A model generated the notes under the pieces. That model made no database searches. It worked only from the letters and a program-made list of their open reading frames with translations, and had not been told where the DNA came from. Both the position numbers and the translations under genes were made by a program. This document shows, one piece after another, positions 1 to 64,000 of a stretch of 64,000 nt of DNA (positions are counted from its first letter, which is position 1; the number at the start of each line of letters is the position of its first letter). This stretch comes from Mobula hypostoma. Taxonomy: Eukaryota. The stretch spans positions 12,586,001 to 12,650,000 of the forward strand of contig NC_086109.1 in NCBI RefSeq assembly GCF_963921235.1, in the 5' to 3' direction.

Positions 1-563
1 CGGACCAGCGTGTGTGGCTTCATTGCCTCAGTTATGAGCTGATTTCATTCACAGCCTGTGGCCTCAAATTCAGGGATTCTGCAGTTCATGTTCTCAATAT
101 AATATGTTTAATTTTATTATTTGCCCGATTTGTCCTCTTTTGCACATTGGAAGTTTTTTGGTCTTTGCTATATGACAGACTCTACTGCATTTCTTTATTT
201 TCCTGTGAGGGCCGGCAAGAAAATGAACTTCGGGGATGTATGTTGTTTACCTACTTTGATAATAAATTTACTTTGAACTAGGGAGGAACTCAGTGGGTCA
301 GGCAGCATTCATGGAGGCAAATTATGATCGTTGTTTTAAATTGAGATGCTACATTTTGGACAGTGAGAAGGAATGATGAGAGTAGTGGTACCAGACCAAG
401 TGGGACGTCCCACTGCTGGGCAGCACGATAGAGGTGGTTAGACTTCTGTACAGAGAGATGGGCATTATACCAAAGTCAGGACCTATCCTGCCTCTCCAGG
501 GAGGATCTGGTGATCCGGAGTGTACCCGTTGTGGCCAGTGTAGGCAGTTGTGATCTGGACTAA

Positions 564-1042
564 AGCCCAATTTATACTTCTGTGTCAAATGTACGCCGTA
601 GGTACCGCGTACCCTACGCCATAGGGTGACATGCGCCTCCCCGAAAAATTAACTCACGCGTTGCGGCGACGCAGACCGCAACAACTGAAATTGGTCCACC
701 TGGTAGCATCGCATTTCCTCCTACGCATTTCTGGTTGCTTTTCTCCGCCATGTCCGCACACTGATGCAAAATAAATGGTTGGAGATGATGAACCAAATCG
801 TCAAATCCACCTGCCTACATCCGAAAATATTTGAAATGCATTTCCTCGTCCATGTCTTTCACGAAGAAACTCAACACAGTAGCATAGAGACCCCACCGCT
901 AACTAGCATTTTGGCGGTGAATTGCAGAGCGACTCAGACACAACAACGCATGCTCGCTACAGCGTAGGGCTACGCAGTAGTATAAATCAGGCCTACTGCG
1001 TAGGATACGGCGTAGCTCGTACACGCAAGTATAAATCAGCCT
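564..1042. mobile_element. PIF/Harbinger non-autonomous element
   Basis: TIRs AGCCCAATTTATACTT and AGGCTGATTTATACTT (reverse complement); TAA target duplications at 561-563 and 1043-1045. Confidence 0.8.
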
Positions 1043-1527
1043 TAAGCCGACATCTGGGTCCAGTTGCATGGAGCGGGGTCACAGTCTGTTGCTGTAATAA
1101 AACTGGTAATCAAGCTCATGAGAACAAATCCCGCCCAAGAGAATTATGTCGGTGCCCATAGTCAAAGCCTCGACAACACCTCTATAAAAAGTATTGCTTC
1201 TGACCAGTCCTCGGCCCTCGGGCCATCAGCGAGATCATATATCCATTCTGCAGCCACTGACCGGATGGTCGCTGGTCGCTCTGACAACAAGGCAGCTGAT
1301 GGGTCAAACAATTTGACCTTCGCCACCATCTTTAATGTTCATAAACAGGGAGTGTGTGCCCACAGTCCTTAGTTAGTCCAATCTCGGCATTCCCGCCTTT
1401 CCCAAACTGTACCTGCAATTCGTTTTATGTGAGGTGTCCAAATATAATTGTTGTTATGCTTGTTTGTGAATATTTCAGACTGTTTAAAATGGGTAATATG
1501 GGTCCAAAGTTGTCAAGCCGAGGAGCG

Positions 1528-2095
1528 GTAGTGGGGACAAGCTCCCATTACCTAAAAGTGCTTCTCATGGCAGGCGACTCAAATAGCCTCTGACAACCAA
1601 GTCCAACTCCTGGCCTTCTCGTGTGGCTTAGCCTCTAAGCCTAGCGGAACTGTTTCTACTGACAGGAGAAGGGGCAAAGGCAGGACCTGGCGCCTTAAAA
1701 CCAGTGCTTCGGGTAGATGGAGCTCGTCAGCCTAGGAAGGCAGCCCATCTAAGAGAGGGAAAACTCTGATTTCAAACCTCCACTGCCTTGCAGCCATACC
1801 TACTCATGGGAAAGGCTTCGGGAGTAAATCCTGAGAACAAATCCGGAGCTGGAGTCCCTAAGGCAGTCCGACTTTGCTTTCAACCTCGCTCTGGCAACTT
1901 CTGCAACGTCACTGGTGCCAAGCTGTATTGGCACTTGCCCTTCCCTTGGACAACATTGGTAGCATGGAGAGGGGAGACTTGCTGCTTGGGCAACTGCCAG
2001 TCTTCCATACAACCTTGCCCAGGCCTGCGCCCTGGAGAGTCTGAAGCTAGACCTTCCAGGCGCAGATCCATGGTCTCGCGAGACTAACGGATGCC
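1528..2095 (+). mobile_element. Non-autonomous element, probably RTE-clade derived
   Basis: Its 3' about 200 bp is shared with the SINE at 7503-7822; the 5' part resembles RTE-type UTRs. Family assigned from memory. Confidence 0.5.
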
Positions 2096-2223
2096 ATCTG
2101 TAATTACCCAGACCTTAAAATGTTTCTTCTTCTTTTTACTTTTTATAGTAATTGTTTTCTTTTTATTTGTTAAATATTCTTACAGATTTTCAAATGTCAG
2201 GCACACCATGATTTCACTAGTGT

Positions 2224-2360
2224 ACTTCCTGTTGCCTTCTTCCTCACTAATATTCTATCAACATCTCTATTGAATAATCCCTTTGCTCCAAGAATTAAGA
2301 GCTGTTTTCTTTTCCTGAATGTTCTAATAACCCTACCTGTTTCCTGCCTGGTGAGTGACA
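2224..2360 (+). pseudogene. Dead promoter+leader module 1
   Basis: ETS motifs at 2224-2245. ATG 2319 is followed by TTC TAA; the exon is 32 nt instead of 37; the donor GTGAGT at 2351 is retained. Confidence 0.65.
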
Positions 2361-2545
2361 CCCAGAACTGAACATTCTCATGGTTAGTCATAGTTCAGAA
2401 CTAGTGAAAGATTTCCTCAAAGGCGATGATTAAATATCAGGTTCAAGTTTAATAATGATTCAACTGTACATGAATACAAATGAACCAGTGTTCTTCTGAG
2501 GTCAAGGTGCCAAACACATTACCAATAGCCCGTTACACACTACAT

Positions 2546-4170
2546 CTGCAGCATGCTGCCACCCACACTGGCCCCCCTACAATTCGTCTACTGACACAAC
2601 CGATCGACAGATGACGCAATAGCCACAGCTCTACACACCGTCCTTACACACCTGGAGAAGAAGGATGCTTATGTGAGAATGCTGTTCTTGGACTACAGTT
2701 CAACCTTCAACACCATAATTCCCTCCAGACTTGACAAGAAGCTCAGAGACCTCCTCGGCCTTCACCCTGCCTTGTGCAGCTGGATCCTGGACTTCCTGTC
2801 AGATCACCGGTTGGGGGTAAGAGTGGGCTCCCTCACCTCTGCCCCTCAACACAAATGCCCCTCAGGGCTGTGTACTAAGGCCCCTCCTTTACTCTCTGTA
2901 TACCCATGACTGTGTCACCACCCACAGCTCCAGTCTGCTAATTAAATTTGCTGATGGCACTACACTGATTGTTCTAATGACATAACATTGGTGTCAAGAA
3001 AGCAACCTCTCCCTCAATGTCGCAATAACAAAGGAGCTGGTTGTGGACTACAGGAGGAATGGAGACAGACTAACCTCTATTGACATCAATCGATCTGGGG
3101 TTGAGAGGGTGAACAGCTTTAAATTCTTCGGCATAAACATCACCGAGGATCTCACATGGTCTGTACACACCAGCTGTGTGGTGAAAAAGGCACAACAGCG
3201 CCTCTTTCACCTCAGACAGTTGAAGAAGTTTGGTGTGGGCCTCTAAATCCCAAGAACTTTCTACAGAGGCACAATTGAGAGCATCCTGACTGGCTATATC
3301 ACTGCCGGGTATGGGAACTGTATTCCCCTCAATCGCAGGACTCTGCAGAGAGTGGTGCAGACAGCCCAGCGCATCTGTAGATGTGAACTTCCCACTATTC
3401 AGGACACTTACAGAGACAGGTGCGTAAAAAAGGCCTGAAGGGTCATTGAGGACCCGAGTCACCCCAGCCACAGACTGTTCCAGCTGCTACCATCCAGGAA
3501 ATGATACCGCAGCATAAAAGCCAGGACCAACAGGCTCCGGGACAGCTTCTTCCACCGGGCCATCAGACTGATTAACTCATGCTGACACAACTGTATTTCT
3601 ATGTTATACTAACTATCCTGTTTTACATAATATTTATTATAAATTACTATAAATTGCACATTGCACATTTAGATGGAGACACAACTTAAAGATTTTTACT
3701 CCTCGTGTAAAAATCAGAGATTAAGGGAGCTAGGGCTTTACTCTTTGGAGAGAAGGAGGATGAGAGGAGACATGATAGAGGTGTACAAGATAATAAGAGG
3801 AATAGATAGAGTGGATAGCCAGTGCCTCTTCCCCAGGGCACCACTGCTCAATACAAGAGGACATGGCTTTAAGGTAAGGGGTGGGAAGTTCAAGGGGGAT
3901 ATTAGAGGAAGGTTTTTTACTCAGAGAGTGGTTGGTGCATGGAATGCACTGCCTGAGTCAGTGGTGGAGGCAGATACACTAGTGAAGTTTAAGGGACTAC
4001 TAGACAGGTACATGGAGGAATTTAAGGTGGGGGCTTATATGGGAGGCAGGGTTTGAGGGTCGGCACAACATTGTGGGCCGAAGGGCCTGTACTGTGCTGT
4101 ACTATTTTATGTTCTATGTTCTATATGAAGGATGTAAGTAATAAAGCCAATCCAATTCAATTCAATTCAC
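2546..4170 (+). mobile_element. Rex1/Babar LINE, RT to 3' tail, interrupted by a CR1 at 3711-4123
   Basis: Motifs [33 protein letters not shown] and DSFFHRAIRLINS; (caatt)n tail at 4150-4170. Confidence 0.85.
3711..4123 (+). mobile_element. CR1 LINE 3' end, young and open
   Basis: LGLYSLERRRMRGDMIEVYKI...FFTQRVVGAWNALP; (ttctatg)n tail. Confidence 0.92.
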
Positions 4171-5274
4171 TTGGCACTTGGCACAAATAGCACATTTGGT
4201 TACAATTGCAGAAAAACATACCATTAGAAAGGGAAAAAACAATGGTTTTGTCCCTGAGTGGCATGACTGTAGATTGATAAATTGTCCTGGTCCAGCTTCT
4301 TCCACAGAGCGGACATTAGAGAACAGCACCAACTGGGGGGGGGGGGGGTGGTCAGCCTTCAACCCGCTACAGATTCCAATGCGCCAATAGAGGTTTCTGC
4401 ACTCCCCCACACTGCCTGTGGTCCCTCCTCCACTGGGTAATTACAGCAGGCCTAGTCCTCACTGTGCAGGCCTAGTCCTCACCACAACCAAGGCCATGCA
4501 GCTCACCTGCCCTCGGTCTCACCAATAAACCAGTGAACCCGACTTGCACTATTCTACTTTACCAAAGTCCAATAGGATCTTTCAATCACAATATAAAGTC
4601 CAAGCTAATTATTCACACCACGGACCACCTCAGCGCAACAACAGTCCCCAAAAAGTCTAGGTGACAGCATGACGGTATGTAATATGTCCAGCTCCATCCC
4701 TATCAAGCAACTGGCTGATGGGACAGTCCTGCAGTACTTGATGTTCTTAGTATCCAGCAGTGATCTGCGTTTGTAAAAAAGGACGTAAAAGATGAACAAA
4801 TACGCCTTTGATTGGAACCACCGCGTCCGAGCGCACTGTCACCTTACTGGAATATGTGCAGACGTGTAGTTGTGGAAAATGTGGGAACCACAATATAGCT
4901 AAGATGAGAATCATTTACCACTGAATGCCCAGCCTGTTACTTTTTCTTGCTGGCATAATGTTTATGTGTCAACTACCCTTTCTGATGCCTCACTGAAATG
5001 CCTGAGGCTTTGATAAGTTGCAAATACCTCCGCTCTCTCTCTTTAGATTCACTAACCAATACATTGACTACAAAATGGTCAAATTCCTATTATCGCGACA
5101 CTAAAATGAACACCCTGCAGTCTCATGCTTTTAGCCTACCAACTCCTAATGAATAGAATAATGACATGTGCTCTCCATACTGTGTGTCCAAGTTCAGGGA
5201 GGGTCCAGAAAGAACTGAGATACAATGATACCTAGGGTAAGCATTTCTAGCAATGAAGGGAGAAATACAATTAC

Positions 5275-5625
5275 AAAGTCATAGAACACTACAGCTCTTC
5301 AGCCCATCTAGTTCATGTTGACTCGTTTTTCTGCAAAGACTCATTGAACTCCATCTGGATCATACCCTTTCCAGACTCAACACATCCATGTGACTATCTA
5401 AACTGCTCTGAAATGTCGCAATTGAACCTGCATCCATCACTTCTCCTGTTAGCTCTCTCCACACTTTCACCACACTCTGAATGAAGGTCTTTGCCCCCAG
5501 GTTCCCCTTAAATATTTCACCTTTTACGCTAAACCTATAACCTGTAGTTCTAGTCTGACCCAACCTCCGGGGAAAAACACCTGCATATATTTACATTGAC
5601 TATAACCCTCATAAATGTGTATTAT
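5275..5625 (-). mobile_element. CR1 LINE 3' fragment
   Basis: TRTTGYRFSVKGEIFKGNLGAKTFIQSVVKVWREL on the - strand. Confidence 0.75.
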
Positions 5626-5701
5626 TCTCCTAGGAGAATTTTTAGTGGTTAATTAGCCTATTAGACTTTTGTCAGCTGGCTCAGTGTGATTTTAGTACTG
5701 G

Positions 5702-5860
5702 ACTTCCTGCGCCCTTCTTCCTCATTTACATTTCAGCATGCACTTCTGACAGTCCTATCAGCCAGGTGACGGACTAAGTATGTTGGCCTGGACCCTGCCG
5801 ATAAAGTAATATGGAGTCTGATTCTTCCCATGTTTTCTCTTCCTGATGAGTGACAGCCAG
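5702..5860 (+). pseudogene. Dead promoter+leader module 2
   Basis: ETS motifs at 5702-5723. The homologous start codon is ATA (5809-5811) and the donor is ATGAGT (5846). Confidence 0.65.
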
Positions 5861-6251
5861 GGGTGGATATCCTGTTAATCAAAGTAAATTTATTATCTAA
5901 GTAAGTATATGTCAGGTGAGTGGTACAAATGTGGGATAAAATCAGCAGTCATTGCCCATTTCTAATTGTCTTCAGATGATGCTGGTGCAATACCTCTTCC
6001 AGGGAGACGGGGGATGTAATTTTCCAATCAATCTCAACAATTTTGTGATTTTGTTTTCTTTTTTTTCCTGCTTTTCTTGCAATTCATCATGATGTTTCAG
6101 TCATTAACTCATTAATAACACTGATAATATTTTAACTTGCTGGTTTTCACTATTTCCATCTGCCAATGTCAATCAGTTCAGAATAATTTGTGAAAGAAAA
6201 TTGAGAGGGTTTCAGGTTTCAAGTGTTAACTCACTGTGCTTTCATGGTTGG

Positions 6252-6272
6252 ACTTCCTTTGCCTTCTTCCTC
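6252..6272 (+). promoter_or_regulatory. Tandem ETS/PU.1-like sites (ACTTCCT ... CTTCCTC) upstream of the active leader
   Basis: A GGAA core is at the equivalent position in all five leader modules. Factor identity is inferred from the consensus only. Confidence 0.55.
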
Positions 6273-6373
6273 ATTTAGTTTCTATATTGCCTTTTTACTA
6301 GGTGGATATTGAGCTTCAAAGATTAAGAACTGGGTGACTGACAAAAGCAGGCTTGGTTTCTGCGAATAAAATA

Positions 6374-6410
6374 ATGTGGATTCTAATTCTTCTCATTTGC
6401 TTCCTGCCGG
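6374..6410 (+). CDS. Signal-peptide (leader) exon MWILILLICFLP, phase-1 donor
   Basis: ATG 6374, 12 hydrophobic codons plus 1 nt, then G|GTGAGT. Joined to V1 it gives MWILILLICFLPVSGALWA. Confidence 0.9.
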
Positions 6411-9400
6411 GTGAGTAACAGCTAGTCCCGGACATTTTTAAAATCAGTGTTTTGGTCTTGTGCAATGTTCCCACAACAAAGATGTTTAACTATGTGTAGA
6501 CTTGTAAAGATATAAAAATGTCACTCAATAGGTGTTGTCAAGTAATTTCTTGTGTGTCTGCACTGGCGTACCACACATATAGCACCAATACTGACTAAGG
6601 TTTTTAGTATAAATTGTAAATGAAAAAGAAGGGCATTTAAGTTAAAAGTCTATACAAGTAACAAAGTTGAAACACGTAGGTCATGATTCTCTTCTGTTAT
6701 AAAGTTGCTGTTTACTTCCACGCCTGGTGGTGCATCGGGTGGCAACCTTGCTGTTTATTTAGCATTTGTCCAGTTTTATGAGGCTGTGTTGCTAGACGTT
6801 CAACCCAGCACGGTTGGAAAGTGTGCAAGGAGAACCCAGGTAATACACACAAAATGCTGGAGGAACTCAGCATTTTGTGTTTATTACTTTGATTTCCAGC
6901 ATCTGCAGGTTTTCTCTTGCTTGTGAAGGAGAACCTGGGACCACACACCATCATAGTCCAGTGCAGATGCCTCTTTACCACCTGCCGGTTATCTGTTAAA
7001 AGGTAATGTTTCGAATAATCTGCAGTTTTAATTGAGTACATATAATCGTCTCTTGTACTCAATTGTTTTTGTTCATTAAAATCCAGTTTAATGATCCTTT
7101 CTTCAGGACTGAAGGTCTGTGTTACTCTTGCAATGAGGAAGCATTTTCTTCTTGCTCAGTACTGCTAATCACGTAAACTTGTCAACTTCACCCACGGCCT
7201 TTTCACTCTAGTGGCCAAATGGAGTTTGTGAGTGTGTTGCCGATTCTTGGGGTTACGGGCATCACTGAGTTCAAGATAATAAATGGCCGGCATTCTGGAG
7301 CCACGTCAGAGAGGCAATTAGTAATCAAGCACATTGGTGGTTCATGCCTGACAGGAATGTTAGATCTCCTTATCAAAGGACATTACCAAACCAGCGTGCT
7401 TTGGTAAAACCTGGTAGTTTCTTCTTCACCCTCACTGTTACACAGTACAGTAACAAACTCCAAGGCTGAACTCATCCATGTGCCTTCATAATCTAATTCC
7501 ACTTGCCTATGGCATCCGTTAGTCTCATGAGACCATGGATTTGTGCAGGTTTCTTGGACCTTGGAAGGTTTCTAGGGCGCAGGCCTGGGCAAGGTTGTAT
7601 GGAAGACCAGCAGTTGCCCATGCTGCAAGTCTCTCCTCTCCACGCCACCGATGTTGTCCAAGGGAAGGGCATTAGGACCCATACAGCTTGGCACTGGTGT
7701 CGTCGCAGAGCAATGTATGGTTAAGTGCCTTGCTCAAGGACACAACACGCTGCCTCAGCCAAGGCTCGAACTAACAACCTTCAAATCACTAGACGAACAC
7801 CTTAACCACTTGGCCACATGCCTATGTCCCTCTAAATCTCTAATATGATCCAGGAGATGAAGGTGTTGAGGTCTACAGTGACTTAGTAGTTTGGATTCAG
7901 AATTGGCTTTTCTATTGAAGACAGAGAGTAGTGCTGGAAAGTGTTACTCTGGCTAGAGGTCCATTACCAGTGGATGCTCCAAAGGGATTGGTACTGGGGC
8001 TTCTGTGACTTGAATTAGAAGGTAGATGCCTGGCTTAGTAAGTTTGCAACTGACACAAAGGTTGATGGAGTTTGGGACAGTGTATAAGATTGTCACAATC
8101 CTTGGACTGTGTTGGTCTTTGAAGTAAAATAAAACATTTCACTGTATGTTTCAATGAACATGTGATAAAAAAAAACTAATCTAATTTCTTAGATCAGTTA
8201 CAGGTATTGGCTGAAAAATGGCCAGAACAGTTTGATCCAGTAAGTGTGAGTTGTTGCTCTTTGAGACGTCAAATGTAAAGGGACAGAAGTCAGTTGATGG
8301 CAGGACTTTTGACAGCATGGATATGACCTCTGAAAAGAGGATGCTGTCCAAGTTGCATGCCATCTTGGTCAATGTTTCCCATCCACTACATAATGTACTG
8401 GGTGGGCACAGGAGTACATTCAGCCAGAGATTCATTCCACCGAGATGCAACACAGAGCATCATAGGAAGTCATTCCTGCCTGTGCCCATCAAACTTTACA
8501 ACTTCTCCCTTGGAGGGTCAAACATCCTGAGCCAATAGGCTGGTCCTGGACTTATTTCCTGGCATAATTTACATATTACTATTTAACTATTTATGGTGCA
8601 ACTGTAACGAAAACCAATTTCCCCCGGGATCAATAAAGTATGACTATGACTATGACTATGACTATATAGGGGCAGTTTGGGGTTCTAGTTCATAGCTAGG
8701 GTGGTGGGGTAGAGATATGTCTCTACCAAAGGAGGTGTAACACACTCCTTCTCTCTACTAGCCTGCAGGTCACCATTGGGCAATGTGTAGCACTTGTTTA
8801 GCCCTGATCAGGGTAACACGATGCCATGGGAGCAGGTGGTGGATGGTCGTATGAGCAGCTGGTGTATATCATAAGTCCAGGTTATGCGACCACTGACGCC
8901 AGACAGACAATCTCTGACGAGTATTGATAATAGCTGGGGTCATCTGTCTTGTAAAGACATTGCCCAGAAGAAGGCAATGACAAACCACTCCTGTCGAAAA
9001 ATTTGCCAAGAACAATCATGGCCATGACTATGATTGTCTACATCATACAATATGGCACATAATGATGATGATAATGAATTCATAGCTCCCATACAATTAG
9101 ACGAGGTGGTACAGAAGGCATATAGCCTTCATCAGCAATTCATTCAGTAGAAAGTCAGAAAGTCATATTGCAGCCTTATAAAACTTTAGTTAGGCCACAC
9201 ATGGAGTAATGTGTGTAGTGTTGTGACCCCATCATATGAAGGATGTGGAAGCTTTGGAAAGAGAACAGAAGGGGTTTAACATGATTCTGCCTGGATTAGA
9301 GATTATGTGCTATAAGGAGAAGTTGTTCAAAGTTGGATTGGAGACAGAGACTGATGAAAGTTGAAAATTATGAGAGGCAGAGTTAGGATAGACAGTCAGA

Positions 9401-12400
9401 TCTAGAGTGATAGAATCACAGAAAAGTATAGTACAGAAACAGGCCCCTTGACCTATCTAGTCCATACCAACCCATTTAAACTGCTCATTTCCATCAACCG
9501 GTACCAAGGCTATAGCCCCCCATACTCCTACTATCCATGTCCCTAACCAGACTTCTCTTATATGCTGAAATCGAGCTTTCAAGTACAGGTGGAGGAAGCC
9601 ATCTTTATACATCTTTACAGACATATTCTCCATTTATTCTATTTCACCAACACCACAACAAGTCCAAAAATAGTCTACAGACCTCATGCAATACCAGTTT
9701 CTCTCGGTTTTCAAACTCTCACCATTCAGAACCCAGCTTGCTAAAAATTTAAGGAGCAAGTGAGGTGAGAATGGATGGTCAATGGTTCTGTGAGTATCAA
9801 GGGAGTCCATTGATCTTCACACCCAATTGTCAACTGAAAAATCAATTTTCTTGTGGGCATTCACAGCAGAAAAAGTATAATAGAATCAATGTAAGACTAC
9901 ACACTAACAAGAGACTGACAAATAACCAATGTGCAAATACAAAAATAAATAGAAATGTAACCAGCTGACCATCGAATATCATTATTTATTGTTAAAGTGC
10001 ACTTATGTATTCACCCTGGTAATGCTAAAATAGCTGTCTGTGCCTTTAAAAGAAAACAGTGATGTCATTATGCACGTGTGGAGTAGAAAGAAGAGTTGAA
10101 GGTTCTAGAAAGAATGTCGAAGGCTAGTCGCATGGTGAGGAAGGATGAATAATATTTGATAATATCCATGTAAATTTGTTTATACTTGTTTGTAAATCTA
10201 GAATATCGGTAATTTGACATGTTTTGCATGTGGATGCTTCATATTTTTGTGAGTAAGATGTTGGCATTATATAGTGTGGTTGCGTAAAGTTCCTTATCGG
10301 CCTAGTAGGTTAGTCTTTCTAGTAATTTATCTACAAGGCATTATACTGTAAAAGTCTATTTTTGTCTTACTTTATTGTTTCATGAGCAAATGTGAACATA
10401 ACCTAGTAATGTGAATGTGTTAATCTCTGTTCACGTAGTATGAGAGAGGATAACTTGTCTATAACTTGCCTATATGTGTTTGGAACTTAACCACGTGTGT
10501 GCCAAAGTGAGTATATCCCTTAATTAACATGAGATGTATTTATTCATATTTTTGATGTTGTGTATAAGGTACAGGGTTAGTGGGAGTCTAATACTGTTTG
10601 TATGGTTTTATAGAATTGCCACTACCGTATTGGTTTGTATAGTTTATTTTATTTATTTTCATACTGCAGACAAAACAAGGGTATGGACCGAAATTAAGCT
10701 GAGATTGTCACAGCAGGAACTGTGTTTTTCATTAATGTGTATTGTGATGTTATTTTGATACCCTCTTTCTGCATTAAAATACCTAAAACAGATAAAGGAC
10801 TTAATGACCCCTAAAAATATTTGTGGTCCTGCGTGTGTATTTTTCCCCAGGCTACAAAAGATAAGATAGGTAGATAAATAACATTCAGAAAATGAGACGT
10901 AGAGTCCTTGAAAGTGAGTCAGTAGATTGTGGAATCAGTTCAGTGTTGAGGTGAGCGAAGTTACCCATGGTGAAGCAGGAGTGACCCCACAATGTACTGG
11001 CATAGGGGAGGAAACACTGACATAGCAACAGCACCGGCAGTACTTCAGACCAAAGTCATTGGCTGTGAAGTCATGGGACACCTCCTCAGGACATGATCAA
11101 GAGTGATATTCTTATTGAGACACAACTGCAGACACTGGAGGAACTCAGTGAGTCAAGCTGCATCTCTGGGTGGGGGGAGATGGGTGAGAAAGATATTGTC
11201 GATGTTTTGGCTTGATTCCCTATCTTAGGACTGAGGGTGGAGAGGAAAGATAGTCTGTATCAAAAGGAGAGGGGGAGTGGCGAGACAGGAGCCAGTAGCT
11301 CATTAGTGGACCGAAGAGGGCTGTAGGATAACAGGCAGATGGAACCCTTTTAGGGTAAGGGGAGCGGTGATGTTTGGAGATAGAGCTGGGTGGATGATAG
11401 CTGGAAGCAGCCAGATGAAAACAAAAGGTAGATGGATCCAGGTGGATGGTAGGGAGGGTGACGATTGAGACAATGAGGAAGGTGAGGAGCAGGAACACAA
11501 CCAGTGCAAGAAGCTAATGATTAATATCTGATGATTTTTTACAATCATCTTTTATCATAAATCTGACGGAATTCCTTTTAAATCAATAATGGGCAGGCAG
11601 TAACTATTTGCAAAATGTACATCAGCATATGAAGCAATTCCTTTCCCACGGAATCTGAATATTCTTCTGTTTAATTTCAGATGCCTTGTTGGCTAAATTG
11701 ATTTTACACCTTAATTTTCTGAAGCACTTCCTCCTTAGTTTCAGGTGCATTGTGGGCAGAGAGTTATGTAAGAGGAGTTGTGGGAAGAGCGATCACAATC
11801 AATTGTCACTATGAAGCAACGTACCGCTCACACACAAAGTATTGGTGTCATGGATGGAGTCGTCATTGTTCAGTTTTAGTGGAAACAAATGGGCAACGCG
11901 GACGGAGTGGACGAGTGTCAATCACAGATAACCCGGAACAGGGAATATTTACTGTTACTATGGAGAATCTTCACTCTCGAGATAAAGGGTGGTACAGCTG
12001 TGGAATTACAGAAAAAAGTCCCAATCCGAGATTTTATGTTCATCTACAAGTAATTGATAGTAGGTTTCTTAGTGATTAACCTTGTGCTTTCAATGTTATT
12101 TATTTGCATTAAATTCTTCCTTTCCATCAAATCTGAAAATACCTCCCTCAGTTTCAGGTGCATTGTGGGCAGATGAATATGTAACAGGAGTTGTGGGAAG
12201 AGCGATCACAATCGATTGTCACTATGAAGCAAAGTACCACTCACACACAAAGTATTGGTGTCATGGATGGACTCATCAATGTTCAGTTTTAGTGGAAACA
12301 AATGGGCAACACGGACGAAGTGGACGAGTGTCAATCACAGATAACCCGGAACGGAGAATATTTACTGTTACTATGGAGGATCTTCACTCTGGAGATACAG

Positions 12401-15400
12401 GATGGTACAGCTGTGGAATTACAACACCAGGTCTCGATCTGTTATTTAAAGTACATCTGCATGTACTTGTCGGTAAGTTTGTCAGTAACTGATGTTATGT
12501 CCCCACTAATAAATTTGATCCGTGAAGTTTAGTCTGCCCAAATTGGACTTTAGTCCAGCCATATGTGAGGTGTTGCACTTTGAAAGATCAAATGTAAATG
12601 GTCAGTACATAGGTAATGGCAGGAGCATTAACAAAGCTGATTGACAGAGGGATCTCCGCGTGCAAGTCTGTAGCTCCTGGAAAGTAGCTGCTCAGGTTGA
12701 GAGCGTGGTAGTGCTTGCTATTATTGATTGAGGCACTGTGTTAAAGAGACAGGATGTTATGTTGCAGCTTTATAGAACTAGTTGGACCATATCTGCAGTC
12801 TTGTGTTAGTTCTGTTTACCCCCTTATAGGAAGAATGTGGAAGCTTTGGAAAGAGATTTACCAAGATGTTGCCTGGATTAGAGGGCATGGGCTATAAACG
12901 GGAGCTGGACAGACTTAGCTTGTATTCTGTGGAGTGCTGGAGGCTGAATGACATGTATACACTTGGATAATAAATTCGACTTTGAACTTTGAACTTTATC
13001 AGACAAGAGGCATAGACAGAGTAGATAGACAGTATCTTTGTCTCAGGGTTGAATCGTAGGGGGCACGCTTTAAGGTGAGGTGTGGCAAGTTCAAAGTAGA
13101 TGAATGAGACAAGTATTTTTACACCTAGAGTGATGGGTGCCTGTGATGCACTGCCAGGGGTAATTATTGTTGTTGTTCCTCTCCGTGCCCTGTGGCACAT
13201 CCGGTGACTTTTTTTCTGTTTCCTTAGCCTTTGTCTGTTTTGTATGACGCCAGGTTGCTAATTTGACACTCAACCCAGCATGGAAAGAAAGCATGCAAGG
13301 AGTCAGCTGGATTTGAACCTGGGACCATTTGCCTCGAAGTCCAGTGCTAATGCCACTACACACCAGTTGACTGCTGGGGTGATGTTGGAGGCAAATAGGA
13401 TAGAGGCAGATAAGAGGCTTTTAGATGAGCATTTAAATGTGCAGAAAATTGAGAGTTATGGACATTGTGTATGCAGAATGGATTGGTTTAGTTAGGTATT
13501 TAATTATGAGTTTAATTAGTTCATCACAACATCATGGGCTGAAGGGCTGTGCTGCACTGTTCCAAGTTCTAAGCTTTCTCCAGGAACAGTTAGGGCAGTA
13601 CCGGTATTCTGAGACTCCACAACAGTGCAACACTCTATGGGGAGCAGGCAGGAGTTGGGAAACCCCACCCTTGTTGCTCTCACCTAGTGGAGGATCTGTC
13701 GTACTGACTGGGCACCGATCTCCAGCGGAAGGCTGAACATATGTCCTGCCTCTGAATTGTATGAAATGTCACCCTGTCAGCGGTTTGCATTCAGACTAAA
13801 ACGAACAATCCAATAGTAACAGATCAGTGAGAAACAAAAATATTGCTCATGGACTGCATGCCTCAAAAGTCATAATAAGGGAATCAGTCTCCAACAGTCC
13901 TGCTGTTAAACTCTGGGCAACCTCAACCTTCCCAGGGAGTTTCTTAGCTTTCCAGGCTGACATGATCTCTTGCTACCTGTGTGTAAATATCAGCTGCAAG
14001 TCATTGAAACCAATCGCAATTCCACTCTCTACCCCGTTCATGAAGTTGATTGAGTTTATAGAAAAGGTAACCAAGGGCAGAGCGGTGGATGTGATCTTCA
14101 TGAGCTTCAGCACTGTAGACTGATTTGGAAGGTGTGATCACATGGAAATCAGGATAAGCTGAAAAAAAATTGTCTTGGTAGAAGGTGTATGACCATTGCA
14201 GTGTAGAGTTGCTTCCAGATTAGAGGTCTGTAACCAGTGATGTGCTGAGGGGATTGATGTTGGTTCCACTGTTGTGCGTCATCAGTGTTATTAGTCTGGA
14301 AGATGACATTATCCATGTGGTTAATAAGTTTGCACATGACAACAAAGTTGGTGGTATAGTGGGCAATGTAAAACATGGTCTACTTTACAAAGAAACTTCG
14401 ACCAACGTATGAAGTGGGTCAGAAATAGCAAATTAAATTTAATGCAGATAAATGTGAGTTGTTGCACTTAGGTAAGTTAAACTAGGGCAGGACTGAAGAA
14501 CTACACGGTAGGGCCCTGGGAAGTGTTACATAACAGAGAGAAAAGTAGATATTTCCCTGAAAGGTGAGACACAATTTGACAGGATGGTGAAGAATGCACT
14601 TGGCACACTTGCCTTTAATGGTCAGGGGACTGAGTTCAAGAGTTATAATGGCAAGTTACATCTAAAAGATATTTGTATCTAAAAGATACAAGCAAAAGAT
14701 ATTTGTGAAGCTGCATTTGGAATACTCTGTTCTGGTAATCTTGGTAGAGGATTGAAGTCATTAACCTGGAATGGGTGTAAAAGTAGTTTATCAGTCTGGG
14801 GGGCTCAAATTATGAGAAGGGATTGGATAGGCATGGACTTTTTCTTCTACAGTGTAGGAGGCTAAGTGTTGGCTTTATAGAGATTTGTAAAGAAATACAG
14901 GAGGGGCATTGATAATGGCAAAAGCCCTATTCCTGGGCTAATGCAATCTAAAAACAGAGGGCATGCATTTAAAGTGAGAGAGGGAAGATTTAGAAAGGAT
15001 ATGAGGAGTGACATTTTTCACCAAGTAGGTGATGGGTACATTGATAAAGCCTCCTATGGACATGGGTACAACTACAACACTTAAAGTATATTGAAACAGG
15101 TACATGGATGAAATGTAGAGAGGGATATGTGACAAATGCAGGGAAACAGGACTAGTTTACAAGTAGACAATCTGGTCAGCTCAAATGAGATAGACTGAAG
15201 GGCTTGTTTCCATGCTGTGTAACACCAGCTTTATGACTCTGAAGCCACAGAACATGTGATATATATGTCACAAATTCCTACGCTAATGTCCTGCTTAGGT
15301 TTTCCAGGATACTTTCTGACTTATGCCCATCAAAGTGCCAAACCAGTAGAACATGCATACATCACCACTGGGAGCTGGTTTCCTACTGCTGAGAGAGATT

Positions 15401-18400
15401 GTAGCCTTGATTATCACAGTCTCAGTGTCATCACTGCTGTCCTGATCTGGAGTCCTGCTATGTTCAGGGATAATGGCAGATGTGGCAGCTGGGACGATAC
15501 AGAGACACTGAGGGGGAGTTGAGCTGCTGAGATCCCAAGCTGGTGGGTCTGGGCTGAGATACAGAAGTACTAAAAATTGGACAGTGTTTTATTTTTAGAT
15601 GTTCACTCAATATCTGAATGTTTGATCCTTTCCCACAGAATGTGTGTCCGGACCTGTGCTTAGATTTCTGCCATCAGCAAATGCTTCAGGTTTTCAGAAC
15701 TCACTGTCAGTGTCCTGTGAGTCTGTTCAAGGATCGCTTCCCATTCAGTACACGTGGTATGAAAAGGCCCTGTATGAGGATACAATGATCTCAAACACCA
15801 ATACATTGGATCTACATTGTCAATCCTTCAAACACCAACAGTATTACTGCACTGCCTCAGATTATTGTGGGAAAAAAAAGTGAGATATTGGATGTGACAG
15901 CCTCCAACATTATAGAAAAATGTACAGATACTTCAAATACGACCATCATTGGTAAGCTGCATTTGTCCGTTTACTCGAGAGCTGATTATTTCACTGCATG
16001 CTATGCGTCTGATGATTTTGCCTTAATGGTGATAGTCATGTGCTTCCTGGTGTTTTGTAGATGTCACACACTGGTGCCAGGGTGCTGTGCTGCTGCTGCA
16101 GAGAGGGTTTATTTATGATGTCTTTCATGATGTTTAATGTGCCCATTATGATAACACTAACAGTTGGAAATCTTGCAGAGTGGTTTGCATTATTTCAGGC
16201 AAATGGAAATCGTTCCAACATACTCCTAGATTAGTGCCCTGAAGGCATTGAAGAGTGAGGTATGTTATCCAGTTGCTGACCATTTGGAATAACCACAATG
16301 CTGTATAAAAAACAAAATGAATGCCAAGTTCCTGATTTAGATCTCTCAGTCACTTTGAAAAAAAAACCCATATCTCTCAATGTGGACATATTAACACTTA
16401 TAAGACCATAAGACACTGGAGTGGAATTAGGCCATTCAGCCCATCGAGTCTGTTCATGCCTTGACTGATCAAGAATCTATCAACTTCCGCTTTAAATGCT
16501 CTGAATGGCCTGGCCTCCACAGCCACCTTTGGCAATGACTTCCACAGATTCACCACCCTGATGGAGGCCACCCTCTTTTCCTGGCTTGTGGCAGAATTAC
16601 TAAAACATAAAAGTAAATTTTTAAAAAGAAAATCTTCCGCAGATGTTGAAAATTCAAAATAAAAGCATAAAATTTTGGACATTCTCATTAGGTCAGGCAG
16701 CATCTGAGGAAAGAGAAGCAGTTCTGGAACCCCGCTGTTTTGGGTTGGCTCCAGTTTGGGTAATGGTTCTCTGATCTGTAATTATCTCTGTTTCTTTTGC
16801 CTGACCTGCTGAATGTTGGTATACATTTGTAATGAATCTCAAAACATGGATAAAACACAGTTGGAGTACAAAAGAGTTCAGAACTACAGGAGCACAGAAT
16901 TGTGATTAATATAGAATATAGAACATAGAATAGTACAGCACAGTACAGGCCCTTTGGCCCATAATGTTGTGCCGACTCTCAGACCCTGCCTCCCATATAA
17001 CCCCCCACCTTAAATTCATCCATATACCTGTCTAGTAATCTCTTGAACTTCACTAGTGCACCTGCCTCCACTAGAATCTGCTTAGCTCTGCATTTATAAA
17101 TGATAATGTCATTTGGATCATATCACTCTGAGAAATCTGGAACACATCTGATGTAGATCATGGAAATCAAAAAATTGCAAGTCTGAAAAACATAAAAGCT
17201 TGAAATTGCACTCGGCAGTTCAGGCTGCATCTGTGGAGAGGCAAACAGAGCTAACATTTCAGTTTGAAGACTCTTCATAAGAAGTTGAGAAGAGTTAGCT
17301 TTCAGTTGCAGGGAGAGTGATGAATATAACGAAGCAAATACACTTAGTGACCACTCAGACACCTCCTGTACCTAACGAAGTGGTTACCCAGTGCATGCTC
17401 TGCTGCTGTAGCCAATTCACTTTAAGATTTGATGTGTTGTACATTCAGAGATGCTCTTCCGAACACCACTCTTGTAATACATCAGCAGAGTCAGGAAACA
17501 TGTTGCCTTTCTGTCGGCTTGAACCAGTCTGACCATTTTCATATAAACTCTCAATAATGAGGTCCTTTCACCCACGGAACTGCTGCTCACTAAATGATTT
17601 TTTTTTTTGTTTATTTGCACCGTTCTCTATAAATGCTAGAGACAGTTATATGTGAAAAGCCCAGGAGATCAGCAGATTCTGAGATACTCAAACCACCCCA
17701 TCCAGCGCCAACAATCATTCCACAGTCAAAGTCACTTAGGTCACTTTTCTTCTTCATTCTCATGTTTGATCTGAACAACAACTGAACTGCTTGACCATGT
17801 CTGCATGCTTTTATGCATTGAGCTGCTGCCACATCATTGGGCTGATAGATATTTGCATTAATGAGCAGGTGTAAAGGAGTACCTAATAAAGAATCCTCTG
17901 GGTGTATTAATGATAGGGAGAGACCAAGATTGTCATGGGACCATATTATGGAGGAAATCTGATCATTGGATTAAAGAGGAAGAGAAGAGAAAACTGGACA
18001 GATGAATAAAAGTTATGAACTTAAAGCTATAAAGAGAAAGGACACAAATAAAGGAATGTGAAAACTTGGAAGTGCTGCAGAGTTCTAAACTCAGACCTAG
18101 TTTAGAGAGGATGTCCAGGAGATGGTGTAAGTAGGTTGGGATACCATTAACACCAGAAGTGAGCAGTTTTAGTTTTGAGGGGAGGGATATCAACACAGAG
18201 ATTATTAGCTGCTGGATGCACTCAAAATTATCAGGATTTTTGGAAAAATGAGTATAGGTCTACCAGTTAGTGAGTTAGTACTAGAAAACATAAATTTCAT
18301 ATAGTCAGGGATTATGAGAAATTTACTGATGCAAATGATCCTGATGAAGTGGAATTGCTGCAGAGGCACAGAACCAAAAAACACTTCTAAAAGGGAAGTG

Positions 18401-21400
18401 AAGAGCTGCTGATTCAAGTTGGAGGAGAAACATGCAAGGGAATGATATGAAAGGAAGAGCCTTTCTGTAGTTTCTCATGAAGTACAAGGTAACACGTCTC
18501 TTACAAAACAAAAATGTGAACAGGAGGCTTCTCAGCACATTTAGGAGCATGTAACACTTTACAAAATGCTAGAGGATCTTAGCAGGCCATGTAGTATCTT
18601 TGAAAAGGAAAGGTCCAGGCTGAGACCCTTCATCAAGACTGGAAAGGACAGGGGGGATACGCTGGAACAAGAAGGTGGGGGGAGAGGAAGGAGTACAAGC
18701 TAGAAGGTGGTAGGTGAAGCCAGGTGGGTAGGGGAGGGTGGAGGAAGTAAGAAGCTGGGAGGTGACAGGTAGAAAATCTAACAGGAAAGAAGAGTGAACC
18801 ATGGGAGAAAGTGGCGTAGGAGGGATGCCAAGAGAAGATAACAAGCAGATGTGGAGAAGAGAAGGGATAAGAAGGGAGCTAGAGTAGGGAATGGAAGAAG
18901 GAGAATGAAGGAGAGGGAAAAGAATGAAGCACATTTAATGGTTTTGCTGTCATCAGACAGGCCAGGTAAGGATAGTGAATCTTCTTCTCTAGAGGACAGT
19001 AGAGAACTCAATGGACTTTAAAACAACCTTATAGTGCCTTGGAGCCATCATTAATGTTAGTCTTCTCTCTTGTTTTTAATTTTAAGCGGTAACATATTGT
19101 TATTTTTTTTGCCATATCTTGCTCCTAATGAATTAGAGTTATAAACTCTAATGTTAAGGTCCCAATTTCACTCTACCTTAAACTTTGATTCTTTGAAATC
19201 TATTGCATCAACCAGACATGTGCCTCTGGCTTATTCATTTGTGCTGTTATGTACATTCACACAGCTCTTTCCTCTGTTTTATTGGCAAGCTTCCTCAGGC
19301 CTCTCTCTGACATGATTCCTACTTCAGTTTTCCTTGTAATCCACTTATTTTCAGCCCTTTATTCTGCTTTATTTTCAACCAACTTCCTGGTACTTTACTG
19401 TCAACACTTTCCCCACTACAGGGTTTTCTCCCAATAGGTCCATTGATCTAATAACCATTTTAGTCATGTCTCCAAGATTCTCGCCCTGAAATGCCCCACT
19501 GAAGCCATTATCTGATCTTTCTTTTCACTAAGCCCACCTCCCAGACTATGAAGTGTTCCCATATTTCACAGTTCTTTTACCGCTCATCATGTGCATAGTT
19601 CTGTACCACCCTGTTCCCTCGGGACCAATCAATTATCCAACTCCAATTTCCTGTATAATCCCTGGTTCCTGAGTCCACCTGCCCTACTCCTTGTCCTTGG
19701 TGACATGAACCATGCTCACCTTCTGTCTCCAAATCCTGCTGCAGTGAAAGATGTAGGTAGTAATGCAGATGGGATGCATTTCTGATGGAAATTGTCATGG
19801 GTGATGCAGGAACTGGAGAAGTCCAGTCCCAGTCTGTTCGGATTGGCTGCAACATCTCACCCACAGTCACCATCAGCACAGGCGCGACACAAGGCTGTGT
19901 GCTTAGCTCCCTGCTCTACTTGCTTTATAATTCTGACTGTGAGGCGAAGCACAGCTCCAATAGCATACTTACGTTTGCTGCCACACCACTGTAATTGGCC
20001 AAGTCAAAGCTAGTGACGAATTAGCATTCCGGCTGAGTACTACCACAACAACACAACCTCTTACTCAAAATCTGAGACCGCTGAACGGAACCTGATCTGG
20101 ATCTGGGGCGTAGCCTCCAAACATCCGGACCTGCCTCTTGGTTTTTTTGCACTACCCTACTTTCCGTTTTTCTATTTTCTGTTTATGATTTATAATTAAA
20201 ATTTTTAATATTTATTATCGATTTTCAATTCAGGGAGCAGGAAGCGCAGAATCAAATATGGCTTTGATGATTGTACGTTCTAGTATAAATTGTTTGGCGA
20301 CAATAAAGTATAAAGTATAAAGTCAGCAAGATCAAGGATCTGATTATTGTCTTCAGGAGGAGGAAACTGGAGATCCATGGAGATCTATTCGCCTCCCAAC
20401 TCATAAACACTCTCAGCTGTTGGCAGTCAGAAAATATTATAGTAGATTTCCTCATCCTCTTCAGTGCTACATATTGTGAATTGTACTATATATCAAAGAT
20501 CATAAGATTTAGGAGCAGAATTAGGTCATTTGGCCCATCAAGTACTCCGCCATTCAATCTTGGCTGATTTATTATTCCTCTCAACCCCATTCTCATGCCT
20601 TTTCCGCATAAACTTTGATGTCTTTACTAGTCAAGAATCTATCAACTTCCGCTTTAAATATACCCAATGACTTAGCCTCTACAGCCATCTATAGCACCTG
20701 CTGGCTAAAGAAATTCCTCCGCAAATCTATTTTAAAGGAGCATCTTTTTATTCTGTGACTATGCCCTCTGGATCGAGACTCACCTACTCTAGAAAACATC
20801 CTGTCCACATCCACGCTGTCTAGGCCTTTCAATATTTGATAGGTCCAATAAGATCACCTCTCATTTTTTGAAACTCCAGTGAGTACAGGCAAACACTCCT
20901 CATACTTTAATCCTTTCATTCCCAGGATCATTTGCATCAAGCTCTCCTAGACTAGGGGTTCCCAACTTGGGAGTCCATGGATCCCTTGGCTGATGGTAAG
21001 GCCCATTGGCATAAAAAAGGTTAGGAAACGCTGCGCTAGACCGTCTGCGATGACAGCACATCCTTTCTTCAATAAGGGGCCCAAAACTGCTCACCATATT
21101 CCAAGTGCAGTCTGGTCAAGCCTTATAAAGCCTAGTACTTGGATAATTTCTCAGCAACTAAGTGGAAAATATTTTGTGATCCCTCTGTTCTATTTGCAGG
21201 CATGCGCAAGATTAGGATTAAGTCTTTCAATATTCAATAGATTTCAATGCTCTCTAACTTGAATAAAGGTGGAAACAAAGTTTAAACTGAATTTTATTTC
21301 CTTGTCTCCACAGGGTCAGGATATACTTGTGAAAGTTCTGGAACTGAATCAGTAACAACTCCTTCTACAAATCCAGAAATAAGAGACAATGATAGACAAA

Positions 21401-24400
21401 GGTAAACTCGATCCGGTTACATTAGATAATGCAATGGTCTCAATGCTGACAGTTTGACTAGAAGTACTTTTATGGGACAATTATTTGGGAGAAAACAACA
21501 TAGTCTGAGGATTGTCCTTTTATGAGATGCTCACGATGTGAGTGTATTTGCAGTGAGGTCTGTACATATCAGCCCAGAATCTCCCAACAACAGTACCACT
21601 GTTCAGATTCCTAAAAACAGTGCTTGAAAATTTTTATAAATTATTTTTTTACATAGATTTTCAATTATTTCAAATTTCCTTAAATAGTGTGATTTCTTTC
21701 ATTAATCTTCCTGCCAGAAGAGTACAGAGAAAATTTACAAGGATGTTACCAGGTCTGGAGAACCTGAGTTATAGGGAAAGATTGAACAGGTTCGGACTAT
21801 ATTCTTTAGAATGCATAAGACTGAGGAGGAGATTTGATAGAAGTATACAGAATTATGATGGGGTATTGATAGGGTAAATGCAAGCAACCATTTTCCACTG
21901 ACGTTGGGTAGGACTACAACCAGAGGTCATGAGTTGAGGGTGAAAGGTGAGAAGTTTAAGAGGAACATGAGGGGAAAATTCTTTACTCAGAGGGTCGTGA
22001 GAATGGAATGAGCTGCCAGACCAAGTAGTGCATACGAGCTCAAATTCAACATTTAAGAGAAGTTTGGATAGGTTCATGGATAGTAGGGGTATGGAGGGTT
22101 ATGGTCCTGCTGCAGGTCGATGGGAGTAGACAGTTTAAATGGTTTTTGCATGGACTAGATGGGCCAAAAGGCCTGCTTCTGTGCTGTACTTGTCTATGAC
22201 TATGACTGTAATCAAAACATTTCATAGATTTGACTGGTGTTTTCCCAAACTATATCATGTTTAAATTTAGAAAAACTTAGAAGTGACATTTTTGATCCTT
22301 TGGTTAAATTTGAAGAAACTTGGAAACCATTTATTCAACATTTTCATATGATGTAATTTGACCTTTTCCGAATCCTTCTATTAACTTAAAATATATGAAT
22401 AGAGGAGGGGAGTTGATGACATCATTGAATGTATTCGATTTAAGTACTGGTCTAGCCTTGTTTTGTTCCGTTTGCTTTTTTTTTCGGGTTTAGTATCTAG
22501 TTTTTTTTGGGGGGGGGAGTTCTTTGCATTTTTTTTTCTTTTTATTTGTTTTGTCTCTATGATTAACTATATTAAGAGTTTGGAAGTCTATTACTGTATA
22601 CTTGTATTATTTGAAGTCTTTTTTTGTACACATTTGTCAACAGTGAGATTATTCCAATCTCTCTGTATCAATACTGTTGTTCTGTTTATAATTTTGGAAA
22701 ATTAGTAAAAAGATTTTAAAAGAAAAAGATTTGGCTGGTGGACAGAAAGTCATGTGGGTGGGAGGAGTTTGGCCAACAGTAAAGAATTTTACATCAGTTT
22801 CCTGGGCCTTGTTTGCTCTGCCTCCTCCACCCCTCCCCTTAAGGGGACTGACACTTTGCTGGCCTTGCAAGAGCAGACTTCACCACTGAGGTTGGGGTTG
22901 GCTTCTAAATGTAGTGTTTAGGTCCGACTGCAAATTGTTGGGTCAATATCTTGGTGAGAAGGGCTAAGGAGGGTTGCATGGTTATTAGTGTCATCTGTTG
23001 GATTAAACTGACTCAATCAGTGCTTTCAGGTGGATGGTGCAGTCCCCGTGTAATATTCAGTGAGGAGCAAATTGCCGCTCTCTTATGGTCTGCACAATAC
23101 TTATCTCCATCATTATCATTGGTCATTATCACATGGTTGCTTATGGGATCTTGCTAGGCATATATTTGCTGCTGCATTTCTACACTGCAACAATATCCAA
23201 CACCTCACTTACTGGGCTGCACACATCCTGAGGTCATGAGTGGAGTTCAAAGATTGCAAGTATATTGATTATCATAGTATGTGCGCAGTATACAACCCTG
23301 AGATTTGTCTTCCCACAGGCGGCCCCAAAACAGAGAAACACAATGGAACCTGTTCAAAGAAAATATCCAACACCCAACTGACAAAAAGAAAAGAACAAAT
23401 ATGCAGATGGCAAAAAAAATGAGTGAAAAATAAATTACAGAGTCATTGAAACAGTTTGATTCACTTCAGTTCAATTTAGCACTGTGTCGTTGACTGCAGA
23501 CTGTAGAGACAGTCCGCCCCAATCAAAAGCGAACACAATAGCAATAAAAAGGAGCAATCAGAAACTAGAAACACATATAACGTATAATAAGTTGTGTAAA
23601 TGCCAGATGCTCATTGCTTACTATTAGCCAAGAATCAATGTGAACCAAGGCTGATGCCTTCTTGTTGTTTGTACCACAGACTCATTCCCATAGTCGTGCT
23701 CAGCGTCACTGGAGTTCTTGTCATGGTTTTTCTCATTTGCCTAATTTGGTGCCTAAACTCTAAACTCAAGGGTGAGTTTTGAACTTCTTAAAGTATTTTC
23801 ATGATATTTTGTGAGAATTTGCTGCACTGCATTGAGAGATTTTGTTTGGTTCTTAATAAAAAGTAATAGCGTTAAGGACATACTTGACTGAAAATCAAAA
23901 ACCTGCTGGTGTTGAAATCTGAAGCAGAAATAAATACGGGAAATGGTAGGTCAGGCAGTTATTCTGATGAAGTTCTCAGGAGCTGGACTGCTCACTGCTT
24001 CTCTTTCCCCAGGCAGAAGCAGTACTTCCAGCATTTTCTGTTAACATGATCTCATCTGTATGCTGTAAATTACAAAGATAAGTAAAAAGAGCTAAAGAGG
24101 AATAAAGTAATGTTTATAGGTTCATGGATTGTTCAGATATCTGATTATGAAAGGGAACAAGCTGTTCCTGAGTCACTGAGAATCTGGCTTCAGGCTTCTG
24201 TACTTCCTCCCTGATGGAAATAATGGGAAGAGCACATGTCTTTGAGATTCATTATTGAGTTGAGCACTTATAGAAAATGATTCTGTTTGTTCTGATGTTG
24301 AGTGCAGTGGCCAAAGCATATTCTGGCTCTATGTGGCGATTCATGCCTGTGGTGGAACCAAGGTTTTGCATGCAACACATGGACAATTAACCCTGGTACT

Positions 24401-27400
24401 GACAGGAATTTTCAAAGGTGATATTGTATTTTCCAGAAACCAAGTTCAGGATGTTTCACAGAACACGCAAGAATGAAACCCAGGTAAGGGCTTGAACTGT
24501 GAATGTTTTAAAATTTACAGCAAACAAATCAGGCCATTCACCCCATACCATACACAAATCTCCTCACATCACTCTTCTTTAGCATATCCTTCTGTTCATT
24601 CTCTCTTCAGTATTATCCAGCATTTCCTTAAAAAGAAAGTATTTTACTGAGCTCATCCTCAGAGTGGCCACATTCTTTAATATTTTTACTGATGGGCACA
24701 AGGTGAGTCTGGCTCTAGCTTTACTGTTAAAAATGGGAACTTTCTAATTCTATATTTGTGTTCAGCGATTATTCAGTCGACATTTCATATTTCCCCACTG
24801 AAGCAAAATCAGAAATATAAAGAAAGTTCACTCTAACACCCAGAATCAGCATCAGGTCTAATATTATTGACATATATTGTAAAATTTGTTGTCTGCAAGT
24901 GAATAAAAAGCTCTCCTTTTCTGTGGTCATAAGCTGCCCTCAGCTACCCGCTTTCTCACTGTACCTTTCAATGCTGACAACATCACTCCAAACATATTGC
25001 CGATTCTTGGATCAATTATCAGCCATCTTTGTTAATGATATTTTCTACAATATGCTGAATGCTTCCGACTACCTGATGAATTTTTAACTGGACACTCCAG
25101 TTGATAAGATCTTTGGCCACTTGGAATAAATGGTCAATAGGGTTCAAAATCTTCTCACTTACATCCACTGTCTCTCCACATTTCCACAGGTTGCTGATCT
25201 GTCATAGATCTTCCCTCTTGTCCATCTGCACTTGCTTAGCCTCACTGCTCGTCACTTTGGCTTCAGTTGTCCTGGTTCTCAGCTCTGGGATCCACTCCCT
25301 GAATACCTGCAACTCTAAACTGCTCCATTAAACATTGTTGACTGCAAACAACAAAGATTTTGTGCCTTGCTCTGATGTCATCCACATTCAGTTTCAGTCT
25401 TTTATCTGAACCGTGCCCTCCAAGTATCCGGACCTGCCTCTCGGTTTTTTTTGCACTACCTTAATTTCCATTTTTCTGTTTTCTATTTATGATTTATAAT
25501 TTAAATTTTTGATATTTACTATCGATTTGTAATCCAGGGAGTGGGAAGTGCAGAATCAAATATCGCTGTGATGATTGTACGTTCTAGTGTCAATTGTTTG
25601 GCGACAATAAAGTATCTCTCGAAAGTATCTCTCTAATGATGCCACCGTGAAGCATTTAGAATAGTTTTACTTGTATTGAATTTGCTGTGGTTCTTGTACA
25701 TTTACATATAGCCAGTGTTGATTTAGAATCATTAGCTGTTATCATTCACGCTAGAAAATTACAGTTTTATAGTCACATTTAAGGAGATGAAGCTTAATAA
25801 AAAAAATGAAAAGCAAAGCAGAGTTGGGGCAGGGGCAGTGGTGACTTGATAGAAGTTACAAGGTTGTCAGAGTATTTACAGTGAGGTGAAGATGTTTCCA
25901 CTAGAAGGGGAGAGCAAATGTAAAGCTATATGTATAAGGCAATTAATAATGGACCCACCCCATCAAAAATTCTAGATTAAATTCCATTCGCAGATTATTC
26001 AAGGTTCACTTTGTTTATTGTCATTCTTCAGTAGAGAGGTGTAAAGGAGAACAAAATGATGGCTATTCCGGATATGATGTAACATAAAAACACAATAAGC
26101 ATAAAGAACTAAACTTTAAAAAAAACACAATAAATATAATTACATTAGATTAGCCTATATACGCAGACTGATCATGATGACATTCCAGAGTTAGTCACTG
26201 CTGGAGCTAAGTGAAGTGAATCAGGTATCGTAAAGGAAAGTGTGTAAGCACATGGGGAAAACAATAGCATGGCTTAACACAAGTAAATAAATTATGTTCA
26301 AACACCAGATAGACATATAAAACCAATCCTGATACTGGGTTTCAATCTGAAATGTTAAAATTCCTCCCAACCATAGACGCTGCTCAACCTGCGAGGTCTT
26401 TAGCAGATCGTTCACTGCAAAAATTGGCTAGGGCTTTTTGAGTCCGCAGAATGACTATTATGGGGAAGAGACAGTAGCTCACCTCAACGCGAACGGTGGG
26501 TTTGCAAAGAGGGTGTGGGGGAAAGATGCAAGTGCCTGTGTTGCAGTTTATCCCGAGCAGCTGCGTGACAGAAGATTCTCTAACCTACGGGCTGTCCGCA
26601 GGGGCACACACGGAGATGGACGCCAAGTGCTGCTGGCAGATCATCAACTTGGTGAAGACGTCCTTTGGTCTGCCTGAAGCCTGTTGTTCTGCCAGCGCAT
26701 CGAGATGTCTATAAGGGAATGCTACCGACTGTCACATTCCAAGATGGAGGATTATGGGCTGTAGGAATCACAAAAGCTTGGTGCAGCCACTGCGAAGGCT
26801 TGATGGGGAAAGACCACAGTGTAGATTTCATCTCTTACTGGAAAGGGAGGGTTGGGTTAGTGGAGGAAGCCTTTCAATTATGTAATAGGGTACCACCTCA
26901 GGGGGCCAAATGAGAGGCAGCAGTGCTATTGATTGATAAGTAGGAAAATAATAGAACAGTATCTTAAGCATCAACTTTGTGAATGTAAACAATGAAAAGA
27001 TGATGCACGGTTTATTCTTGTAAGTTTTTTTTATTATGAATAAAGTTTACCTTGTTTAAAAAAAGAACTGTTTGAGAGCTGCTTAGTCATAGACTTCTGC
27101 TCAGCACCTTTCATATTCATCAGACATAAACTGGTCTTTGCATTTTTCATTCTTTAGGAAACAACAACATCTGTAGAGCAAAATGCTTATGCGACAGTGC
27201 TGGAGATTCAAAGCGACAAGGCTCCTGCCCAGATGGCTAACAAAGAAAATGGGGCCATGGATGCAACAATGGAATTTCAAAGGAAATCAACAGCAGATCC
27301 CTCTGTTAATGGAGACAGTAATGTCATCTACACAGATGTTAAATTTATAAACAACCCCCCAAAGGTCAGCAGAAAACATCTGTCTCCTAGCATGCCAGAG

Positions 27401-27439
27401 AACTCTACTAAGACAATTTATGCCAGTATTGCTCCTTAG
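6374..27439 (+). CDS. Inhibitory CD300/pIgR-like (MDIR-like) Ig receptor gene, 8 exons: join(6374..6410,11739..12059,12152..12472,15639..15951,21314..21401,23680..23771,24437..24483,27158..27439); L-V-V-C2-stalk-TM-ITIM/ITSM
   Basis: All introns are GT..AG and exon phases chain 1-1-1-1-2-1-0. The only break is a frameshift in the C2 exon (313 nt). Skipping C2 gives an open 1188-nt CDS (395 aa). The family call rests on the V-domain Cys pattern; no ortholog is assigned. Confidence 0.88.
7503..7822 (-). mobile_element. tRNA-derived SINE with an RTE-like tail
   Basis: The - strand head GTGGCCAAGTGGTTAAGG...AGTTCGAGCC has A- and B-box-like motifs; the body matches 1900-2092. Confidence 0.75.
8310..8665 (+). 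mobile_element. Rex1/Babar 3' end nested in CR1
   Basis: SHPLHNVL...RCNTEHHRKSFLPVPIKLYN; (atgact)n tail. Confidence 0.8.
8698..9078 (+). mobile_element. RTE/BovB-tail SINE-like element with a 9-bp TSD
   Basis: TTCATAGCT at 8689-8697 and 9079-9087; BovB-like 3' end (aaaccact...gccaagaac) and (tga)n tail; second copy at about 28890-29220. Confidence 0.75.
9956..10856. mobile_element. Probable solo LTR (Gypsy-like), 901 bp
   Basis: Termini TGTAACC...GGCTACA (6/7 inverted match); interrupts a LINE 3' segment that resumes at 10857. TSD not clean. Confidence 0.5.
11120..11530. repeat. Purine-rich Penelope-associated interspersed repeat
   Basis: Shares the ctggaggaactcag...gcatct head and purine-rich body with the copies at 18570-19010 and 54890-55370. 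Confidence 0.5.
11739..12059 (+). CDS. Ig V-set exon V1 (CD300/pIgR/TREM type)
   Basis: Acceptor ctccttAG, donor A|GTAGGT, 321 nt, phase 1-1. Contains ITINCHY, KYWC, CSVLV, RVSITD and DKGWYSC: the canonical B-F Cys pair plus the extra C-C' pair. Confidence 0.95.
12152..12472 (+). CDS. Ig V-set exon V2 (tandem duplicate of V1)
   Basis: Acceptor ccctcAG, donor G|GTAAGT, 321 nt, phase 1-1. Same four-Cys pattern as V1 (DTGWYSC). Confidence 0.95.
12530..13560 (+). mobile_element. CR1 3' fragment with a tRNA-SINE inserted on the - strand (about 13155-13372)
   Basis: CR1 RT C-terminal motifs; the SINE head has a GGTTCAAATCC B box. Confidence 0.7.
14050..15240 (+). mobile_element. Degraded CR1 RT-to-3' fragment
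   Basis: GRAVDVIFM motif and a CR1-type 3' end. Confidence 0.7.
15639..15951 (+). CDS. Ig C2-like exon with a frameshift in an A8 run (about 15872-15879)
   Basis: Acceptor tcccacAG, donor G|GTAAGC. Motifs VSCESVQGSLPIQYTWY and QYYCTAS. The frame ends in TGA at 15881-15883, while the shifted frame (SEILDVTASNIIEKC) aligns with the intact paralogue at 41149-40832. Confidence 0.88.
16400..17072 (-). mobile_element. Two CR1 3' ends (about 16400-16560 and 16908-17072)
   Basis: (cataaga)n and (atagaac)n tails in reverse; 16908-17072 closely matches 3960-4123. Confidence 0.7.
17341..17904 (-). mobile_element. Tc1-like non-autonomous transposon
   Basis: Flanked by TA; carries the HTH remnant KKSDLSDFDCGMIVGAGWGGLSISESADLLGFS. 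Confidence 0.85.
17920..18560 (+). mobile_element. Possible highly degraded I/Nimb-clade ORF1 remnant
   Basis: Scattered matches (VGIPL, KWNCCRG) across frames; weak. Confidence 0.3.
18570..19010. repeat. Purine-rich Penelope-associated repeat
   Basis: gagacccttcatcaagactgg motif and a body homologous to 54890-55370. Confidence 0.55.
19790..20325 (+). mobile_element. Rex1/Babar fragment (RT piece plus 3' end)
   Basis: TGATQGCVLSSLLYLLY; the 3' end with an (aaagtat)n tail is shared with 25400-25625 and 56818-57105. Confidence 0.75.
20490..21130 (-). mobile_element. CR1 3' fragment hosting a hAT MITE
   Basis: CR1 3' motifs on the - strand, interrupted at 20953-21033. Confidence 0.7.
20953..21033. 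mobile_element. 81-bp hAT (Charlie-type) MITE
   Basis: Ends TAGGGGTTCCCAAC and GGTTAGGAAACGCTG; 8-bp flanks TCCTAGAC and CGCTAGAC. Confidence 0.75.
21314..21401 (+). CDS. Ser/Thr-rich stalk exon GSGYTCESSGTESVTTPSTNPEIRDNDRQR
   Basis: ccacAG acceptor, AG|GTAAAC donor, phase 1-2. Homologous to the - strand exon 36881-36791. Confidence 0.82.
21710..22205 (+). mobile_element. CR1 3' end
   Basis: RVQRKFTRMLPGLENLSYRERLNRFGLYSLE; (tatgac)n tail. Confidence 0.85.
22210..22730 (+). mobile_element. L1-clade LINE 3' end
   Basis: CLNLEKLRS...KFEETWKPFIQHF C-terminus, T-rich 3' UTR and A-rich tail. Confidence 0.7.
23680..23771 (+). CDS. Transmembrane exon LIPIVVLSVTGVLVMVFLICLIWCLNSKLK, no charged TM residue
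   Basis: ccacAG acceptor in phase 2 matching the stalk exon; G|GTGAGT donor; hydrophobic run of about 25 aa. Confidence 0.9.
24437..24483 (+). CDS. Juxtamembrane cytoplasmic exon ETKFRMFHRTRKNETQ
   Basis: ttttccAG acceptor, CAG|GTAAGG donor, phase 1-0. Bridges the TM and last exons in frame. Confidence 0.82.
25400..25625 (+). mobile_element. Rex1-like 3' end, 5'-truncated
   Basis: Closely matches 20100-20325 and 56860-57105. Confidence 0.7.
26432..27066 (+). mobile_element. L1/Tx1-clade LINE 3' end
   Basis: EETVAHL...GFAKRVW and DSLTYGL...CCWQIINLVK across frames; AATAAA and A tail. Confidence 0.75.
27158..27439 (+). CDS. Terminal cytoplasmic exon with NAYATV, ITIM VIYTDV and ITSM TIYASI; stop TAG
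   Basis: tctttAG acceptor in phase 0; 93 codons plus stop. Motifs match the consensus (I/V/L/S)xYxx(L/V) and TxYxx(V/I). Confidence 0.9.
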   Translation, partial: ETTTSVEQNAYATVLEIQSDKAPAQMANKENGAMDATMEFQRKSTADPSVNGDSNVIYTDVKFINNPPKVSRKHLSPSMPENSTKTIYASIAP

Positions 27440-28889
27440 GAGATCGACTATACATGCTTGGACATGGTTGTTATTACTCCAGCTTTGTGTTGAGATCCAC
27501 TGCTTTATTGATATTCCTCAGTCATAAGCTGCCTAGATACAGATTTTCAAATCCAAATCAGAATCATAATAAGGTTTATTACTACTGACATATGTCATGA
27601 TATTTGTTGTTTCGCAGCTGCAGTAGAGTGCAATGCATAAAAATTACAATAAATCACAATAAGAAATATATAGAAAGTGAGTACATAGTGCAAAAAGAAA
27701 GTAAAATAGCGAGGCAGTGTTCATGGGTTCATCTGATGGCAGAGGGGAAGAAACTGTTCCTAAAATGTTGAGTGTGTTTCTTTAGGCTCCTATACATCCT
27801 CTTTGATGATAGCAATGAGAAGAGGGCATGTCCTGGATGGTGAGGGTCCTTAATGGTGGATGTTGCCTCTTCTTAATGTAGTTTCTCAGTAGTTCCTTCC
27901 AATATGAGCCACTTGCAGTTACCCTTCATCAGGAATTGCAGACAATTGACATGACAAAAAGTCAGGCTTTCGGATTTAAGTCTTGCAATAGCCGCATCAC
28001 ACCACTTCCACATTATAAATACTCTCAGCCGTCGTTTTGAGCTTCCTATCTTCCTCTCAACTTCAGATAATAAAGTCATGGATGGACACCTAACTCCAGC
28101 ACTTTAACACAGTCCAACAGGACATTCCAATGTAGACTGAAGGAGTGTGTCACTGTCAGAAATGCCAGAATCTGGGTGCGACACTAAACAAGGGCTTCTC
28201 CTACATCTCTGTTCGAAGTCCAAAATAGAGTTATTATCAAAGTGCCCTGTTCAACTAACTGCTCAGGATGTTCCAAAATCACCATTCTCGATTTGAATAA
28301 AAGCGCTAGAGTTTTCATTCTGCTCCGTGAGTAGCTACTAAAACCACACAGTGATATTTCACTCACAGTTTGCACAGTCAATTCTTTTGATCGGATTTAA
28401 AACCACTTAAACACCCCAGTTTCCCCATAAAATAATGGTAAGGTGGCATTCTAAATTTCAAAGTAATTTTAAATTGACAGTACTATGTTTAAAATCTTAG
28501 GCACATGTATATATCTAGAGTGCCTAACACATTAGAACAGTGCTGTCATAGTTTTATGTATTGCACTGTATTCCTGCCAAAAAAAATTGTGACATATGTG
28601 AGTGATGATAAACCTGGTTCTGATATGGGTCTCTGTTGTAGACTGAGAGTGGGAAGGGGTCAGGGAGAGGGAAATCATGTTTGGGAAAAGGGGGAAGGGA
28701 GTGTGTCAGGAATGGGAAAAAATAGAGAAACATTCTGTAATGTCCAATAAACCAATTGTTTGGAATCAAATGACCTTGCCTGGTATCTCAGGGCCTGGTG
28801 TGTCTGCATCTGCGCCAACTCCCCACCCCTGGCACTCCATTTGTCCCACAGCCCTCCTGCAACACTCCACCCTTCCCATTCTCAAGGTG

Positions 28890-29345
28890 CTCCTTCCATC
28901 CACTAGCCTGCAAGTCACTCTGGGGCAAAGCGTAGCACCTGCTTAGCCCCACGATCAGGGTCAAATGAAGCCATGGGAACAGGTGCTGATCGGTTGTATA
29001 AGCAGCTGGTGCATATCACAAGTCCTGGTAATGTGACCCCTGACACCAAGTAGACAGTCTCTGTAGAGCATTAATAATGGTTGGGGTCGCCTGTCTTGTA
29101 AAGACACTGCCCAGAAGAGGGCAATGGTAAACCACTTCTGTGGAAGAATTCGCCAACAACAATCATGGTCACCTTGCTGACCAAGATCACCTATGTCATC
29201 CAACATGGCACTTAATTGTGAATGGTCATGGTACATCTTTGGACTGTGGGATGAAACCAGAGAACCTGGAGAAAACCCCTGCAATCCACTGAGAGGACGT
29301 ACAGATTCTCCTTACGGAATGGCAGCAGAATTGAACTCTGAACTT
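28890..29345. mobile_element. RTE/BovB-tail SINE (+, about 28890-29220) next to a V-SINE/HE1-like fragment (-, about 29225-29345)
   Basis: The first part is homologous to 8698-9078; the second matches the V-SINE core in reverse. Confidence 0.65.
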
Positions 29346-29614
29346 CGGAAGTACTGGTGGGAGAAGTCTGTAACTGTACAAAAGTGAATATAGTACTTTT
29401 CTCCTGGGTTTCTTCCACTTGACTCAATTTCCATGCACATCTCAAAAATGTGAATCTTGGTAGATTACTGTCTAGTTTCAACTACACGTCCTTTACAAAT
29501 AAGTAATAGATCCTAGTCCATGGACTCGGTGGGCTGTGATTTATCTCTTCACGGTTGTATGACTTTATGACAACTCCCACCAAAGTCTTCTGCTCCACCC
29601 ATACTGCTAACACT

Positions 29615-30215
29615 GGAGATTATGCTGAGCCTTTATAAGACACAGGTCAGGCTGCACTTGGAGTATTGTCAACAGTTTTGGCCCCCATATCTCAGAAAGG
29701 ATGTGTTGTCACTGAGAGAGTCCGGAGGAGATTCATGAGGATGATTCTGGGAATGAAGTGGTTAACATATGAGGAGCGTTTTGCAGCTTTGAGCTTGTAC
29801 TCACTGGAATTTAAAAGAATGCAGGGGGATCTCTTTGAAACCCACATGATATTGAAAGGACTAAATAGGATGGATGTGGAAAAGATATTTCCTATGGTGG
29901 ACGCATCCAGAACTAAAGGGCACAGCCTCAAAACTGAAGGGTTACCCTTTAGAACAGAGGTTTTTTTTAGCCAGAGAGTAGTAAATTTGTGGAATGCCCT
30001 GCTACAGACTGCAGTGGAGGCCAAGTCTGTGGGTATATTTAAGGCAGAATTTGATTATTTCCTGATTGGTCAGGGCACCAAAGGATATTAGATTAGATTA
30101 TGAGGATATGGCGAGAAGGCAGGTGTATAGGGTTGAGCGAGATCTGGGATCAGCCGTGATGGAATGGCAGAGCAGACTCGATAGGACGAATGGCCTAATC
30201 CTGCATTTATGTCTT
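29615..30215 (+). mobile_element. CR1 3' end
   Basis: ERVRRRFMRMILGMKWLTYEERF...FFSQRVVNLWN. Confidence 0.85.
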
Positions 30216-31009
30216 ATGGTCTCATGGACTAATAAGGAAACAAGTCCCCATTTAAAGCAATATGAAACAATCCTCTTTACGCCTTAGATAATAATTGCCC
30301 CAGGAAACTCAAACTCAAAGTCAAAGTACATTTATTATCAAAGTATGTACACTGTATACGTGGTTCCATAAGGCTGTTATAGCTGGGGTTGATAATGGGG
30401 TTAAGTTATTAAATGCTTCCAATGGCTGAAGTCTTATGTTGGGTTCAGCACTGACTTTAGGCCTTGACAAAGGAGAGAACAACAGGAAACATCTGGTTTA
30501 ATTTCCTTTCATATTTGAAGAAGTGGTATTTATTGCTAAGTTTCCTAACGCACCAGCTCTTGCAGTGCAGTTCCCCATTATCCAGATGTTTATTCAAGTG
30601 TGCTGATTACAGTGGGCATTCAAATTACATAAATACCTCCCCATTCCCCATCTCACAGACACACTCTCATCCTGCTCGTCACTTTTCACCTTTTATTGCT
30701 GCTGCTTCAAATATTTATACATCTGCTTGTTTTATTATAATAGTGCCAGCGCCATTGTACTGTCCTGCATAAGCATGCACCTCACACTTTATGTCAACCT
30801 GTCAATATTCAGGCTATGCTACTCAGGGACTTCTGCTAATATTATTTTATGATTGTATATGGCGAATCAAAACTATATCTGCTGTGTGTGACTATATGTA
30901 CTGTGTTTTGCACTTTGTCCCCAGTAAAATGATGTTTCATTTAGCCATATATATGTTTGTAGTTGAATGAGAATAAACCTGAACTTGAGCTTAAATGGAA
31001 AGGAGCTTA

Positions 31010-31650
31010 AATTCATCAAGAGGAATAGAGTATAGGAGCAGGGATGTGATGTTGAGGCTCTATAAGGCGCTGGTGAGACCTCACTTGGAGTACTGTGGGT
31101 AGTTTTGGTCAACTTATTTAAGAAAGGATGTGCTGACGTTGGAGAGGGTACAGAGAAGATTCACTAGAATGATTCCAGGAACGAGAGGGTTAACATATGA
31201 GGAGCGTTTGTCCACTCTTGGACTGTATTCCTTGGAGTTTAGAAGAATGAGGGAAGACCTCATAGAAACATTTCGAATGTTGAAAGGCATGGACAGAGTG
31301 GATGTGGCAAAGTTGTTTCCCATGATGGGGGAGTCTAGTACGAGAGGGCATGACTTAAGGATTGAAGGGCACCCATTCAGAACAGAAATGCGAAGAAATT
31401 TTTTTAGTCAGAGGGTGGTGAATCTATGGAATTTGTTGCTACGGGCAGCAGTGGAGGCCAAGTCATTGGGTGTATTTAAGGCAGAGATGGATAGGTATCT
31501 GAGTAGCCAGGGCATCAAAGGTTATGGTGAGAAGGCGGGGGAGTGGGACTAAATGGGAGAATGGATCAGCTCATGATAAAATGGTGGAGGAGACTCGATG
31601 GGCCGAAAGGCCGACTTCTGCTCCTTTGTCTTATGTCTTATGGTCTTAAG
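31010..31650 (+). mobile_element. CR1 3' end, young with an open frame
   Basis: LERVQRRFTRMIPG...FFSQRVVNLWN; (cttatggt)n tail. Confidence 0.9.
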
Positions 31651-31889
31651 AGTTTTGTTATTTAATGTTATGTAAACCTGAAATAAAGCATTATAGTTTG
31701 CATTAACAGTCATTGATCATTTAGACTTTCCTTTCTCATGCAAAATACAAAAACAAATTATCCAATTGTAGATAAGAAAAGGTGTTTAGACTCATTTTCC
31801 AGAAGAAGTAGCAGGTCTGAAGATTACTAGGAAAAGATTTTTGAAGTTTCTCTCCATTTCGAAAATAGTGCATGCTTTTATTTCTTCAA

Positions 31890-32690
31890 CCAACGTGCAT
31901 GAATGTGCACTTTATGACACTGAGTTCCATCTACCACTTCTTTTCCCATTCTCATAATCTATTTAAGCTCTTCTGTAGCCTCTCTACTTCCTCAAAACTA
32001 CTTGCCCATTCACCTCTCTCCATATCATCCTCAAACTTGGCCACGAAGCCATCAATTCCATTATCCAAATCATTGATATATAACATAACAAGTGGTCCCA
32101 ACACAGACCACTGTGGAACACCATCGGTAGCCAGCTGGAAGAGCCTCCCTTTATTCCCACTCTTTGCCTCCTACCAAACAACCAATGCTCTATTAATGCT
32201 AGGATCTTTCCTGCAATACCACGTGCTCTTGATCTGTTAAGCAGCCTCATGTGTGGCTCCTTGTCAAAGGCCTTCTGAAAATCCAAGTTCACAACAGCCA
32301 CCAATTCTCCTTTGTCTATCCTGCTTGCTATTTCTTCAAAGAATTCCAAAAAAAACTATGAGACAAGTTTTTCCCTTAAGGAAACCATGCTTATTATGGC
32401 CTGTTTTATCATGTGCCTCCGAGTGCCTTGAAACCACAACCTTAATAATCGACTCCAACATCTTCCCAATTATTGAGGTCAGACTAATTGGTCTATAATT
32501 TCCTTTCTTCTGCCTCCCTCCCTTCTTGACATTTGCAATTTTCCAGTCCTCCGGAACCATGCCAGAGTCTATTGACTCTCGAAAGATCTTTACTAAAGCC
32601 TCCACAATCTCTTCAGCCACCCCTTTCAGAACCCTGGAGTGTAGACTATCTGGTCCAGGTGATTTATCTACCTGCTCTGATGTTATTTGC
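31890..32690 (-). mobile_element. CR1 RT N-terminal/central fragment
   Basis: KSPGPDSLHSRVLK, VPEDWKIANV, NYRPISLTS and LDFQKAFDK. Confidence 0.85.
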
Positions 32691-35216
32691 TTATGGTGCC
32701 CCTGCAAGTAAGATTTGCATTGCATCTGCACATACATGTAATTGTGCATATGACAGTAAATTCAACTTTGACATTGACTTTGAAATCTGAAGTGTCTGCT
32801 GTCCCATTTCTCCTCCTCCTTTCATATGTTATTGTCGGTTAGGGTTCAAGCCAGGCAGCCCTTAAGATCAGCCACATTATTACTTCATGAATAATATCCA
32901 AGATTCACAGCGAGCAATAATGAACAAACTGCTAAGTATTTCCACTGTCAAGTGGCATGTTACTCAGGACATTGCCATTAGTCACTGCTGTAGACCTTCA
33001 ACTGGGAGATGCTGTTAGAGAATTCCAGGTGAACACCCTCGGTAATTTACCCAGGAAGACATCGGACTTTGTGAGTGTTTTTGTGAAACTGCACTCATCC
33101 AAGCAGTGAATAGTATTGTGATAATAACAGTGTTGAGAGTGAGTGTAAAATTCCACATCCCACTCCCGCAGCACCAAATAGCACAGACTCCTGTACTGCC
33201 AATGTAGTTCACTTTGTCCCATTTGCAAACAACTTCTTCACACAGTAGTTCCAACTGTTATTGTATGTTCATGGGTTTCTATCACACAACAGCAGTGAAT
33301 AAAGTAACACCAACTACAAGCATTTTCACACGCTTCACCACCCACCATTTCATGCTGCAACTCACTCATTTAATCCAGCACCCGTCTTTTCTTACCATTG
33401 TTCATTAGCCTTTTAAGGCTTTTACATAGTGACGAGAACTGAGCTTGAGTTGATTGTATCATTGCAGCATTGCCATTTATTCATCTTTCTAACAGAGAAG
33501 CAAAAATGCTGAATGTCCAAAACAAAAATAGCCGATGATGAAAATTCTTTAGTGGGTCAGGCAGCATCCGCGTAAAGAAAAACAAATCCAATGTTTCAGG
33601 TCCATATCCATCTTCAATAATTGTTCTCGTGTAATCTCATGGCTTGAAGGATTAATTGTTTCCCATACTCCATCAGTGTTATCAAGAGGACGTGGTAAAT
33701 GTTGCAGATGAATTGGGCACATGGTGAGAAGAGTGGTCAATTCCATTCTCCAAGACAGCACTTCACAGGACACCTGAAGGGCTGAGGAAATGCGGGAAGC
33801 CAAATACTACTTGGCACCATACCATAGAGGCAAAAATGAGGACCCCTGAACCAAATCTGAGATACAATAGAGAAGATGGCCTAGGACAGACGGAGATGGA
33901 GGACCTTCATTGATGCTCTAAACACCGGCATAACGGGCAGTAAGTAAATAACCATTGACACTGAGACAAATCCAAGAACCAAAATGCAATCTGTTCTCCA
34001 TGACTTAAGTCAGATGAGAAAAAAAACATATAACCACTCATTAACACCAGCAATGAATTAAGAAGCATTTAATTCATTATTATTTGCAGATTAGTATAAT
34101 AAGCAATATCTACGGCTAAAATTTGAATTGACAACTCTCTATCTAACAGAGTTGAAGATTCTGAAGTATTGGGAAAGGTGAAACTATGTTCAGTACAAAG
34201 AAGGGAAAGTTTTTTAAAATAGAATTATGGAAACAAAAATGTCACTTTGAAGGATGATTAGTTTGTTTTGCTTGGTTTCAGTTTCATTAAGTCACTGGTA
34301 TAGTAACATAAGGTATATACATAGAACAGTCAATAAGAGCTGTTCAAAGCTAGGAGAAAACATCTGATCTTGAAGCAAAATTCCATCACATTTGTTAACT
34401 TCAAGGATTCTTCACAAAGGGTATCAGCAGTGCAGATTTCAGTTATCGCATTTCTGCAAAAGACAATGATGAAGTCATCAGATACTTTGAAAACGGGAAT
34501 CCGGTTTATTCCAAATGGCTGCTCACAACAGAATTCTGTCTCACACTGGCACAAGGACTCCATATTCACATTGAATTATGTTACTCGCTATTTTGAATGT
34601 TACTCACTATTTTCAAGTTTGCTTGCTATTTTGAATGTTTTGCACCTTAGCCCCAGATTAACACTGTCTCATTCAGCTGTGCCTATGTATGGTTTAAATG
34701 ATAATTAAACTGGATTTGATCTGATATCAAGCTCTCCAGTCCCTTCTGCACACAATGTGTCAAAACTTACTGAAAGCAGCACCATAGAACCTCAGGACTC
34801 ACACTACCAGGTTCACTTGCCCCACCACTGAAATGTTCCCACAACCAATGGACTCATTTTCAAGGACTCTTCAATTCATGTTCTCATTATTTATTGCCAT
34901 TTATTTATTCTTGCATTTGCACAGTTTGTTGTCTTCTGCACTCTGGTTGATCTTTCATTAATCCTCTTATAGTTATTTTTCCATAGACTTGTTGATTATG
35001 ACAAGAAAATGAATCTCAGGGTTATATATGGTGTCATATATGTACTTCGATAATGAAATTTACCTTGAATCTTGGACTTTGAACAGAGGTTTGGTTTGAT
35101 CAGAGGATGTAAAGTACTCCATACAGACAGTATTTTTGGCCTTTCAGTGACCTGTATATTTGAAAGCGTTCATGGAAACTATTTGGGCACAATCTTCAGA
35201 TGTCCATCAAACCTAC

Positions 35217-35307
35217 CTTAGTTTCTTGCTTGAACTATTTGATTGAAATAGTGAAGATAACCATCAGAACAAAGAGCAGCCAGCGCCCCAGCTTCCATAC
35301 TGTGTAT
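35217..35307 (-). CDS. TM exon of gene A, YTVWKLGRWLLFVLMVIFTISIK-stop; charged TM, no signalling tail
   Basis: ctttgctcAG acceptor in phase 2 (same as the inhibitory TM exon); TAG 35237-35235; AAG|GTAGGT donor. Confidence 0.8.
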
Positions 35308-35376
35308 CTGAGCAAAGGAGAAGAGATACAGAAGGAGTGGGGAGAAACGAGCTGGCTTTGTGTTTGATACACTCAC

Positions 35377-35397
35377 CCCCAGTTTTGCTCTGTAATC
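35377..35397 (-). CDS. Candidate 21-nt micro-exon (ITEQNWG)
   Basis: ccactAG acceptor, GG|GTGAGT donor, phase 2-2. A 69-nt intron separates it from the TM exon; a similar degenerate copy lies near 55845-55865. Confidence 0.55.
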
Positions 35398-35537
35398 CTA
35401 GTGGAGTGAAGCAAGGTAAAGCAACAGAGACAACAGAGTTCGGCTACGAGACTAAAGTCTTGTTGACTGAGGGAGACCGAGGGAGGCTGAGGGAGATTGA
35501 GGGAGACAGGGAAAACCTGGGATCATCATTTACAGAC

Positions 35538-35603
35538 CTAGCTACTGGTACATGGCTACAGATAAATTGGGTCTGGAAATTAGTCACTGCAGTGTGAAAT
35601 GGA
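35538..35603 (-). CDS. Candidate second stalk exon SPFHTAVTNFQTQFICSHVPVAR
   Basis: ttttctaAG acceptor and AG|GTCTGT donor (the donor is conserved in the unit B copy); 66 nt, phase 2-2, open. Splice sites are weak. Confidence 0.45.
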
Positions 35604-36790
35604 CTTAGAAAAGACAGAGAGAGAACTGGCGAGGTGAAATAATGACTGTGCTGGGAACAACATGATGTCATTGGAAAAATGGATACAGCTCTGAAGGAGA
35701 CAATGGAATCTACATGGATGGATATGAGCAACTACAGAGGATTCAGGAGGACGAGATGCGAAGGCATAGAAACAAGGGTAATGATTTTTAAAACCGGAAA
35801 ATAACCACGAGCTATTTTATTAAACCCATTATGGCTTGGGTTACAGTGGTTGGTGTGTGGACTGGGTTCAACAGAATGCAATAGATACACTAATATTTGA
35901 ATATGTAATAATGTCAATAAAGAATAATTTTCCAATTGGAGCAAAGCATCTATATGGTCGGACCAGTCATGTTATTGGTAATGTTCACCCCTAGGATCTT
36001 GAAGCTCTCAACCCCGTCAACCTGAGCACAGCTGACGAAGACAGGGTCACATGCACAAGTCTATCACAAGCTCCTTTGTTTTGCTGACAGTGAGGAAATG
36101 GTTGTTGTTATAACAACTCATCACGAGATACTCTTTCTCCTTCCTGTACACTGAGATATGGCCATTTGTAACCACCTTCCCTTAAAAGTATTAACAGAAT
36201 GGATAACAAGGGACCGCCTCCTGTTATGGAAAGAACATATCAAGAAATTGCCAATAAAAGCTAGTCTCTGATATATCCAATTGAAATCAGAAGAATGATC
36301 CCTTTAGGAAGATTTCTGAGAATGTGCAGGTCATCCCCACAGAGACATGTGAGTACCCTTTTTATGTCGTACCTCTAGGGATGCTTAAAATAGATACTGA
36401 GAGAGAAGAGAACTGAGGGTTAGAATGAGAGATAGACAAGCAAAGATAGGAAAAGGCCTGAAGGGGGCATAAGCATGCAGCGTGAGATAACCTCAGTGAC
36501 ATTTTCATCTTAATGAACTGCGTTCCAATGCAAACAAATATCTCTTTTTATTCCTGTGCTATTCAAAAATAAATTTACCTTGGAACTCCAGCTTTAAGCA
36601 TGCATGGGAGCACCAGGTATTCTTGGCTCCCAAAGTCAATTTGATTGAAGTCAATAACCTCACAGACATTTCGTGCTAGCATATGAAAAGGAATTCTGTC
36701 TACAATCTGCACCAATCTGAAGTGGAACATCTCATATCATCGGCAATGGGAACATTGTGCTTTTCACTGGAAACTGATTGAGTGATTTAC

Positions 36791-36881
36791 CTCAGGGAAG
36801 CAATGGAATGTATTCCTATCCCTGTAGAACCTGCAGTTGTCATTGACTCTGCTGTAGTAGTTTCACAAGAATAATTACGTC
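36791..36881 (-). CDS. Stalk exon of gene A, GRNYSCETTTAESMTTAGSTGIGIHSIASL
   Basis: caacAG acceptor, AG|GTAAAT donor, phase 1-2. Homologous to 21314-21401. Confidence 0.8.
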
Positions 36882-37129
36882 CTGTTGAGGCAAGGAAATA
36901 AAATTTAGTTTCACCCGCTTTTCACTCACAGTCAAGCACAATCGCTAGATGAAAGTTCTTCCATTGAGTAAAGAGCTGAGTGTTTTCATGGATGTGGTGA
37001 AGTTTTATCAGTGACAGCGTGTCTGTTCCTGCAAATGAGAGACACTGCCCACACTCATGTCTCAGTCACGTTCACTGATTCGTTACGTGTCCTTCACATA
37101 TTTGAGGTGGGGTGGAGAAATGATGGCAC

Positions 37130-37910
37130 GAAACAGCGACTCCTTTGCTTCTATCTTCGGAAACAGCTCTATTTCCATCTTTAATACCTTTATTTTTTCC
37201 TCTTAGGGTTCTTTTGAAGACCCTGACCTGGAGTTACACGCTGACTACGGTTCTTTACAGGAATGGGACCCGTGCTCGGGGTTTCATGACTGGACGTTGT
37301 TTGGCACGGCAAGGGCTGGACCTAAGAGTCTGGCTCGGGTTTGGAAGCCTGGGATGCCAGGGCTCTGGAGTCTGGTGGATCGAGGGTCAGTATCATGGCA
37401 GGAGACCCGTGTGTCGTTGGGGGAGTCAGACTATCTGCGGCTGTGTGCCCAGAGACTCGTGATCTTTGGGCACAGAGTTTGAAAAAAAGCGACATGGCGG
37501 ACCTTTAACATCATAAACCAGCGAGTTGTTTGTTATGCCTTCCCACTCCCTGTGAAAACGGAATCACCTCTTTCTCCCTTATTAGGGAGAGAGAGAGAGC
37601 CTGTGGTATGTCGAATACCAGGTGAAACGTGAAGTCTTTGGGGTAACTACAAGTCAGTCTCTTTGCCATTGCTTTGCTCATGCTTGAGTGCTCAGTGGTG
37701 GGTGCCAATGCTTTTTTTTGCCGGTGGGGAGAGGGAGGATTGCTGCTTGCTGCCGCTTACTGGGGGGACTTTGGAGTTCTAACATTTAACTGTCATTTAT
37801 TCTTTGGGGCACTCCTCTGTTGTCGTAAATGGTTGCGAAGAAAAAAATATTTGAGGATGTATATTGTACATATTTCTCTAACATTAAATGTATTTTTGAA
37901 ACCTTTGAAC
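37130..37910 (+). repeat. Interspersed repeat resembling a long LINE 3' UTR; family unassigned
   Basis: GT-rich body ending in attaaa and a (tttgaa)n tail; 45490-46130 has similar structure in reverse. Confidence 0.45.
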
Positions 37911-38394
37911 ACTGAGAGCCTACAAATATAGTAAAAGTGCTGAGATTGGTGGGACAGCAAAATGTATATTATCCTGTGGAAATATTTGGGAGAGTTACAC
38001 CCAACTGAGTGGGCTGGAAGTTAGGCTGCCAATTAGTCTTCTAAACTATAGCACATAAAACCTGAATTCAACCAATCTCACTTCATATAGTATGTCATAC
38101 CAGGGATTGGCTAATCTGGAGATTACTTGTCAACTCCCTCCAAAGCAAAAACTATTGTCCTCAAATACGGAGATCAAAACTGCACACAACAGTCATTGTG
38201 ACATCCTTTTAAAACCCTGTTTAATCACTATACTGCATTACATTCCTGCTTCTGCACTTGAATCCCATCACTGATAGTGCCAACATACCACTTGCTTTCT
38301 AAATTTCTAAATTGTCTAAGGATACCAATCCTTGTTACTTGATCCTCTCCTAACAAATTTCCACTCAGATAATAATCTGCTTTCTTACAATCAG

Positions 38395-38650
38395 GCACCG
38401 GGCAGTTTGAGTTAGAACTATCACAGCTTGGGACTTTCGGAATTCAGAGCTCAATTGCGAACCGTCAGTAAGGAGTTTGTACGTTCTCCCTGTGAGTTAC
38501 ATGGATTTCCTCAAGGAGCTCCTGTTCCTCCCACCGTCCAGACATACAGATTAGCAGGTTAATTGGTTATTATAAATTGATTAGGTTAGTGATACATAGG
38601 TGGTTTGCTGGGTAGTGTGGCTTGGACCAGAAAGTCCTGTTTCATGCTGC
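38395..38650 (+). mobile_element. HE1/V-SINE-like tRNA SINE
   Basis: taaggagtttgtacgttctccc...gtttcctcccac core; other copies at 42380-42595 (+) and 63750-63895 (-). Confidence 0.7.
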
Positions 38651-39109
38651 ATCACATGACAATGCATACATATTTACATACATAAATATAGAAATAGATT
38701 TCCACAACTTTAGTAATCTTAAATTTATTTCCTTGTGTTGCTGACTCAATAATATGGCGCACTTTGAGACCAGACTTAGCTTGTCCTCATCCCTAATAAC
38801 TCTGAGTACTTTTGAGCTCTCCTGGTGTTTCTCTCCAGATATAAACTGCTCACCCCAGGATAATTAGAGACAGATCTTTCTGCACTCTCTCCTGGAGACT
38901 CCCTGAGTAGAGACAACAGGTTTATAAAGGCACAGCCACTCAGCGTCCAATATAACTGCATGGATTTCTACAGTTTCCTGTACATGTTGCTGCTTAGATT
39001 TGATTATCCCATTAAATTTTTGTGAAATGTATCACCAGTAAATGTTTATGAAACCAACCAGATCAAATGTGTGGTTTTCAAAGGCTGCATGCCTTCAATC
39101 AGTAACATA

Positions 39110-39432
39110 CAAAGAAACATAGAAAACCTACAGCTTCAGCCCACAATGCTGTGCCAAATGTACTTACTTTAGAAATTACCTAGGGTTACCCATAGCCCTC
39201 TATTTTCCTAAGTTCCATGTACCTACCCAGGACCCTATCGTATCCGCCTCCACCACTGTCGCCGGCAGCCCATTCCACGCAATCATGACCCTCTGTGTCA
39301 AAAACTTACCCCTGACATCCCCACTGTACCTACTTCCAAACACCTTAAAACTGTGCCCTCTCATGTTAGCCATTTCAGCCCTGGGAAAAAGCCTCTGACA
39401 ATCCACACGATCAATGCTTCTCATCATCTTAT
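39110..39432 (-). mobile_element. CR1 3' end
   Basis: MYKMMRSIDRVDCQRLFPR...FLTQRVMIAWNGLP. Confidence 0.85.
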
Positions 39433-39879
39433 ACACCTAGCCCACTTTATTAAGTACCATACACTCATGTACTGAGTGTATGTTCATGGTCTTCTGCTGT
39501 TGTAGACCATCCACTTCAAGATTCGAAGTGTGGCGCATTCGTAGATGGTTTTCGCACACCACTGTTTTAACGCGTGGTTATTTGAGTTATTGTCACCATC
39601 CTGCCAGCTTGAACCAGTCTGGCCATTCTTCTCTGACCTAACTCATTAACAGGGTGTTTTTGCCAGAGAACTGCTTTAACCTGGATTTTTTATTGTGTTT
39701 TTGCACCATCCTCTGTAAACTCCAGGGACCATTGTGCATGAAAATTCCAGGAGATCAGCAGTGTCTAAGATCCTCAAACTACCCTGTCTGGCACCAGTAA
39801 TCATTCCATGGTCAAAGCCACTTAGATCACATTTCTTCCCCCATTCTGATGTTTGGCCTGAACAACAACTGAACCTCTT

Positions 39880-40415
39880 CTTTTCTTTCTTCTTCTTCTA
39901 CTTCCGGCAGTTTAGACGCATCTAGACGCATTACTGCCCTCCACAGGATGTGTGATTAATTATAGAATTTCAAGAAACTCAAGTCATCAAATATAAATTA
40001 GTCGCACGTATAAACTGAATAATAAACTCTTCAATCAGACAGTGGTTCTCTTGGTGGCCAAACAAAGATTTAATAGAAAAACAAAATGCATTTAAGTCAA
40101 ACAGCCTCCTGAACAATATGCTTCTTTCAATTCTATTTCGATTAATAATAATAATAATAATAATAATAGCTCCATCTGTCTAAGCAGACAATGGATGCGC
40201 CCTACCGGAGTGACCTCTGATACGTCATCCGACCGCCTTAGGGGCTCCACTCCAGATTTGTGTAGGGTTTACTCTTTAGCCTTCTCTTCTCCCGAAGATA
40301 CACACAAGTATCGATTACAACTCAGCAAAACATGCTGAACCATCTCTGGCCTACCACAGACAGTAGGATGTTTTCCTATTATCTTTAAATAATAGTTTAG
40401 CCCACAATGCCCCAA
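39880..40415 (-). mobile_element. I/Nimb-clade LINE 3' end with a 13-bp TSD, containing an RTE-like insert
   Basis: GHCGLNYYLKIIGKHPTVCGRPEMVQHVLLSCNRY; (gaa)n tail; AACTGAACCTCTT at 39867-39879 and 40416-40428. Confidence 0.75.
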
Positions 40416-40545
40416 AACTGAACCTCTTGACCCTGTCTGCATGTTTTTATAATCCAGTAGGATGTTTTCCTATTATCTTTAAATAATAGTTTAGCCCACA
40501 ATGCCCCAAAACTGAACCTCTTGACCCTGTCTGCATGTTTTTATA
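40361..40545. repeat. Perfect 91-bp direct tandem duplication with a 3-nt spacer
   Basis: 40361-40451 is identical to 40455-40545. Confidence 0.9.
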
Positions 40546-40831
40546 CATTGAGTTGCTGTCACATAATTGGCTGATTAGATATTTGCATTAACAAGCAGAT
40601 GTAACAGGTGTACTTAATAGTCAGTGAGTTTAAAACTTTACCTACTGAATCAGGAGTTGGAGGCTGAATTTCCCAACACTAAAGCAATTCCCATCCTCTG
40701 CAACACATGTCTGAGTGATAATACAGTCCTCTAATTGTGATTGAGTGCAACTAAGACAAAACATCTAGCACAAGGCAGTTGTTCATTTGCACCACCAACC
40801 ATCTTAGAGAGTCACTTTCTCCACCACTCAC

Positions 40832-41149
40832 CAGTGCCATTGATTTCCACCGTATAACTGCAACTCCCCGTTCTATTGAAGACTCTCACGTTGATCATTT
40901 CACTGGATTTTGCTCCATGATTATTCGAGGCTGTGCAGTAATATTGATGGTGCTGGTGTTTGAAGGATTGACAATGTAGAGCCAGTTTACTGGTGTTGGA
41001 GATCTTTGAATCCTCAGATGGGATCTTTTCATAGAACGTGTACTGAATGGGAAGGGATCCCTGGACAGACTCACAGGACACTAACACTGAGTGTCCAACA
41101 CACGAGACATTTGGCGGTGACAGAAACAGCACAGGAACAGATACCGGTT
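40832..41149 (-). CDS. Intact Ig C2-like exon of gene A (106 codons)
   Basis: cccatAG acceptor, G|GTGAGT donor, 318 nt, phase 1-1, open. Motifs VSCESVQGSLPIQYTFY and QYYCTASN. Confidence 0.9.
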
Positions 41150-41539
41150 CTATGGGAAAGGATCAAACATTCAGACACTGAGTGCACATCTGAAAGTCAT
41201 TCTCCAATTTTCAGTACTTCTATATCACAGCCATGAACCACCAGATTGGAATCTCAGCAGCTCACCTACCTCTCTGTGTCTCTGCATCCTCCCAGCCGCC
41301 TAAACCGCCATGACTGCCAATATCCCAGAACACAGCAGGACTTTAGGACAGGACAGCAGTGATAACACTGAGGATGTAAAAAACCTCTTTCAGCCGACCA
41401 GCCTGACATCAGCAGTGGGGAATTTATTTGAGGAAATTCGGAGGGATGGGTTCTATGAACATTTGGATAGATAAAGTCTAATTTGGAGGAGGCTACTTTG
41501 TTTTGAGCATGGGAAGTCATGTGTGACAAACTTTGTATA

Positions 41540-42595
41540 GAAATTGGGACATTATGTTGTTCAAGTCACTGGGCGAAGTCATACTTGAAGTACTGAACAC
41601 AAGGGTTTGTGAAGGTAGGGATGTGGATATTGTCTATTTGGATTTTTGCATGGCCTATTACTAGGTCCCACATAGTAGTTTGACCTAGAAGGTTAATTCC
41701 ATGAAATACTATGAAAACTAGCTTGGAGGATTCAATATTAGCTTGTATATAGAAAGCATAGCATAGTGTTTTAAAGTTGTTTCTCCGAATGGAGATCCAT
41801 GTCTACTGGAGTGTCAGTGTGGCCAGTGTTGTTCAGTTATGTAATCGCTTTGGATGCAGATGTGGAACATTGGACGACACAAAATGAGGAGGTGACGATG
41901 GGGAAGAAGTTTATCATAGATTACAAGGGGATCGTGATCAGTTAGGGCAGTGGCTTGAGGAGAGGCAAGTGGATTTCAATGCAGCTAATTGTTAAGTCAT
42001 GCATTTTGGAAAATGCAATCAGCATAAGGCCACCAAAATGCAACCACCATATGAATGGTAGTAAACCAAGGAGTTTAAAGGATCAGCGGGTCCAAGCAGA
42101 AAAGTGCATAGTTAATTGAAGGTGGAATCACACATAGAATGGGTGGTGACAAACTCACTGGCTTTCATCAGTCAGGGCACGGAATATAGGAATTGGGACA
42201 TTACGTTCTTCAAGTCATTGGCAAAGTCACACCTGAAGTGGGAATCTGCACTGGGAAAGCTGATGCTTAAAGAATGCAGAAAGATTTGTAAAGGTGTTCC
42301 CAGCACTAGAGGGCCTGAGTTATCAGGACTGATTGGCCAATCTAGGTTTATATTCCTTGGAACATAGAAAAAAGGACGACACAGCATAATGGTTACACAA
42401 CATTTTACAGTGCCAGTGAACCAGGTTCAATTCTCGCTGCTGCCTATAAGGAGTTTGTACGTTCGCCCTGCGACCATGTGGGTTTCTTCCAAATGCTTCA
42501 GTTTCCTCCTACAGACATCTGAAGCCATACCAGCTGGCAGGTTAATTGGTCGTTGTAAATAATCCCATGATTAGACTAGGAATAAATCAGGGCTA
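41540..42595 (+). mobile_element. Degraded CR1 fragment followed by an HE1/V-SINE-like SINE (42380-42595)
   Basis: CR1 RT motifs; SINE head with a GGTTCAATTC B box and V core. Confidence 0.7.
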
Positions 42596-44378
42596 GCGAT
42601 CCCATCCTATAAAGTTCCAGAGTTACAGAAATGCCAAGAGGAACTTCAAAGGCCTCGTCCCTGGAAAAGGGAAGATACATGAAGCAGAGGAAAAGGAAAG
42701 ATACAACAAGAAGATAGCTACACCAGGGGACAACTTGAAGACTGGATCAGGACAGAGGACTCTGGTAAGCTGGTGTATGCCCCAGTAGGGCTGATGGGTT
42801 TAAGAACAATTCCCTAGTACTAATCCTCTAGCCAGTGACAATGGAAAGATCATGATCAATGCCCAGTAATTTCCTTCCTCCTTTCCTCTATTAACCTGGG
42901 GTCTATCCCATCTGGCCCTGATGTGGTTCTGGCAAAAGTGCATGTTTATCAGCTTAGTCTACACCCAGAGAGGAAAAGAATAGCAGGTGACTGGGACAAA
43001 GGATTTTATGCACTGTAAGAAAAAGTATGTTATCTGAAGATTTTGAGTTTGGTATTAATTCCAGAAGGCAGAAACATGCACAGTCGGAAAATGGGGTGTT
43101 AATCCTTGAGCTTGTGGAATGCCCTGGGACAGTGCAAAGGACGCAGGTAGGTCAGAGAGGGACGAAGAATAAAAGTGGTAGGGAACAGGAAGCTCAGGAT
43201 TACTGAAGAGAAGAACACATTGTGAACACTGAATCACTATAAAAGCTCTTTGCCGCTATTCACTTGTTCTTCTTCCAATCTAATGCCCTGCCTTGGTCTT
43301 CACAATGCCCCTGTAACCAGAAAAAGCAAATGTTGATCCAGTGATTGTATTGAAGAGTACCTACTAAATCCACAGTGTTGACCCTGAGCTGGTTGACTCA
43401 ATCTTTAATTCTCATACCTCCCAGATGTGACTTTTCTTTGTAACATCTGTGTTGTTACAGCAAACCCCAATATGAATTTGTGGAAAAATCAGCTCATCTC
43501 CTATCAGCAGGAAACCACATACAGAGGGCAAGGTAAGTGGAGGCTTGTGTGAATTCAAATGACAGGTATCGAGAAGCTCAGGGTCACACGCATGGATTGA
43601 AGGCAGATGCTCCACAAGTGATCACCCAATCTGTGTTTGGGTCCTCCTGTTGTGAAGGCCACATTGCGAACATTGAAAGAAGTAGCCTGGGTTGGTAGAA
43701 GTGTAGTTGAATCACTTTCATCAGCAGGAAAGGCTGTTTAGGTCCCTGAGTGATGGGAGTGGGAAGGAAAGGTGTTCCATCTCCAGCAATTGCACAGGAG
43801 ATAGCCATTCTTAGTTGAATGCTAGGTTGGGGCAGTAAAGCAGATAAGGAACTCACAAAGGATATGATTTGTACAAAATGCTAAAAAGGTGATGAGGAGA
43901 GTTCAGGTTTGTGGTGGAATTTATTGGAGTTGGTGGGAATTGCAAAGGATAACGTTGATTTCTTGTCTGTTTGCTGCATTACTGTGCTTATCCACTTCCA
44001 GTGGGTAGAAAAACGGATTTCCTCTAGTCCTGAACTTCCCACTCACCAGCTTCCTCGCCTAACACATCATAGTTCGCAATTTCCTCCAGCTCCAAGGTGA
44101 TTAAACCACCAGATCATCCCACTGGAAACTGGTGGTCAGTCAATGAGACAGATCCCACGGCGGGTGAAAGCAACATGAGTGCAATTTCCCAACCCGTGCC
44201 CACTCCTCAGCAGTATAGAGTCATGCAAAGAGTGAGCATGGGTTGGGAAACCCAGTTCCTCATAGGACTATACACTGCTGTGGAGCTTCAGGATATCAAT
44301 ACTTTCCTGACCATTACCAAAAAATACATGGATCAGATACTTCAGTGAAGCCATAACGTCAATACTTGAGAAACATAC

Positions 44379-44672
44379 CATCATATACTCATAGATTCAC
44401 GGTAAAAACTATATCAGTACCCGATTCTGTAATTCCACAGTCATACTGTGCTGTATCTCCAGACACAAGGTCCTTCATAGTAACAGTAAATATTCCTTGT
44501 GCTGGGTTATCTGTGATTGACTCTCGTCCATGTAAAAGAAAACATCCTACTCTCCACCAACGGCACCAATACTTTGTGTGTGAGCGGTACTTTGCTTCAT
44601 AGTGACAATCGATTGTGATCGCTCTTCCCACAACTCCTTTTATATATCTCTCTGCCCATAATGCACCTGAAA
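44379..44672 (-). pseudogene. Ig V exon V3 with acceptor AG>AA, 27-nt in-frame deletion and TGA three codons before the donor
   Basis: Aligns to V1/V2 (294 = 321-27 nt). Reads cctcAA|tttcAG, so the second acceptor gives a start at 44666. Ends GTG AAT CTA TGA GTA TAT GAT G|GTATGT. Confidence 0.88.
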
Positions 44673-45489
44673 TTGAGGATGGAATTCTTACAGATTTCAC
44701 ATATAAACACATTTCAATGCTCATTTCAACATCACAACCCTAGTTGTACCCCATGACCTCACAGACAATGATTATGGCCTGAACTGCAGTCCACTGTGTC
44801 AGTACATTGTGGGTTCACTTCCCACTCCACAGACCCGAGTAGAAACCCTGGGCGGTCCTCCCAGTGCAGTACTGAGGTGGAGTGGCTGTCTCGGAGATTT
44901 TCTTTTAACTCAGACGTGGTCCAACCATTCAATGGCACAGATGGATCCCACTAAAACTTTGTCATGCACAGTCTTCTGAGATAGGCTAGCTGACATTCAT
45001 CCTCTTTCAACAGAGAGCCTGATGATCCGAACCATTCAGACATCAACATCTCTGTGTTTACCTGCCCTCAAATGAGCTGCATGTACACACAGATTTCTGA
45101 ACCTGAATATCTCCCCCAGAATTTCAGAACATCTGCACTACAAAACCGCTATAAGAAATCATTGTTTAGTCCATGAGAAGTGGGGGACAGTGGTTAGGTC
45201 TAGGACTTCAGAAAGATGTTGGATCAGATAGTGGTGAGATGAACAGAGGAAATGTTCAGTTAGCTAGGTCACCCTGGATGCCATGCAATGTGGGTCAGTA
45301 CCATGACTACCTCTCCATGCTGGCTAGTGTTTAAGCAGTAGAAAGAAATCTTCAGCTATGGGCGAAGTTCCAGGAGACTGGAGGGTGCTAATATAACTGT
45401 TATTGAAGAAGGGAAGCAGTGACAAGTCAGGGAACTACAGGCCAGTGAAATATACAGTTGCTGGAGGGGATTCAGAGGGTCGGAATCTA

Positions 45490-46130
45490 CCAGATTCGAA
45501 AGTTCGAAAGGTTCAAAGGTTCATTTTATTTTCAAAGCATGCATGTACCATACAACTTTGATGTTTGTCTACTCCAGATACCCATGAAATACGGAAAGAC
45601 CATGGGTGTTGCTGAGAGAAGACATCACCCCCCCCACCCCCCGTAGGACGAAAAAGGGACAAAACCCGCAGACCCCAAAATCCCCCTCCCCCGCAGCAAA
45701 AAAACAGCCGCAATAACAATCACCGATCCCTACACATACTGTAACAATCCCTGACCCCCTCACTCGCAGAAAAGAATAACGATGGTAGCAACAAATCCCC
45801 AACACCCCCTCTTACACACAGAAACGGACAGATCACTCACCTGCCAATTATCCACAAGAAAGAAAACACTGAAAACTTAAGGAAACCAATATAAAGTATA
45901 GTCCAATGATCACATAAATCTCAGAACATGGGAAGCATCTTTTTTTTTGCTGCACATGAGAAGATCAGCTGCACAAGCTCAGTCCTTCTGTGAAGAGTGA
46001 CCATTGACCCGGGTCCTAACGCTTCCGATCCAGGTCCGAATGCCACTGACTTGGGGCTGAACATGCCAACCGGGGGCCGAACGCACCGAACTGGGTCCCA
46101 GCGCACCAGTCTGCTGACCGTCTTTTTTAT
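45490..46130 (-). repeat. LINE 3'-end-like repeat in reverse
   Basis: (ttcgaaag)n tail at 45495-45520 and a C/A-rich body on the + strand. Confidence 0.45.
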
Positions 46131-46439
46131 TCCGTGATAACCCTAAAACCAATCATCCTCTCTCCTGATTATATCCTGGACACCTCACCAGGACATGTTC
46201 AACTATTTCTTGTTGATTACAATACTCACGCCTCCCTTTATTGTGTTTCTTCATTGAAAACAATGTACTATTTAACCCTGTGTACCCAAAACTCAATTTC
46301 AATATTATTACCTCCTACCTACTGCTCTTTCCTGCATTCCTCGACCATCCCACTTCTTTCTGGATATTTTAAAGATGTCTTCTTATTCTCTCTTCATCCT
46401 GTTGTTTTCTCCACATTTTCTTGATTTCATTTTTAGAAA

Positions 46440-46685
46440 ACATAGAAACATAGAAAACCTACCGCACAATACAGGCCCTTCGGCCCACAAAGCTGTGCCG
46501 AACATGTCCTTACCTTAGAAATTACCTCAGGTTACCTATAGCCCTCAATTTTTCTAAGCTCCATGTATCTATCCAGGAGTCTTTTAAAAGACCCTATTGT
46601 ATCCACTTCCATCACCATCACTGGCAGCCCATTCCACACACTCACCACTCTCTGTGTACAAAACTTACCCCTTACATCTCCTCTG
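46440..46685 (-). mobile_element. CR1 3' end
   Basis: GKFCTQRVVSVWNGLP...FKRLLDRYM; (catagaaa)n tail. Confidence 0.85.
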
Positions 46686-47229
46686 TACATTCTAATAATG
46701 CTTTTCAGTTCTCCTTTACTGTAATTTATTTGAATGTCCACTTCTGCTCGTCTGGTACCTCCTTTGCTAATTTATTCTCTTGCTCATTCCCTTGTTTACC
46801 AACACGTGCTGGAATCCACATAAAAACATATCCAGAGTCCCATCATTTAGTTTTAAATAAGATTTGTATTATCTCACACATAATGTTTGGTCTTGCCTCT
46901 GAATGTAAATCGCTTAGACTCCTGATTATTGTGCTTGAATCAAACAATATTACAACTCACGTCGGTGTCACTTCCTCCACCCACTGCAAAGGGAATAGTC
47001 CAGTTGTCACTTCACATGTATACACTGAGAAATCATTATGCATCCTCACCTGCTTTTTAATGTTAAAATCAGGTAAAATGAATCCTACTCCTAACCTACT
47101 ATTACCATTTTAGAAGCATCTGTGTATAATTGTTAATATCCAAAATGATTATTATTTACATAAAATTCAATTATACCTTGATTTAAACTAATATCTCAAT
47201 TTTTCTATCTCCTTTCAAATAATTTAAGA

Positions 47230-48200
47230 TCCACCTCTGTTCCTTCACACAGGCATGGAGACTGCCCAGGAAAAGGTACTGTTGCACTCACTGCCTTATT
47301 ACTAATTCCTGTCCTTTCTGTTTCTTTCTTCATTAGTACATGCAGGACGTCTGATTTTCTTTCTTTCCTTTTCCCAGCATAGATCTGAAAGCTGTTTAGT
47401 TGGATAATTTTCTTCATGCTCTACCCTCACTTGTTGGACCTCCATTGCTTCTTTTCTGATTTCACACCCCGATAGATTACTGCTTGGGCCCCACTTCAAT
47501 GACAGCGTTTTACCGGTTCATCTTGTCTGCACTGCTTGTACAGATATCCTCCTTGACATCTACCACATCTCTGCCTTCCTTTACATACCACCGCTACAAG
47601 CCCCTGAAATATTAACATAACAGATATGCTATCAACCTTTTCTCTATTACTCAGTGCTTTCAATCTTTTTCTTTTGGTCACCAGCCCTCCTATAATACTT
47701 TCCTTTACTTCCTCCCTTTTCTCCAATTTGGTATTCCCATTATCACACCATTTTCCCCCAACACTCTCTTTTCTATAATCTCTCTTTTGCCAATATTTAG
47801 TACCTTCATTGCTCTGTTCCTTCGCTCTGAATTTTTACTAACAACCAACAGTGCTCCATGATGCAGAATTTTTGCCGCATTTATATCTCCTATTATCTTC
47901 TTTAGATTGTTAGTCAGTGCCATTGCATTCAATATACTTACTTCAATCCCTTGCTCAAACTTATTTTAAACTCCTCTTCTATCACCTTCCTTTGACGCAA
48001 TCATTGTTCTCTATCATCATAATAATTTTCTCACTTATTTCCACTTTTCCTACCTGTCTGCACTTTCTTCCATTCCTCATAGTCTCGCACATCCTCCTCT
48101 TCTTTTCCTCCACTGCTACCTGCCATCCCGACCCAGTCACGGTTCAGATTATGGAAAACCACCACTTCAGACGGAAGCCCCACCAGATCCCAATCCCTTC
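47230..48200 (-). mobile_element. I/Nimb-clade LINE ORF1 (gag-like) remnant
   Basis: AKILHHGALLVV...GVIMGIP; knuckle-like VCKGRQRCGRCQGG; SGCEIRKEAMEVQQVRVE. Confidence 0.65.
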
Positions 48201-49894
48201 ACAAACTGAGCTTATATTTAGTGGTGCTTAAGTATCCTGAAATGTGCATTTACAGTGAGATGCAAAGTGTTTAAGTCATTAATATCTTTAATCAGGAAAC
48301 CACCTGATTGTTGGCAAAATCCTCCTGGGCCATTGATGTCCTTCAAGAACAGAGCTTCACTATTCCAGCCCAGTTCAGTTTATGCGTGAGTCCAAACCCA
48401 CCTCTGTGAACTGCGCTATGAATCACCCAATAAAAAATTGAGTTCCATTATGTAGGCTATGAGAGGGTTAAAATAATGTGCAGTGTGCAATTAGTCATGT
48501 TGAGTAAGGTCCATGAAAACACGGCTTCTCTATGTACAGCATGAGACCCAAGGACACCAAATGCACTGAAGCAAGGATGCTAATGATGGACTAAAGGGTA
48601 CACTTTACAACTGGACAATAGTTTTTACTGAAACTGAGGTATAATTCTATTTTTTGATCCGCTTAGATGCAAATAAAGGTTATTAGCTCATACATGATGC
48701 ATTGTGATTGGTGACTGATACATGCAAATACAGAATTTTAAAGTTTGCAAGTTTTCAGTTGGTCAATATTTGTACAAAAAGGAAATTCTGAGATAAAGTT
48801 CAGTGACAGGCACTGAACTGGTCTTCTGCATCAGTATTGGTATATTATTGTCACATGTACCAAGATACAGTGAAAAGCTTGCCTTGCATACTGTTCATAC
48901 AGAGCAGATCATTGCACAGTGCATTGAGGTAGTACAAGGTGAAACAATAACAATGCAGAATATCGTGTAAAAACTTTTGAAGAAAACTGCAGTGCAGGTA
49001 AATGATGAAGTGCAACATCACAGCAAGGTAGACCACAAGAGTCCATCTTATGGCACAAGAGTTCCGCTGAAGAATCTAATAACAGCAAGATAGAAACAGT
49101 CCTAAAGCCTGGTGGTATGTGCTTTCAGGTTGTATCTTCTTCCAGGAGGAGTAAAGAGAATTTCCAGGGTGACTGGGGTATTTGGTTATGCTGGCTGCTT
49201 TACTGAGGTAGTGAGAAGTACAGACAGAGTCCAGAGAGGGGAATCTCCTTCCTGTGATATGCTGAACTATAGCCACAACTTTCTGCAGTCTCTCACAGTC
49301 GCGTGTTATGCTTTCAGACAGAATGCTTTTTCTGATGCATCAATTAAAAATTGGTTAAGGGTGGACAGGGACATACCAAATTTTGTTAATCTCCTGAGGA
49401 AGTCAACAACTTCCCATTGGCAATGAGGGTGAAAGGGTTAACTGGGTATTATTGATCTGGACAGCTGCAAACAGATAGAAAGGGAGAGGGACATGGTTTC
49501 TGATTTCAGGACTAACACAATCTATTCACAATGCAATGAGAAATATGATCCCATAAAGATGACTGTAAAAAGACCCAAATGGATTTTTAAAGAACAGAGC
49601 CGATTGTGAACTGGAGACATTATATTTGAGAGATTAATTCCATTGTTGCCTTGAGTAAACGCCGGAGTGCATTATAAGTGTTACTTTTTCCAGAAGAGAA
49701 TGGTCTTCACATTTTGTTTATATCACTTGCATAGACCTTGCAAATTCAATGTCCACAATTCATGCTGACAATATCAGATATATTTGCTGACAATCCATCT
49801 GGTGGCGATCCAGATACGAAGCAATTAACGGTCAACACGAGAATATAATTGAGTTACATTTTCTCTATTTACCCGTCTGCACATACAGTGTTTA

Positions 49895-51505
49895 AGACCA
49901 TAAGACATAGGAGCAGCAATAGACTATTCCAACAATCAAGTCTGCCCCGCCATTCCATCATGGCTGATTTAATATCTCTCTCAAACCCATTCTCCTGCCT
50001 TCTCCCTGTAACCTTTGATATCCTAATTAATTGAAAACCTGTCAATCTCTGCCTTAAATATACCTCCACAGCCAATTGTGGCAATGAATTCCACAGATTC
50101 ACTACCCTCCAGCTAACGAAATTCCGTCTCATTTCTGTTTCCGAAGGGATAGCTCTCAATTCTGAGGCTGTGCCCTCCGGCCTTAGACATCCCCCCGCTT
50201 TCAGAAGCATCCTCTCCGCATCCACTTTACTCAGTGAGTTGCAATACAATCCCCGCTCTTACCCCTAATCTCCAGTGAGTGTAGGCCCAGAGCTATCAAA
50301 TGCTCCTCAGATGTTAACTCTTTCATTCCAGGGATTATTCTTATCAACCTCCTCTGGACCCTCTCCAATGCCAGTGCATCTTATCTTAGATAAGGAGCTT
50401 AAAACTGCTCACAATACTCCAAGTGTGGTCTGACCAACGCCTTATAAAGCCTCAGCATTACATCCTTACTTTTGTGTTCTGATCCTCTTGAAATGGATGC
50501 TAGCATTGCATTTGCCTTCCTTACCACTGATGCAACCTGCAAGTTAACTCCCAAGAGTCTCTGCATCTCTGATTTTTGAATATTCTCCCCATGTAATAAA
50601 TAGTCCACACTTTCATTCCTTCTGCTGAAGTGCATGACCATGCACCTCCCCACATTATCTTCCATCTGCCACTTCTTTGCCCATTCCCCTAATCTGTCTA
50701 AGACCAATTGCAGACACCCTGCTTCCTCAACAGTACCTGTCCCTCCACCTATTTTTATATTGTCTGCAAATTTGGACACAAAACCACTGCATACAACATG
50801 AAAAGAAGTGGTCCCAACAAGAACCCCTGTGGCACACCACTAGTCACTAACAGTAAAACAAAAGAAGCCCTCTTTATTCCCACTCTATGCCTCCTGCCAG
50901 TCAGGGAACCCATGCTAGTACGTACCGTTTTGAAATATCCTGGGCTCCTATCTTCTTAAGCAGCCTCATGTGCGGCACCTTCTCAAAGACCCTCAGAAAT
51001 TCTAAGCAAACAACATCCACTGACTCTCCTTTGTCTATCCTGTTTGTTATTTCCTCAAAGAATTCCAACAGATTTGCCAGGCAAGATTCTCCTTTCAGAA
51101 AACTACGCTGACTTCAGCCTATATTATCATTACCGACAAGAACCCCAAAACCTCATCCTTAAAAATAGACTCCGACATCTTCCCAACCATTGATGTCAGG
51201 CTGACTGGCCTATAATTTCCTTTATTTTGACTCCTTCCTTTCTTAAAGAGAGGAGTGACATTTGCAATATTCCAGTCCTCGGGAACCATTCCAGAATCTA
51301 GTGATTCTTGAAAAATCATCAGTAATACCTTCACAATCTCTTCAGCTACCTATTTCACAACCCTGGCATGTAGTCCATCTGGTCCAGGTGACTTGTCTAC
51401 CTTCAGGCTGTTCAACTTTTCAAGAACCTTCTCCTTAGTAATAGCAATGACACTAACTTCTGCCCCCTGACACTCTTTCTGGCAATCTGCTAGTATCTTC
51501 CACAG
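49895..51505 (-). mobile_element. CR1 RT-to-3' fragment in intron 1 of gene A
   Basis: KSPGPDGLHARV, VPEDWNIANVTPLFKKG, KFADNIKIGG and LYKALVRPHLEYC. Confidence 0.9.
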
Positions 51506-51589
51506 TGAAACCATCTTTGCTGTGAAAGTGGTGCATGAGACCCAACCTAACACTGATTATTAGCATGTCTATCTCTGGCTGTCACTCAC

Positions 51590-51626
51590 CGGCTGGGGAA
51601 CAGACGAAAAGAATCAGAATCCACAT
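51590..51626 (-). CDS. Leader exon of gene A, MWILILFVCSPA
   Basis: 37 nt from ATG to G|GTGAGT; same size and phase as 6374-6410 and similar in sequence. Confidence 0.88.
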
Positions 51627-51739
51627 TGTTTTATACACGGACACCAGGCCAGCCGCTCAGTCTTTTGTCTGTTGCTCACCTGTTGGACTTCAAAGCTGAA
51701 CAACCAACAAATAGAAACGTTACATCGAAAATAAATGTG

Positions 51740-51757
51740 GCAAGGGAAGGAGGAAGT
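51740..51757 (-). promoter_or_regulatory. ETS/PU.1-like site upstream of the gene A leader
   Basis: GAGGAAGT at 51750-51757, about 125 bp 5' of ATG 51626. Confidence 0.5.
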
Positions 51758-51944
51758 TTGACCTTGAGACCACAACGAGCAGCTGAAGGATCAGAAATGC
51801 TGTTAGTTCTGTCCAGCAAATAATTCTAAACACAGTCCACACAGATAGAGCATTTTCTTTCCCTCCACCATCAAATGTCTAAACACTGTGACTCATTATT
51901 TTTCTGTTTTGTATAATTTATATTTTTTTGTAATTTAGAGTAGA

Positions 51945-52765
51945 GATGGGATAAAAATTGGAGGTGTTAACATCAACAATATAAGATATGCAGAGGATAC
52001 CACCCTAATAGCAAGTGCTGCAGAAGACCCACAAATCCTCCTAGACAAAATAGTACAAACAAGTGCAGATGTTGGTCTAACCATCAACTGTGAAAAAAAC
52101 AAATTTATGGTAATATCAAAACAGCAGGATACTCCCAACTGCTAATACAGTAACCAAGAGACTGAACAAAAAGACCAGCTTTAATTACCTCGGTAGCTTT
52201 ATATCACAAGATGCTAGCAGTAAAGTAGAAATAAAAATAAGAATTGCCATTGCCAAAACCAACTTCCAAAAAATGAAACCTATTTTTACCAACAGACACA
52301 TTTCTATGACAACAAGGCTTAGGCTACTAAAAGGTTACATCTGGTCAATCTTGCTGTGTGCTTCCGAAACATGGACTATGACACCAGAACTCCAAAGAAA
52401 CTTAGAAGCAACAGAAATGTGGTTTCTTAGAAGAATGCTGAAAATATCATATAGAGATAGGGTAACTAATGGGACAGTACTCCAATGTGCCCATACAAAA
52501 CAATCTTTAGTGAGAACATCAAATGAGAGGAAACTTAAATTCCTGGGCCATGTCATCAGAAAGGGAGAAATAGAATGCCTAACATTACAAGGCCGTATGC
52601 CTGGGAAACGCGGAACAGGAAGGCAAAGAAGAAAATATATGGACACTGTGAAAGACTAACAGATCTAAGTGTGTGAGATATCATTGATGCTGCGTGGGAT
52701 CGATTGATGTTGAAAGCCATGATCGCCCAAGCGTGTAACGCGCAAGGCACATGAATAGAGAGAGA
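51945..52765 (+). mobile_element. RTE-clade (BovB-like) LINE 3' RT fragment just upstream of the gene A promoter
   Basis: INNIRYAEDTTL, ETWTM...EMWFLRRMLKISY and KFLGHVIRK...GRQRRKYMD. Confidence 0.9.
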
Positions 52766-54619
52766 GTAATTTTATGTCATTGCACTGTACTGTTGCCACA
52801 TGAACAATAAACCTCACATCATCTAAGTCAGTGATAAAAACTTGGATTATGATTCTGGTACTGTTGTGTATTTAATATTTCAGTAATATTTGAGTAATGT
52901 TCTAAATATATTGTTTGATTAATCATTCTTTATTTATATAATTCATGATCATTATATGTAAAAATACGATATTTAAATACATTATGACTCTACCATGATA
53001 TACCTGTGCACCTCAGTTAAAGTAAAACATAGAGTTAGACTCACTTTCTCTGGGCTCCTCAACAGAATGAATGCTTTGAAGCTACAAAACATAATGGTGA
53101 ATTGAAAGGAGTTAACCTGTTAGCAGCTATGGGTATTTGCAACCAGAGGAAAGGGTTATTGCTAAGTATTTATTGGGGAAATAAAATCAAAATATGTTTA
53201 GAAATGTTGAGTGTAGGGGTAAAATTTCACATCCCACTCATGCAACTCCAAGCAGCTGGAGATTTCCATCCCTTTGCAAGGACTCCTCCTGCACTCTGCA
53301 ATGTAGATCACTTTCTCTCATTTGTAACCAATTCCCTTCATCTATAGTAGTAGCTCCATGGGTCACTAAACATCCATGGATTCCAGTCACATGACAACAT
53401 TGAGAAAAGCAACACCATCTGTGTCTATTTTCCATCTGTTTGTATTGCACTCTTTTTTGCACATTTATTATGGGTAATTTGTCACTAGGGTTGGGGCATG
53501 GAAGCAGTGAATGAGTATAGTTATGTATTCACGCTTTGTCTGAGTTCAGTTTAGTCTGGGTAGAACCAGTGATGCAGCTGGAATGGAATTATATTTTTTG
53601 TTGACCCCCTAAATATGCTTAAAAGCTAATTGGAGCATTTAAGTACAGTGAAATACTCTCAAATACACTCAGACTGCTTATTTCATTATATTCCTCATTT
53701 TAGTTCCATTATTTTTTATCGTTACAAGATTGTTTGTCTTTGCTCGTCTCTTAATAAAGCATCAAAAATACTTTCATCGACTCAGAACTTTGTTATTGTG
53801 GAGTGAATTATACAGTGTCAACCCCCATGCTTAGTCTTTGAGCAGTTTTGGTTTGTTTCCAAGTAGTTGCCACACCATCCATGAGGAGTTTCACACCCCA
53901 GTCACCGTTTCATGTTGCAACGAGCTTCAACTCACTCATTGATTTCATCACCCAACTTTTCTTGCTATCACTCACTGGCCTTTAAGTAATTGTGCTGAAG
54001 TTCAATGTATCACTGCAGCATTGTCCATGTATTCATCCCTCTGAACAGAGATGTTAAAATGTTGTGTATCTGAAAGAAGAACAGCAAATGATGGAACTTC
54101 CTCAGTGGGTCAGGCAGCCTCTGTGGAGAGAAAAATAAGACCAATGCTTCAGGTCAACCTCTGTCCTCAAAAATTGCTCTCATGAGATCTCATGGCCTGA
54201 AAGAATAGCTGCTTTTCTCTCCTAATGATCCTCAGCCAGCAACACAGTGAGAAAGGTCCAAGGACCTGACCTAATTCTCCCTGAATTAAGTTTGATGTGT
54301 TAAAAGAAAACCAAGACATAAACCATTCATTGAGAACAGCAATTAAGAAGCTTCTTTATATCTTGTTTGTTAATATATAAGCAAGAGCAATGGCCAAACT
54401 CTGAATCCTTAGCCCTGTGTCCAACAGAGTTTAAGACTTCCAAGCATTGAGAAAGGTGACACAATAATTGCGGAGGAGAATTCTGGAAACAAAGGTGTTG
54501 CCTTGAAGGATAACAACATTATTTTCAATTGTTCCACATTTCTTACGTTAATGGTTTAATAACCTGAAATATCTCCTTTGTACAGTCAATTACAGCTTTT
54601 CAGAACTGGACAAATAAGG

Positions 54620-55370
54620 AACATAAACAACAGGAATTCTGCAGATGCTGGAAATTCAAGCAACACACATCAAAGTTGCTGGTGAACGCAGCAGGCCGGG
54701 CAGCATCTGTAGGAAGAGGTGCAGTCAACGTTTCAGGTCTCGGCCTGAGACGTCGACTGCGCCTCTTCCTACAAGTAAGGAACATTATATTTTTCATCAC
54801 ATTTGTCTTTACTAGAGATGCTTCATTATTATGTCAAGTGTCAGGCTGTGAGGGTTTCTTTAATTACTTCTTTGCGACAAGACAATGGTGATAAACACAA
54901 GAGGTACTATGGATGCTGGAAATCTACAGCAATACAAACAATGTGCAGGAGGAGCTCAGGAGGTCAGGTAGCATCTATGGCTAGGAACAAACAGTGAGAC
55001 CCTTCATCAGGGCTGGAAAGGAAGGGGGAAGAAGTCAGAATAAGAAGGTGGGGGGACAGGAGGAAGAAGTACAAGGTGGCAGGTGATAGGTGAAACTGGC
55101 AGAGGGGGAGGGGGTGAAGTAAAGAGCTGTGAAGTTGACTGTTGAAAGAGATAAAGGGCTAGAGAAGGGGAAGTCTGATAGAAGAGGACAGAAGGCCATG
55201 GAAGAAAGTGAAGGGGGAGGAACACCAGAAGGAGGTGATGGGCAGGTAAGAAGAGAAGGTATGAGAGGGTAACAAGAATGGGGAAGGGTGAAGGAGAGAA
55301 GAAGTGGGTAATTACTGGAAGTTGGAGAAATTGATGTTCATACCATCAGGTTGGAGGCTACCCAGATAAT
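54620..55370. repeat. Penelope-associated repeats: palindromic mini-copy (54620-54775) and purine-rich long copy (54890-55370)
   Basis: 29-bp inverted arms at 54709-54737 and 54744-54772; gagacccttcatcagg motif. Confidence 0.6.
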
Positions 55371-55733
55371 GGTGATGTCATCAGACACATTGAAACTGAG
55401 AAAATGAATCTCAGGGTTGTACACAGTGGCATATAAATACCTTGATAATAAAATTTAGTTTGAATTTCATTTTTTTTTCATTTCATATGGCTGCACACAA
55501 TCAAATTCAGTCTGAAACGTGCAAAAGGACTCAATATCAATTTACTGTGAACAGTGTGTCAAAACTTCCCATCTGCGTCTGCATAGAAGTATGGTTTGAC
55601 AAGAGGTTTCAAAATGCTTGTTGTAAACATAGATTTCCATGCCCTGCCCTTCCTTCATGGATCAGTATATCTGAAAGTATTTATGGAAACCATTTTGAAG
55701 CATACATTGATTTCATTTATGTCTCAAAAAAAC

Positions 55734-55995
55734 CTTAGTTTCTGTTGTGCATCATGTGACTGAGACAATCTACAACCCCATTCCCCAGTAGAGATACAGA
55801 ATTAGTAGGGGAAAATGAGACAGATTTGTGGTTGAAACATTTACCTCCTGGTTCCTCTTTAATCTTAGAGGAAACTAGTCTCAACTAAATTTGACTGAGG
55901 AAGGGAGGGAGGGCAACCAGTGATCATCAGTTACAGACCTAATTACTAAGATGTGGCTGCATTTAAATGAGGAATTAGACACTACCGGCTGAAGT
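55734..55995 (-). pseudogene. Decayed stalk2/micro-exon/TM remnants of paralogous unit B
   Basis: Colinear with 35217-35610. The TM hydrophobic core and acceptor are deleted and the donor has degenerated to AAG|GTTTTT. Confidence 0.65.
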
Positions 55996-56817
55996 GGATT
56001 TGGAAAGGCTAGAAAAGGAATAGAGTAATGATGTCTATAGTGATAATGTAATATATTTGGAGAAAAGAAGACAACAATAAAATCCATGTGGATAAATGTG
56101 AAGGATAGCAACAGTTTCTGACTATTTATGGAAAAGGGGAAGTACATACGAAAATGACAGTCATTTAAAAAACCTGGAATATAATCATGTGTTATCCGAT
56201 AAAACTCAACACAGCTAGAACAGGGTCAGAGCTGTTGAGCTCAGTGATTTGTAATATATCAGTATGGAAAAAGTCCAAACAGGAAGAATATGCAAATTGG
56301 TTCAAGGCAATGGGAAAGAAAGCATACAGAATAAGAGGAATATCTAGTCAATAATGACCATAATATACTTAATCATGAAAATAGAGGAGAAAATAAATGA
56401 GAAGTGAAACAAATTAAAACATTAGAATGGGGTTTTTAACGCTTTTTATGCCATGGACCCCTATGGCAGTCCAGTGCAGCCTATGAACACCTTCCCAGAA
56501 TAATGTACAAAGTTGTATTTAAATATATAAAATAAAATACATTGGATTACAAAAGAAACCAATTACATCGAAATACAGTTATCAAAGTATTTAGAAAAAA
56601 AATGTGTGATATAGTAATATATATGCTCCTTACTAACACATTAAATAACAAGATTACACATTTGAGATACAGGCAAGCTAAAATTTATTTTTTAAGGCAT
56701 GTCAGTGTGAAGACTGTTGTTGCTTAGCTTGAATAAGAACATTCAACTGTGGGCTTGACAAAGCAACATGAATGTCATGTTGGGTATTTTTGATTTTTTT
56801 TGTTCTAATTGTGATAA

Positions 56818-57105
56818 GTTTCTTTCCAACTGTGATAAGACTGCTGAACGGATCCTGACCTGGATCTGGGCTGTACCCTCCAAATAACCCGGTTCTGCCT
56901 CTCGTTTTTTTTGCACTACCTTACTTTCCATTCTTCTATTTTCTATTTATGATTTATAATTTAAATTTTTAATATTTACTATTTTTTAACTATTTTTAAT
57001 ATTTAATATTTGTAATCCAGGGAGCGGGAAGCGCAGAATCAAATATCGCTGTGATGTTTGTATGTTCTAGTATCAATTGTTTGGCGACAATAAAGTATAA
57101 AGTAT
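56818..57105 (+). mobile_element. Rex1-like 3' end inserted in the hAT dimerisation domain
   Basis: Splits the GFST|LITIR codons of the transposase; (aaagtat)n tail. Confidence 0.8.
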
Positions 57106-57406
57106 ATGTGTTGAAAATCCTGATTCACAAAGATATGTTGTTGCAAATATACATAAAGCTTCCATAGCTTCCTTTATAAGGCAAGGATAGACTTCTCTCA
57201 AGATATACCAGAATTCTCCAAGACTTTTTGAATTAAACACCAATTGTAGTCAGTTTTTTTAGTGCTATGATCAACGAGTTCATCAATGACTAGATCAACA
57301 TCTTCCATTCAGTTTATATCAGGAAGAAAAGGCTTGTGGATCCACGATTCAACTCTAATGCCATCAAGATGGAACTAACTCTTGAAAGGGTTCTGAAGTT
57401 TTTCCA

Positions 57407-57541
57407 CAAAATACTCCGCAGATGCTGGGGTCAAAGCAACACTCACAACATGCTGAAGGAACTCTGCAGATTGGGCAGCATTGTTTCCACAGACTGATAG
57501 TTTCCACGGATGCTGCCCGACCTGCTGTGTTCCTCCAGCAT
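57407..57541. mobile_element. 135-bp fold-back mini-element with a 17-bp TSD
   Basis: GTTCTGAAGTTTTTCCA at 57390-57406 and 57542-57558; internal inverted arms of about 35 bp. Confidence 0.8.
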
Positions 57542-59539
57542 GTTCTGAAGTTTTTCCAGGTGTCTGCATTAGTCTTTCTTCAAAGAAAATGACAGAGAAT
57601 TTTGTATCACAACACCATCGTGGTGAAGGAAAGATGTTGGCCTCTACTCTCGCTTCCATATAGGCAGTTTAGCCAAGAAAGCTTGTAATTTTTTAGTTGC
57701 ATCAATAATGGTGACTTCAGGACCTTGAATTGAAAAAATGATGTCATTTTTATGGTTAAAAATATCTGCCAGGTAAACCTGTACATGGGTACAATCCTTT
57801 TTTTTCCCCCAAACTGTTCTGAGTGGATTTTCTTTTTCTTTCAGAAAAATTAAAACTTCTTAGTTTGAACAAGCACGTTAAGATTTGCCCTCTTGAATCC
57901 AGTGAACTTCTGTGTGAAAGAGAAGCACTTTATATTCTGTACCCATCTGTTTAAGTGTATTTCAAAAATGCGATTATTCAGAGACCTACTTCTAATATAG
58001 TTGATGACTTTTATGACTGTTGACAAAACTTCTTTCAGGGTTGTTGGAAGAGTCTTTGTTACCAGTGCATGTCTGTGTAAAAAACAATGAGCAGTGATGA
58101 CATCAGGAGCTTCCCTTTTCACTGAGGTAGCGAAAACAGATGTATTACCAGCATAGCAGGAGCTCCATCTGTGTAGAGTATGAAGCTTTTCTTTCTAGTC
58201 AAAGTTCTGTTAGACAAAAAAAAAACTTTTTACCATTTTGAAAATGTCGACAGCCTTTGTAGTTTTCAAAAGGAACACACAAAATAAGAATTTTTCTTTG
58301 ATGTTGTCAGCATGTGCATAACAAACACAAGCAAGGAGCTGACTACGCTGAGAGATGCCATGAAGCTACATACTGAACACCAAGTGGGAAAGCTGCCAAT
58401 TCCTTAAAGAGCTGCTTCAAAATGTTAAAAGAAATATCAACTATACTAGATCCGTCAGATTGTTTGATAAGTGAACCACTTCCAGATTTTTTTCCTCTGT
58501 TCCAGTCCACAGATCCGCTCAACCATTTGCAGTGCACAAAAGTTTACTATAGTGTGGGGCTTCTTTTCTTTGGCATTCCAATGAGCAACGTCATCGAGTT
58601 TTTGTGAAATGGCAAATCCAGGTTTTGGAAGTGTCCTAACTTTTTTTTTGCTTCGATATTTCATCTTAAATTGGGTCTGCAGAATAAACAAAGCAAAAAT
58701 AATATATTTGATCCCATTGACATTTTTTTTGAAATTCAATATTTTGTATGGTTTTAAGTAATTTGTTTGATAAATCTGCAATGAAATAAGTAATCTGCAT
58801 GTTAATTAAGTGAATTGTAAGATATCCAGGGAATTAGTATGCCAAGTACGTAAAATATGGGCGGTTTTACCATGTATCCAAAGTTTTAATTGTCTTTATA
58901 TACGTCGATAGACACAATGATTACAACAGTAGCTCAGGCCTCGCGTCCTTCACGAAATCTGGCTGTTGTTGCGCATGGATTCAGGTGGCTTTCTGCGCCT
59001 GTCTAGAAATAATGGTTTTCTTTTCTGATATCGTTCATAGTATTCTGGCAGTTATTTTTAAGGTGTGCAGTATTTTCAAGGAATAATAATACACCAATAC
59101 CAATTGAAAAACATACTGCGCGTGCACGTCATTGCTCTATAACATTGTACAAAAAATACGAAGAGAAAACCGAAATACCGATACTCTGCTACTCGCAGAA
59201 CTTACAGCACTGTGCATGACCTGTACCACTTCGCAATCTGTTCGCAATAATAAGATGTTACATCAAATAACACACCTCAACAGCTACCCAAACCATCGGC
59301 TGTGTTTCAACACGCCTGCTGTATTCTCAGTCCGCACATCTTTCCGTCTTGCAAAAAGCCGCGCAGCCCGACGAGAAGTTAAGTTGAACCGTTCAGTTTT
59401 GCTGAACTTTAACAAACAATAAAAGAACGACTCATCTCCTTCTGCGCAAGCGCTTGTAGAGAGGGAAGGTGATGGAGAGCAAAGATGATGTCTGGGTCAC
59501 AAATGTGAGAACACGCGACTTCACCCTTTGGTGGCTGAA

Positions 59540-59985
59540 CAATTACTGGGCACAGGGCTGCCCGACAATGGACAGCTACGCCGCAAGAGCGTCTGCAGAC
59601 AGGAAGACCGCGATCACTTTCAGTCTAGCGGCGGGTCTCCTAATCATCGTAATTTCAAAGTAGTGATGAGCGTGATGTGTTCGACGATAACGGAAACAGA
59701 AGCAGAGGGGGAACTAGCATTCTTGGATGTACCTGTCAGTAGAAACACAGATCACACTTTGGAAACTTCCGTTTCTCGTACCGATCAGATCCTAAACGAT
59801 CACAGTAACCATCCAAATGCCGACAGGAAGAGCTGATTCACAGCGTTTTTCCGAAGAGCAAGGAGAAACTGCAGAACGGCGGAAATAAACGATAAGAGAG
59901 GAGAAACATCTCCTTAAGGTACAGTATTCGCACGAAACGAATACCCACGGAAATTCATAAGACGCCCCAACCAAAAAAAAAGCAG
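59540..59985 (+). mobile_element. Penelope-like element RT/thumb remnant
   Basis: TETEAEGELAFLDV...TDQILNDHSNHP...FFRRA...RNEYPRKFI. Confidence 0.75.
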
Positions 59986-61429
59986 CTCCCCACACAGCCC
60001 CTGGCACTCCTCCTCTGTCTCCTGCCCACACCCCACCCGCGGCGTTCCACCCTTACGATTCCCAACATCCTTTCCTCCCACTAGATTTACAAACTCGCTC
60101 TCTGCTCCATGTTGACGAATACAGTATTGTACAAAGCCTCAGGCATGTATATATAGTTAGATTGGTTAAGACTTATGCGCTGTACTGTAGTAATTTTATC
60201 TATTGCACTTTTCTACTGCCTCGCAAACTAAATCAACTAATTTCATGACATGTGAGTGATGGTGAACCTGATTCTGATATGGGTCTCTGTTGTGGACCAA
60301 GACTGGGAAGTGAGTAGGGAGAGTGGAATCGTGGTGGGGAAAAGAGGAAGGGAGAGCGGAGGGAGCGGGAAGCACCAAAGAGACTAGTCCTGTTCCCTTT
60401 GAGTTTCTGATCCAGGTTCAGTTCATACTTTGTTCTTGAAAAGTATCCTTCAAATTGTATTCAGCGTTACTGTAGTTATTTCAACATTTCGAAATCCAAT
60501 CCCCAATTCAAGTCTTGTCAGGGCACCTATGGAGTTTGAAACCAATTTGTTAGATAATTCCGGAATTTTAAATCTTGAATCAAGAAGCCAGCAGATTGTT
60601 TAAACAAAAAGGCATTTGAGTCGCTTCCGTCCTTCACCGAAATAAATTTATTTTTCCTATCACATCCAGTTTAGGTGCAGCCCTGGACTCACCACAATGT
60701 GCTTCACTAGGTTCCCCTCTGAAATGGGCCAGGAAGACGCCGAGTTCAAGAAAATCAATAGTTTTTTTTTGGCGGTGACTCCTGCCAATTATTTACCATT
60801 TGGCAATGACGGCGGAAGATTTACTTGTGGTGTGAACCAGGCAAGTGCGGACCGTTACGAGTCAAACGCGAAGAAAACGGTTCCGCTGCAGTGGTGATCC
60901 AGTCCACGAGTCATTCAATTCGGGGCCGACTCCCGAACAGAGGATCATAACAAATAATCAAATGGATTTTAAAGAATTGTAGCGATTGTGAACTGGAGAT
61001 TATTTGAATGATTAGTTCCACTGCTGCCTGCAGCGAAAACTGGAGGGCATTACCAACGCTACTTGTTAAAGAATTGTTTCCGTCATAGTTTGTTTATGGC
61101 TCCTGCACAAACTTTGAAAGTTAAATGTCTAAAATTCGTACTGTAAACTCAGACACTGGAGATTACAAACTTGGTGTCTTGCCGCAGATAAAAATAAATT
61201 ACCGGACAACACCATAATGTTATGCACTGTATTTTTTGCATTTACAAGTCTACACATATTTAGCCACCTGTGCTACGGATAGGGTACACAAGACCCACAA
61301 CAACACTGATTACACAGGACAACAGGACTTATGGATTTTCAGCTGCTCATCATGAAAATTACCACGATTTTTCCCGTATCACGCAACATTTTTTTGAAAT
61401 TACCTATATTTTTAGTCCAATTCATAATT

Positions 61430-62076
61430 CAAGTCTGAATAACTGATATCAAAATTAAAGAAGGCATTTTTGTTGGTCTACAAATCAAGCAGGTCACCAA
61501 TGACAGGCAATTTAAAGAACTTCTAGTGGGACTGGAGAAAATCACATGGAAGGCATTCAAGGATGTTGTTGAAAAATTTCTTGGGAACTGCAGAGCACCA
61601 AACTTCGTACAGCTGGTTGACAACATTCTTCAAGCATACAAAACAATGCAGTGCAATATGTCACTAAAGATTTCTTTTTTTTTTGCATTCCTATTTAGAC
61701 TTCCCTGCAAAGCTTTCACTGTCAATGACGAGCATGGTGAAAGGTTTCACCAGGATATTTCAGTCATGGAGAAACAGTATCAGGGCGACTGGAATCCATC
61801 AATGCCGGCTGATTATTTTTAGACACTTAAGCAAGAAGCCTCAGACACTGAGTACAAATGAAAATCATCAATAAAACATTTTAGCTTAGTGGGACTATTG
61901 CAAAGTATCAGCACCGCTATGCAATTAAATGCATTATATTCAGTAAAGTTAATTACTTGTTTCTCCGAATTCCTATGTGATACAAGTAGTCAGAAGTTAT
62001 ATTTATGCTCAAAGTCAAGCGGTCTATCATAAAAAATATCTTAGGAAGCAATATTTTTGAAAAAAATTGGCCAGTG
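61430..62076 (+). mobile_element. DNA transposon 3' fragment, probably Chapaev3 (CMC group)
   Basis: KIKEGIFVGLQIK, WKAFKDVVEKFLGN, CNMSLKI and DEHGERFHQDISVMEKQYQGDW; ends ...GGCCAGTG. Family assigned from remembered motifs. Confidence 0.65.
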
Positions 62077-62095
62077 CTGAGGAGGTGTCAGTCAC

Positions 62096-62132
62096 CAGCT
62101 GCGGAATAAGGAAGGATAATCAGAAACCACAT
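62096..62132 (-). pseudogene. Orphan leader exon of unit B, MWFLIILPYSAA
   Basis: 37 nt from ATG to G|GTGACT; flanks are homologous to the gene A leader and promoter. No V or C2 exon was found between it and the remnants at 55.7-56.0 kb. Confidence 0.75.
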
Positions 62133-62789
62133 TGATTTACCAACAGACACCTGGCCAGCTGCTCAAATTTCGTCTGTTGCTCCCCTATTGGTTTCCACAA
62201 CTGAACAACCACCTAATAGAAACGTTACGTCCAAAAATAAATGTGGACGAACGTAACAGGAAATCTAACCGTGGAACTAAAATGAGCAGCTTAAGTGTCA
62301 GAGCCCTGACAATATGGAATGCTTTTACTTCTGTCCAATAACACAAACAATAATACATGGATTTACAGAAATTGTAGATTAGACAGTTAATTTGTTTGCT
62401 GGAATGAATACTTGCAATCCAAGGAAAACTTTTCGGCAAAGCGTTGATTGATAAAGTAAAATAAAAAGATATTGCAATGCTGACAGCGTGTGGAAAATTC
62501 ACTCATGTAACATCCCCTGCCCATCCAAACAGGATGTGGATTAGATCCACACATGACACCGTTAATTCAGAGCTTGTTCACAGTTTGAGGAGGTGCTGAG
62601 CGCACAATCTGCATTTTTTAACTTTAAAAATAATTTCGTTTCACCGGCATAAACTGTGACATGAGTTTCCTTTCAGGTTTGTGGATGTCAGAACTTACGC
62701 GGGTCAAAGGTGACTTGGGACTCAGGTCGGCTGGCATTGACCGGATTCACTGTGAATGCTGAGAAGCGTATATCGGCCGGATGGGACAA

Positions 62790-63215
62790 GAGTTGTATCC
62801 GTTTGGGTTACCGAGAGAAATCGGCGGTAGCAGAACTTTGCATTCGCAATGGCCGTGGGATTTACTTCAACGGCACAAAACTACTGTGTTTTTGGGATCG
62901 CTTGGCGAAGGAAGCCATTGAAATAAAACTAGAGAAAAAGAATTTTAACAAAGACGGAAGTCTTTCTCTAATTAAGAACTGGAAATCAATTGTAGCAAGT
63001 TGGAAGAGTGCAAAACTGATTGGATGAGGACTAACCAATCAGGACGGACGGAATACATGAGTATAACTAACACCTGGCTAGACATGACCAGACGAAATAC
63101 TTGAAGAAGATGGTAGAGTTTGTTATCGAAATGTCGGTTATAATCTAAAACTGTATCCGGCTTGAAGCCTGAGAAGAGTTTATTCGTCATGTACGCCGGG
63201 AAAGCACTAGATCCT
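62790..63215 (+). mobile_element. Penelope-like element 3' end (GIY-YIG C-terminus plus pLTR)
   Basis: SAVAELCIRNG...RLAKEAIEIKLEKKNFNKDG...NWKSI, followed by a TGAAGA..CGAAA motif. Confidence 0.8.
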
Positions 63216-63749
63216 TTTTTTCTGTCTATACATTTAGAACGTTATGGATTCCATACATTTGGATAGTGCTCCATGTGCACAAAACCTTTACATTGGTGGC
63301 ACTAAACTTCAGTGCACCCTCGACACCCACTGCTAACCTCTACGGTACTGTGCCGTCCCTTGCTCAGCTATTCCCAGGTTTTGCTTTGTTCCAAAATTAT
63401 ATGCAAAAGAAATATTAATTATCATTTTCTAAAAGACTCAGCTCCAATACTTATTCAACATTGGTTATCCTCTCCTTTGTTCCCTTGGTAATAGTGACTG
63501 GGCACCGTCTGGACATCGTTCTTAATTGCATTCAATTATAGGGCATGGTGACTGTCAGCTGGACCAATACATATTGCCTACTGTATGCTCGTTTGGAAAT
63601 TTAACATTGAATGATAATTTCAATGATCAACAGAGATGGCAAGGGGAGCATTAGTTTAGAGCTGATGTTAGACAGTAGCACACTCTTTCATTCTCTGTTG
63701 AAATGTCTGGGTGGATTATGAGTTCAGGTATGGGGTAAGTATACGGCAC

Positions 63750-63895
63750 GGTAACAGTCCCTCCCGACCCAACGAGCCCACACCGCCCCATTGTACCCAT
63801 GTGACCAATTAATCTAGTAACCCACACGTCTTTTGGAATATGGGAGGAAACCGGGTCACCCGGACGAAATCCATGCACTCACGAGGGAGAACATA
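63750..63895 (-). mobile_element. HE1/V-SINE-like fragment
   Basis: Reverse complement of the V-SINE core (gggaggaaaccgg...gggagaac). Confidence 0.7.
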
Positions 63896-64000
63896 GAAAG
63901 AAACATTTTTTTTACCTAAAAGAAGGGGAGAACATGGAACTCATCCCTACAGGGAGTTGTGGGGACAATTAGTATAGATTCATTTAAGGGATGCTGCTCT

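Follow-up and report, generated by a model that had tools for sequence, protein, structure and literature searches.

The 64,000-nucleotide stretch of Mobula hypostoma DNA analysed here (the window) contains two facing, tail-to-tail genes of the MDIR (modular domain immune-type receptor) family, one of the activating type on the minus strand (gene A) and one of the inhibitory type on the plus strand (gene B). They are probably two diverged and damaged members of a large M. hypostoma MDIR cluster, gene A decaying and gene B carrying a frameshift in its C2 exon. The exons, the lesions and the splicing of the 3' half of gene A are observed directly, and it is likely that neither gene currently makes a full receptor. 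Since both genes carry disabling lesions as assembled, the window is an ordinary, partly decayed corner of a large cluster. A preliminary description had proposed a working, lineage-specific pair of receptors; neither gene has an intact full-length frame as assembled, and the MDIR family, common to sharks, rays and chimaera, is old.

Exons and lesions of the two genes

Gene B comprises eight exons in the order L-V-V-C2-stalk-TM-tail (Table 1), in agreement with the preliminary description of a plus-strand gene with an uncharged TM and an ITIM and ITSM in its tail (VIYTDV and TIYASI). Its splice sites are all consensus and all exons except C2 are open. The leader matches that of the M. birostris ortholog model P0213 at 100% and shares 78% nucleotide identity with the leader of gene A. 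V1 is 90% identical to the V1 of P0213, its sister in the tree (support 100/94), and V2 is a tandem copy of V1 separated from it by a 92-nt intron. The stalk peptide is identical in P0213, while the stalk acceptor flank and exon start share 90% nucleotide identity over 31 nt with gene A 36911-36881. The small cytoplasmic exon has a weak tblastn match to ESKSNTHHRGKANGTQ of paralogs and good splice sites (ttttccag before it, gtaagg after it), and is required for the frame of the last exon. Alignment of the tail with paralogs P0200 and P0179 and with skate MDIR2 indicates that two of the four tyrosine motifs are degraded, the first (NAYATV) being degenerate and the second (AMDATM) lost by a change of Tyr to Asp.

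The C2 exon of gene B, as assembled, goes out of frame by 1 nt at the A8 run and meets an in-frame stop at 15881-15883, a defect absent from the preliminary description. Its alignment to the C2 of gene A has a 2-nt gap at the run, and its translation reads CGKKK-stop, the next frame going on with SEILDV...TTII to the donor G/gtaagc. The A8 run puts the exon out of frame, so that an mRNA with all exons would end after the C2 F strand; a complete receptor (395 aa, V-V-stalk-TM-ITIM) is encoded only by the C2-skipped splice form. RefSeq P0266 leaves the exon via an internal donor 5' of the A8 run, and P0213 consists of L-V1-V2-stalk without C2. Neither automatic model includes the exon's 3' part, which suggests that the defect is real and common to M. 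hypostoma and M. birostris. If the A8 run were a homopolymer assembly error, an intact L-V-V-C2 inhibitory gene would be restored. Elsewhere in gene B the exons and splice sites seem to be fully conserved, as would not usually be expected of an old pseudogene.

The leader, V, C2, stalk and TM exons proposed for a minus-strand gene are all present in gene A, but the V exon carries a nonsense codon and the leader-like exon shows no sign of use. The TGA, which the preliminary description did not mention, lies three codons before the V donor, at a conserved Gln. In the same exon 27 nt are deleted in frame in C'-C'' (opposite 44551-44531), the upstream acceptor usual in the family reads caa instead of cag, and the domain sits on a long branch (0.40) of the V tree. 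Over 42777-44589 a contig of DNA run X6 shows no differences and matches the TGA. The TM is Arg-bearing as first described; its supposed lack of a tail stems from a TAG at 35237-35235 in place of a conserved Trp. The exon aligns through this stop to the tails of paralogs (ISVSWFTRETK versus ISIK-stop-FKQETK), and its donor AG/gtaggt at 35217 connects to another 3' exon, located below 35200. The tail removed by the TAG is short, ~20 residues, and carries no known motif. The C'-C'' region is likewise shortened in pIgR D5, the best-matching stretch in the V search against pIgR. The TAG and the shortened C'-C'' alone are insufficient to prove loss of function.

Table 1. Exons of gene A and gene B in the window.
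Feature	Positions	Strand	Description
Gene B leader	6374..6410	+	MWILILLICFLP, phase-1 donor gtgagt
Gene B V1	11739..12059	+	321 nt, CD300/pIgR-type V-set, 4 Cys; Pfam V-set 3.4e-13
Gene B V2	12152..12472	+	321 nt; Pfam V-set 1.9e-14
Gene B C2	15639..15951	+	313 nt, not a multiple of 3; A8 run 15872-15879
Gene B stalk	21314..21401	+	GSGYTCESSGTES...DNDRQ, phase 2 exit
Gene B TM	23680..23771	+	LIPIVVLSVTGVLVMVFLICLIW, uncharged; hydropathy scan and sequence
Gene B small cytoplasmic exon	24437..24483	+	ETKFRMFHRTRKNETQ, phase 1 to 0; unnoticed in the preliminary description
Gene B last exon	27158..27439	+	stop 27437-27439; ITIM VIYTDV, ITSM-like TIYASI
Gene A TM	35217..35307	-	YTVWKLGRWLLFVLMVIFTISIK; WKLGRWLLF...ISIK-stop, Arg-bearing
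Gene A stalk	36791..36881	-	GRNYSCETTTAES...SIASL
Gene A C2	40832..41149	-	FCRL-like, CESVQGSLPIQYTFY; Pfam Ig_2/Ig_C17orf99; transcribed
Gene A V	44379..44666	-	alignment and translation; in-frame TGA 44391-44389
Gene A leader-like exon	51590..51626	-	MWILILFVCSPA, donor gtgagt

Family membership and relationship of the two genes

Both genes are members of the MDIR family. Skate MDIR2, MDIR3 and MDIR5 were retrieved by a ray paralog query (1e-89 to 1e-223), and the pieces of the two genes matched skate MDIRs in BLASTP at 1e-31 to 1e-56 (V), 1e-20 to 1e-46 (C2), 7e-09 (Arg TM) and 3e-10 (tail). Identity to MDIR2/3/5 is 53-74% for V, 52-68% for C2, 67% for the Arg TM of gene A (with the MDIR5 TM) and 33% for the tail; the TM of gene B is 46% identical to that of MDIR2. 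The best PDB matches of the V domains are pIgR, including its D1, and CD300LF, CD300A and CD300C. The whole-chain E value with pIgR, 3e-51, is a sum across the V domains of that protein; its D1 by itself gives 3.8e-13, and CD300LF and CD300A are matched at 2.6e-21 and 1.4e-18; NKp44, TREM and TCR rank below. These matches, and those of every module to skate MDIR2/3/5, uphold the earlier assignment to CD300/pIgR-type, MDIR-like V domains of a cartilaginous fish. Four Cys, forming a B-F pair and a C-C' pair, occur as DCHY, YWC, QCS and YSCG in V1, V2 and the V of gene A. The C2 exon matches six FCRL5 domains in PDB (best 9e-07), with CE..GSLPI.Y.FY and YYCTA.N in common. All Ig exons of both genes are phase 1 in and out, and both the ITIM-tail and the charged-TM endings are present.

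Genes of this family combine phase-1 exons for a CD300/pIgR-type V, an FCRL-type C2 and a short Cys-containing stalk with one signalling end, either an uncharged TM followed by ITIM/ITSM tyrosines or a WKxGRW TM. By analogy with mammalian receptors, the ITIM/ITSM tyrosines may recruit SHP phosphatases, and the Arg/Lys of the WKxGRW TM may pair with an ITAM adaptor. Two stricter assignments were rejected. A CD300 gene proper has a single V, a mucin-like stalk and no C2, whereas gene B has two V and a C2 and gene A a V and a C2; a pIgR proper has four to five tandem domains of its type, a long tail lacking an ITIM, and no charged TM, so that both the domain order and the endings differ. The label 'pIgR-like' is given by automatic annotation alone. 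An MDIR multigene cluster is indicated by the exons joined in RefSeq model P0266 and by the location of many paralogs of M. hypostoma and M. birostris on one chromosome-size contig.

The leader, V, C2 and stalk exons of the two genes are homologous in alignments, as had been noted from the outset. Identity between the genes is 60-68% in V and 66% in C2, so that near-identical ectodomains were not found. V2 of gene B is 85% identical to paralogs of other rays, C2 of gene A is 78% identical to Pristis members, and the V of gene A is not sister to the V domains of gene B in the V tree. The two ectodomains are not each other's closest relatives, and the earlier view of the genes as a working pair is not supported. 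Paired receptors are also recognized by frames that are both intact and expressed; here there are the TGA and TAG of gene A, the 313-nt C2 of gene B and little RNA.

Transcripts, gene models and alternative explanations

The RNA evidence consists of low-depth contigs (3-10x) from four small runs, with tissue not given. The joints 40831/36880 and 36791/35307 are found in Logan contigs of all four runs with GT..AG ends, as predicted in the preliminary description for the passage from C2 to 36881 and 35307. Neither of the results named there as refuting, missing junctions or V domains falling outside the CD300/pIgR/MDIR group, was obtained. The second of these shows no differing letters in the four runs, and the TAG is confirmed in RNA contigs. 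Record 24 of contig X5 spans three exons (40948-40831, 36880-36791 and 35307-35217). RNA depth over the V exon of gene A is 0 in X2 and X5; the exon is missing from the RNA contigs, and the observed transcripts do not use it. In contig X2, the 28 letters that precede C2 fall outside 41152-46779. Of the sequence words of gene B, 0-1% occur in the RNA runs. Tissue or depth may account for the absence of the gene A V exon or of gene B.

RefSeq covers both loci under misnamed or chimeric models, and several family members are named 'Fc receptor-like protein 2/5'. The 3' exons of gene A, which were expected to be easily missed by annotation, are contained in P0254 (M. hypostoma 'Fc receptor-like protein 2', 169 aa), which is 100% identical to the C2 (its residues 10-117), stalk and TM. 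The gene for P0254 spans 63.8 kb. Its product begins at a distant exon with MTSACCHSP, a sequence that is no signal peptide, and contains no V domain; the first nine residues are encoded nowhere in the window. P0254 also omits the leader-like exon and, going by this RefSeq model only, the leader is unused in transcripts. P0266 contains V2 (100% identical to its residues 228-331) and C2 of gene B. It is a chimera of 1350 aa that crosses gene B and, in antisense, gene A, and it joins exons from at least three genes of the family, both within the window and outside it. All RefSeq models are automatic, and one is plainly chimeric.

In the explanation that we consider probable, gene A would be a decaying activating-type gene that has lost a usable V (nonsense codon, 27-nt deletion, loss of the canonical acceptor) and bears a nonsense codon at the TM Trp; its C2-stalk-TM is still spliced, in a low-level transcript that would start at a distant upstream exon and lack signal peptide and V. 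It is unlikely, by comparison, that gene A alone is dead and gene B is an intact inhibitory MDIR, its extra A being a homopolymer error or its product a C2-skipping V-V receptor. Gene B does have open exons apart from C2 and consensus splice sites, it yields an uninterrupted 395-aa receptor from unaltered exons when C2 is skipped, its M. birostris ortholog model skips C2, and C2-less family members exist (P0063, P0006). Almost no gene B is seen in the RNA runs, however, the automatic models of both species avoid the C2 3' part, half of the tail tyrosine motifs are already degraded, and the M. birostris model stops after the stalk, with no TM. Quite improbable is a combined reading, in which gene B works as a two-V inhibitory receptor by routine C2 skipping, as suggested by the M. 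birostris ortholog model, and a promoter or gene lying far upstream has co-opted the C2-stalk-Arg-TM of gene A. With all MDIR Ig exons in phase 1, the omission of a damaged module leaves the frame intact; if this reading were true, exon-level salvage would be a route to new architectures in a modular family.

Less probable again is that the C2-stalk-TM of gene A still works as the 3' module of a longer gene on the minus strand, with its leader and V beyond the window end and the exons at 51626 and 44666 as bypassed relics. The long span of P0254, with its first coding exon outside the window, and the contig X2 exon upstream of C2, outside 41152-46779, are consistent with such a gene, but the sole recorded model starts without signal peptide or V, the TAG at the conserved Trp persists in the TM exon, and depth is low. 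The least probable reading is a working convergent inhibitory/activating pair whose lesions are assembly errors, private alleles or bypassed. Opposite signalling ends on homologous ectodomain modules, the correct splicing of gene A C2-stalk-TM in four runs and the conserved splice sites and tail motifs of gene B would fit it. Against it stand two independent nonsense codons in gene A (TAG in RNA contigs, TGA in DNA run X6), a V without RNA depth, an annotated product without signal peptide, the C2 length of gene B and ectodomains that are not sister.

With two damaged genes as the favoured explanation, the devil-ray MDIR cluster holds decaying members beside intact ones. The 1350-aa chimera and the leaderless 169-aa 'FCRL2' are misleading models, and tallies of the two receptor types, activating and inhibitory, based on motif scans would overestimate the functional repertoire. 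The significance beyond annotation is small.

Comparison with known receptor systems

MDIR2, MDIR3 and MDIR5 of Rostroraja eglanteria were reported by Cannon et al. (2006, Immunogenetics 58:362, as cited in PMC3031540); the family, with its combination of V and C2 and its two types of signalling ending, has been known since 2006. The skate MDIRs share with genes A and B the V type, the C2 type (CES.QGSLPI.Y.WY), the YSCE stalk and the same endings, namely a WKVGRW TM with a short tail or an uncharged TM with an ITIM tail ending in xIYASV. MDIR3 also has V-V tandems keeping the SGALWA start. The devil-ray copies differ in being damaged, gene B by the C2 frameshift and gene A by two nonsense codons and the V deletion.

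The likeness to CD300 (CMRF35-like) proteins and pIgR lies in a V with an extra C-C' disulfide, for which these are the best solved-structure matches, and CD300 likewise includes both inhibitory members with an ITIM and activating ones with a charged TM. CD300, however, has a single V and no C2, whereas here V is combined with an FCRL-like C2; pIgR, with its four or five V-like domains, possesses neither an ITIM nor a charged TM; and FCRL proteins lack a CD300/pIgR-type V and have different signalling ends. KIR, LILR, PILR and Siglec-5/14 resemble the present case in having ITIM and charged-TM forms in one cluster, and their classical activating receptors resemble the inhibitory form with a truncated tail. 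In true pairs the ectodomains are nearly identical, whereas those of genes A and B are 60-68% identical and each is nearer to other paralogs.

Exon content and family membership

Six-frame translation of the window, combined with self-tblastn and self-blastn, detected three CD300/pIgR-like V exons and two C2 exons, and no further exon in the window matched the V or C2 sets at a meaningful E-value. These are distributed between two tail to tail genes of the modular domain immune-type receptor (MDIR) family, the inhibitory-type gene B and the activating-type gene A. The leader exons of the two genes share 78% identity over 77 nt, and the starts of their stalk exons (21284-21314 in gene B, 36911-36881 in gene A) match at 90%. 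Pfam assigns the V exons to V-set and the minus-strand C2 exon to Ig_2/Ig_C17orf99. Together with the self-comparison matches, this homology and these assignments showed the exon coordinates of the preliminary description to be right.

Exons of genes B and A in the window
Gene	Exon	Position	Strand	Remark
B	Leader	6374-6410	+	
B	V1	11739-12059	+	
B	V2	12152-12472	+	follows 92-nt intron
B	C2	15639-15951	+	313 nt
B	Stalk	21314-21401	+	
B	Uncharged TM	23680-23771	+	
B	Cytoplasmic	24437-24483	+	47 nt; absent from the preliminary description
B	Last	27158-27439	+	
A	Leader	51626-51590	-	
A	V	44666-44379	-	
A	C2	41149-40832	-	
A	Stalk	36881-36791	-	
A	TM	35307-35217	-	

Among solved structures, the V domains are best matched by pIgR and CD300LF/A/C, far above NKp44, TLT-1, TREM2, TIM and TCR, which bears out their earlier placement with CD300/pIgR. 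The C2 domain matches six FCRL5 domains. An exhaustive search with V2 yielded 2599 relatives, and the ten closest whose source was examined come from rays and sharks, plus a 'pIgR-like' protein of bichir. The MDIR family was described in 2006 from the clearnose skate (Cannon et al., as cited in PMC3031540). Skate MDIR2, MDIR3 and MDIR5, from whose deposited sequences the family features were taken, were retrieved by a ray paralog at 1e-89 to 1e-223, and each module of the window matches them directly. Intact paralogs carry either a WKVGRW TM with a short tail (P0035, P0175 and MDIR5) or an uncharged TM with ITIM tails ending in xIYASV (P0058, P0179 and MDIR2/3).

Introns and the spacer between the genes are occupied by scattered LINE ORF fragments. 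Reverse-transcriptase/LINE fragments of the LYSLEFRRMRGDLIE type are found at 2673-4056, 29666-30091, 31130-31552, 31984-32749, 49869-51334 and 52273-52659, and a LINE-type RT tail (MRGHSFKV...) lies at 39200-39436 on the minus strand. At 39000-39999, 42380-42579 and 46380-46779, which are high-copy transposon fragments, contigs of both the RNA and the DNA runs reach very great depth, with a DNA maximum of about 800,000.

Structure of gene B

Splice sites were checked for every exon of the gene B model. The cytoplasmic exon fixes the start of the last exon and rules out a direct splice from the TM exon to 27177. Paralog tails bear four tyrosine motifs, and the gene B tail can be aligned to them: its motif 1 is degenerate (NAYATV), its motif 2 is lost through a Tyr to Asp change (AMDATM), and an ITIM (VIYTDV) and an ITSM-like motif (TIYASI) are retained. 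The C2 exon is entered in phase 1 and must be left in phase 1, yet its length does not fit this; as assembled, its frame slips at a run of eight A (15872-15879), with a 2-nt gap relative to gene A, and terminates in CGKKK-stop at 15881-15883, the next frame reading SEILDV...TTII up to the donor. When C2 is left out and the other exons are unaltered, an uninterrupted L-V-V-stalk-TM-tail protein of 395 aa results. The low-depth RNA runs, searched for gene B expression, gave no evidence of it, containing 0-1% of the words of 11600-15999.

Behind the short V1-V2 intron (12060-12151), V2 has retained both a duplicate of the acceptor region and the SGALWA start; the arrangement reflects local tandem duplication of a V exon. 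Skate MDIR3 shows this V-V junction as well (VSGAVWA). V1 and V2 are not mutually exclusive cassettes, as they join in frame through this intron and both occur in the M. birostris model P0213. That protein is the gene B ortholog: it has 90% identity to gene B in V1, is identical in leader and stalk, and groups with gene B as its sister in the V-domain tree. It is modelled as L-V1-V2-stalk, with no C2 and no TM. Window positions 4792-4866 (plus strand) match its first 25 residues (MNKYTFDWNHRVRAH...) at 88%. In the P0213 model this stretch shares its frame with the gene B leader, and it is probably either a 5' exon further upstream or a uORF.

The RefSeq M. hypostoma model P0266 (LOC134355857, 1350 aa) overlaps the whole locus on the strand opposite to P0254, the model over gene A. 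It runs through the L-V-C2 of an upstream gene, V2 of gene B, a shortened gene B C2, cut at an internal donor (T/GTGGGA) just ahead of the A8 run, and the stalk; it next uses plus-strand ORFs at 35400-35549 and 43451-43531, antisense to gene A, and continues into additional family genes past the window end. P0266 is a chimera.

Lesions and transcripts of gene A

Gene A departs from the family norm in four respects. An in-frame TGA at 44391-44389 in the V exon, three codons ahead of the conserved donor, replaces the conserved Gln of the family ending ...LQVSDE. This exon has also lost 27 nt, in frame, from the C'-C'' region, and the upstream acceptor used by the rest of the family, cag followed by TTTCAGGT (giving VSGALWA), reads caa. 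The TM exon translates as YTVWKLGRWLLFVLMVIFTISIK-stop, with a TAG at the Trp of the paralogs (ISVSWFTRETK vs ISIK*FKQETK). The absence of a tail claimed for this gene holds in so far as the frame stops after the TM; because the TAG sits at the Trp of the paralogs and alignment similarity persists beyond it, the tail is missing through a nonsense mutation, the exon in its normal form coding for about 20 residues more, and the good donor at 35217 leads to a further 3' exon. The alternative donors upstream of the TGA are all weak, and their use would cut away the F or G strand.

M. hypostoma DNA (run X6) agrees with the assembly across the TGA with no differences, and a sister-species contig at 44245-44429 differs from the window at 4 letters. 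The match of a sister-species DNA contig (run X10) ends at 44562, its loose letters having the reverse complement ATGGATGGA (HGW, cf. gene B V); either the sister-species ortholog is free of the gene A changes near the 27-nt deletion, or a paralog may be the source of this contig.

Four small M. hypostoma RNA runs contain 6-10% of the words of 35200-45199. Among contigs placed on 35200-41199, each of the four runs has the joint 35307/36791, bounded by CT..AC, which reads GT..AG on the minus strand, and a single contig consists of 40948-40831, 36880-36791 and 35307-35217 consecutively, with zero differing letters. The predicted junctions from C2 to 36881 and from 36791 to 35307 are thereby confirmed. 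For contigs placed on 40780-46779, depth over the V exon is zero in two of the runs; in a contig crossing the C2 acceptor, the 28 letters upstream of it are found nowhere in 41152-46779. The observed transcript has neither leader nor V domain. An RNA contig from run X2 spans 35280-35547 in one piece, and may represent plus-strand read-through across gene A or merely unspliced gene A pre-mRNA.

The C2 exon matches P0254 (M. hypostoma 'Fc receptor-like protein 2', 169 aa) at 100% identity; the gene of this protein extends over 63.8 kb. P0254 opens with MTSACCHSP, continues with C2, stalk and TM as far as ISIK, and has neither signal peptide nor V domain. MTSACCHSP was not found in the window, either as whole and partial peptides or as degenerate DNA with a donor, and therefore the first coding exon of P0254 lies outside it.

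Relationship of the two genes and predicted signalling

The preliminary description had taken genes A and B for partners in a paired-receptor locus, a claim that identities and phylogeny do not sustain. The gene A V domain has about 60-68% identity to the V domains of gene B and about 63% to every other family V, and V2 of gene B has 85% identity to paralogs of other rays. The C2 domains of the two genes are 66% identical, that of gene A being 78% identical to sawfish members. In a maximum likelihood tree of 51 V domains, V1 and V2 of gene B each pair with the M. birostris ortholog (support 100/94 and 98/97). The gene A V domain does not fall beside them; its branch is long (0.40 vs a median of 0.071) and its place within the elasmobranch clade is not resolved in this tree. 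Both copies are damaged, gene A in V and TM and gene B in the C2 frame (as assembled). Genes A and B belong to one cluster but are not partners with matching ectodomains.

By analogy with CD300, KIR and LILR, the phosphorylated ITIM and ITSM of an intact inhibitory MDIR would recruit SHP phosphatases, and an intact WKxGRW MDIR would depend on an ITAM adaptor. As predicted from their reading frames, the all-exon products of genes A and B could not signal in this manner; gene B could do so only through C2 skipping, or if the A8 run is an assembly error. Like the FcR-gamma partners, the WKxGRW form has an Arg near the outer end of its TM.
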